NCBI RefSeq assembly: GCF_006345805.1
Contig: NW_021834987.1
Location: 1-43,642 of the forward strand
Direction: 5' to 3'
Length of the DNA stretch: 43,642 nucleotides
Source: Octopus sinensis
Taxonomy: Eukaryota
Shown here: piece after piece, positions 1 to 43,642 of the stretch
Numbering within the stretch: position 1 is the first letter of the stretch
Layout: the number at the start of each line of letters is the position of its first letter
Translations under genes and position numbers: made by a program
The notes under the pieces: model-generated
What the model saw: the letters and a program-made list of their open reading frames with translations, nothing else
The model's database searches: none
What the model was told of the DNA's origin: nothing

Positions 1-414
1 TTGCCACAATTGTTTGTCATCACCTTTGTAAGGGCCAAAATCTTAAATGGTAACCTCATCAACCTTTGGAATATTTATAATGTGAAATCTAAATAAAGCT
101 GTTTTACTCTTTAAGTATTCTTCTGTCATCTTGTATGTCCAACATCTAAAACCAAGACTTGTATTGACCCAGTCACAAACTAGACAATTCACAGACCCAA
201 TGAGTATGAGATAAAAGGTTAACTCCACCATGCTTAGCTTTATAAGCTGTTCATTTCCATGTTCCAGCCCTTCTCAGCCCTCTTTTATCCATCCATCATA
301 GTCTTATAGGCCATTGCAGAGGAGTTTAAAACAGGTTGTCCCCAGGAACTGCCACATGCTGATCTAGTTCTCATAGCTGAATTTATAGGGGAATTAGACA
401 CTAAACTCTACTTG

Positions 415-1021
415 TGAAGACCTGTTGGGGCAAGTGAAATCGGAATTGAAATTGAACCAATCCTATGACTGGCACCCGGCAGTTGCCAGGGCTGCTGGAC
501 TGACTCCTGTGCAGGTGGCAAGTGAAAAAGCACCATTTCGACCCTGTGCTTGAGGAGATCCATTGAGTAAAGTACACCAACATCCAAAATTAATGGAAAC
601 TGCAGTTATGATCCCTGTGCCGGTGGTACGTAAAAAGCACCACTTGAACGTGGCCGATGCCAGTGCCGCCTCGACTGTCTTCCGTGCCGGTGGCACGTAA
701 AATGCACCAATCCGATCGTGGCCATTGCCAGCCTTGCCTGTAGACATGACCACCACTCTAGAACTGGTGCCATTCAGCCCATGCTAGCATGGAAAATTGA
801 CAGATGATAATGGTGGTGCAGGCTGAGTTCTTTCCAAGGACTGTAAAAAGCACCCACTACACTCACGAAGTGGTTGGCGTTAGGAAGGGCATCCAGCCGT
901 AGAAACATTGCCAGATAAGACTGGAGCCTGGTGCAGCCTTCTGGATTCCCAGATCCCCGGTCGAATCGTCCAACCCATGCTAGCATGGAAAGCGGAAGTT
1001 AAACGATGATGATGATGATGA
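415..1021 (+). mobile_element. SINE-like family B (GTGCCGGTGGCACGTAAAAAGCACC units, (GAT)n tail)
   Basis: Ends CCAACCCATGCTAGCATGGAAAGCGGAAGTTAAACGATGATGATG; other copies at 3490-4099, 6012-6332 and 21439-21800. Confidence 0.8.
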
Positions 1022-1327
1022 ATTGGAGAAGCAATTCTAGGCATTTATAAAAAAACTAGCAGTAATACCCGTCGTTGAGTGGGTAATTACTTATACTCTT
1101 TCTTGTGAGCCACATTCAAAGTATTATTATATACATAATTTACTCTTTCTGTATGTGTATATTTTTATAAGAGAGAAATATATAACAATTAAAGTAGAAA
1201 AAAGATCAATTTCATACAAGAACTTCCTGTTGTATGTGAGTATTTTATAAAAGAAAAATATATAATAATTGAAATATTAAAATTTCTAAGTCTCTCTAAA
1301 GGAGACTACGGCAGCTGGTACTGGATA

Positions 1328-1553
1328 TTAATAGTTATCGCCAAGCTAATATGGTAGTCCATAAATATAGGACGAATGCTGCCGTTGATTAGTTCCAAGG
1401 GGAAGCGGCTGACCTCCCCTGTTCGAAGGTTATAATGGACACAGGTTGGTGTGTCATGTAGCTAGCTAGAGGTGATGGCCTCTTGGAGCTAATCAACGGC
1501 AGCTTTCGTCCTATATTTCTGGATTGCCATATTAGCTTGGCGATAACTATTAA
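1328..1553. mobile_element. MITE with about 72-bp TIRs and probable TA TSD
   Basis: TTAATAGTTATCGCCAAGCTAATATGG...CCATATTAGCTTGGCGATAACTATTAA flanked by TA on both sides. Confidence 0.75.
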
Positions 1554-1694
1554 TATATAATAATTGAAATAAGAAAAAGATGGAGTTTCATTCTTGAATG
1601 TAATGATAGTAATGGCAGATTAAGTTGTTGATGTATTCATGTTGCATTAAGAGTAAATTTAAAATTCTTCAGAATTCTTCAGTGTACTCATTGC

Positions 1695-2330
1695 CAACCC
1701 TCATCTTACAGCGTCCCTGTACATGGCTTGCATGGCTCTCACTAACCATTCATCTATCCCTAGTTTCCTCATTGACCACCAGATAAGGGATTGGGGGACC
1801 CTGTCGAAGGCTTTCTCCATGTCAACAAAAGCCAGGTACAGGGGCTTATCTTTGGCCAGCTATTTCTCCTGCAGCTGTCTTACCAGGAATATAGCATCAG
1901 TGGTGCTTTTCCCTGGTACGAACCCAAACTGCATCTCATCTAGACTGACCCTCTCCCTAATTAGTTGGGCTATGACCCTCATAACCTGATGTAACAACTT
2001 GATACCTCTGTAATTATTTCTATCTAAAGGGTCACCTTTTATTTTGTAGCAGTTGACTGCTACACCAGTCGTTGGGTATGACTCCTTCGTGTATCACCTG
2101 GTTAACTATATGGGTGACTAAGCTATAGCCGACACTGCCAGATATTTTGAGCATCTCTGCAGTAATACCTGATGGGCCTGGGGCTTTCCCTGTTTTCATG
2201 CTTGTAATTGCCTTAACTACTAAGGAACTGTCAACTCGGATTGCTGGTCCCTCTGTTGGGTCGACATTCGGCAGACCCTCTTTATCCCATTCATTTTCTT
2301 TATTCAGCAACCTTTCATAGTTGGATGGAT
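1695..2330 (-). mobile_element. RTE-clade LINE RT fragment
   Basis: Minus-strand MKTGKAPGPSGITAEMLK...NYRGIKLL...QFGFVPGKSTTDAIF...FVDMEKAFDRVP. Confidence 0.85.
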
Positions 2331-2688
2331 GGAAGCACTCCGTCGGTTACGACGACGAGGGTTCCGGTTGATCCGATCAACAGAACAGCCTGCTCGTGAA
2401 ATTAACGTGTAAGTGGCTGAGCACTCCACAGACACGTGTACCCTTAACGCAGTTCTCGGGGATATTCAGCGTGACAAGGCCGGCCCCTTTGAAATACAGG
2501 CACAACAGAAACAGGAAGTAAGAGTGAGAGAAAGTTGTGGTGAAAGAGTACAGCAGGGATCACCACCATCCCCTGCCGGAGCCTCGTGGGGCTTTTAGGT
2601 GTTTTCGCTCAATAAACACTCACAACGCCCGGTCTGGGAATCGAAACCGCGAGTTCACTGCCCTAACCACTGGGCCATTGCGCCTCCA
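2322..2688 (-). mobile_element. tRNA-derived SINE family C
   Basis: Minus head GGAGGCGCAATGGCCCAGTGGTTAGGGCAG (A box) ... GGTTTCGATTCCC (B box); (CATC)n-like tail. Confidence 0.75.
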
Positions 2689-2839
2689 CACACGGACATT
2701 AACGAGATGAATGATAATGATACAAAGATAAGGATGGGAGAAGACAGAAAGCGCCCCCCGACCCTCTGCTTCTCTATAACATTTTTCTTTCACAACCATA
2801 CACTTGAGGTATTAAACCTCTTACGATTTTTCAATATTT

Positions 2840-3200
2840 AGTAAGCAGCTTGCTTACCAACCGCATGGTTCTGGGTTCAGTCCCACTGTGTGGCACCTTG
2901 GGCAAGTGTCTTCTACTATAGCCTCGAGCCGACCAAAGCCTTGTCAGTGGATTTGGTAGACGGAAACTGAAAGAAGCCCGTCGTATATATGTATGGGTGT
3001 CTGTGTTTGTCCCCCCAACATCGCTTGATGACCGATGGTGGTGTGTTCACATCCCAGTAACTTAGCGGTTCGGCAAAAGCGACCGATAGAATAAGTACTA
3101 GGCTTACAAAGAATAAGTCCCGGGGTCGATTTGCTCGACTAAATGTGGTGCTCCAGCATGGCCGCAGTCAAATGACTGAAACAAGTAAAAGAGTAAAAAT
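2840..3200 (+). mobile_element. tRNA-derived SINE family A (slightly 5'-truncated)
   Basis: B-box-like GGGTTCAGTCCC, shared body, AAAGAGTAAA tail; at least 6 copies in the window. Confidence 0.85.
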
Positions 3201-3489
3201 AAACAAAGTCTTATTGTTAATTTTGTTTCATTTTGGAAAATGAAAATTTATTTCATGGTTTATTATTGTTTATATTTTGAACTATTTATGTATTCTTGAA
3301 GGTACCAAAACCTTTTAAGTGCTTAGGGTCTCTATGGGCCTCAATCCAGCCTTGCTGATATACTTCCCTTCTGTATGAATACAATTGTGTTGACTAAGTT
3401 TACCTTTTCTGTTTGAATGCATTAGAGTTGCAACAACTGAGCACTTGGAGAGAATGATTAACCAACAATATCTTAGGGTATGGTTTTAT

Positions 3490-4099
3490 CTTTCACATCA
3501 ATGAAACTACAATGGAAATTGTAGTTGTGATCCCTGTGCCGGTAGCACATAAAAAGCACCATCCGAACGTGGCCGATGCCAGCACCGCCTAGACTGGCTT
3601 CCGTGCCAGTGGCACATAAAAAGCACCATCCGAATGTGGCCATTGCCAGTGCCGCCTTGACTGGCTTCCGTGCCAGTGGCACATAAAAAGCACCATCCGA
3701 ATGTGGCCATTGCCAGTGCCGCCTTGACTGGCTTCTGTGCCGGTGGCACGTAAAAAGCACCAATCCAATCGTGACCATTGCCAGCCTTGCCTGGCACCTG
3801 AGCAGGTGGCATGTAAAAAGCACCCACTACACTCATGGATTGGTTGGCGTTAGGAAGGGCATCCAGCTGTAGAAACTGCCAGATCAGACTGGAGCCTGGT
3901 GCAGCCTCCTGGCTTCCCAGACCCCAGTCAAACTGTCCAACCCATGCTAGCATGGAAAACGGACGTTAAACAATGATGATGATATGATGCCAGATCAAGA
4001 TTGAAGCCCGGTGCAGCCATCTGGTTCGCCAGCCCTCAGTCAAATCGTCCAACCCATGCTAGCATGGAAAACGGACCTTAAACGATGATGATGATGATC
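3490..4099 (+). mobile_element. Family B element with an expanded internal tandem unit (about 55-60 bp, 5-6 copies) and a doubled 3' end
   Basis: Repeated CCGTGCCAGTGGCACATAAAAAGCACCATCCGAATGTGGCC...; two (GAT)n tails; ends 10 bp from the ZNF1 stop. Confidence 0.8.
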
Positions 4100-4109
4100 A
4101 GTGTGACAG

Positions 4110-5360
4110 TTAACTCATTGATAATTCATCATTTTGAAAGAACGATTTAGGAGGGACTTCAGATTTCTCTCTTGCATGAATTCGTTTGTGTTTAGTTAAG
4201 CTACTCCCAACAGAGAATGATTTCCCGCAGACGTCGCAATGATACGGCTTCTCTGCCGAATGAACACGTTTATGAACTGTTAAATGATAGTTTCTCGAGA
4301 ATGATTTACCGCAAATATCACAATACGGTTTCTCACCCGTGTGTAAGCGTTTGTGGATAGCAAATTCATTATTCCGAGCAAACGATTTCCCACAGGTATC
4401 ACACAGGTAAGGCTTCTCACCTGTATGGATACGCTTGTGAATAGCCAAGCTATCTCGGTTAGACAATGATTTACTACAAATATCACACTGATATGGCTTC
4501 TCACCTGTATGAACACGTTTGTGACTAACCAAGCATCGATTTTCGTAGAACGATTTACCACAGATGTCACAGTGATACGGTTTCTCCCCTGTATGAAGGC
4601 GTTTGTGTCGAGTTAACCTGCTGCCATCAGAGAATGATTTACTACAGATATCACAATAAAACGGTCTCTCACCTGTATGAATACGTTTGTGAGTAATCAA
4701 GCTAGACGCAGCGGAGAATGATTTACCACAGGTGTCACAGTGATAAGGTTTCTCTCCTGAATGAATATGTTTGTGAGTAGTTAAGTTACTTGTAGCGGAG
4801 AATGATTTACCACAGATATCACAGTGGTACGGTTTTTCTCCTGTATGGGTGCGTTTATGTTTCGTGACGGTACTCCCTGTCGAGAATGCCTTACCACAGA
4901 TATCACAATGATATGGTTTCTCCCCGGTATGAATGCGTACGTGAGTAGTTAGATCCCTATTTTGAGTGAATGATTTACCACAAGTGTCACAATGATATGG
5001 TTTCTCTCCCGTATGAATATATTTGTGTATGTTTAACTTATCTCTTCGAGAGAATGATTGCCCACAGATATCACAGTGATATGGTTTCTCTCCTGTATGA
5101 ATTCGTACGTGTTTAATTAAACTACCTCCAAGGGAGAACGATTTTCCACAGATGTCACAATGATATGGTTTCTCCCCTGTATGAATGCGTTTGTGACTGA
5201 CTAAATCTGAATTTTGATAGAAAGATTTTCCACAGGTATCGCAGTGATGTTGTTTCTCACCTCTCTGAATGCATTTGTGTTGGTTGAGTTTACCTTCATT
5301 TGAAAATGATGTTTTGCTGGTGTCACAGTCATGTAACGATTTTCCTAATTCTTCCGACAT
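4110..5360 (-). CDS. C2H2 zinc-finger protein ZNF1 (416 aa; 13 intact fingers plus degenerate N- and C-terminal fingers)
   Basis: Uninterrupted ORF with repeated C-x2-C-x12-H-x3-H and TGEKPY linkers; ATG preceded by TTTTTCCTGCAG|AG, an acceptor-like sequence. Confidence 0.95.
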
Positions 5361-5870
5361 CTCTGCAGGAAAAATAAAATCAATCCGTCAATAACTTTTC
5401 AAAAATGTCTCTCCTCTCACCAAAATTTATGGATATTTTTCTTCTTTTTGCTTTAATAGTTAATTCCAAACAAATATCACTTCTCTTATATTTCTTCTAA
5501 ATGTGATCAATGCCAATATTTAAAAATGCCGCAAATACTCTTTGTAAATCCATCAAAGTATATTTAAAAGAGAAAATTATCTCTTGCACATTTCAGACAC
5601 AGAAGTAAAGAAATGCTTTCTCTCTCAGAGGAAATATTTTACTGTAATTCAGCAATGTTTTCTAGAAGCAGGATTATACGTTTGTAGAATATCTTTGCAG
5701 AGTCTTTCAAACATGATACATATTGATGATTCTTTAAAAGTAAAAAATACTTTTAGCCAATTTCATGTGATTTTTCTGAAAGAATAGAAAAAATAATATA
5801 AGACATCAAGTATGTTTAAAAGGCAGATATTCAAAAGTGCAAATTTACAACATTTCTGTTTTCATAAATT
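5361..5870 (-). promoter_or_regulatory. Conserved ZNF 5' cassette copy 1: 3' splice acceptor (AG at 5777-5776) and 415-nt leader
   Basis: Minus strand TTATTTTTTCTATTCTTTCAG|AAAAATCAC; block nearly identical upstream of ZNF2 and ZNF3. Confidence 0.7.
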
Positions 5871-6011
5871 GCTGAAGTAAACCTTTAACTGAACTTTTTA
5901 AACTTATCCAATTGGGACAAGTCGATTACGTCAACACCAGTGGTTTTCTGACACATTAATTTATGGACCCATAACAGATAAAAGATAAAATTAATCTCGG
6001 CAAGATTCGAC

Positions 6012-6332
6012 CCTGTGCATGAGGAGACCTATCGAGTCAAGTACATCAACATCAAAAATCAATGGAAACTGTAGTTGTGATCCCTGTGCCGGTGGCACGT
6101 AAAAGGCACCATCCGAACGTGGCCGATGCCAGCCTTGCCTGGCACCTATGCTGGTGGCACGTAAAAAGCACCCACTACACTCACGGAGTGGTTGGCGTTA
6201 GGAAGGGCATCCAGCTGTAGAAACACTGCCAGATCAGATTGGAGCCTGGTGCAGTCTCCTGGCTTCCTAGATCCCAGTCAAACCGTCCAACCCATGCTAG
6301 CATGGAAGGCGGACGTTAAACAATGATGATGA
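6012..6332 (+). mobile_element. Family B element inserted in a decayed family D SINE (5915-6420)
   Basis: Family B body and tail, flanked by degenerate family D halves. Confidence 0.7.
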
Positions 6333-6584
6333 CGGTGATTTCGACTCAGGATGTAAGAATCAAAAGCAATGCCGACGCTAAGCAATTTTCCAAACGAGCT
6401 GACATTTCTACAAGGTCACTACCTTGAGTGAAGAACTAATATTCATTCTCTGGTGAGGAAAACCAAAATCTTTCGCTGTAAATTACAGATGTTCCAAACA
6501 AAATACACTTCATTATCGACAAGATATTCATCCAAGACTTGGGATAAACACAGTAGCGATCGATAACCAAACCTAGGGGAAGCG

Positions 6585-7212
6585 GGTACTACTTGAGAAC
6601 AATGGTCCCGGTGCGCGCACTCGCGCTAACTAGTAGATCCTACAACGACTACGTAGCAAAGTAAATAAAATACAAAATAAATAATTTGTTAAACAAAGTA
6701 AATAATTCTTTAAACAAAGGCGCAGGAGTGGCTGTGTGGTAAGTAGCTTGCTTACCAACCACATGGTTCCGGGTTCAATCCCACTGCGTGGCACCTTGGG
6801 CAAGTGTCTTCTACTGTAGCCTCGGGCCGACCAAAGTCTTGTGAGTGGATTTGGTAGACGGAAACTGAAAGAAGCCCGTCGTATATATGTATATATATAT
6901 GTGCGTGTTTGTGTTTGTCCCCCTAGCATTGCTTGACAACCGATGCTGGTGTGTTTACGCCCCCGTGTCACCTAGCGGTTCGGCAAAAGTGACCGATAGA
7001 ATAAGTACTGGGCTTACAAAAAAGAATAAGTCCCGGGGTCGAGTTGCTCGATTAAAGGCGGTGCTCCAGCATGGCCGCAGTCAAATGACTGAAACAAGTA
7101 AAAGAGTAAAGTAAATAAAACACAAAGTAAGGATCGACTAGTCATGACTAGCTAGCGCGGATGCACAAGTACGCGAGTGCGCGCACCGGGACCACTTTTC
7201 TCAAGTAGTACC
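6585..7212. mobile_element. Non-autonomous Merlin-type MITE with an internal SINE insertion
   Basis: 41-bp TIRs GGTACTACTTGAGAA(C/A)A(A/G)TGGTCCCGGTGCGCGCACTCGCG with 2 mismatches; 9-bp TSD GGGGAAGCG at 6576-6584 and 7213-7221. Confidence 0.9.
6719..7110 (+). mobile_element. SINE family A, inside the Merlin MITE
   Basis: Full head GGCGCAGGAGTGGCTGTGTGGTAAG...GGGTTCAATCCC through to the tail. Confidence 0.9.
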
Positions 7213-7509
7213 GGGGAAGCGTTTGTTAGCTGAAATCACCCGTAGACGGGTTAATTTCTAAGAAATTAAACCCGTCAGAGTTCAACCGGGCAATTTATTA
7301 TTGCCGACGGGAGCTGGTCCGCAATCGTCGTAAAGTCGACAACGACCTGCATTGGTTAATGAGGACAATTAAATTAGTGAAGATATTTCTCCAAACGTAA
7401 TTATTTTACTTAAATTTTTTTACCACTTTAATGTTTACCCTTTTAAAATTAGAATATCCGTGTTTTGTCTTTTATTATTTTTAAAAATCATTAAATCTTA
7501 TGAGTGATA

Positions 7510-8345
7510 TTTTTCATCGTTATTGTTTCGAAACGAAAACGAAATATTGTCTAATTCCAAGAGTGGAAAATACATTCTTATTAAAAGTAGACGTATTTCG
7601 AAGAGAGAGAGAGAAAAAGAATAATTAATTTCAAATAACATTAAGGAAAAAGATATTAACTACAAGTTGTAATGATGCAGAGGAACCAACAGCAATAAAT
7701 ATTTCCAAATTTTCAAATAAATGTTCCATTTCTTCAGCTAGTGCTATTTCCTTTTCGTTTCAGTATTTCAAGTACACGATCGTAGTTTTATACATTACCC
7801 ATTTCTTTCAAATTTCATCGGAATTTTTCAACATTTAATTAAATTATCGAATTTACATGTCAGAGATAAAGAGAAATTTAGTTCGAATATGGTATTGATC
7901 TGATGTTAAGAATATAGGAAATAACCAAAACTGCAATGGAATGTCTAAAAACAAGAACAATACAATGAAAGTATTAAAATAATATAATTTCGTCTTTGTT
8001 TAGTGAGATTCTTTTAATTTATTGAACACATCGGAAGAAATCGATGCACGTAATATGACACATATACACTAAAAATATTTATATAATAAATACAATACTT
8101 ACATGGTAATATATATACATATGTATAGAGTCAACGAGGAAGCTGTGAAGAACTTAAGTTAAGTGGATAATTAATAGCTTCAAGAGAATTCCTAAGTTTT
8201 TTTATAACAAACTTTGATTCATATTTTCCAGGTCAATATATAAAAAAACGAATGTTGTTTCTATATCTTTACACAGTTAATTGTATATTTAATTGGGTTT
8301 CCACTTAATTATCAGTAATAAAGTGGAGCGATCGAGCAGGACAGA
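7510..8345. other. Distal conserved upstream block of the ZNF unit (paralogous to about 15040-16290; partial at 37960-38030)
   Basis: Collinear matches such as GTTGTAATGATGCAGA, TTTTCGTTTCAGTATTTCAAGT, ATAACCAAA(A)TGCAATG and CAGCTTCAAGAGAATT; roughly 70% identity by eye. Confidence 0.7.
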
Positions 8346-8509
8346 CGTGGATGAAGAAACCACAGAATTGGGAGGATTTAGCAATTAAGTGACTACGGGA
8401 GCTAACTCTATGAGTCTCAGGCAGCCTGGCATTACTTAATACGGTTTTATACTAGCGAGCACCTGTCGTCAAAAATAGCCGTCGATCTTTCGATACTAGT
8501 AACATAACT

Positions 8510-9410
8510 GGGTTCCTTTCGGTTTGAACGGTAGTTTTTTAACATAATTTCTAGGTAACTAAAAAATTTTAAACTTCGTATACTGGTAGAATGTGTTTAT
8601 AAAACATCTTTTTCTCTTGGCTTTATTGAGAAAATTCTATAGTTTGTAAGATATTTGTTGTTTTTTTTCCTTCAATTTTTGCAATTTCAACCAATCAATG
8701 ACGTCCATTGAGGTAAAAAAAATTCTGTGCCGTATGAATATGTCCCTCGTTTAAGAAACAGGATCTTTTCGGTTTGAACGGCAGTTTTTAAAAATAATTT
8801 CCACGTAACTAAACACTTTTAAACTTCGTATACTGGTAGAATGTGTTTAAAAAACATCTTTTTCTCTTGGCTTTATTGAGAAAATTCTATAGTTTGTAAG
8901 ATATTTGTTGTTTTCTTTTTCTTCAATTTCAACCAATCAATGACGTCCATTGAGGTAAAAAAAAAATATTCTGTGCCGTATGAATATGTCCCTCGTTTAA
9001 GAAACAGGATTTTTTCGGTTTGAACGGCAGTTTTTAAAAATAATTTCCACATAACTAAACACTTTTAAACTTCGTATACTGGTAGAATGTGTTTATAAAA
9101 CATCTTTTTCTCTTTGCTTTATTGAGAAAATTCTATAGTTTGTAAGATATTTGTTGTTTTTTTCCTTCAATTTCAACCAATCAATGACGTCTATTGAGGT
9201 GAAAACATTCTGTGCTGTATGAATATGTCCCTCGTTTAAGAAACAGATTAGGTTTATTTACATTTGTGAAGAAAAAAGATACCCTTTCCCCTAACCCCAA
9301 CCCTAAAACACATTGAAATGCAATAGATCGATACTAGGGTCATAATTATGGGTGACAATTTCATATGACACCGCTAGAAAAAACTGCTGTTCAAACTGAT
9401 AAGATCCAAA
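8510..9410. mobile_element. TIR element whose left 245-bp segment is tandemly triplicated
   Basis: Units start TCGGTTTGAACGG(T/C)AGTTTT at about 8519, 8769 and 9016; the right end AAAAACTGCTGTTCAAACTGATAAGATCC is their inverted complement; CCCTAACCCCAACCCTAA inside; a related inverted pair lies at 38875-39031. Confidence 0.65.
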
Positions 9411-11059
9411 AGTTGTTTTTAAGTTACAATGGCTTAAAGTTCGATTATGTTTACTCATTCACAAAACTGGGTTTGGAAGCCATCATTTTGTGCATGGCAA
9501 CACGTGTTGTCAAATATTTGTGAATCTGTATTCTTCACACGGTAATTCATAGGGTACTTTTACTTTTGTTTCAGTCATTCGACTGCGGCCATGCTGGAGC
9601 ACCGCTTGTAGTCGAACAAACCTACAACTCTCTCTCTTCTCTTTCCCCTCCTTAATTCTTTTGTTCCTCTTTTCTCTCTCTTCTCTTCCCACGTGACCGA
9701 TAGCCCAGACAGCTAACCCTCTTTTTGCGTCTGACCACGGTCAGTGCAACATCGATATTCTTCCCTGTGTTTGTGAAAGCTCTGTATCTCTGCCGTAAGG
9801 CTTCATTTCCACACACACCAGCTGAATTCAATTCGTCCCCAGTCGAAAGACACCTGTTGTTATGTCCTGTTATTATTATTAATATTTTTATTGTATTTTG
9901 TATTTATATTTGTGTAACATCGTCTGTTTTTCCGTCCTTATTTTCGTATACATTCCATGCTTTCTTCCAGGAATCTGATGCTCTTAGCTTACTTTTTCCT
10001 TGGGGCTGGCCAGATTGGAGCAATCTCAAGATTAATCAGCCGAAATTGCGAGGATGATCTGGTTCTTTACAGGGGACAGAAAGCTTCGAATGACCCGTCC
10101 TTTCTTTTTCATAAAGGACCCGTTTGTACTTTGGTGTGAAATAATTTTTTCCACACGTTTTTTTGAGTGCATTCAACGATGCTCAGTCCGAACCCACCAC
10201 CCGCCAGATTCTTCCGAAAAGAAAGGGGGAGGGGTGGTGGGGGACCTTGGAGTTTCCCCACCAACAGAGTTTTTTTTTTTTTTTTTTCAGGGTTACTTTA
10301 CATGCTTTCAATGTATGTGACATTGAAATTATACGTAAACGGCTCCTTTCCTTAGAAAAGGAAAGATTCAGCCACTATTTCTTGCATGCCCTGCTACCAG
10401 GTAACAGCTATTTTGAGTCCTGTATCGTAAATAGCTGTTGTATGGTAACAGGGCATGCTAGAAATAGCAGCAACCAAATCTTTGGAGATGAGATATATTG
10501 AATGCACTTGAATAAAACCTATGGAAACAATTTTTTCACAGTGAGGTTATGAACAGGTCTTTTACGAAATATTTATGGTATTTCTAAAGCCATCTTCACT
10601 TTAAAATATTTTTAAATATGCCAAAACATTTTCGTAATGGTATTCAATTGAAAATAATAAAAAAATAAATAAAATTGTCTGTTTAAAGAAAGCTAAAATA
10701 TAAATACAAAAAAGCAAAAATAGAAAAATTTCCTGTAAAAACAACTTTTTTTGTTGGCAAGTTAGTCATAATGTGTCTAACCGAAGGCTAGAAATTCTTC
10801 CTTTTCAGGGTTAAGTTATTTTTGGTGTATTTTCCCAATATGCACTGTTTTGGGTATTCATACCCACCAAAACTCCTAATATCTCAAGAACCAGTTGTCC
10901 AATTCACGCGAAACTTGTTTTATTCCGTTTGTATTCACATTTCAAGAAAGTCTTAATTCTTAGTATTTTCCCCATTATGTGCCATTTTGGCTATGTAACA
11001 TTGGAAGCAAGATTGAAGTTCATTTTTAATGTAATATATGTGTGTGTGTGTGTGTGTAG

Positions 11060-11165
11060 AGGTCTGCCTACTTACAACTGCAAGACAAGTATTTAGTTGT
11101 GAATAAACCATTATACTTGGCACTTGTTGGCCTGGAGAAAGTCTTTGATAGAATTCCTCAGTTGG
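11060..11165 (+). mobile_element. Short degraded RTE RT fragment
   Basis: NKPLYLALVGLEKVFDRIP; near-identical to the reverse complement of 21343-21437. Confidence 0.65.
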
Positions 11166-12589
11166 CCACACACCAAGGTTCAACAGAACCTACTGAAGCA
11201 AGCCAACGTGCTTCTAGCATTATCACAGGCAAGAGCAAGAAGTCGACATTAATGTTCGTACTGTTTTCAAATTTTGGCACAAGGCCAGCAATTCTACGGG
11301 TGTGTGTGTGTGTATGTTAAGTTGAATATGTCGATTCCAGTGCTCAACCGTTGCTTATTTCCACCAACCGCCAAAAGGACGAAAGACAAAGTCCACCTTG
11401 GCAGAATTTAAATGCAAATGTCATGTCAGAAGAACCACAGCTAAGCATTTTCCCCAATGTGCTAACGACCCTGCCAGTTCGCCACCTTAGTTTATTATTA
11501 ATTACTAGTGGGACCCATGTAAATTCTACAGAATGAAAAGAATTAAGAGGACCTATTTAAGAAAGAGAGGATGATTTGCATTTTTATAGCATTCATAGTT
11601 TTAGCTTTCTTTGAATAGACTTGGCATCTGTCTACATCCAATTCCTCACAACACCATCGGTGCCATCTTTTTCCTCTCTTTTATTATATCTTCTTAGTGT
11701 TCCATGCATCTTTTCTCAGGCAGCTTGCAACCGTGTCTCTAGTGAATCCATAGTTTAGGCTAAATTAATCCTTAGAAACAAATATCAATCTCTTAAGTGA
11801 GAAGGCGATAAATTGCACAGAAGTGCAAGTGTTGAGTGATGGTCTCTATAAAAAAAAAAAATTCCTTTACCCTATCAACACACCACCACCACCATCATCA
11901 TCTCTCTCTCTCTGCCTTTCTTTAATATCAACATCAGAACATCACCACTCTGCTAAGATTATTTTCTAACTCTTCCCTATATCACGACCTTCACGCTTCA
12001 GCTAGGTTTTTTAACCATAAAATAACTATACATTCCCCCCATCACGTCATGCTTGCTTATTTCTTAGTCTTTTTGTCTCTCTCCTTTTCTCTTTCTCTAT
12101 TTGCCCACTCTTTGTCTCACTCTTTTCTCTCTCATCTTTTCTCTCTCTACCCCCCCCCCTTTTCTCTAATAACATGAAAGTGTTACTGACGAGCTAAGTA
12201 ACAGAATGAGAAGCAGAATTATTATAAGATCACCTTACTCTATTTCTCCCTCCCTTTTCTCCACTTCTGTCCCCACCCCTCATTTATTCCACTAATCTAA
12301 TGAAAGCATAACAGCTGTACAAACAAGCTGGTTATTATATATATACATAAATATCATTTTTGTCTGAGGTTTGGATATTTTTTGCAGAGTAATTACATAT
12401 CACATAAGAAGACTGGAAAACAGTTTGATAGTATTTATTCAGCATTACATGTGTTTCATTACCTAATAGGAATTATAAACTTTTAGACAAAGAGAAAACA
12501 TGTAAAATATCTACTATAAGAAATTCTTCATATATACATATATACACGTGTGTGAGTGTGTGTGTGTGTGTGTATGCACAAGTGAGTGT

Positions 12590-12830
12590 ATCCTTGTCCA
12601 GACATTATGTGATGTCCGTAAATGGCCATCACGACCGTCATACTTGTGCAGTTATTCATTTCCAGTCCTCTGCGTAAATTATGTCTCACCAGGGAAAATA
12701 TTTCCTTGCTTGGAAACAGGTGAGGATTGGTGACAAGAAAGGGTACCCAGCTCAGGAAAATCTTCATCAATGAATTCCATCTGATCCATTGAAGCATGGA
12801 AAAGCGAATTTTAAATGATGATGATTATCA
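12590..12830 (+). mobile_element. Diverged B-like 3' end (also 40290-40445 and 41030-41278)
   Basis: GGTGAGGATTGGTGACA...CATGGAAAA...TTAAATGATGATGAT. Confidence 0.6.
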
Positions 12831-13162
12831 TCATTGTAGTGATATGGTTCCTCTTCTGTATTAATGCAGTTATGTTTTAATAATTGATCATTTTCATAGA
12901 TTGACTTAGCACAAATGTCTTAGGGTATGGTTTTATCTTTCATATTAATAGGACTGTGTATAATTCTCCATTTTCATAGAATGATTAAGCACTGCTATCA
13001 CAGTGATATGTTTTCCTTTCTCTGTCAATGCTCTTTTGATTCGTTAATGGATCATTTCAAATGAAAGGCTTACCATTGATATAGTTTCTTTCTTGTGTAG
13101 AGGGTTTTATGAGATACAAATTTGTCCTTCTGAAGGAATGTTATACAACCAATGTCACTGTG

Positions 13163-13948
13163 TTATGGATCAACTTCATAGTGAATACACTTGTGTTTAA
13201 TTGAGTGATGTTTTTGTGAGAATGATTTACCACAGATGTCACAGCGATATGGTTCCTCACCTGTGTGAATACGTTTATGTGCAGTCAAGGTACTGCTAAC
13301 AGAGAATGATTTACCACAGATATCACAGGAATATGGTTTCTCCCCTGTATGAATACGCTTGTGTTTGGTTACGCCACCGCTTTCAGAGAATGATTTACCA
13401 CAGATATCACAGGGATATGGTTTGTTTCCTGTATGAATACGTTTGTGTTTAATTAAGGTACTGCCTTGAGAGAATGATTTACCACAAATATCACAGTGAT
13501 ATGGCTTGTCTCCTGTATGAATACGTTTGTGTGCAGTTAAGTTACAGCGAACAGAGAATGATTTACCACAGATATCACAGGGATATGGTTTCTCTCCTGT
13601 ATGAATGTATTTGTGAGCAGTTAAGTGGTGATTTTGAGAGAATGATTTACCACAGATATCACATTGATATGGTTTCTCCCCTGTATGAATACGTTTGTGG
13701 TTGGGTAAGCTACTGCGAACAGAGAATGATTTACCACAGATATCACATTGATATGGTTTCTCCCCTGTATGAATACGTTTGTGGTTGGGTAAGCTACTGC
13801 GAACAGAGAATGATTTACCACAGATATCACAGTGATATGGTGCTTCCCCTTTATGAATTTGTTTGTGTTGATTGAATTTACTTTCTTCTAAGAATGACTC
13901 TTTGCAGATGTCACAGTCATATGATGATTTTCCTAATTCTTCAGACAT
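13163..13948 (-). CDS. C2H2 zinc-finger protein ZNF2 (261 aa, 9 fingers)
   Basis: ORF with 9 canonical C2H2 motifs; N-terminus MSEELGKS shared with ZNF1. Confidence 0.93.
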
Positions 13949-14450
13949 CTCTTCAAGAATAATAAAATCGATCCTTCAAGTTCTACAGATCAACAACTTT
14001 TCAAAAATTTATGGATATTTTGCTTTTATAGTTTATTCCAAACAAATATCACTTCTCTTATATTTCTTCTAAATGTGATCAATGCCAATATTTAAAAATG
14101 TTGCAAATACTCTTTGGAAATCTATCAAAGTATATTTAAAAGAGAAAATTATCTCTTGCACATTTCAGACACAGAAGTAAAGAAATGCTTTCTCTCTCAG
14201 AGGAAATATTTTACTGTAATTCAGCAATGTTTTCTAGAAGCAGGATTATACGTTTGTAGAATATCTTTGCAGAGTCTTTCAAACATGATACATACTGGTG
14301 ATTCTTTAAAAGTAAAAAATACTTTTTAGCCAATTTCATGTGATTTTCTGAAAGAATAGAAAAAATAATATAAGACATCAAGTATGTTTAAAAGGTAGAT
14401 ATTCAAAAGTGCAAATTTACGACATTTCTGTTTTCATTAATTGTAGAATT
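13949..14450 (-). promoter_or_regulatory. Conserved ZNF 5' cassette copy 2 (acceptor at about 14348 and leader)
   Basis: About 97% identical by eye to 5460-5870. Confidence 0.7.
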
Positions 14451-15094
14451 GATCCTTTATCTGAAGTATTATATTCATCCCATCTCTCTATTTTCAAGAG
14501 GTTTATATCACAGACACATCCATCGGAATAACACCTCCTGGACATTGCGTCTGTCCTAGACACACACACTCACACCAATATACATGTCAATGACAGTAGA
14601 TATCTGATGTCTTCCCCTCAGTGTTCTATTGTATCAACACAGGTTTGTTTTATAACATAGACATCACTCCTCCTCTGCCTCTTTCTGTATATGCATAAAT
14701 ATACAAATATATATATGTGGTTAGCTTAATGTTAACATTTTGTTGAGCATAAAAGATGCATAAAAGTCAGTAAATAATATTGATGTCTGACTTGCAGCAT
14801 CAAAATCTTTTGTGGGGAATTTTTGATGTTAAGAAAAATTGTTGGTTGATGAAATTGGTGACAATCCTTCTCCATGGGGCAAATGGAAGAGGCTTCAATG
14901 AAGTCTATCCTTATTTTACGGAAAAACTATAATTTCTTTTCATTGTTATGCACATAGTTTTAAAATTTAGCCATTCTTGTTTTTTTCTTTTAATTATAAA
15001 TTCTTACACATTATAATTAATGTTTCTCTTCCTTGTTGCTTCAAAACGAAATATTGTTTATCTGGATGAGTGAAAAATACATTCATATTAAATA

Positions 15095-15521
15095 TATACG
15101 CATTACGAAGAAAGAAAAGGATAACTTGCATAATTATTGAAAATAACATTAAAAAAAGGGTGCAATTCTGCTTTAAACATTATATAGCTCCTTATAATTT
15201 TTTCCCCATTTTCCTGTGGAATTTTCGGAAATTTTTCCAATTTGTGATCTATATTATGAAAAAAATTGTTTTTTTTCAATTTTTCCCATTTTTTAAAAAA
15301 TTGCCACTGTAAACCTTTTTAAAAAATGGGAAAATTGAAAAAAAACAATTTTTTTCATAATATAGATCACAAATTTGGAAAAATTTCCGAAAATTCCACA
15401 GAAAAATGCGAAAAAAAATTTAAGGAACTATATAATGTTTAAAGCAGAATTGCACACTTTTATTAATGTTGTTTTCAATTAATTATGCAAGTTATCCTTT
15501 TCTTTCTTCGTAATGCGTATA
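15095..15521. repeat. Long inverted repeat (about 205-bp arms, 15-bp spacer 15301-15315)
   Basis: TATACGCATTACGAAGAAAGAAAAGGATAACTTGCATAATT... pairs with ...AATTATGCAAGTTATCCTTTTCTTTCTTCGTAATGCGTATA. Confidence 0.92.
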
Positions 15522-16399
15522 ATGCGAATACGTATTTGCAAAGATTTTCTGAAAATTCCGGAAAAACAAAACAAACCCCAGATATTAATTGTAAGTTGTA
15601 ATGATGCAGAAGAACCGCCAGAAATAAAGACTTCCTATGTCTCAAAAAAAGCCATTTCCTCTCGATACGATATTTGCTTTTCGTTTCAGTATTTCAAGTG
15701 CACACTCGTATTTTTATACATTCCCCATTTCTTCTACTAATTACATCGTAATTTTCCCGCTTTTAACGAATCGTCGAATTTACACGTTAGAAAGAAAGAT
15801 AAATGTTATCTAAACAAGGGATTGATCCGACGTTTTTACAAATAATTTAGAAAATAACCAAAGTGCAATGAAATGTCTAAAAGAAAACGACAACACAATG
15901 AAAGTATTAAAATTACAGCCTTTCGTATAATTTCGTCTTAGTGAGATTTTTTTTCCTTTTAACTTTCTCAACACATGGAAACAAATAAATGTACATAATA
16001 CGACACATATATAATAGAAATGTTTAAATAAATACTTACATAGTAATAGATATGGAGAGAAAGAGTGAAGGAGGGAGACGTGAGAACTGGAGTCAGAGTG
16101 GACAAGGACAGCTTCAAGAGAATTTCTAGATTTCTACAACAAACGTTAATTAATATTTTTCAGGTCCACATAATCGTAAATGCTGTATCTGTTTGTTTAG
16201 ACAGTTAATTACCAATCATTTGTATATATTTGATTGGGTTTTCCTCTTAAATATCAGTTGTCAAGTGGAACTGATCAAACAATCAAGGTGCGTGAGAAAC
16301 AAGAACAAGAAATAAAACTTAATTAGGAAGGATTAATTATGAACAAGGGCAACTAACTCCAGTCATAAGCGACAAAACACACCATTACTCACTCACTCT

Positions 16400-16800
16400 A
16401 TCCACCTCCCTCTCTACCTTTTTTTTCTCTAGCTCCCACTCCTTCTCTCTCTCTCTAGCTCCCACTCCTTCTCTCTCTCTCTAGCTTCCACTCCACGTTT
16501 CTCTCTCTCTCTAGCTCTCACTCCCCCTTTCTCTCTATCTAGCTCCCACTCCACCTCTCTCTCTAGCTCCCTATCCTTTTCTCTCTCTAGCTTTCTTTTC
16601 CTCTCTCTCCACCTCCATCCCTCTAGCTCCCTCCCCTCCTGTCCACCTCTCTCACTAGCTCCCACTCCACCTCTCCCTCCATCTCCCACTCCACCTCTCT
16701 CTCTAGTTCCCACTCCTTCTCTCTCTCTAGCTCCCACTCCATCTCTCTCTCTAGCTCTCTATCCTTTTCTCTCTCTAGCTCCCACTCCTCCTCTCCCTCA
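16400..16800. repeat. Polypyrimidine minisatellite (CTCTCTCTCTAGCTCCCACTCC-like units)
   Basis: About 14 degenerate units; almost purely C/T on the plus strand. Confidence 0.9.
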
Positions 16801-16979
16801 GCAGACGACATCGAAGCTTCCTTCTGAACGGCTGAAAATTTCTTTCGCTCCAAATAAATAAAAATGATTTCTTTTGCAGCTTAGACATCCAGAAATCAAT
16901 GTATTCCAGTCATTTCTGCAGGAATGTAATCATTGTTTTCATAAACTTTAAAACTTCTTTCACAATAATAATAATAATA

Positions 16980-17332
16980 GGCGCAGGAGTGGCTGTGTGG
17001 TAAGTAGCTTGCTTACCAACCACATGATTCCGGGTTCAGTCCCACTGCGTGGCACCTTGGGCCGACAAATGCCTTGTGAGTGGATTTGGTAGACGGACAC
17101 TGAAAGAAACCTGTCGTATATATGTATTTGTGTGTGTGTGTCTGTCCCTCTAGCATTGCTTGACAACCGATGCTGGTGTGTTTACGTCCCCGTCACTTAG
17201 CGGTTCGGCAAAAGAGAACGATAGAATAAGTACTGAGCTTACAAAGAATAAGTCCGGGGTCGATGCTCGACTAAAAGGCGGTGCTCTCCAGCATGGCCGC
17301 AGTCAAATGACTGAAACAAGTAAAAGAGTAAA
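16980..17332 (+). mobile_element. SINE family A
   Basis: Same head, body and tail, with an internal deletion. Confidence 0.88.
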
Positions 17333-17383
17333 GGTTTATTTTTTTCTCCAGACATCGTTACCACCAACTTTTATCAATTGACA

Positions 17384-17905
17384 TCTTGCAAGAAATTTTC
17401 TCCACAATTTCTTAATAATTGTTATGTATGCCATTTGAAAGTGTCTGTATAAACTTTTATCGAAAAAAAACTTCATTTTCCCAAAAGTTACGAGAGAAAA
17501 GCTCGGATCTTGTGAATTTTCCGAGGTCGTCTGTCCGCCCTCTTGCAAGAAATTTTCTCCACAAATTTCTTAATAATTGTTATGTATGCCATTTGAAAGG
17601 TGTCTGTATAAACTTTTATCGAAAAAAAACTTCATTTTCCCAAAAGTTACGAAAGAACTCGGATCTTGTGAATTTTCCGAGGTCTCTGGTCGCCTCTTGC
17701 AAGAGATTCACCGAAATTTTTGCCATCGTCAAATATGAGGTTTGAAAGTTACTTCTGGTCGCCCTCTTGCAAGAGATATTCACCAGAAATTTCATTGCCA
17801 TCGTCAAATATGAGGTTTGAAAGTTACTTCTGGTCGCCCTCTTGCAAGAGATATTCACCAGAAATTTCATTGCCATCGTCAAATATGAGGTTTGAAAGTT
17901 ACTTC
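17384..17905. repeat. Compound tandem repeat: about 157 bp x2, then about 75 bp x2-3
   Basis: Units phased on TCTTGCAAGA at 17384, 17541, 17695, 17765 and 17840. Confidence 0.85.
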
Positions 17906-18304
17906 TATAAATAAATTCATTGAAAAATAAATTCGAAGGATTAACATTGCAAAAGGTCATATATTATTCCGTAAACTCTAATTGAAATCAAGAAGCTACC
18001 ACAACCATTCCATCAGCAACAATCATCATCTTCTTCTTCACAATATTTGTATCCTTTAAAAAAGAAGCTGCTGTTGCTATTTTCTGAATTTATTTTACAT
18101 TGTTTACACCCAGATTGGAACTTTTACTGTGCCTTGCACCAGAAAACATTATAGATTATCTAAAGACAAAACATATCACCAATGATGATGATGAATTTTC
18201 AAAATGGGTTTGTCAATAGAACGTGCGCTAAATGGAAGAAATAAAAAGTTCTTTCCATCAGGAAAGGTACATTTTCAGAAAACTTTAAGCTGCCATTATA
18301 TGTA

Positions 18305-19385
18305 ATTTTTCCTTTCCGGGTAGAGGTAGGGGTCCACCAAGGCTCATTCCTCAACCCCCTCCTATTTATCATAGTCCAGGCAATAATGGAGGAATTCAAG
18401 ACAGGATGCCCCTGGGAGCTCCTCTATGCTGATGACCTTGCTCTAATTGCTGTGTCACTATCAGAACTGGAGGAGAAGTTTCAGGTGTGGAAGCAAGGAT
18501 TAGAATCGAAGGGCCTTAGAGTCAACCTAGCTAAAACCAAAGTCCTAATAAGTAGGAAGGTAGACAAATCACAAACACCATCAGGTAGATGGCCCTGCTC
18601 GATCTGTAGAAAAGGCGTAGGTAGAAACTCTATAAGACGCACCAAGTGTAAGCTATGGACACATAAGAGGTGTGGCAATGTCAAAGGAAGGCTAACCAGG
18701 AAGATAGTTTTTGTATGTGGCAGATGCTCAGGAGCAATAAACACTGAAAATGCTCTGAGACCAACTTCTGCCACATTCCAGGGAGAAAAATTAGAAATAG
18801 TTGATAGCTTCCGTTACCTAGGTGACCAAGTCAGTAGCGGGGGTGGGTGTGCTGAAAGTGTAACTGCTAGAGTAATAATAGCCTGGGCAAAGTTCAGAGA
18901 GCTCTTACCCCTGCTGGTGACGAAAGGCCTCTCGCTCAGAGTAAAAGGCAGACTGTATGATGCATGTGTACAAACAGCCATGCTACATGGTAGTGAAACA
19001 TGGGCTGTGACTGCTGAGGATATGTGTAAGCTCGCAAGAGATGAAGCCAGAATGTTCTGATGGATGTGTAATGTCAATGTTCATAATCGACAGAGTGTAA
19101 GTACCTTGAGAGAAAAGTTGGACCTAAGAAGCATCAGTTGTGGTGTGCAAAGAGACGTTTGCGCTGGTATGGTCATGTGGAGAATGGATGAAGATAGGTG
19201 TGTGAAAAAGTGCCACACCCTAGCGGTTGAGGAACCTGTGGAAGAAGCAGACCCAGGTAAACCTGGGACGAGGTGGTGAAGCACGACCTTCGAACTTTAG
19301 GTCTCACCAAGGAAATGACTAGAGACCGAGACCTTTGGAAGTATGCTGTGCATGAGAAGACCCGGCAGGACAAGTGAGACCAGAA
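18305..19385 (+). mobile_element. RTE-clade LINE 3' part (RT with PHD-like finger insert)
   Basis: GVHQGS, ELLYADDL, FRYLGD, MLHGSETW, GRPGK(T)W-like terminus. Confidence 0.88.
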
Positions 19386-19454
19386 CCCGTGGCCCCTACC
19401 TGGGATGTAGCCAGTCCACTTATGAGGGAAACGCTCGGAAACTGTGAATTTATA

Positions 19455-19690
19455 AAAATCATCTCACCCTTTTTCCAAAAGACTGTCCCCATAAAATTCT
19501 AGGTAATCTGAATGTCACCTCTTTCCTAAGGCCCAGTCTCTTGAGATTAGTCTTCAACACTTCATCCCATGTCCTCCTGGGCCACACTGTTCCATGAGAT
19601 CTATCCACTTTAAGCAGTTGGCACTTCTTTATGCAATTGTCTTCATTCATCTGCACCACATGACCATATTAGTGAAATAGTCTTCTCGAC
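19455..19690 (-). mobile_element. Degraded RTE 3'-end fragment
   Basis: VQMNEDNCIKKCQLLKV...PRRTWDEVLKTNLKRLGL parallels the 3' end of 18305-19385. Confidence 0.6.
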
Positions 19691-19734
19691 TTGCATGCCC
19701 CTATTCCACTTTGTCATACATACACACTAACATT

Positions 19735-20225
19735 ATCTCCTTATCTCCTCAAAGACATACAGCATCTCGAAAGAGTCCGGAAGCTGGCTACCCGCATGGT
19801 TCTTGGTCTCAAGCATTTGTCTTATGAAGAAAGGCTAAAGACGCTCGACCTTTATTCTCTAGAAAAACGACAACGCTGTGGTGATCTCATTCTTGCTCAC
19901 ATCATAAGCGGAAAGTGTAACCTCTCGAAAGAGCTGTTCTTCACTCCTGCTCCAGAGCATCGGCTGCGGCGTCACTCCGAAAAGCTCTATCTGCGACAAT
20001 TTCATCTCAATCGAAGGAGAGGGGCTATCTCCGTCCAGGTTGCAGATCCGTGGAATAAGCTGCCGGACGAGATAGTGAAGATGCCCACGACTGCTCGGTT
20101 CAAAGTCTCCCTTGACAACAAATGGCCTGAACTCTTTGCATGAACACCCTCCCTGTACATAACTCCATGTCCCCCTACATGGCCTTGCTTTTTGCTTTTT
20201 GAGCCAAAAAATTAACTAACTAACA
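19735..20225 (+). mobile_element. CR1-type LINE ORF2 C-terminus and 3' UTR with (AACT)n tail
   Basis: SPYLLKDIQHLERVRKLATRMVLGLKHLSYEERLKTLDLYSLEKR..GDLI...WNKLP. Confidence 0.8.
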
Positions 20226-20254
20226 TGTAAGTATGTATGCATGCATGTATGTAT

Positions 20255-20602
20255 TCTCTAGAAAAATGACGACGCTGTGGTGATCTCATTCTTGCTCACA
20301 ACATCATAAGCGGAAAGTGTAACCTCTCAAAAGATCTGTTCTTCACTCCTGCTCCAGAGCATCGGCTGCGGGGTCATTCCGAAAAGCTCTATATGCGACG
20401 ATTTCATCTCAATCGAAGGAGAGGGGCTATCTCCGTCCAGGTTGCAGATCCGTGGAATAAGCTGCCGACGACCACTCGGTACAAAGTCTCCCTTGACCAC
20501 AAATGGCCTGAACTCTTGCATGAACACCCTCCCTGTACATAACTCCATGTCCCCCTACATGGCCTTGCTTTTTGCTTTTTGAGCCAAAAAATTAACTTAA
20601 CA
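20255..20602 (+). mobile_element. Tandem second copy of the CR1 3' end
   Basis: Near-identical to 19857-20225. Confidence 0.8.
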
Positions 20603-21437
20603 TAACATTGCACATACTGGCTTCGTTTCTCTCTAGTCTCCTCATATACTGCATTAAGGCCCATGTCTTGCTCCAATGGAGCAGTGCTGTGTGTATGCAA
20701 GCATCATACCCATCAGGCTTTCACTCTGACAGACTACTTCTCCACTCCAACCCATCCTTATTTTAGTGACTACACTTTCAGAATGTCTTTTATTACTAAA
20801 ACTATCTGCTACCTCCAGGGTATGGGAGAAAATAAAGTTTCCATGTGACCGGACTGTTTGGCACCTGTGCATCTTCAACATACAAGAATGGCCTTCTGTC
20901 AAATCCCAAAGCATCTCATGTCTTCATAGGTTGCACTGGGTGCTTACAGCATTCCTACATATTGGGTGGGGCCATTTACAGGAGGCAGGCAGAGTCCTCT
21001 CTTCGTTAGAACCTCCGTCTTTGCTATGCTGACTTTAAAATACCTGCACTTACTTTTCTAATTAAAATACCTACAATTTCATTTTAATTCTCTCAGATAC
21101 TACTGAGAGTGAAATTGTCAGTATACAGCAGTTGCCGAGGTCAATTTGTATTAAGTCCCTTTGTTATGACATGCAAGATATTGATGAAAAAGAGGGCACA
21201 GAGAACTGATCTCTACTGATAACTACCACTATATTAGATTCCTTACTGTACTCACCGTACAGAAAGCATCCCTGTACAGCTTTTACAATTCACTCATCAA
21301 TTCCTACCTTCCTCAAAGACCCCTATATCACAAAGTGAGCCACTCTATCAAAGACTTTCTCCAGACCAACAAGTGCCAAGTATAATGGTTTATTCATAAC
21401 TAAATACTTGTCTTGCAGTCGTAACTAGGAAGACCTA
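20600..21437 (-). mobile_element. Heavily degraded RTE RT fragment
   Basis: Minus-strand remnants QDKYLVMNKPLYLALVGLEKVFDR, PRQLLYTDN, KWPHPICRNAV, LEVADSF. Confidence 0.6.
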
Positions 21438-21438
21438 T

Positions 21439-21800
21439 TCATCATCAGCATCGTTTAACGTCCACTTTCCATGATAGCATGGGTTGGACAGTTCAACTGG
21501 GGTCTGGGAAGCCAGAAGGATGCCCTTCCCAACACCAACCACTCCATGAGTGTAGTGGGTGCTTTTTACGTGCCACCGACACAGGTGCCAGATGAGGCTG
21601 GCGAACGGCCACGCTCGGATGGTGCTTTTTACGTGCCACTGGTACGGAGGCCAGGTGAGGCTGGCAACAGCCACAATCGGATGCTGTTTGTTATGTGCCA
21701 CCGGCATGGAGGCCAGTCGAGGCAGCGCTGGCTATTGCCACGTTTGGATGGTTCTCCTACGTGCCACCGGCATCACAACTACAAATTCCATTGATGTTGA
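21439..21800 (-). mobile_element. Family B element (minus)
   Basis: (CAT)n followed by the reverse complement of the family B body. Confidence 0.8.
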
Positions 21801-22012
21801 TTGATTTCGATTTTTTCATATATATATACCGGAGTAAACACATAAATGTGAAACAAGGTGGAAAAAAGAGTACTCAAATACCAGTGGTAGAGAAATATGC
21901 TTTATTTAAAGCAGCAGAAAATTCAACAAAATCTGTTACTCTGAGTTTCTCGTTGCCGTTCATCAGACAGTTTTTGCTAGAAATTTTTGAATTTTCTGCT
22001 GCTTTAAATAAA

Positions 22013-22051
<39 letters not shown>

Positions 22052-22399
22052 CATAGGTAGGGTTATAATCTAAATTGTGTTGTCTTGAAGTATATATGTT
22101 TATTCCAGAACACCAAAGTTATATGTATATTTGTGTTAGGTATGCAGTAAGAGTTGAAAAATACTGGAAAATAGCTTTTAAGAAACACAGGAGATTGGGG
22201 AACGTTTTGCTGTTATTTATTCACAATTACATGCATTTACAAAATTTTATACATAGAGAAAACAAACATGCCAGACATCTCTTATTAGAAATTATTCATA
22301 CATACATACATCACTTATTGTCCACTTTCCATGCTGGGATTGGAACTGGCAAGCTTCAGAACTGCACCAAGTTGCACTCTGATTTGACCAAAAATATTA

Positions 22400-22663
22400 T
22401 CAATTAATTTTCAAGAATTATCTACTTGCGTTTTATTTAATTTGTTCGAAAAATATTATTTAATTTGTGTAAAAAAAAATTATTTCATTTTGTTCATAAA
22501 CAGGTAACACGCAGTGTGTAAAATAATTATTTTATTTAGTTCATAAAAAGGTAACGCGCATGTGCAAATGAACTCATTTGCATACGCCCAAGTCATAGTA
22601 TCGACCACGTACGACTAGCTTGCGTGTCGCTGCGCAACAAGACCAGTATGTGCTAGTAGTACC
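22400..22663 (+). mobile_element. Merlin right-end fragment (TIR ...GACCAGTATGTGCTAGTAGTACC)
   Basis: TIR matches the family; subterminal AT-rich sequence resembles 34600-34848. Confidence 0.65.
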
Positions 22664-23293
22664 ATAATGCTTCGCCTTGAGAATTGTTTACCTTGAAAGC
22701 GAAAATACAAGACCAACATATACAACAGGTATGTAAAACATACCTGTTGTATATGTAAAGCATTTTATTAAAAAAAAAAGCATTCTTGAAGACTAAACTA
22801 GACAGTATAATACTGCCTAACGCATCTTATGAAATTCATAAAAGCAGTCTCTGTTTTATCACCGCCAACTAAACTTGGACAGATATGTTGAAAACAACAC
22901 ACCTGATTATTGATTGGAAAAAAAAAAAAACCCGAAAAAGTTAAAAATTAGGAGGCAGAAAGAGAGTTAAAATTTTAAAAATGTAGATTTTTGCATATTC
23001 AGAATCTCCATCATAGAAAGCTCAGTTCCGGGAGGCTGACTCCACTAGTTCCACCTAGTAACTTAAGGTGTATTGATCACAGAAGGCATGGAACACTACT
23101 TATTAGTTCCTGAAATATTGGTAACTATCATTAACATACGAAATATAATCTGATAGCAGCAAATAGAATGGTTTTTCACTACTCTCACTTCACTCAAAAA
23201 TGCTTCTCGCTTTCTCACTCTTCCCCAAAACGCCAATCAAAATACTCATCATCAGAACTGCAAACAAAAAGCGTGGTGCAGACAAATTCTGTT

Positions 23294-23606
23294 GGTACAA
23301 CTAGCGAAAAGCGGTTCCGGTGCGCGCACACATGCAGTCACTCATAAAGCCGTGAAAGAGTCTATTAAAAAGAATTCATATCGGGAAAACTAAATTAAAA
23401 CTACGGGACTTTATCCTCGTTACATATTTATGGTCGCATAACACACCTATTTATACATCGATTGAAATGGCACAAAGTACTTGCTATTCAATGGTACCAC
23501 CAATACATCAGAGACATTTGCAGTAATCATCCTGTGAATAACCCATACCGAATTGGTGGATTGGGCACATCGTGGAAATAGATGAATCCAAGAAAAACAA
23601 GGAAAA
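23294..23606 (+). mobile_element. Merlin left TIR and degenerate transposase N-part, cut by a Tx1 LINE
   Basis: TIR GGTACAACTAGCGAAAAGCGGTTCCGGTGCGCGC; 23490-23600 reads WYHQYIRDICSNHPVNNPYRIGGLG/HIVEIDESK. Confidence 0.8.
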
Positions 23607-26600
23607 TGGAAGTGCTACGTGATGGGACAGAGAGCGTTCAACATGCTGGCGAATGACTTCCGAAATGATGTGTGCCCATCCAGGATGAGCAAAGAAGATG
23701 CCCTGAAAGATGTGGAAAGGAAGAGCACCAGCACGCCGATTCCATGGACCCAGGAGGCAGAAGAGACGGGTTCCCCCCGTCTGCCGGACCCAGACGAAAC
23801 AAGGTAAGTGAATTATGGCTGTATAAATGTGCGCAGCCTGACATCGAACTGGAAACAAGGCCGTTTACTAAATGATGTCAGGTCGCAGAATTTAGACGTA
23901 ATTGTAGCTACTGAGACGCGAATCGAAGGGCCAAGAGATCTACTCCCGCTCCTGGATGGCTACGAGAAATATACTTCTGGCCAGCAGTGGGGTGTTGGTC
24001 CTGCTGAAAAAAGATAGAGTCTCAGAGAAAAAGTTGATTTTTTCTGATTCAGAAGGTAGGCTGGTCGTCTTAGATCTGACGTTCAGTTGTGGTAAAAAAA
24101 TCAGGCTGGTAGCGGTATACGCACCTAATTCGAGTCAGACGGATTTTTATCGAGACCTGGAGAAGTTTCTTGGCACGTCAAAATCCATAGTCATGCTAGG
24201 GGACTTTAAACATCATAGTCGATGCGCGCGTCGATGGCGTTGGCTCAAAAGATAGAAAACCAAACCTTGGCTTCCGGGATCTACTGAGTCGCTTCCAGCT
24301 GGTAGATCCCTACAGACTTGAATTCCTGAACGCTCCACAGTGGACGTGGTCAAATAGCGACGGGTCTGTCAGGTCCTACATAGACAGAATTCTCATTAGA
24401 AAAACAGATAAAGGATTAGTTAAGTGTCCACAGTTTCACCTGGTCAGTTACAGCGACCACAAGATGGTCACTGGCGAACTGAACCTAGATAAGATATGTA
24501 GTAAGGGATTCGGCTACTGGAAACTCAATAAGTCCCTTCTGGCTATTGAGGAATACAGAAACCGGATCGAGTTATTAGTGCAGAGGGCGTTAACCGGTTC
24601 CATTATTAACAATAAATGGTGGTACGCCCTCAAAAGAGCCATCAAATACGAGTCCATTAGATGCAGCATAGGTCTAGCAACTAGTGGGCGTAGGAAAGAG
24701 ATAGGGCTAGTTAAGGCCTTAGAGGAGCCATGAGAGCTGGCGATGGAGCCCAAGTTAGGCTGAAGAAACTGGAGTTGAACCAGCACCTCGAAGCCAAACA
24801 TATGGGTTGTATCGTCAGAGCTAGAATTCGCGCAATGGGGTGCGAGGGTATTAAGGCTGCCGGATGGGCACGAGTTGTGGAGGCCAAACGTGGAAACGAT
24901 TCCACAATTAAGTCTGTGACGAACGGGCGAGGCGATGTGATTACTGAACCAGAGGAGATGTGTCGGACGTTTCAGGAGCACTTCGCTCAGCTCTTTGGGG
25001 GCGACGGCGGGCCGGAGGAGAGGGTGGACCTAACGGACATCCTCGCCGGGTTGCCGCGCCTCTCGGGCCAGGACGTGGAGAGCTGTGAAGCGTCGATCTC
25101 GCCTGAGGAGATAGCTGAGGTCCTGGTCGACTGCGGTGAAGGCAGGGTGCCGGGGATTGATGGTTTACCTTACGAGCTATATAAAAGAATGCCAGACTTG
25201 TTCGGGAACGTGCTGACCGGCGTCTTTGCGAACTGGCGACAGAATGGGTTCATTCCCAGATCTGTACGTCGGGGAGTGGTGACGCTGATCAGAAAGGACC
25301 CGAGCAAGGGGGACAACATAGACAACTTTCGGCCATCACACTGCTAAACACAGAGGTGAAGATTTTGGCCAAGGTGCTAGCGAAAAGGTTGACGCGTGTT
25401 GCGGGTGGTCTGATCGGTGAGGCACAAACGTGTGCGGTCCCTGGAAGAACCATCCAGGATAATCTTCACCTAGTACGCTACACAATAGAGAGGTTTGGGA
25501 ATGACTCTGGCAAAGGTGGGGCATTGGTCCATTTAGACCAGAGTAAAGCGTTTGATAGGGTGAACCATCGGTACCTGGTGTCCATGCTGGCGCAGTTCGG
25601 TCTGGGCATTGGCTTCCTCATGTGGATCATACAGTTGTACAATAACATCGACTCGATTGTTCGGGTGAATGGCTTCTTTTCGAAGCCGTTCCGCATCAGA
25701 CGGCCTGTTCGTCAAGGGACTCCGCTCTCCCCAATTTTGTATGTGATGGCTCTCGAGCCACTGCTGTGAAAGCCGAGCGCCATCCCGACGAATCCAGGAG
25801 GTGGAGGATCTGTGACATCGTATGCGGACGACATCACCATCATCGTGACCGAGGTGGAACTCCTACGTAATGTGGGAGATGCCATCAAGGCTTACGAGAC
25901 GGCGACAGGAGCAAAGATTAACCGGGAAAAATTGGTCGGCTTGCAACTCGGCACGTCGATGCCTTCGAATAGCATCGTGGGTTGCTGGACGGAGGGCCCG
26001 GTTAAGCTGCTAGGGATCTGGTTTGGTCCAGATATCCAGATAGAAAAGAACTGGTCTGAGGTGATGAGCAAGGTGGCTATCCTTGAAAGGGAGGGAGGGC
26101 GGAGGTGGCCAATGTGTTTTTAGCATCGGTCATCACCTACTGCCTGACCGTCGTCCCTTGTCCGGATTCGTGGTTAAGCAAGTTGGAGAGGAAGATCTTC
26201 CACTTTTTGTGGAAGGGAAACACTCCTCTTGTAAGACGTTCTATTTGCTGTCAGAAACTGTTAAAGGGTGGGTTAGGGATGCCTTGGCTGTTGATGCGCT
26301 GAGGTTAGGGCATCTTTGGCCCTACCTGGATGGTGAACGGGTGTGGTCCCCACTTGCGAGGCAGATGATCCCCAGCTTTGCCAGTTTCAGTGGCAGAGAA
26401 ACCAGGTATCGTCGTAGACTTAGATCGAGCATGTGGTATTCAGAGTGCCACAGGGCACTCTGCCACTTCCGCAAGTCAGGCAATACCGGCAGCTTTCTAT
26501 AGCAGGTTGGTAGAGGCCGGAAATGACGATGCCTTGGGAAGGACCTTGGGCCTCGATCGAAATCAGTTAGACAGTCTGTTCCGAAGGACGTTCGGGCCGA

Positions 26601-27346
26601 AGACATTGGATAACTTCCAGAAGTCTTTGACCTGGCAATGTTTCAGAGGGGCTTTATCCGTTCGGGATAAACTCACAAGGCATGGTTGGAGTGGACCATC
26701 GAACTGCCCAAGATGCGAGCGGGATCTGGAAACAGTCTCGCACGCTATTGTTCAGTGTCCGGAAGTTTCGGACGTGTGGGTATATGCCGAACACCTGTTG
26801 TCGGATGGAAGAAGAGTACAGCTATCGGCTGAGACAATTATAAAAATTGACTCGCCTAGCTTTTTGACAAGTGAAGGTAAGCATTGCTTTCTCAGTACAG
26901 TAGCAGTAGCGAAAGAGTGTATATGGAAGACTAGAATGAAAGTTGTAAAGACAGGCACCATGATCTCTGGCTCCGCCTTGGTGACCTATTTCAGGTTCCA
27001 CCTAAAAAGAAAGGTGGAGTTAGAGAAAAGGTGTCTGTCTGCGTGTGAGTTCGACAAAATATGGAACCGTGTGGCACGATTGCTGCGAGTGAAAGGGGCC
27101 ACGTGAACATACTGTAAGTTGGCTGCCGAGTTTCGGTGGGAAAAACAGGGCTCGTGGGGTCGGCAATCCTGGTGTTCCCACTTCATGTGTTCCTTTTATG
27201 TCGTGCTGTTGTTAAAAACATTGTGTATCATTCGATTTCTTCGATTTTGTGTAAACATTTTTATGTAAATTTCATCTGTATCTCGTGACCCCAAATCATG
27301 ATGTGTTGTCCCCTTCTTCGTTGGCCCCTTGTGGGTAATAAAGAAA
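23607..27346 (+). mobile_element. Tx1/L1-clade non-LTR retrotransposon copy 1, 5'-truncated, ORF2 disrupted
   Basis: ORF1 tail, APE (GCINVRSL, ATETRI, GDF), RT (PGIDG, QSKAFD, RQGTPLSP, YADD), C-terminal CPRC...H...C; 3' AATAAA. Confidence 0.92.
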
Positions 27347-30300
27347 TAGGTGAACCCGATAGGATGTGTATTTTTTTCGGCTCGTGAAAATTTTGTCAGT
27401 GTATTCTACTACCAGTTGTTATTTGTGAAAGATAAAACAAAAAGAAAAAGCAAGTTGTTTTTTGAATTCGTTAGTCGAATTTATTTGACTAATATTAGTG
27501 AAGCCGCTGAGGAGGGGTAGGCCAATAATGGCCAGCCCGAAGGCGGACAGAACGGAAGACCAAACCCAGGTCCTGAGTCCAGAGATGTCCAGCCTAGAAA
27601 AAACAATAGCTTTACCCGACATTTCCTCGGACGAAGAGGAAAGTAGGGGAATCAGAAGAAATATAGATGTGCCAAGCATGGCAAAGAAAGCGCTAAACTT
27701 CGCCGAGGCGGCTAGCCCAAAAGAAAGAAAGATAAACCTGACCAAGTTGGAAGAAGTGAAAAAGATAGTATCCCGAAACGGGTATAAAATTAAACTGAAC
27801 CAGGCGCAAGAATCTCTCGAAGAGATAGAGAGAAAGACGATAATATATAAAACATATCGTAATAAGGAAAGGAGAATAGACTTTTCTTCGGAAAAGGAAG
27901 TGGAGGCTTGCTTACTACCCATCTGGGAAAAAATTACATTTTTAACCAGGGGTAAGAGATATGGTACCGTGGAAACCAGGTTCAGAACAGAGGAAGAAGC
28001 AAGGGAGCAGTCCATGCAACCCCTGAAAACAGATACAATAACCCTTCTACCTATTTATAGAGGAAGGCGCATTTCAAGAATAACAATTGCTAACATACCG
28101 CCAGAGGTTGAGCCCGAACTAATAGTGGCTGGAGTCACTGCAGGGCTGGGAGAAAAAATAGAAATTCGCGATGCCATGGTGGAAGACGCCAAAAAGTGGC
28201 AAGGACAGAGAGTAAAGATTATTATACAGGCCGAGGCGGACGTCTTGGAAGAGATAGGCGAGGTTATCGAGATAGGAGAGAGCCGGATGGCAGTAATGGT
28301 GGAGGGCCGGAAGCCCAGGTGTTTCACCTGTGGCAAGAAGGGCCACATCAAGAAAGACTGCAAGCCGGCGGAGAAGGAGAAGAGCGAACCCACAAAGCCA
28401 AGTTCTCAAGTGGCGGTAACAGAAACAACACCTGCAACAGAAGTAGGGGAGGGGTGGTCACAGGTTGCTGCTACAAAACGAAAACACAATAACCCCTCCC
28501 CGGAGAAAACCATAAGCAAAAAGAAGAGAGAAGTGAAGAAAGCGAAGAAGCCGGAGAAGGAAAACAAGGTGTATGTTGCGATGAACACCGCAAACAGAGA
28601 AGTGATGCGTAGAGTGGAGACACAACACATCGAGGAGGTGGAGATGGAAGTGAGATGTAGAGACTGGAGATGCTACGTGATGGGACTGAGAGGGTTCAAC
28701 ACGTTAGCAAATGATTTTAGAAAAGATGTAGGCCCATCCAGAATGAGCAAGGGGGATGCCCTGAAGGATGTAGAAAAGAAGAACAGCAGCTCGCCGATTC
28801 CACGGCCCTCGGAGGCAGAAGAGATGGGTTCCCCCCGTCGGCCGGACCCAGAGGAAATAAGGTAAGCAAACTATGGCTGTTTACGTTGGTTGTATAAATG
28901 TGCGCACCCTGGTAGCGAACTGGAAACAAGGTCGTTTACTAAACGATATCAGGGCGCAGAATTAAAATGTAATTGTAGCTACTGAGACACGAATCGAAGG
29001 GCCAAGAGATCTACTCCCGCTCCTGGATGGCTACGAGAAATATACTTCTGGCCAGCAGTGGGGTGTTGGTCCTGCTGAAAAAAGATAGAGTCTCAGAGAA
29101 AAAGTTGATTTTTTCTGATTCAGAAGGTAGGCTGGTCGTCTTAGATCTGACGTTCAGTTGTGGTAAAGAAATCAGGCTGGTAGCAGTATACGCACCTAAT
29201 TCGAGTCAGACTGATTTTTATCGAGACCTGGAGAAGTTTCTTGGCACGTCAAAATCCATAGTCATGCTAGGGGACTTTAAACGTCATAGTCGATGCGCGC
29301 GTCGATGGCGTTGGCTCAAAAGATATAAAACCAAACCCTGGCTTCCGGGATCTACTGAGTCGCTTCCAGCTGGTAGATCCCTACAGACTTGAATTCCCGA
29401 ACGCTCCACAGTGGACGTGGTCAAATAGCGACAGGTCTGTCAGGTCCTACATAGACAGAATTCTCATTAGAAAAATAGATAAAGGATTAGTTAAGTGTCC
29501 ACAGTTTCACCTGGTCAGTTACAGCGATCACAAGATGGTCACTGGCGAACTGAACCTAGATAAGTTAGGTAGTAAGGGATCCGGCTACTGGAAACTCAAT
29601 AAGTCCCTTCTGGCTATTGAGGAGTACAGAAACCGGATCGAGTTATTAGTGCAGAGGGCGTTAACCGGTTCCATTATTAACAACAAATGGTGGTACGCCC
29701 TCAAAAGAGCCATCAAATACGAGTCCGTTAGATACAGCATAGGTCTAGCAACTAGTGGCGTAGGAAAGAGATGGGGCTAGTTAAGGCCTTAGAGGAAGCC
29801 ATGAGAGCTGGCGATGGAGCCCAAGTTAGGCTGAAGAGACTGGAGTTGAACCAGCACCTCGAAGCCAAACATGGGTTGTATCGTCAGAGCTAGAATTCGC
29901 GCAATGGGGTGCGAGGGTATTAAGGCTGCCGGATGGGCACGAGCTGTGGAGGCTCGACGTGGAAATGATTCCACAATTAAGTCTGTGACGAACAGGCGAG
30001 GCGATGTGATCACCGAACCAGAGGAGATGTGTCGGACGTTTCAGGAGCACTTCGCTCGGCTCTTGGGGGGGCGACGGCGGGCCGGTGGACATTACGGACC
30101 TCCTCGCCGGGTTGCCGCGCCTCTTGGGGCAGGACGCGGAGAGCTGTGAAGCGTTGATCTCGCCTGAGGAGATAGCTGAGGCCTTGGCCGACTGTGGTGA
30201 AGGTAGGTCGCCGGGAATTGATGGTTTACCCTACAAGCTATATAAAAGGATGCCAGACTTGTTCGGGAATGTGCTGGCCGGCGTTTTCGCGAACTGGCGG

Positions 30301-32366
30301 CAGAATGGGTTCATTCCCAGATCTGTACGTTGGGGAGTGGTGACGCTGATCAAAAAGGACCCGAGCAAGGGGGATAGCATAGACAACTTTCGGCCCATCA
30401 CCCTGCTAAATGCAGAGTTGAAGATATTGGCCAAGGTGTTAGCGAAAAGGTTGACGCGTGTCGTCTGATTGGGGAGGCACAAACTTGTGTGGTCCCCGGA
30501 AGAACCATTCAGGACAATCTTCATCTAGTACGCTACACCATAGAGGGATTTGGGAATGACTCTGGCAAAGGTGGGGCACTGGTCCATTTAGACCAGAGTA
30601 AAGCGTTTGATAGAGTGAACCATCGGTACCTGGTGTCCGTACTGGCGCAGTTCGGTCTGGGCATTGGCTTCCTCATGTGGATCATACAGTTGTACAATAA
30701 CATCAACTCGATTGTTCGGGTGAATGGCTTCTTTTCGAAGCCGTTCCGCATCAGACGGCCTGTTCGTCAAGGGTCTCCGCTCTCCCCAATTTTGTATGTG
30801 ATGGCTCTCGAGCCACTGCTGTGAAAGCCGAGCGCCATCCCGACGAATCCAGGAGGTGGAGGATCTGTGACATTGTATGCGGACGACATCACCATCATCG
30901 TGACCGAGGTGGAACTCCTACGTAATGTGGGAGATGCCATCAAGGCTTACGAGACGGCGACAGGAGCAAAGATTAACCGGGAAAAATTGGTCGGCTTGCA
31001 ACTCGGCACCTGGAGGGGCAAGTCAATGCCTTCGAATAGCCTTCGTGGGTTGCTGGACGGAGGGCCCGGTTAAGCTGCTAGGGATCTGGTTTGGTCCAGA
31101 TATCCAGATAGAAAAGAACTGGTCTGAGGTGATGAGCAAGGTGGCTATCCTTGAAAGGGAGGGCGGAGGTGGCCAATGTGTTTTTAGCATCGGTCACCAC
31201 CTACTGCCTGACCGTCATCCCTTGTCCGGATTCGTGGTTAAGCAAGTTGGAGAGGAAGATCTTCCACTTTTTGTGGAAGGGAAACACTCCTCTTGTAAGA
31301 CGTTCTATTTGCTGTCAGAAACTGTTAAAGGGTGGGTTAGGGATGCCTTGGCTGTTGATGCGCTGAGGTTAAGGCATCTTTGGCCTACCTGGATGGTGAA
31401 CGGGTGTGGTCCCCACTTGCGAGGCAGATGATCCCCAGCTTTGCCAGTTTCAGTGGCAGAGAAACCAGGTATCGTCGTAGACTTAGATCGAGCATGTGGT
31501 ATTCGGAGTGCCATAAGGCACTCTGCCACTTCCGCAAGTCGGGCAATACCGGCGGCTTTGGTACCACCGCAGCTTTCTATAGCAGGTTGGTAGAGGCCGG
31601 AAATGACGATGCCTGAGGAGGACCTTGGGCCTCGAGCGTAATCAGTTAGACAGCCTGTTCGGGCCGAGGACATTGGATAACTTCCAGAAGTCTTTGACCT
31701 GGCAATGTTTCAGAGGAGCTTTACCCGTTCAGGATAAACTCACAAGGCATGGTTGGAGTGGACCATCGAACTGTCCAAGATGTGAGCGGGATCTGAAAAC
31801 AGTCTCGCATGCTATTGTTCAGTGTTCGGAAGTTTCAGACGTGTGGGTATATGCGGAACACCTGTTGTCAGACGGAAGAAGAGTACAGCTATCGGCTGAG
31901 ACAATTATAAAAATTGACTCGCCTAGCTTTTTGACAAGTGAAGGTAAGCATTGCTTTCTCAGTACAGTAGCAGTAGCGAAAGAGTGTATATGGAAGACTA
32001 GAATGAAAGCGGTAATGACAGGCACCATGATCTCTGGCTCTGCCTTGGTGACCTTTTTCAGGTTCCACCTTAAGAGAAAGGTGGAGATAGAGAAAAGGTG
32101 TCTGTCTGTGTGCGAGTTTGACAAAAGATGGAAACGTGTGGCACGATTGCTGCGAGTGAAAGGGGCCACGTGAACACGCTGTATGTTGGCTGCCGAGTTT
32201 CAGTGGGAAAAACAGGGCTCGTGGGGTCGGCAGTCCTGGTGTTCCCACTTCATGTGTCGTTTTTATGTCGTGCTGTAAAAATTTGTGTATCATTCGATTT
32301 CCTCGATTTTATGTAAAATCATGTGTTGTCCCCATCTTCATTAGTCCCTTGTGGGTAATAAAGAAA
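27347..32366 (+). mobile_element. Tx1/L1-clade retrotransposon copy 2, near full length, ORF1 open, ORF2 disrupted
   Basis: Same family as copy 1 in head-to-tail tandem; ORF2 from about 28873 (MAVYVGCINVRTL) to 32173 in many broken frames. Confidence 0.92.
27528..28865 (+). CDS. Tx1-clade ORF1 (gag-like nucleic-acid-binding protein with CCHC zinc knuckle, about 445 aa)
   Basis: Open frame from ATG MASPKAD (the track start is an upstream GTG); CFTCGKKGHIKKDC; Lys-rich C-terminal region; directly upstream of the APE ORF2. Confidence 0.85.
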   Translation: MASPKADRTEDQTQVLSPEMSSLEKTIALPDISSDEEESRGIRRNIDVPSMAKKALNFAEAASPKERKINLTKLEEVKKIVSRNGYKIKLNQAQESLEEIERKTIIYKTYRNKERRIDFSSEKEVEACLLPIWEKITFLTRGKRYGTVETRFRTEEEAREQSMQPLKTDTITLLPIYRGRRISRITIANIPPEVEPELIVAGVTAGLGEKIEIRDAMVEDAKKWQGQRVKIIIQAEADVLEEIGEVIEIGESRMAVMVEGRKPRCFTCGKKGHIKKDCKPAEKEKSEPTKPSSQVAVTETTPATEVGEGWSQVAATKRKHNNPSPEKTISKKKREVKKAKKPEKENKVYVAMNTANREVMRRVETQHIEEVEMEVRCRDWRCYVMGLRGFNTLANDFRKDVGPSRMSKGDALKDVEKKNSSSPIPRPSEAEEMGSPRRPDPEEIR

Positions 32367-32629
32367 CAACTGAACCCGGAACCATGTGGTTGGTAAGGAA
32401 GCTACTTACCACACAGCTATCCACTCTTTCTCGAACACATCTCCTCTAAACCCTGCCAACGCTGTTTCCCCGAACACACTTCTCGACAAAACTTGTATTT
32501 TTTTTGTAACTTTCAAATAAAATGATAAAAAAAAAAAAACCATAATTTCATATTGATGTGGGGAAAATACTCCGAAAGAAATCTTTGCAGAAAGGTGAGT
32601 AGATTCATTACACATTTCATTATGTTACT

Positions 32630-33026
32630 CTCTCTTTTACTTGTTTCAGTCATTTGAATGCGGCCATGCTGGAGCACCGCCTTTAGTCGAGCAAATCGAC
32701 CCCGGGACTTATTCTTTGTAAGCCCAGTACTTATTCTATCGGTGTCTTTTGCCGAACCGCTAAGTGACGGGGACGTAAACACACCAGCATCGGTTATCAA
32801 GCAATGCTAGGGGGACAAACACACAAACACATATATATATACATATATACGACAGGCTTCTTTCAGTTTCCGTCTTTGGTAGACGGAAACTGGCATCCAC
32901 TCACAAGGCATTGGTCGGCCTGGGGCTATAGCAGAAGACACTTGCCCAAGATGCCACGCAGTGGGACTGAACCCGGAACCATGTGGTTGGTTAGCAAATT
33001 ACTTACCACACAGCCACTCCTGCGCC
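32630..33026 (-). mobile_element. SINE family A (minus); a separate head fragment lies at 32368-32425
   Basis: Reverse complement of the family A consensus. Confidence 0.88.
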
Positions 33027-33247
33027 TGTTACTGCAGTTTAGTGAGATTTGGCTTTATTTCTAGCATGAAAATAGCCGGCTTGAGGGGGATACATCTCTA
33101 TATTTAAAAAAAAAAAAAATTTTACAAAAAAGTGAAAACTGAATTAATGGGGAGGGAGGGGGGATTTGAATTTTTGAAGTTGCGATTTATAATTATTCTG
33201 TGACAATATAATCTGTACTTACCACATGTGTGGTAGATTTGTTAAAA

Positions 33248-33470
33248 GCTCTACCTGCGACGATTTCATCTCAATCGAAGGAGAGGTGCTTTCTCCGTCC
33301 GGGTTGCGGATCCGTGGAACAAGCTGCCAGACGAGATGGTGAAGATGCCGACGACCGCTTTGTTCAAAGCCTCCCTGGACCTCAAGTGGCCTGAACTCTT
33401 TACATGAACACCACCCTGTACTTAACTCCATGTCCTTGCTATTTGCTTTTGAGCCTAACTAACTAACTAA
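33248..33470 (+). mobile_element. CR1 3'-end fragment
   Basis: Homologous to 19980-20222; (AACT)n tail. Confidence 0.75.
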
Positions 33471-33550
33471 CAAATCTACCACGCTTCTATTTCAAATTTT
33501 TTAACGTTGTCAGTTGTTACAGCAGCCACGTGGAAATTGGTCGAACATCT

Positions 33551-34400
33551 TTATTGCCCAGGATACAAATTCGCAGCTTGCAATAAAAATTCATGAATCC
33601 TTTTGGGGGCAGGGCGGAAAGCTTGCATGAATTGGTACCTAGCAACATATTGTTTTAAGAAACACGGTTTAATTCCAGGCCTTATCACGTTCCTCTTTAA
33701 GCTCCCCCAAAATCTTTCTATTGTCTGTGTATGAATAGATGGGTTTGCTGGATCGACAAAGTTCTGGCTGTGATTTATTTGGAAATGCTTGTAACCCAAA
33801 CTATCTAGCCTATTATATATGGGCCAACAATCGCTATATACAGTTGAACCAGGATGAATGTGGCGTCTGATTAATGGAATCAGTGTGGAAGAATCTCGCC
33901 TTTGAATTTCACAACATTCCGATGTCAGAGGTATCAAAAAATTTTTCTTGGAATCCCTTTCCATTCTGCCAAAAAGCCAAATAGTTTTCACAAGTCTCCC
34001 CCTGTTATATTTCCTCCTAACCAAGACTGTCTCATCTATTTCAACTGCGATCCCTGGCCCTCCAATTGGTGCTTGGGAATTTTCGACCCAATGAAGGCAG
34101 ACTTCAGAGCAGAAAGACCTCCAATCAACAGACGTGGCAAGCGATATATCTAAATTGTCCATAACAGCTTGATGCGACCAACCTTCTGTTAAATGATTTA
34201 TATACAAAAGAATTTTCCATGGGGGTAACCGATTCCACTCCAAAAAGGTGTTCTTAAATATCGAAACCGAAAAACCACATTCTGTTGCCTTTTGTCTTCC
34301 ACGACGATCCATCTTCCTGCAACGAAATACATGTCCCATTTCGTAGAAATGTGAATTGCCCAACATGCAATTCACTGTGTGTTCTACGAAATGGAACAGA
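33551..34400 (-). mobile_element. Merlin/IS1595-family (ISXO2-like) DDE transposase A, N-terminally truncated, D/D/E intact
   Basis: Motifs IGGPGIAVEIDET, GSTVYSDCW, QINHSQNFVDP and HTQTIERFW. The track ORF starts at GTG 34453; the first in-frame ATG is at 34366. Confidence 0.9.
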
Positions 34401-34848
34401 TATATTACTGGAAGAATGCGAAAAGACGATTTAAGATCATGATGGGGGTACACTCCAACATGGTGGAATCGTATCTAGACGAATTTCTGTGGAAGGAGCA
34501 ATAAGGGAAGTGTGGAAAGGAATGTCTTGAAAACATTCTTAAGCACCTTTCCGAACGTTTCACATTCAAGTGAATCAAATGAACTGCAAGAACTGAGATA
34601 TTCAATTTTCTACTTGCTGTTTGCTTTTTATTTACTTCAATTAATTTGTGTAAAAAAATGATATACATAAAAATTTTTTTAAAAATCTTTGTTTATAAAA
34701 AAAAATATTTACTTCGTTTCCAAATATGTATCGCGCATGCACCAATCTATTCATTAGCATATGCGCAAGTTGTAGGATCGATTACTTATGACCAGCTAGC
34801 GAGGATGCAGGACTGAGCGTACCGGGACCACTGTTCGCTAGTAGTACC
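34400..34848 (+). mobile_element. Merlin lineage C: transposase C-terminal fragment and right TIR
   Basis: 34403-34572 reads YYWKNAKRRFKIMMGVHSNMVESYLDEFLWKEQ*...LENILKHLSERF. It ends ...ACCGGGACCACTGTTCGCTAGTAGTACC at 34848. Confidence 0.8.
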
Positions 34849-34859
34849 GAAATACTTTG

Positions 34860-34865
<6 letters not shown>

Positions 34866-34920
<55 letters not shown>
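34866..34920. repeat. (TA)n microsatellite; others at about 22016-22047, 37110-37132 and 39686-39706, with (TG)n at 11038, 12550 and 40988
   Basis: Direct reading. Confidence 0.95.
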
Positions 34921-34923
<3 letters not shown>

Positions 34924-34972
34924 TGGGGAAAAAAAGAAAAATCGCCCCCCACGAATATATACAATCAAGATT

Positions 34973-35828
34973 TTAAAATCTTGCAATCCCCGCTAACAGT
35001 TTTTCAAAAAGATCGCAACCTTCGTACCTTTTGCGCCACATAATTTCACAGAGACCGGAGTCAATCATAGAACTCTGCTTAACACAGGCCCAAGGGCCTT
35101 CCATCCGTGGCGACTTTGACTTTGACTTAGACCGAGCACCGTGCTTCTCTGCTTTATGGCGAAATTGATAACCCTCGATCTCCGGAATATGAGAGTAAGA
35201 TCTCCACAGATCACTAATGACCGTGGTTCCGGGGAGAACCGATTGGCGGATGCATTCTTCGAGTGTGTCGCGATCCCGACATGTTATTGTATAGAGAAAA
35301 ACCTGCTTGGCCTTGCGACACACTCCTTTATAGACCCACTGGTGGGGCGGCCGACCTCCAAGTCTACATTTCCTCCTCGAGAAGACTGTCTCGTCTATCT
35401 CGACAACCTTCCCAGGACCACCTATCTGAACTGGGTTGAAGAGTAAGTCCTCTGCACAGACTTCTCTTAAACAGCTGGTGTAGTCAACAGCTGCAGTGTG
35501 ACTCACACCCAGCTCTTCATAACAATAACGTATCGTGGTCAGCTTCTTCACCCAAGAATACAAGAAAAGGAGGATAGTTCGCAGAGGAAGCGAGGTGCCT
35601 TCCAGCCATGTACCTTTCCTAACAGATAGAGACTGGTCACAGCCTTTCCGTGTGCAGCGCCAGCGAACGCTCCGATCTTTCACTTTGCGTTTCATGAAAT
35701 GTCTCTTTTTACATTTTCTTTGGAGGTATTATACCCTTCTCTGCAAAGAAAGCTACCGCATCCGCTTCGGTCCTAATCGTGTTGAACAAATCCATGAGGC
35801 CATGCGGTTTAGTTGCAGCCACAGCCAT
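34973..35828 (-). CDS. Merlin-transposase-derived ORF B (about 284 aa if a +1 A in AAGAAAATGT near 35715 is removed; 240 aa from the ATG at 35695)
   Basis: Upstream frame MAVAATKPHGLMDLFNTIRTEADAVAFFAEKGIIPPKK joins C-KKRH-FMKRK...WRCTRKGC; motifs QIGGPGKVVEIDET, GTTVISDLW, MEGPW, LCEIMWR; no TIRs seen. Confidence 0.8.
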
Positions 35829-36484
35829 ACTTCCTCAATACAACAGTAGGGGGGAAATGCAAAAGTGCAAAGAGACGATCGAAAAGCAAAAAAAAAAAAA
35901 AAAAAAACTACTATGCAACAGACAGCAAACAGAAATAAAAAATATAACAGATTGGGGGAAAATAATCACAAAATTAACATGGGGAAATGTACAAAAGGGG
36001 GCGTTCAAAAAACAAGAAAAAATACAAAAAAAAAACGTGTAATATGAAACAGGTAGGAAACAAAAAAGTTAAATAGAACAGTGTTGGAAATAATTACAGG
36101 TAGTGAGTAAAAATATCCACATATAAGTTAAAAAAATATACAGTCAAATTAAGAACACACCAGAATAATAATGTGCACGTGGTCGTGTTGCTCTCAGATT
36201 ACTATCGCAAACAGTAGGATTCTTCATGCGACAACATGGAATAAATTCTAAAGTACACGTGGTTCTGTTGCTCTTTGGTTACTTTCACAAACAGTAGAAG
36301 GTATCTTCAGGTATTTGTCGATTTGGTTAGAATAATCCAAATGCGACAACATGAAATAAATTCTAAAATACGAAAGCTTGTGAAAAATGTTGACAGTGTT
36401 CAGCGTGAGAATTACACCAGTATATGAAGTTTCAAACAGTTCAGTTTAAAATATATAATCAAAAATATCTGTGAACCAAATTGA

Positions 36485-37005
36485 AGAGATTTAAATTACC
36501 TCTTGCGCATTTCATTCAGCGAAATAAAGCAATGTTTTTTTCTTTCTCTCTGAGGAAATATATTACTGTAACTCAGCAATGTTGTATAGAAGCAGGATTA
36601 TACGTTTGTAGAATATCTTTGCAGAGTCTTTCAAACATGATACATATTGATGATTCTTTAAAAAAAAATACTTTTTAGCCAATTTCAGGCGATTTTCTGA
36701 AAGAATAGGAAAATAATATAAGACATAGAATATGTTTAAAAGGTACAAATTTACGGTACCAATTAATAGTAGTCACGGTGCGCGCACTCGCGATAGTTAG
36801 TCGTGACTAGTCGATCTTTACTTTGTGTTTCTGTTCTACTTTGTTTAAAAAGAATTATTTAGTTTGTGTTTTATTTGTTTCAAATAAAATTATTTACTTT
36901 GCTAGATAGTCGTTGTAGGATCGAGTAGTCACGACTAGCAAGCGCAGATGCGCGTACCGGGACCACGCTTCTTAAATAGTACCCAAATTTACAATTGTTT
37001 TGATA
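36485..37005 (-). promoter_or_regulatory. Orphan ZNF 5' cassette copy 4 (acceptor at about 36697; leader truncated; no finger array downstream)
   Basis: Homologous to 5575-5880 (GAAGCAGGATTATACGTTTGTAGAATATCTTTGCAGAGTCTTTCAAACATGATACATATTGATGATTCTTTAAAA identical to copy 1); interrupted by a MITE at 36755-36983. Confidence 0.75.
36755..36983. mobile_element. Merlin-type MITE (229 bp), same family as 6585-7212, opposite orientation, SINE-free
   Basis: GGTAC...GTACC termini; 9-bp TSD CAAATTTAC at 36746-36754 and 36984-36992; the paralogous empty sites near 5840 and 14412 carry a single CAAATTTAC. Confidence 0.9.
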
Positions 37006-38112
37006 AATTGTAGACGTAAACCTTAAATTATAAATGAATGAGATACAGTAATTATAATAGCGACCCCTGGATATTAAATCCTTAACAAAACTCTATCACC
37101 CTCTCTCAAACATATATATATATATATATATATATTTTATTTAGTTTCAGCTCACGAGCTGTGGCCATGCTGGGGCACCGCCATTAATGTGAAGTTTTCA
37201 CGGCGAAGGTAAAGAATACGCACACCTGGTGTTTAGGAACACGACGAAAACGGGTTGTGCGTTTTCTTTACCCCTGCAAATTGAAACACGATGGGGAGGG
37301 GTCAACGGAATCCAGAGATTTATTTAAGGAATGGATAACAGCTCTCATACGAAAGAAAGAAAGATAATAACTAGGCCTAACTTCGGTATAAGTACCGGAT
37401 ATATTTCAAGAACGTGTTTTTTTTTTATATGGAGGGTTTAGGGTTTAGGAGGAAAGGGTTTGTGTTATCTTCAGAAATGTACACAAAGTCACGTGTGTAC
37501 CTATACCGAAGGTTCGCCAATAATTACATTATTGTGTACCAAAATGCATGCAAATAAAGATAATTATGTGTTGGAGTGATGCAACAAAAAAAAAAAAAAG
37601 GGTTAATACTCACTAATAATCAGACGCCCTTACTCGCCAAAAAGGGTTACGGGTGCGTTTTCTTTACCCCTGCAAACTGTAACACGATGGGGAATTAACA
37701 CGTTGTGCAAATGGTGATTTGTCACGGTTAATTTTAAGTGATATGTGTGTCTAGAAGGAAAAAATCAGCCTCTCGCTACATGTGGTTAACGAACACTGGG
37801 ACGGAGTAAAAATGACGGATTAACTCGTCAACGTCAAAACAGCAACTAAAGTTGACCTCTCCGGTTTTGGCGCTAGTTGCTATGTGTATCCTTCCGCCGC
37901 AAGCTACAAGTGAGCGGAGTAACGTACCCTTGTACGAAATAGTTCGATGCCAGTGTACATAAGTATAACCAAAACTGCAATGGAATATCTAAAAGAAAGA
38001 AGGCTGTGACCATGTATTTTTGTCTTTGTTTAGTGAGATAATTTCTCTTGCACATTTCATTCAGTAAAATAAAATTTTTTTTTTCCTTCCAGAGGAAATA
38101 TTTTACTGGGCC

Positions 38113-38190
38113 AAAATAATTCTATAATTTTATACACACGCTTTCCGTACGTATACGGAAAGCGTGTGTATAAAATAATAGAATTATTTT
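38113..38190. repeat. Hairpin (about 37-bp arms, 4-nt loop), followed by (TTAGGG)2 at 38282
   Basis: AAAATAATTCTAT..TTTTATACACACGCTTTCCGTA-CGTA-TACGGAAAGCGTGTGTATAAAA..ATAGAATTATTTT. Confidence 0.85.
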
Positions 38191-38457
38191 GTATGCTAAT
38201 TGTTTAAATTATTTTCCATTGCTTTAGTTTTTTTTTACACGCGTAACAATTAAATTAATTTAACAATTAAGAAAAAAAAATTTAGGGTTAGGGTTAGTTA
38301 CAGGTTGTTGTCTCAGTTTTAGACGCAGCAAATGATTTTAGCTCAAAAGAGAGCATAGGATTGGTTAAAATTCGAAAAATTAAACTACGTTAAACAAACA
38401 AATTACAATTTTCTCAAGAAAGCCAAGTGAAAATAATGTTTTCTTTTGACACATATA

Positions 38458-38869
38458 GGCACAGGAGTGGCTGTTTGGTAAGTAGCTTGCTAACCAACCA
38501 CATGGTTCCGGGTTCAGTCCCACTGCATGGCATCTTGGGCAAGTGTCTTTTGCTATAGCCCCGGGCCGACCAATGCCTTGTGAGTGGATTTGGTAGACAG
38601 AAACTGAAAGAAGCCTGTCGTATATATGTATATATATATATATATAAGTGTGTGTGAATATGTTTGTGTGTCTGTGTTTGTTCCCCTAGCATTGCTTGAC
38701 AACCGATGCTGGTGTGTTTACGTCCCCGCCACTTAGCGGTTTGGCAAAAGAGACCGACAGAATAAGTACTGGGCTTACAAAGAATCGGGGTCGATTTGCT
38801 TGACTAAAGGCGGTGCTCCAGCATGGCTGCAGTCAAATGACTGAAACAAGTAAAAGAGTAAAGAGTAAA
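38458..38869 (+). mobile_element. SINE family A
   Basis: Same head, body and tail. Confidence 0.88.
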
Positions 38870-39031
38870 ATTCTCCCAGTATACGAAGTTTTAAAGTGTT
38901 TAGTTAACAAGAAATTTTGTTGAAATCTGGCCTTCAAAAGGAAAAGATCCCTTTTCGGTTTCACCAGCAGTTTTTAAAAATAATATCCACGTAACTAAAA
39001 AATTTTAAACTTCGTATACAGGTAGAATGTG

Positions 39032-39460
39032 GGTACTACTAGTAAATACTGGTCCCGGTGCGCGCACACGCGCTAGCTAGTTGTAGGTAGTTGATCCTAC
39101 AACGACTTTTGCGTATGCAAGGAAGTTGATTGGCGCATGCAGAATAAAATAAAAGATTTTTTTTAAAGAAAGTGAATAAATTATTTTTTAAAACAATGTA
39201 TATGATTTTTTTACACAAATCAAATAAAAAGCAAAGTAAATAATTTTTTAAACTTTTAATTTTCTTTTATACAAACTAAGATTTTTTTTTGAAAAGTGTA
39301 TATAATTTTTTTTACACAAATCAAACAAAGTAAATATAAAGCAAATAGCAAATAAAAAAATTGAATATCTCACAGTTCTTGCAATTCGTTCGAAAATGCC
39401 ACCAAACAAAAAAATAAAATGTTGAAGTTCATTTGAGTTCCTCGAATGTGAACCATTCTG
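39032..39460 (-). mobile_element. Merlin right-end fragment, inverted relative to 34550-34848
   Basis: TIR GGTACTACTAGTAAATACTGGTCCCGGTGCGCGC; internal matches to the reverse complement of 34550-34848 (TTGAATATCTC-CAGTTCTTGCA, TTCATTTGA...GAATGTGAA). Confidence 0.75.
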
Positions 39461-39509
39461 AACACACACGCATGCATTTATACATATACACATGGATACA
39501 AATTAAATT

Positions 39510-39853
39510 AGAGATAAAACCACAATTAGGCAAATCAAACAGTGAAAAACATAAACCAAAACATAGAAATAAAATTAATTAATATTAATTAATATAATTT
39601 ACAAAATATATAAAATATAAATTTCAGAATATAATTATAATTTAAAGTTAAAAATTTAAAATTATTAATTTATATTTATAAATTTATATATATATATATA
39701 TATATTTATTTTTTATTTATAAATATAAATTAATAATTTTTAATTTAAATTTAAATAATTTAAATTTTGAATTTTATATTTTATATATTATATTAATTAA
39801 TTTTATTTCTATGTTTTTCACTGTTTGATTTGCCTAATAGTGGTTTTATCTCT
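39510..39853. repeat. AT-rich palindrome centred on (TA)n
   Basis: AGAGATAAAACCACAATTAGGCAAATCAAACAGTGAAAAACATA pairs with TATGTTTTTCACTGTTTGATTTGCCTAATAGTGGTTTTATCTCT. Confidence 0.88.
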
Positions 39854-39949
39854 ATTTGTTTATACTGTAAAATTAGATTTAATCCTAAATCTAATTTTTC
39901 CCTGTAAGTTTGGATTTACTCCCTAATATTATTATATTATATATATATT

Positions 39950-40176
39950 TCTTTACTACCCACAAGGGGCTAAACACAGAGGGGACAAACAAGGACAGAC
40001 AAACGGATTAAGTCGATTATATCGACCCCAGTGCGTAACTGGTACTTAATTTATCGACCCCGAAAGGATGAAAGGCAAAGTCGACCTCGGCGGAATTTGA
40101 ACTCAGAACGTAACGGCAGACGAAATACGGCTACGCATTTCGCCCGACGTGCTAACATTTCTGCCAGCTCACCGCC
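39950..40176 (-). mobile_element. tRNA-derived SINE family D (decayed copies at 11325-11530 and 5915-6420)
   Basis: Minus head GGCGGTGAGCTGGCAGAA...GAGTTCAAATTCC, then GCCTTTCATCCTTTCGGGGTCGATAAATTAAGTACCAG, which resembles a widely shared SINE central domain (recalled, not searched). Confidence 0.75.
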
Positions 40177-40585
40177 TATTATATATATATAACATATATA
40201 TACACACATACACATGTGCATGTGTAACATATATGTGTTCTCTTACATGATGGTTGTGATTGTGCATCGACATCAAATGAGCAGTTGTTAGTTTCCAGTC
40301 TGCATAAAATATGTCCTTGCTTGGAAACAGGTGAGGATTGGTGACAGGGAAGGCATCCAGCTGCAGAAAAATCTCCATCAATGAATTCCATCTGATCCAT
40401 TGAAGCATGGAAAAATGAATTTTAAATGATGATGATTATCATCATCATGATATGCAAAAAAAAACAGTTTGATAGTATTTATTCAGCATTACATGTGTTT
40501 CATTACCTAATAGGAATTACAAACTTTTAGACAAAGAGAAAACATGTAAAATATCTCCTATAAGAAATTCTTCCTATATACATAT

Positions 40586-40980
40586 AGGAGTGGCTGTGTG
40601 GTAAGTAGCTTGTTTACCAACCACATGGTTCCGGGTTCAGTCCCACTGTGTGGCATCTTGGGCAAGTGTCTTCTGCTATAGCCCCAGGCCGACCAATGCC
40701 TTGTGAGTGGATTTGGTAGACGGAAGCTGAAAGAAGCCTGTCGTATATATGTATATGTATATATGTATGTGTGTGTGTGTGTGTGTTGTCCCCCTAGCAT
40801 TGCTTGACAACCGATGCTGGTGTGTTTACATCCCCGTCACTTAGCGGTTCGGCAAAAGAGACCGATAGAATAAGTACTGGGCTTACAAAGAATAAGTCCC
40901 GGGGGTCGACTTGTTCGAGTAAAGGCGGTGCTCCAGCATGGCCACAGTCAAATGACTGAAAAAAGTAAAAGAGTAAAAGA
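40586..40980 (+). mobile_element. SINE family A in the ZNF3 3' flank
   Basis: Absent from the paralogous ZNF2 flank (about 12540). Confidence 0.88.
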
Positions 40981-40984
40981 GAGA

Positions 40985-41018
<34 letters not shown>

Positions 41019-41672
41019 CACAAGTGAGTGTATCCTTGTCCAGATATTATGTGATGTCCGTAAATGGCCATCATGACCGTCATACTTGTGCAGTTGTTCA
41101 TTTCCAGTCCTCTGCGTAAAATATGTCTCACCAGGGAAAATATTTCCTTGCTTGGAAACAGGTGAGGATTGGTGACAAGAAAGGGTACCCAGCCCAGGAA
41201 AATCTCCATCAATGAATTCCATCTGATCCATTGAAGCATGGAAAAGCGAATTTTAAATGATGATGATTATCATCATTGTAGTGATATGGTTCCTCTTCTG
41301 TATGAATGCAGTTATGTTTTAATAATTGATCATTTTCATAGATTGATTTAGCACGAATTAGGTTATGGTCATATCTTTCATAATAATAAGACTGTGTATA
41401 ATTAATACACCATTTTGAAGGAATGATTAACTCTTTCGTTACTGTATTTATTTTGAGATGCTCTGTGTTTCTTCCAATTATTTTAAATATAACAAAGAAT
41501 TTAGTAAAATAATATCGTTATCATTAAGCTAGTGTTAGGAACATAAATTGTGACTAAAATTTGGTGGAAGATTTGAATTCAAAACTTATGAAAAAAAAAC
41601 ATTTACACTAAAAAGCCAGAGCCGGTTTCAGTCAGGTTGGTAACGAAAGGGTTAAGCTCTGATATCAGACCG

Positions 41673-43048
41673 TTATGGTTTCTCCTCTGTATGAATATGT
41701 TTGTATTCAGTCAAGATGCTCTGAAGAGAGAATGATTTACCACAGATATCACAAAGAAATGGTCTCTCCTCTGTATGAACATGGTTGTGTACAGTTAATT
41801 GTTGGTTTGTAGAGAATGCCTTGCCACAGATATCACTCTGGTATGGTTTCTCACCTACATGAACATACCTGTGCATAACTAATTGTTTGTTTTGAGAGAA
41901 TGATTTACCACAGATATCACAATGATATGGTGTTTCTCTTGTGTGTATAAGTTTGTGTGCAGTTAAATGGTATTTTCGACAGAATGATTTACTGCAGATA
42001 TCACACTGATATGGTTTCTCACCTGTATGAATCCGTTTGTGTGTAGTTAAGGTACTGCCAGCAGAGAATGATTTACCACAGATATCACAGTGATAAGGTT
42101 TTTCCCCTGTATGAACCCTTTTGTGCGTAGTTAAGCTACTGTCAACAGAGAATGATTTACCACAGATATCACAGTGATAAGGTTTTTCCCCTGTATGAAC
42201 CCTTTTGTGCGCAGTTAGTAAGTACTGCTAACAGAGAATGATTTACCACAGATATCACAGTGATAAGGTTTCTCTCCTGTATGAACCCTTTTGTGTATAG
42301 TTAAGCTGTTGCTTTTAGAGAAAGATTTACCACAGATATCACAGTGATAAGGTTTCTCTCCTGTATGAATACGCTTGTGTTTAGTTAAGCTGTTGCTTTT
42401 AGAGAAAGATTTACCACAGATATCACAGTGATAAGGTTTCTCTCCTGTATGAATACGCTTGTGTTTAGTTAAGCTTTTGCTTTTAGAGAAAGATTTACCA
42501 CAGATATCACAGTGATATGGTTTTTTTCCTGTATGAATACGTTTGTGTCGAGTGAAGCTACTGTCAACAGAAAATGATTTTCCACAGATATCACAGTGAT
42601 AAGGTTTTTCCCCTGTATGAATACGTTTATGTACAGTTAAATAGATATTTCGAGAGAATGATTTACCACAGATATCACAGTGATATGGTTTCTCTCCTGT
42701 GTGAATGTATTTGTGAGTAGTTACCTCACTTCTTTCATAGAATGATTTATCACAAATGTCACACTGATATGGTTTGTCTCCTGTATGACTACGTTTATGT
42801 ACTGTTAAATAGATATTTTGAGAGAATGATTTATTGCAGATATCACAGTGATATATTTTCTCTCTCGTATCAATTTGTTTATGACTGAATAATTCTGAAT
42901 CTTGACAGACTGATTTATCACAGGTATCATGGTGATTTTGTTTCTCATCTGTATGAATGCATTTGTGTCTAGTGAGTTCACCTTTTTCTGAAAATGACTC
43001 TTCGCAGATGTCACAGTCATATGATGATTTTTCCAATTCTTCCGACAT
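41673..43048 (-). pseudogene. C2H2 zinc-finger gene ZNF3, frameshifted at about 42215 (277-aa truncated ORF; about 457 aa and 16 finger units if repaired)
   Basis: ORF 43048-42215 ends SVSSTY*. The array resumes in another frame ([32 protein letters not shown]...) down to a stop at 41673. N-terminus [15 protein letters not shown]. Confidence 0.88.
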
Positions 43049-43507
43049 CTCTTCAAGAAAAATTTAATGAATCCTTCAAGTTTACGCGTCAATAACTTTT
43101 CAAAAATATTTCTCCTCTCACCAAAATTTATGGATATTTTGCTTCTTTTTGCTTTAATAGTTAATTCCAAACAAATATCACTTCTCTTATATTTCTTCTA
43201 AATGTGATCAATGCCAATATTTAAAAATGTTGCAAATACTCTTTGGAAATCTATCAAAGAATATTTAAAAGAGAAAATTATCTCTTGCACATTTCAGACA
43301 CGGAAGTAAAGAAATGCTTTCTCTCTCTCTCAGAGGAAATATTTTACTGTAATTCAGCAATGTTTTATAGAAACAGGATTATACGTTTGTAGAATATCTT
43401 TGCAGAGTCTTTCAAACATGATACATATTGATGATTCTTTAAAAGTAAAAAATACTTTTTAGCCAATTTCATGTGATTTTCTGAAAGAATAGAAAAAAAA
43501 TATAAGA
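43049..43507 (-). promoter_or_regulatory. Conserved ZNF 5' cassette copy 3 (acceptor at about 43481 and leader)
   Basis: Near-identical to copies 1 and 2. Confidence 0.7.
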
Positions 43508-43642
43508 CACAGAATATATTTTAAATAATCTGAATATTGTTTCTGAAAATTATCTCCATTCACTTTGTGCATAGAAAAGATAAATTTGCTGCTTCAATTC
43601 TCCAGAATAACATTTGTTAAAGGACTTATACACATAAACATC

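What the first reader, a model, noticed from the sequence alone, without database searches (positions are those of the whole stretch)
4110..43507. Constant flanks, hypervariable finger arrays among ZNF paralogs
Seen: the leader and acceptor blocks of ZNF1 and ZNF2 differ at only about 10 of 410 positions. The ZNF2 and ZNF3 3' flanks (12421-12930 vs 40466-41360, apart from one SINE) are similarly close, e.g. 2 mismatches in about 108 bp. Yet finger numbers differ (13, 9, about 16 units) and the -1/3/6 contact triplets are almost all different; only V/T/A is shared, between ZNF2 finger 8 and the frameshifted ZNF3 finger. The distal upstream block is only about 70% identical, so the duplications are old. 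Inference: either gene conversion or constraint on proximal flanks, or rapid, possibly positively selected turnover of DNA-binding specificity. The latter would be PRDM9/KRAB-ZFP-like behaviour in a family with no KRAB domain visible here, possibly a TE-targeting arms race.
Basis: partly seen in the sequence, partly recalled or inferred. Interest (0 to 1): 0.7.

Follow-up and report, generated by a model that had tools for sequence, protein, structure and literature searches.

The report
Octopus zinc-finger genes: converted flanks, shuffled fingers
Three neighbouring octopus zinc-finger genes keep almost identical untranslated ends, apparently by copying them from one another, while their DNA-reading finger arrays gain, lose and rewrite units; this is real, but it is the pattern already known from vertebrate zinc-finger clusters.

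Summary
The window is unplaced scaffold VCDQ01005440.1 of Octopus sinensis. It carries three same-strand, KRAB-less C2H2 genes: Z1 (13 intact fingers plus a degenerate first unit), Z2 (9) and Z3 (16 units, with a 2-bp frameshift).

A leader of about 430 nt upstream of each ATG is 97.6-97.8% identical in all pairs. A roughly 500-nt 3' block shared by Z2 and Z3 is about 97.5% identical and ends about 20 nt after AATAAA. No finger unit pair between genes exceeds 89% identity, no array register exists, and only V/T/A is shared.

The contrast comes mainly from young flanks, not unusually old arrays. Unconverted flanking DNA is 70-75% identical, and orthologous N-terminal dS is 0.27-0.53. Leader variants show all three possible groupings of four sequences, which points to interlocus gene conversion. 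The leader is also a conserved part of the gene across the family, not a transposon.

Rapid array turnover is supported independently. The near-identical chromosomal copy of Z2 has 16 units against 9 here, and 6 of its 9 amino-acid changes lie in the recognition helix. A second pair elsewhere behaves the same way.

Positive selection and transposon targeting remain unproven. This is a new example of a known kind.

The parts
4110..5360 (-). Z1 ORF, 416 aa: MSEELGKS, a degenerate unit 0, then 13 intact C2H2 fingers
   Evidence: Pfam finds only C2H2 families. The same protein is encoded on chromosome CM016886.1.
5361..5861 (-). Z1 untranslated leader. A pyrimidine tract plus TTTCAG (acceptor-like) ends at 5776.
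3384..3502 (-). Decayed finger relic 3' of Z1, displaced by a repeat cluster at 3495-4098. It is 74% identical to the start of the Z2 3' block.
7408..8338 (-). Distal upstream block of Z1. It represents the old duplication: 69-72% identical to 14926-16281.
13163..13948 (-). Z2 ORF, 261 aa, 9 finger units. Units 1 and 2 are 99% identical to each other.
13949..14433 (-). Z2 untranslated leader. TTTCAG ends at 14348.
12901..13162 (-). Decayed fingers between the Z2 stop codon and the conserved 3' block. Only about 65-88% identical to the Z3 counterpart.
12404..12900 (-). Z2 3' block: relic finger, old repeat fragment, (CA)n, and AATAAA at 12439-12434. About 97.5% identical to the Z3 block.
14926..16281 (-). 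Distal upstream block of Z2, the old homologue of 7408-8338
41673..43048 (-). Z3 array of 16 units. A 2-bp insertion at 42218-42219 shifts the frame; the first ORF stops at 42215; units 1, 14 and 15 have lost ligands.
43049..43510 (-). Z3 untranslated leader. TTTCAG ends at 43481.
40449..41342 (-). Z3 3' block, interrupted by a SINE at 40587-40989. AATAAA at 40483-40478.
40306..40445 (-). Extra 140-nt copy (92%) of an internal segment of the 3' block, the part that resembles a local repeat family
36484..36751 (-). Orphan copy of the first ~215 nt of the leader, with its acceptor-like site. It is 8-9% diverged, has no ORF behind it, and lies next to a MITE-like element.

Best explanation
Z1, Z2 and Z3 are old tandem duplicates of a lineage-specific, KRAB-less poly-C2H2 gene family of Octopus sinensis. 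They are mosaics of young and old sequence.

Each gene is a cassette with four parts. It starts at a conserved acceptor-like site. A ~480-nt untranslated leader follows. Then come the ATG and the finger array, with nine codons before the first unit. It ends in a 3' UTR that runs to an AATAAA signal.

Two processes act on this cassette.

(1) The non-coding ends are kept almost identical among neighbouring paralogs by recurrent interlocus gene conversion. This acts on top of moderate purifying selection on a leader that the whole family conserves.

(2) The finger arrays are not homogenised between genes. They change by gain and loss of whole 84-nt units, by duplication and conversion within an array, and by amino-acid replacement concentrated in recognition-helix positions -1 to +6. 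The inferred result is that DNA-binding specificity diverges quickly while regulation stays shared.

Shown here: the sequence anatomy, the divergence figures, the incompatible site patterns, the array-length difference between the two copies of Z2, and the family-wide leader. Inferred: conversion as the mechanism, the UTR and splice roles, and the functional consequence for binding.
For: Old duplication.
- Distal upstream blocks are 69-72% identical. A third copy lies upstream of a fourth paralog, Z0, just beyond the window.
- The Z1 3' relic is 74% identical to Z2's.
- The stretch between the stop codon and the 3' block is about 65-88% identical in Z2-Z3.
- Orthologous N-terminus plus unit 0 has dS of 0.27-0.53. 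Poisson P is 5e-7 to 9e-5 against the leader rate.

Young islands.
- Leader distance is 0.022-0.024 in all three pairs, close to the 0.016 between the two copies of Z2.
- Tract edges are sharp.

Conversion signature.
- Among 14 variable leader sites, all three splits of {Z1, Z2-window, Z2-chromosome, Z3} occur, at alignment columns 293, 409 and 498/505.
- At column 293 the derived G is shared by Z1 and only one Z2 copy.

Not extreme constraint.
- The Z0 leader is only 68% identical.
- Leaders of other clusters are 65-75% identical to these.
- The 42-codon upstream ORF is broken in Z1 and Z3.

A gene part, not a transposon.
- TTTCAG with its pyrimidine tract, and several motifs, are invariant in 10 leaders from three scaffolds. 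Nine of them sit at a fixed distance upstream of a ZNF ATG.

Array dynamics.
- No finger unit pair between genes exceeds 0.89 identity, and no register exists.
- Z2 has 9 units in the window and 16 in the chromosomal copy, with clear unit-by-unit orthology and two insertions or deletions of 6 and 1 units.
- In orthologous units there are 6 non-synonymous and 0 synonymous helix changes, against 3 and 3 in the framework.
- L004 A/B has flanks 97-100% identical and arrays of 7 against 10 units with reordered best matches.
- Framework dN/dS is 0.08-0.19, and entropy peaks at -1, +1, +2, +3 and +6.
Against: - The conversion signal rests on only two mutually incompatible sites plus tract shape. No formal GENECONV or PHI test on many sequences was possible.
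- The block limits coincide with functional landmarks: an acceptor-like site about 45-100 nt inside the 5' edge, and the poly(A) signal at the 3' edge. Selection on UTRs also predicts this.
- Divergence between the two Z2 copies is lower inside the leader (6/373) than just upstream of it (9/184), which fits constraint as well.
- No transcript data were available, so the UTR, acceptor and poly(A) roles are inferred.
- The chromosomal copy could be a very recent segmental duplicate rather than an allele.
- Array lengths depend on long-read assembly accuracy.
- Helix dN does not significantly exceed dS.
Confidence: 0.66

Rival explanations
1. Purifying selection alone. The leader and distal 3' UTR are functional RNA or regulatory elements under very strong constraint, so they stay about 98% identical while everything else drifts. 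No gene conversion is needed.
For: - The leader architecture is conserved family-wide across three scaffolds.
- Block edges sit at an acceptor-like site and about 20 nt past AATAAA.
- Divergence between the two Z2 copies is lower in the leader (1.6%) than immediately upstream (4.9%).
- In L001 the leader is also more similar (82-100%) than the coding sequence (76-88%).
Against: - The same leader is only 68% identical in the adjacent paralog Z0, whose distal flank is as diverged (72%) as that between Z1 and Z2.
- Leaders of different clusters are 65-75% identical.
- Z1 lacks a conserved 3' block; its relic is 74% identical.
- All three four-taxon splits occur in the leader.
- The 3' block consists of a dead finger, an old repeat fragment and a microsatellite.
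Confidence: 0.15
2. Recent duplication with hyper-fast arrays. The three genes duplicated recently, so flanks are about 2% diverged. The arrays and adjacent sequence then diverged extremely fast through positive selection and inter-finger exchange.
For: This is what is seen for the L004 A/B inverted pair and for the two copies of Z2. There the whole flank is 97-100% identical but the arrays differ in number, order and helix residues. Contact dN (0.72-1.05) exceeds framework dS (0.23-0.42) for Z2-Z3.
Against: - Near-identity in the window paralogs is confined to 430-500-nt islands.
- DNA just outside the islands is homologous but only 69-75% identical.
- The unique N-terminal unit 0, which has no donor fingers to be shuffled from, has dS of 0.27-0.53.
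Confidence: 0.1
3. The flank blocks are copies of an independent interspersed repeat that happens to lie next to the ZNF genes.
For: - There is an orphan partial leader copy at 36484-36751 with no ORF.
- A 140-nt piece of the 3' block recurs at 40306-40445.
- Positions 122-194 of the block weakly resemble a local repeat family.
Against: - Nine of ten leader copies, from three scaffolds, sit at a fixed distance upstream of a ZNF ATG and in the same orientation.
- The 3' block is a collinear composite, shared end to end, that starts with a decayed finger.
- No terminal repeats or target-site duplications were seen.
Confidence: 0.04
4. Assembly artefact. Haplotig mis-joins or long-read errors create the mosaic, the frameshift and the array-length difference.
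For: The window is an unplaced 43.6-kb scaffold that duplicates a chromosomal region. Identity switches from 99.8% to about 98% at a tandem repeat near 8.75 kb. The Z3 frameshift is a 2-bp insertion.
Against: - The flank-versus-array contrast is seen within one contiguous sequence, and again in two other scaffolds.
- The units missing from the window Z2 are distinct sequences (69-93% identical to the others), not collapsible copies.
Confidence: 0.04

Closest known systems
Lineage-specific tandem poly-C2H2 (Krueppel-type) ZNF clusters, as analysed by Emerson & Thomas 2009 (PMC2604467)
   Same: Tandem paralogs differ in finger number. Diversity is concentrated at helix positions -1, 3 and 6, while the framework and linker are under purifying selection. 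Occasional gene conversion occurs among paralogs.
   Different: No KRAB, SCAN or BTB effector domain is encoded, and only nine residues precede the first finger. Here the homogenised parts are untranslated leader and 3' UTR blocks, not an effector-domain exon.
Octopus and cephalopod C2H2 expansion (Albertin et al. 2015, from my own knowledge as the paper is not held; Holzinger et al. 2025, PMC12513265; Wells et al. 2023, PMC10547256)
   Same: Same genus and the same kind of clustered, recently expanded C2H2 genes. Wells et al. already report that base-contacting residues are the most variable, and that octopus ZNF motifs are predicted to match transposons.
   Different: In the sections I read, gene conversion is not mentioned in either PMC10547256 or PMC12513265, and UTRs are not mentioned in PMC12513265. 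I saw no description there of a conserved untranslated leader or of array-length differences between haplotypes. This locus adds those details.
PRDM9 zinc-finger minisatellite
   Same: There is array-length variation between two near-identical copies of a locus (9 against 16 units). Units are duplicated or converted within the array (units 1 and 2 are 98-99% alike within a copy but 93-96% between copies). Changes are concentrated in the recognition helix.
   Different: There are no PR/SET or KRAB domains. Most units within an array are only 65-88% identical, so this is not a true minisatellite. Nothing links it to recombination.
Concerted evolution of non-coding parts of tandem gene families by interlocus gene conversion (general phenomenon, from my own knowledge)
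   Same: Discrete near-identical tracts with sharp edges lie inside older duplicates. Site patterns are mosaic. Paralog divergence is about equal to allelic divergence.
   Different: The tracts coincide with the untranslated ends of the transcription unit and skip the coding repeat array in between.

Membership tests
Tandem C2H2 poly-zinc-finger gene | Repeated C-X2-C-X12-H-X3-H units of 28 residues joined by TGEKP-type linkers | tested here: met
   34 strict motif matches, all on the minus strand. Pfam zf-C2H2 and zf-H2C2_2 hits have E-values of 1e-46 to 1e-106.
KRAB-ZFP | N-terminal KRAB domain (PF01352) | tested here: not met
   Pfam finds no KRAB hit in Z1-Z3. The ATG lies 9 codons before unit 0, with in-frame stops 10-11 codons upstream. 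NCBI models of paralogs start at the same Met. A coding upstream exon cannot be formally excluded without transcripts.
PRDM9-like | PR/SET methyltransferase domain upstream of the array | tested here: not met
   No SET-domain hit.
PRDM9-like | Allelic variation in number and identity of fingers | tested here: met
   Z2 has 9 units in the window and 16 in the chromosomal copy, with about 2% flank divergence. Whether the two copies are allelic is inferred.
FiNZ-ZNF / other ZNF families with an N-terminal domain | A conserved N-terminal protein domain shared by the family | tested here: not met
   Only MSEELGKS (8 to 9 residues) precedes the fingers. What is conserved is the non-coding leader.
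Interlocus gene conversion / concerted evolution | Short near-identical tracts with sharp edges embedded in older, diverged duplicates | tested here: met
   Fisher P = 3e-33.
Interlocus gene conversion / concerted evolution | Phylogenetically incompatible (mosaic) sites among paralogs and alleles | tested here: met
   All three four-taxon splits are present in the leader core. Only 2 to 4 informative sites support this.
Interlocus gene conversion / concerted evolution | Formal recombination tests (GENECONV, PHI) and a GC-biased substitution signature | not tested
   There are too few sequences here; it needs genome-wide paralogs.
Positive (diversifying) selection on contact residues | dN/dS above 1 at positions -1, 2, 3 and 6 in orthologous fingers | tested here: inconclusive
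   In recent pairs pooled, helix pN is 0.098 against framework pS of 0.069, and framework pN/pS is 0.33. Counts are small: 19.5 non-synonymous and 2.5 synonymous helix differences.
Interspersed repeat (as the origin of the flank blocks) | Copies dispersed independently of ZNF genes | tested here: not met
   Nine of ten leaders sit at a fixed distance upstream of a ZNF ATG. Only parts of the 3' block are repeat-like. The sample is limited to four loci.
Transposon-targeting repressor (arms race) | Binding to transposon sequences and repression of them | not testable with these tools
   Only a published in-silico prediction exists for octopus ZNFs in general (PMC10547256).

The most novel reading that the evidence does not exclude
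The invariant acceptor-like site, the shared leader and the shared 3' end could mean that each ZNF is a 'variable terminal cassette'. Under this reading all same-strand cassettes in a cluster are spliced to a common upstream promoter or first exon. Alternatively, the conserved leader could serve as a promoter-choice element. Either way it would be a protocadherin- or UGT1-like one-of-many expression architecture for DNA-binding specificities in octopus neurons. The flanks would then be homogenised because the cassettes must stay interchangeable. The orphan leader exon at 36.5 kb, which keeps an acceptor and has a GT donor, would be a leftover or an active internal exon of such a unit.
Probability: 0.08. 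Interest if true: 0.75.

Novelty: new member of a known kind. Interest (0 to 1): 0.38.

Why it matters
It gives a clean, small-scale dissection of how an invertebrate, KRAB-less zinc-finger cluster evolves. Regulatory and untranslated ends are kept interchangeable by concerted evolution, while the DNA-reading arrays are remodelled even between two near-identical copies of one locus.

It also supplies a family-wide non-coding leader that could serve as a genomic tag. With it one could find and phylogenetically sort this octopus ZNF subfamily, design primers that span whole arrays for population surveys, and test for shared regulation.

It does not change the general picture, established in vertebrates and already proposed for octopus.

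Tried and rejected
- Protein searches. Full-length searches with Z2 and Z1 were swamped by vertebrate ZNFs and returned no octopus relatives. Only the 76-aa N-terminal query found octopus proteins, because results are limited to 1.75 times the query length.
- Exact look-ups. Look-ups of the Z2 and Z3 ORFs found no called gene. I therefore could not fetch the chromosomal counterpart of Z3 or of window positions above 14.6 kb.
- Array register. A search over every unit offset found none that stands out.
- Upstream-ORF idea. The 42-codon ORF in the leader is frameshifted in Z1 and stopped early in Z3, and is only 4 codons long in L001 g1 and g2. I rejected it as a coding constraint.
- Leader as exon plus intron. 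The GT at the putative donor is present only in the orphan and in L001, not in Z1-Z3 or L004, so an internal intron is not supported.
- GC-rich motif upstream of the orphan. It turned out to be the end of a MITE-like element that is also present elsewhere in the window.
- RNA genes. tRNA and Rfam scans were both empty.
- Literature. Albertin et al. 2015 could not be read because it is not held.


Full report
**What is in the window**

The window is the complete unplaced scaffold VCDQ01005440.1 (43,642 bp) of the Octopus sinensis assembly GCA_006345805.1. Three C2H2 zinc-finger genes lie on the minus strand.
- Z1 is 5360..4110 (416 aa). It has a degenerate unit 0 and 13 intact fingers.
- Z2 is 13948..13163 (261 aa) with 9 units.
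- Z3 is 43048..41673 with 16 units. A 2-bp 'AC' insertion at 42218-42219 shifts the frame in unit 9, so the first ORF stops at 42215. Units 1, 14 and 15 have lost zinc ligands.

Pfam finds only C2H2-type families: no KRAB, SCAN, BTB or SET. Only MSEELGKS (8 to 9 residues) precedes the first unit, and in-frame stop codons lie 10-11 codons upstream of the ATG.

The intervening DNA is dominated by transposons.
- A SINE-like family is present six times.
- Two LINE copies are 92.7% alike.
- Two ORFs carry IS1595-like DDE transposase domains.

**Check of the observation**

- Leader: Z1 5861-5413 against Z2 14433-14001 has 422 matches and 10 mismatches. In the alignable core the three pairwise distances are 8/372, 9/382 and 8/372.
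- Leader edges: identity collapses to 60-73% upstream. It decays to 74-86% within the first 100 coding nucleotides.
- 3' flank: Z2 12900-12404 and Z3 41342-40449 are 95-100% identical per 50-nt window, once the SINE at 40587-40989 is removed.
- Fingers: the -1/3/6 triplets all differ between genes except V/T/A, shared by Z2 unit 7 and Z3 unit 9.
- Fingers: no unit pair between genes exceeds 89% nucleotide identity.
- Fingers: no array offset gives a better diagonal than any other.
- Distal upstream: this DNA is 69-72% identical.

**Which side of the contrast is unusual**

The flank blocks are the anomaly.
- DNA just outside them is homologous but old. The distal upstream blocks of Z1 and Z2 are 69-72% identical.
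- A third copy of that block lies in the same relative position upstream of a fourth paralog, Z0, just beyond window position 1 on the chromosomal copy. These blocks therefore belong to the ancient duplication unit.
- The 3' relic finger of Z1 is 74% identical to that of Z2.
- The roughly 200 nt between the stop codon and the 3' block are only about 65-88% identical between Z2 and Z3.
- The one coding part with clear orthology, the N-terminus plus unit 0, has dS of 0.27-0.53. That is incompatible with the leader's 0.023 (Poisson P 5e-7 to 9e-5).
- Framework synonymous divergence between arrays is 0.23-0.42 for Z2-Z3 and 0.74-1.1 for pairs involving Z1.

The arrays are thus about as old as the duplication. 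The leader and 3' block are young islands within it.

**Why the islands are young**

A chromosomal copy of the locus gave a fourth sequence. It is L002, from CM016886.1:2,926,117-2,947,367.
- It encodes the identical Z1 protein.
- It is about 99.8% identical to window 1-8750 and 97-98.5% identical to window 8750-14617.
- It is therefore the other haplotype or a very recent duplicate.

In the leader core there are 14 variable sites among Z1, Z2-window, Z2-chromosome and Z3. All three possible two-by-two splits occur.
- Column 293 groups Z1 with Z2-window.
- Column 409 groups Z1 with Z2-chromosome.
- Columns 498 and 505 group the two Z2 copies.

At column 293 the outgroups (the orphan copy and the L001 genes) carry T. 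The derived G is therefore shared by Z1 and only one Z2 copy. Paralog distance (0.022-0.024) is barely above the distance between the two Z2 copies (0.016). This mosaic, together with the sharp tract edges, is what interlocus gene conversion predicts.

Extreme constraint alone is unlikely.
- The Z0 leader is only 68% identical, although its distal flank is no more diverged than that between Z1 and Z2.
- Z1 has no conserved 3' block.
- The 42-codon upstream ORF in the leader is broken in Z1 and Z3.
- The 3' block is made of a dead finger, an old repeat fragment and a (CA)n tract.

**The leader is a gene part, not a transposon**

Genes of the same subfamily on two other O. sinensis scaffolds carry a homologous leader at the same distance from the ATG. 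These are L001 (three genes starting MSK[ED]LG.S) and L004 (MPKERGKS, plus an inverted pair with a longer N-terminus).
- In the alignment of ten leaders, a pyrimidine tract followed by TTTCAG is invariant. Several motifs, such as TGAATTAC.G..AAATAT and TTTGCAGCATCTTTAGATAT, are nearly so.
- Between clusters the leaders are 65-75% identical.
- Within L001 they are 82-100% identical, against 76-88% for the adjacent coding sequence.

So there is real, moderate purifying selection on the leader across the family, with local homogenisation on top. The lower divergence between the two Z2 copies inside the leader (6/373) than just upstream of it (9/184) fits either force.

The TTTCAG is most simply a splice acceptor, which implies an unseen upstream exon. 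A TATA-plus-initiator reading cannot be excluded without transcripts. The GT that would make the leader an exon plus intron is present only in the orphan copy and in L001, so I do not support that model. The Z2/Z3 3' block ends 17-20 nt after AATAAA (12439-12434 and 40483-40478), a plausible cleavage site.

**Arrays do turn over fast, shown independently of the flank issue**

The chromosomal Z2 has 16 units against 9 in the window.
- Unit-by-unit orthology is unambiguous: w0=c0, w1~c1, w2~c2, w3~c9, w4=c10, w5~c11, w6~c12, w7=c14, w8~c15.
- The difference is therefore two whole-unit insertions or deletions, one of six units and one of one unit. The chromosomal copy also carries a triplicated QNHHLTA unit.
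- Units 1 and 2 are 98-99% alike within each copy but 93-96% alike between copies. That indicates duplication or conversion within the array on this short timescale.
- In the nine orthologous units, 12 codons differ. Six are non-synonymous and none synonymous in helix positions -1 to +6. Three are non-synonymous and three synonymous in the other 21 codons. One is a complete three-base codon swap at -1 (CAA to GGT).

On L004 an inverted pair shares 97-100% identical flanks over about 1.2 kb upstream and 0.5 kb downstream. Yet it has 7 against 10 fingers. Best unit matches are only 89-95%, and two units are in reversed order.

Pooling both recent pairs gives the following.
- Helix pN is 0.098 and framework pS is 0.069.
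- Framework pN is 0.023. The helix is clearly less constrained than the framework.
- An excess of helix pN over pS is not significant with these counts.

Positional entropy over 49 intact units peaks at +3, -1, +6, +1 and +2, as published for octopus and other animals (PMC10547256).

**Comparison with what is known**

The pattern matches lineage-specific poly-ZF expansions. In those, paralogs almost never keep the same finger number, selection signals concentrate at -1, 3 and 6, and some paralogs show gene conversion (PMC2604467).

Two points are already published for octopus.
- The C2H2 expansion itself (Albertin et al. 2015, from my own knowledge; PMC12513265).
- The idea that octopus ZNFs target transposons, supported by motif prediction (PMC10547256).

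In what I read, neither PMC10547256 nor PMC12513265 mentions gene conversion, and PMC12513265 does not mention UTRs. I saw three things described in neither paper.
- A family-wide untranslated leader.
- Its local homogenisation.
- A 9- versus 16-finger difference between two near-identical copies of a locus.

These are additions of detail, not of kind. The genes are not KRAB-ZFPs or PRDM9 homologues, because the defining domains were tested and are absent. They behave like them only in array dynamics.

**Verdict**

- The best explanation is mosaic evolution. Untranslated ends are homogenised by gene conversion under moderate constraint. Arrays are remodelled by unit gain and loss, exchange within the array, and helix substitutions.
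- Positive selection and transposon targeting remain open.
- Caveats: conversion rests on few informative sites, transcript structure is inferred, and array lengths rely on a long-read assembly.

Noticed in passing
whole window; L002 (CM016886.1:2926117-2947367): The window is an entire unplaced scaffold that duplicates a chromosomal region. Identity is about 99.8% for window 1-8750 and switches to 97-98.5% for 8750-14617. The switch lies at a tandem repeat (8511-9246, ~250-nt units, 90-92% alike). The scaffold is probably a haplotig with a recombinant or mixed history.
   Followed up: partly
window 42218-42219: A 2-bp 'AC' insertion frameshifts Z3 inside unit 9. Four downstream units are still intact in the new frame, so this is either a very recent pseudogenisation or a long-read insertion/deletion error.
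   Followed up: partly
window 36484-36751 and 36776-36985: An orphan copy of the first ~215 nt of the leader, with its acceptor-like site and a GAG|GT donor-like site, has no ZNF behind it. Directly upstream is a ~200-nt MITE-like element with inverted ends. Its end motif AGTGCGCGCACCG recurs at 6609, 7176, 23318 and 39056.
   Followed up: partly
window 2841-3197, 6724-7110, 16985-17332, 32632-33021, 38463-38862, 40586-40977: Six copies of a ~390-nt SINE-like repeat are 79-90% identical to each other. One interrupts the Z3 3' block. ARAGORN and Rfam find no tRNA-like part.
   Followed up: partly
window 23607-27255 and 28665-32317: Two tandem copies of a LINE-like element are 92.7% identical. 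They carry reverse-transcriptase-associated zf-RVT ORFs. Between them is an ORF1-like ORF of 455 aa with a CCHC knuckle (27498-28865).
   Followed up: no
window 33551-34453 and 34973-35695 (minus strand): Two adjacent ORFs have ISXO2/IS1595-like DDE transposase domains (E-values 1e-14 and 2e-6). This domain is best known from bacterial insertion sequences, here in an octopus scaffold.
   Followed up: no
window 537-1027, 3495-4098, 6006-6344, 21441-21805: A repeat family starting 'CATCATCAT...TTTCCATGCTGGCATGGGTTGGACG' occurs in partial tandem copies. One cluster sits directly after the Z1 stop codon and separates Z1 from its old 3' relic finger.
   Followed up: partly
window 13754-13837 / 13670-13753; L002 units c1/c2: Z2 units 1 and 2 carry the helix VRSSLPN in the window copy and VRSSLTK in the chromosomal copy. 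Both units changed together, a small-scale case of concerted evolution inside one array.
   Followed up: yes
window 13418-13501 (Z2 unit 5) vs L002 unit c11: The -1 codon differs at all three bases (CAA to GGT, Q to G) in an otherwise 96% identical unit. This looks like a micro-conversion from another finger rather than three point mutations.
   Followed up: no
L004 5030-7666 and 17488-20328: An inverted ~2.6-kb duplicate pair of ZNF genes has a longer acidic N-terminus (MENELYRSEVE...). Their leader contains a ~250-nt insertion relative to the other family members.
   Followed up: partly
L002 15855-16559 (about 0.5-1.2 kb beyond window position 1, opposite strand): A fourth paralog (Z0) lies tail-to-tail with Z1. 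It has a different N-terminus, a leader only 68% identical, and the same distal upstream block at 72%.
   Followed up: partly

Follow-up and report, generated by a model that had tools for sequence, protein, structure and literature searches.

A broken copy of a local C2H2-ZNF unit and a stranded Merlin transposase gene, here called ORF B, were found next to each other on the minus strand of an Octopus sinensis scaffold; the two are probably neighbours in a ZNF cluster that acts as a transposon sink and are not functionally linked. The interval lies within a stretch of 43,642 nucleotides (the window), the positions of which are used throughout. Chance adjacency in a transposon-rich cluster was the most likely relation between the ZNF relic and ORF B; domestication of ORF B was possible, and its wiring to the ZNF cassette was unsupported. 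A preliminary description had proposed a ZNF unit whose coding cassette was replaced by a transposase. The lost finger exon and the TIR-less Merlin ORF on the same strand were recovered, but the connection of cassette and ORF was not, as a homology break and an unrelated spacer separate them. The features of the interval and its surroundings are as follows.

33551-34848, minus strand: Merlin A, a separate Merlin element, with its 5' end (GGTACTAC...) at 34848
34860-34925, unstranded: (TA)n microsatellite separating ORF B from Merlin A
34973-35828, minus strand: ORF B, Merlin (IS1595-like) transposase-derived gene, LOC115231085, native start ATG at 35828, stop at 34973
35073-35161, minus strand: degenerate third catalytic block (KHGARSKSKSKSPRMEGPWACVKQ...), including 30 nt (35104-35133) missing from isoform X2
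35829-36483, minus strand: T-rich spacer of 655 nt with internal direct repeats
36484-36751, minus strand: fourth ZNF-type leader, with TTTCAG at 36702-36697 followed by ~215 nt of leader
36755-36983 (36746-36992 with TSD), unstranded: Merlin-type MITE, 5'-GGTAC...GTACC-3', with the 9-bp TSD GTAAATTTG at 36984-36992 and 36746-36754
37770-37940, minus strand: 'CpG-rich patch', with a GT at 37927-37926, unmatched in the ZNF1 and ZNF2 upstream regions
37965-38039, minus strand: distal conserved block of the ZNF unit (AATCTCACTAAAC...TTTTAGACATTCCATTGCAGTTTTGGTTAT), matching the ZNF1 and ZNF2 blocks
38035-38108, minus strand: a further, incomplete copy of the ZNF leader (3' part), next to the distal block

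By repeat-family and pairwise comparison, the leader at 36484-36751 showed 86-88% identity to the upstream regions of all three ZNF ORFs (5568-5831, 14140-14403 and 43269-43525), and the acceptor-like motif TTTCAG was invariant in all four copies. The distal block was 89-92% identical to that of ZNF1 (7921-8009) and 88% identical to that of ZNF2 (15854-15886), in the same order and orientation; the block described earlier at 37960-38030 was thus real, but its coordinates had to be corrected. Distal block, acceptor-like motif and leader followed each other as in the local C2H2-ZNF units. A tblastn search with ZNF1 detected fingers solely at 4113-5360, 12839-13960 and 41661-43048 and no finger-like sequence from 13960 to 41661, that is, the finger-array exon was missing from the fourth unit. 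The presence of a fourth ZNF-type 5' cassette without fingers, noted in the preliminary description, was therefore borne out. The partial leader copy at 38035-38108 showed 76-77% identity to 5570-5644, 14142-14216 and 43271-43349, and 81% to 36500-36568. ZNF leader homology ended abruptly at ~36478-36484, and a donor-like AG/GTAATT was observed at 36490 in the fourth leader only, where ZNF1-3 have AG/ATAATT.

The fourth unit was akin to the truncated or pseudogenised copies found in tandem C2H2-ZNF clusters: its 5' part was kept at 86-88% identity, was colinear with the regions upstream of ZNF1 and ZNF2, and was interrupted by later transposon insertions. Unlike decay in place, it was cut inside the leader and had lost the entire finger exon. 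The leader is non-coding; the ZNF coding sequence does not begin until the finger exon. A TATATTAT motif was found ~23 nt upstream of the 'acceptor plus leader', which could equally fit a core promoter, so that the 'acceptor plus leader' is only a putative exon; papers on cephalopod C2H2 genes gave no exon structure. The CpG-rich patch at 37770-37940, which had been put forward as a possible source of exon 1, had a CpG o/e of 1.30 at a GC content of 0.43, compared with a window mean of 0.73, and several neighbouring 200-nt windows were higher. Since it was not distinctive among its neighbours and had no match in the other units, it was discarded both as a notable feature and as a promoter island.

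Between the truncated leader and ORF B lies the 655-nt spacer, which in sequence comparison matched neither the ZNF units nor the flanks of the Merlin paralogues. It contained direct repeats (35851-35970 with 35981-36098, and 36226-36256 with 36341-36371) and a 31-nt fragment (36416-36446) matching a local repeat family. The ATG of ORF B at 35828 was 868 nt downstream of the acceptor on the same strand, and a match to Pfam DDE_Tnp_IS1595 was obtained, in agreement with the Merlin-like ORF reported at about 870 nt. The putative 868-nt leader (36696-35829) carried nine upstream ATGs and no polyadenylation hexamer. Just 5' of ATG 35828 there was a pyrimidine-rich tract with an AG, the sole AG immediately upstream being a weak GAG.

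The start of ORF B aligned with the N-termini of its paralogues, indicating that it is the native Merlin start codon. Its score against DDE_Tnp_IS1595 (PF12762) was borderline (27.9-28.4 bits, cut-off 27), compared with 65 bits for a canonical relative (P0005). Protein alignment confirmed the previous observation that D, D and E were kept but the third segment was replaced: D146, D207 and E244 fell in invariant or near-invariant family columns, and the VNHS.NFVDP..GAHT block with ~9 following residues was replaced or missing. The stretch encoding this segment (35073-35161) could not be aligned with the paralogues at the DNA level. As judged from its sequence, ORF B is probably catalytically dead, the third conserved block having been lost, and would therefore probably be unable to cut DNA. 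The AF2 model of ORF B exhibited a mean pLDDT of 81 and an RNase H-like core; residues 229-253 were below 50, with the third-block segment at 37-44 and the remainder at 80-95. The DNA-binding part at the N-terminus, with a zinc ribbon and helices, was predicted to be intact. A fold search with this model returned retroviral integrase cores as the nearest solved folds, a generic likeness only.

ORF B is annotated in RefSeq as a gene with two isoforms, X1 and X2, which implies transcript support and suggests that it is expressed; the annotated CDS ranges comprise ORF B alone. The 30-nt gap of isoform X2 (35104-35133) was in-frame with non-canonical GG..GA ends, and was for that reason rejected as a real intron. 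Possibly the gap reflects a polymorphism present in transcripts. A microsatellite-like (AAGTCA)3 was also present in the ORF B core.

The whole window, the unplaced O. sinensis scaffold VCDQ01005440.1, was found to be a haplotig of chromosome CM016886.1 (99.56% identity over 18.7 kb). Scaffold and chromosome differed by 3 substitutions and ~14 short indels, mostly of 1 nt, over 34700-38300, and the sole difference within the ORF B CDS was a 2-nt deletion at 35715, confined to the scaffold copy (AAAATG in the window, AAAAGATG in the chromosome). The lesion near 35715 had been read as one extra A; in fact two bases are missing, and the chromosomal copy is without lesion. The scaffold copy retained a 240-aa ORF at 34973-35695 after the frameshift, whereas chromosomal ORF B (LOC115225578) was open and intact, with 285 aa. 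The frameshift is thus a peculiarity of the haplotig scaffold and not fixed, which illustrates that an apparent lesion can stem from an unplaced haplotig scaffold and not from the gene itself.

No TIRs were found around ORF B. The repeat search gave no arm pair, and in a gapless scan the best 20-mer matched at 15/20, compared with a mean shuffle maximum of 14.8, that is, at shuffle level. As the element ends could not be defined, no TSD was found either; the earlier statement that ORF B has no recognisable TIRs or TSD was upheld. Lacking TIRs, ORF B cannot be mobilised. Among annotated proteins it was single-copy: only the allelic chromosomal copy was more than 54% identical, the nearest relatives showing 53-54% identity, and dispersed near-identical copies flanked by TIRs were not observed. 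Its identity to canonical Merlin transposases was 40-43% over the full length. An active Merlin copy was rejected as an interpretation, since there were no TIRs and, among annotated proteins, no close copies, and the third block was lost. The similarity of ORF B to the paralogue loci L003 to L005 was restricted to the coding region (68-69% at the nucleotide level), and no flank homology was detected beyond the CDS on either side. Relative to its nearest paralogues, synonymous divergence was ~1.3-1.5 and dN/dS was 0.22-0.29. An open frame at such divergence is not expected of a long-dead relic and counts against the stranded-relic reading.

The Merlin superfamily consists of eukaryotic DNA transposons related to the bacterial IS1595/IS1016 family (Feschotte 2004, summarised in PMC8101967). 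Its transposons have TIRs of 24-462 bp starting with 5'-GG and a TSD of 8-9 bp. ORF B shared with them the DDE_Tnp_IS1595 domain, the N-terminal zinc-binding region and the aligned D, D and E, but had no GG-ended TIRs, no 8-9 bp TSD, no NH..FVD...HT block and, among annotated proteins, no close copies. TIR-less conserved Merlin ORFs in ciliates and dinoflagellates have been proposed as domestications (PMC8101967). Like them, ORF B is old, without TIRs or TSD, preserved, with a partly kept DDE motif, and was apparently copied with its surroundings and not by transposition. It differed from them in its cephalopod host and in that cross-species conservation was seen for the paralogue LOC115222964 alone. 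This gene and its counterparts LOC106884119 and CAI9738362 were syntenic in three Octopus species with the reading frame preserved. The dN/dS of the orthologue pair (P0003/P0004) was 0.48 (crude binomial p = 0.009). The 888 coding nt were free of indels, compared with 5 gap events over 560 nt of flanking sequence, and between O. sinensis and O. vulgaris the CDS was 99.1% and the flanks 97.4% identical. In O. vulgaris, the annotation of this locus includes an isoform (CAI9738361) in which the N-terminal Merlin part is spliced, with canonical GT-AG ends, to a degenerate finger exon. No ZNF leader was found upstream of the Merlin ORFs at the paralogue loci.

These observations allow readings other than chance adjacency. 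ORF B could be a domesticated Merlin gene of an octopus-specific clade, with a non-catalytic host role, e.g., DNA binding via its N-terminal zinc-ribbon/helical region, and its own promoter independent of the ZNF relic. We consider this doubtful, though it is the most credible of the alternatives. A single-copy, TIR-less ORF that is intact on the chromosome, an N-terminal and core fold predicted at high confidence beside a degenerate catalytic block, the low dN/dS against paralogues and the syntenic, indel-free CDS of LOC115222964 are all consistent with it, as are the proposed domestications of TIR-less Merlin ORFs in other taxa. However, the O. vulgaris and O. bimaculoides annotations contain no ORF B orthologue, although they do contain those of P0003, and old paralogues would show a low dN/dS just as well if selection had acted on them while they were active transposons. 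Protein searches with ZNF3 for the syntenic locus in these two species gave ZNFs from animals at large with the full ORF as query, and four candidates, none of them from octopus, with the N-terminal part. The 30-nt gap of X2 and the (AAGTCA)3 suggest relaxed constraint, the Pfam score is borderline, and the haplotig copy is frameshifted, if the frameshift is real. A broader version, in which immobilised Merlin-derived genes form a clade specific to the Octopus lineage, reside within C2H2-ZNF clusters and repeatedly exchange exons or regulatory cassettes with ZNF units, appears unlikely. The proposed members are ORF B (LOC115225578), LOC115225419 and LOC115222964 with the O. bimaculoides and O. 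vulgaris orthologues, and the ZNF 5' cassette upstream of ORF B together with the Merlin/finger isoform at the paralogue locus would support it. If true, neither a Merlin domestication nor a transposase-ZNF capture would have been described in a cephalopod before.

Somewhat less credible again is the model of the preliminary description, in which the surviving ZNF promoter or 5' cassette transcribes into ORF B and supplies its 5' UTR by splicing or read-through. Several features are compatible with such read-through or splicing: order and strand are as in real ZNF units, the acceptor-like motif is invariant, the donor-like GT at 36490 is unique to the fourth copy, a pyrimidine-rich tract and AG precede ATG 35828 with no polyadenylation hexamer intervening, and the O. 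vulgaris isoform means that Merlin-ZNF chimeric transcripts are annotated in the genus. Nevertheless, the homology break and the unrelated spacer set the leader apart from ORF B, the unspliced leader would place nine ATGs upstream of the start, and the only AG directly before it is weak. The MITE sits ~50 nt upstream of the acceptor, the 'acceptor plus leader' may be no exon at all given the TATATTAT motif, the paralogue loci lack a ZNF leader before their Merlin ORFs, and an ORF B orthologue is not annotated in the two other species. The annotated CDS, beginning at the native Merlin start codon, contained no in-frame fusion of a host domain. Because the ZNF leader is non-coding, a KRAB-style protein fusion with ORF B is not possible. 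The locus is like the KRAB-transposase fusions described by Cosby et al. (bioRxiv 10.1101/2020.05.07.082677) in having host 5' elements in front of a transposase ORF on the same strand, within a ZNF cluster, and in that an annotated splice isoform, here at a paralogue locus, joins Merlin and finger sequence; unlike in those fusions, the host cassette adds no coding sequence to ORF B and no chimeric protein results. Cosby et al. reported no Merlin-derived fusion, the word 'Merlin' being absent from their text. The literature search found no paper mentioning the LOC identifiers of the present genes. Should ORF B or the clade turn out to be host genes with a tie to ZNF units, the range of transposase capture would grow beyond vertebrate KRAB-ZNF loci to include cephalopod ZNF clusters, which expanded independently, and Merlin, a superfamily without an established domesticated member, would be involved. 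Far less probable than any of these is that the interval belongs to a piRNA-type small-RNA source locus, read-through over whose Merlin fragments would feed Merlin silencing. Merlin pieces do occur in both orientations within ~5 kb (ORF A, ORF B, the MITE at 36755-36983 and a fragment at 39024-39393), and a minus-strand gene model from 43048 to 30588 spans the whole interval. But ORF B and the TIR-bearing Merlin A family share 31% identity at the protein level and none that could be detected at the DNA level, so that ORF B could not target that family, and mixed transposon debris is ordinary in the O. sinensis genome.

The reading of chance neighbours has to accommodate the open, single-copy ORF B with two isoforms and a paralogue open in synteny across three species, as well as the cassette-like order noted above. 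It accounts for the interval as follows. A ZNF unit would have been broken, keeping its distal block, its acceptor-like motif and the initial ~215 nt of its leader but losing the remaining leader and the finger exon; the Merlin MITE and SINE fragments would have landed in this relic later. Past 655 nt of unrelated T-rich DNA would follow a complete Merlin ORF with its own start codon, made, if expressed as its two isoforms suggest, as a stand-alone protein. The ZNF cluster, acting as a transposon sink, would have brought the two parts together, neither driving the other. In an interval packed with transposons, among them a second Merlin, it is to be expected that a truncated ZNF unit should border on transposon-derived DNA. 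The locus would thus mainly show that transposon-rich octopus ZNF clusters yield truncated units beside stranded transposase genes.

Bona fide local Merlin ends were exhibited by the neighbouring MITE and by Merlin A. The MITE, with its clean 9-bp TSD, was inserted ~50 nt upstream of the acceptor-like motif, and ZNF1 and ZNF2 have a single GTAAATTTG at the corresponding place, which represents its empty site; its inverted arms were 73% identical to the Merlin A 5' end. Merlin A, the second Merlin, is located ~125 nt downstream of ORF B. No 3' TIR was found for it. In its ORF A (33551-34453) the INHSQNFVDP...HTQTIERFW motif is complete; this ORF scored 55 bits against DDE_Tnp_IS1595 and shared 31% identity with ORF B. 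Merlin A-type terminal fragments, SINEs (a tRNA scan of which found nothing) and two LINE copies were also carried in the interval, and the terminal fragment at 39024-39393 was inverted. In O. bimaculoides, 191 Merlin sequences have been reported (PMC8101967).

The preliminary description of a ZNF-type 5′ unit near ORF B, the minus-strand Merlin (IS1595-like) transposase-derived ORF (ATG 35828 to stop 34973), was confirmed, with small corrections needed. The region 36484–36751 (minus strand) showed 86–88% identity to the upstream regions of all three finger ORFs (ZNF1–3), and in the alignment the pyrimidine tract with TTTCAG (36702–36697) was invariant across 4/4 copies. The distal block, common to ZNF1 (7921–8009) and ZNF2 (15854–15886), was also present, but at 37965–38039 rather than 37960–38030, adjoining a partial second leader copy at 38035–38108. 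The upstream homology of the fourth unit to ZNF1/ZNF2 resumed beyond a 229-bp Merlin-type MITE (36755–36983), and its downstream ZNF homology ended at ∼36478–36484. As had been noted, no fingers follow: tblastn of the window with ZNF1 as the query detected no finger sequence from 13960 to 41661. The fourth unit is a relic: the final 225 nt or so of the leader and the entire finger exon are missing. The 'acceptor plus leader' is a putative exon; the late onset of homology (in ZNF3 and the fourth copy, the likeness to ZNF1/ZNF2 starts only ∼45 nt ahead of it) and a TATATTAT motif ∼23 nt upstream would make a core-promoter reading equally possible. A near-perfect palindrome (38112–38191; 38-nt arms, 97% complementary, 4-nt loop) lies directly upstream of the partial leader copy. 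A ∼250 bp tandem repeat was observed upstream of ZNF1 (8465–9163), a fragment of it (38870–39031) being colinear upstream of the fourth unit.

The surroundings of ORF B were found to be crowded with transposon-derived sequence, as follows.

Transposon-derived features of the window
36755–36983 (36746–36992 with TSD): MITE of the Merlin A family, GGTAC...GTACC ends, 9-bp TSD GTAAATTTG
6584–7213: Merlin A-family MITE or terminal fragment, copy split by a SINE
39024–39393: Merlin A-family MITE or terminal fragment, inverted relative to the Merlin A 5′ end
22456–22672: Merlin A-family MITE or terminal fragment
23607–32317, plus strand: two tandem copies (∼5 kb each, 91–96% identical, spacing about 5060 nt) of a LINE-like retrotransposon
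2841–3198, 6718–7111, 16977–17333, 32622–33031, 38455–38863, 40586–40977: SINE-like repeat of ∼400 nt (n = 6, 79–95% identical)

The empty site of the MITE was seen in ZNF1 and ZNF2, and 3′ tail fragments of the SINE-like repeat also occurred at about 37150–37230. A second Merlin, Merlin A (33551–34848), begins about 125 nt downstream of the ORF B stop. Its ORF A (300 aa, 31% identical to ORF B) has a complete third catalytic block. The 5′ end of the element, at 34848, is GG-initiated; a 3′ TIR of Merlin A was not found, and the element was apparently cut at ∼33472–33500 by a LINE-like fragment (33244–33472) and a SINE. In the locus tables a gene is called for ORF B, but none for Merlin A. ARAGORN detected no tRNA gene in the range 32000–41500. 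A tandem array of 24-nt period was observed at 16425–16819, with a GC skew of –0.41 across 16001–17000.

The window is unplaced scaffold VCDQ01005440.1 of the O. sinensis assembly GCA_006345805.1. It encodes the closest homologue of ORF B, RefSeq protein XP_036355835.1 (LOC115231085, O. sinensis, 230 aa); isoform X1 (285 aa) of the sister protein LOC115225578 lies on chromosome CM016886.1 at 2,957,693–2,978,550 (locus L001). Window positions 43642–24988 aligned with 2168–20858 of this locus, at 2.96 Mb of CM016886.1, with 99.56% identity over 18.7 kb, which makes the window a haplotig or very recent duplicate of a chromosomal ZNF cluster. The complete cassette–ORF B arrangement was present on the chromosome too. 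In 34700–38300 the differences between the two were 3 substitutions and some 14 short indels; because most of these were 1-nt indels, the window looks like a haplotig. The only visible lesion of ORF B had been described as one extra A; comparison with the chromosome (CCAAAGAAAAGATGTAAAAAG versus CCAAAGAAAATGTAAAAAG in the window) showed instead that two bases are missing. With so few differences, mostly single-base indels, this frameshift is either an allele or an assembly error of the scaffold, and chromosomal ORF B is open (285 codons). ZNF3 was likewise an unbroken 457-codon ORF on the chromosome, versus a broken one of 277 codons in the window.

ORF B scored 27.9–28.4 bits against Pfam DDE_Tnp_IS1595, just over the cut-off of 27; all octopus-clade members were weak against this model (25.7–37.4 bits). 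Alignment with 11 relatives agreed with the proposal that D, D and E are kept while the third segment is replaced: the columns of D146 and D207 were invariant and that of E244 nearly so, AEKHGARSKSKSKS stood where relatives have VNHS.NFVDP..GAHT, and about 9 residues were absent after the E block. The HT of the third block was lost in all octopus-clade members. In the AlphaFold2 model (30 sequences, mean pLDDT 81), the N-terminal zinc-ribbon/helical region and the beta-alpha core were predicted confidently, and residues 229–253 fell below 50; the nearest solved folds were retroviral integrase catalytic cores, with weak E-values. No inverted repeats were found around ORF B, in line with the reported lack of TIRs.

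In a collection of 5.8 billion clustered proteins, identity to ORF B exceeded 54% only for entries from two O. sinensis loci, LOC115231085 and LOC115225578. The next relatives were LOC115225419 (P0002, 54%) and LOC115222964 (P0003, 53%; counterparts P0004 in O. bimaculoides and P0038 in O. vulgaris), and canonical Merlin transposases showed about 40% identity. No ORF B orthologue was found among the annotated proteins of O. vulgaris or O. bimaculoides. At the DNA level, ORF B and the paralogue loci were 68–69% identical in the coding region only, with no flank in common, and the ZNF leader was absent upstream of the Merlin ORF at every paralogue locus compared. Synonymous divergence from the paralogues was about 1.3–1.5 and dN/dS was 0.22–0.29, a range that does not discriminate, as it is expected for active elements and host genes alike.

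ORF B is most likely a stranded, catalytically degenerate Merlin gene that came to lie beside a ZNF relic through a rearrangement accident in a transposon-rich cluster. Chance adjacency of the two is unsurprising, since a cut gene unit must border foreign DNA, the interval also holds Merlin A-type terminal fragments, SINEs and two LINE copies, and 191 Merlin sequences were reported in O. bimaculoides (PMC8101967). The preliminary description had instead joined the cassette to ORF B. The shared order and strand, as in real ZNF units, held, and further points are consistent with such wiring: AG|GTAATT at 36490 is donor-like in the fourth copy alone (AG|ATAATT in ZNF1–3), and no polyadenylation hexamer lies ahead of ORF B. 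The functional link was unsupported. The 655-nt spacer (35829–36483) was T-rich and internally repetitive, and it showed no relationship to ZNF units or Merlin paralogue flanks; in a leader left unspliced, 9 upstream ATGs would precede ORF B; and the annotation, as read at the level of CDS ranges, comprises ORF B alone. Moreover, the finger exon is where coding begins in real ZNF genes, and ORF B has the native Merlin start codon. The cassette could therefore donate no more than a promoter or 5′ UTR, which rules out protein fusions like those of KRAB with transposases (Cosby et al., bioRxiv 10.1101/2020.05.07.082677). On present evidence, functional wiring is thus unlikely. A 31-nt piece of the spacer (36416–36446) belongs to a family related to the ∼250 bp repeat upstream of ZNF1. 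An annotated minus-strand gene with a 233-aa product runs from 43048 (ZNF3 ATG) to 30588 (inside a LINE copy), spanning the entire region discussed; two 2-exon reconstructions of this product had no match in the protein collection.

Domestication of ORF B independently of the cassette is possible, though clearly less probable than a stranded gene. ORF B is immobile, open on the chromosome and single-copy among annotated proteins, and its RefSeq gene has two isoforms. In isoform X2 a stretch of 30 nt with non-canonical GG..GA ends is missing; this is likelier to be a polymorphism with transcript support than an intron, and it would imply that reads exist. A role of the interval as a small-RNA source is speculative and very improbable. 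Compared with ORF B, the paralogue LOC115222964 makes a stronger candidate for domestication, and its synteny in three Octopus species also leaves room for domestication of ORF B: LOC115222964 (O. sinensis), LOC106884119 (O. bimaculoides) and CAI9738362 (O. vulgaris) are syntenic (L004, L005 and L006, each 6001–6891). The O. sinensis–O. bimaculoides pair gave a dN/dS of 0.48 (22 changes were synonymous and 41 non-synonymous; p = 0.009 in a crude binomial test); its 888 coding nt contain no indel, whereas 5 gap events fall within 560 nt of the 5′ flank. For O. sinensis and O. vulgaris, identity was 99.1% in a gapless CDS and 97.4% in the flanks, where 26 alignment columns are gaps. In an annotated O. 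vulgaris isoform, CAI9738361 (183 aa; L006 6001–8836, OX597834.1), Merlin residues 1–149 are joined to a degenerate C2H2 finger exon (L006, about 8732–8836), which lies some 1.8 kb past the stop of the Merlin ORF. Its splice sites are canonical GT-AG (AGAG|GTAAAT ... ACAG|AC), and that donor is absent from ORF B. In the genus Octopus, therefore, Merlin-ZNF chimeric transcripts exist at least as annotations, although at a different locus and with the arrangement reversed.
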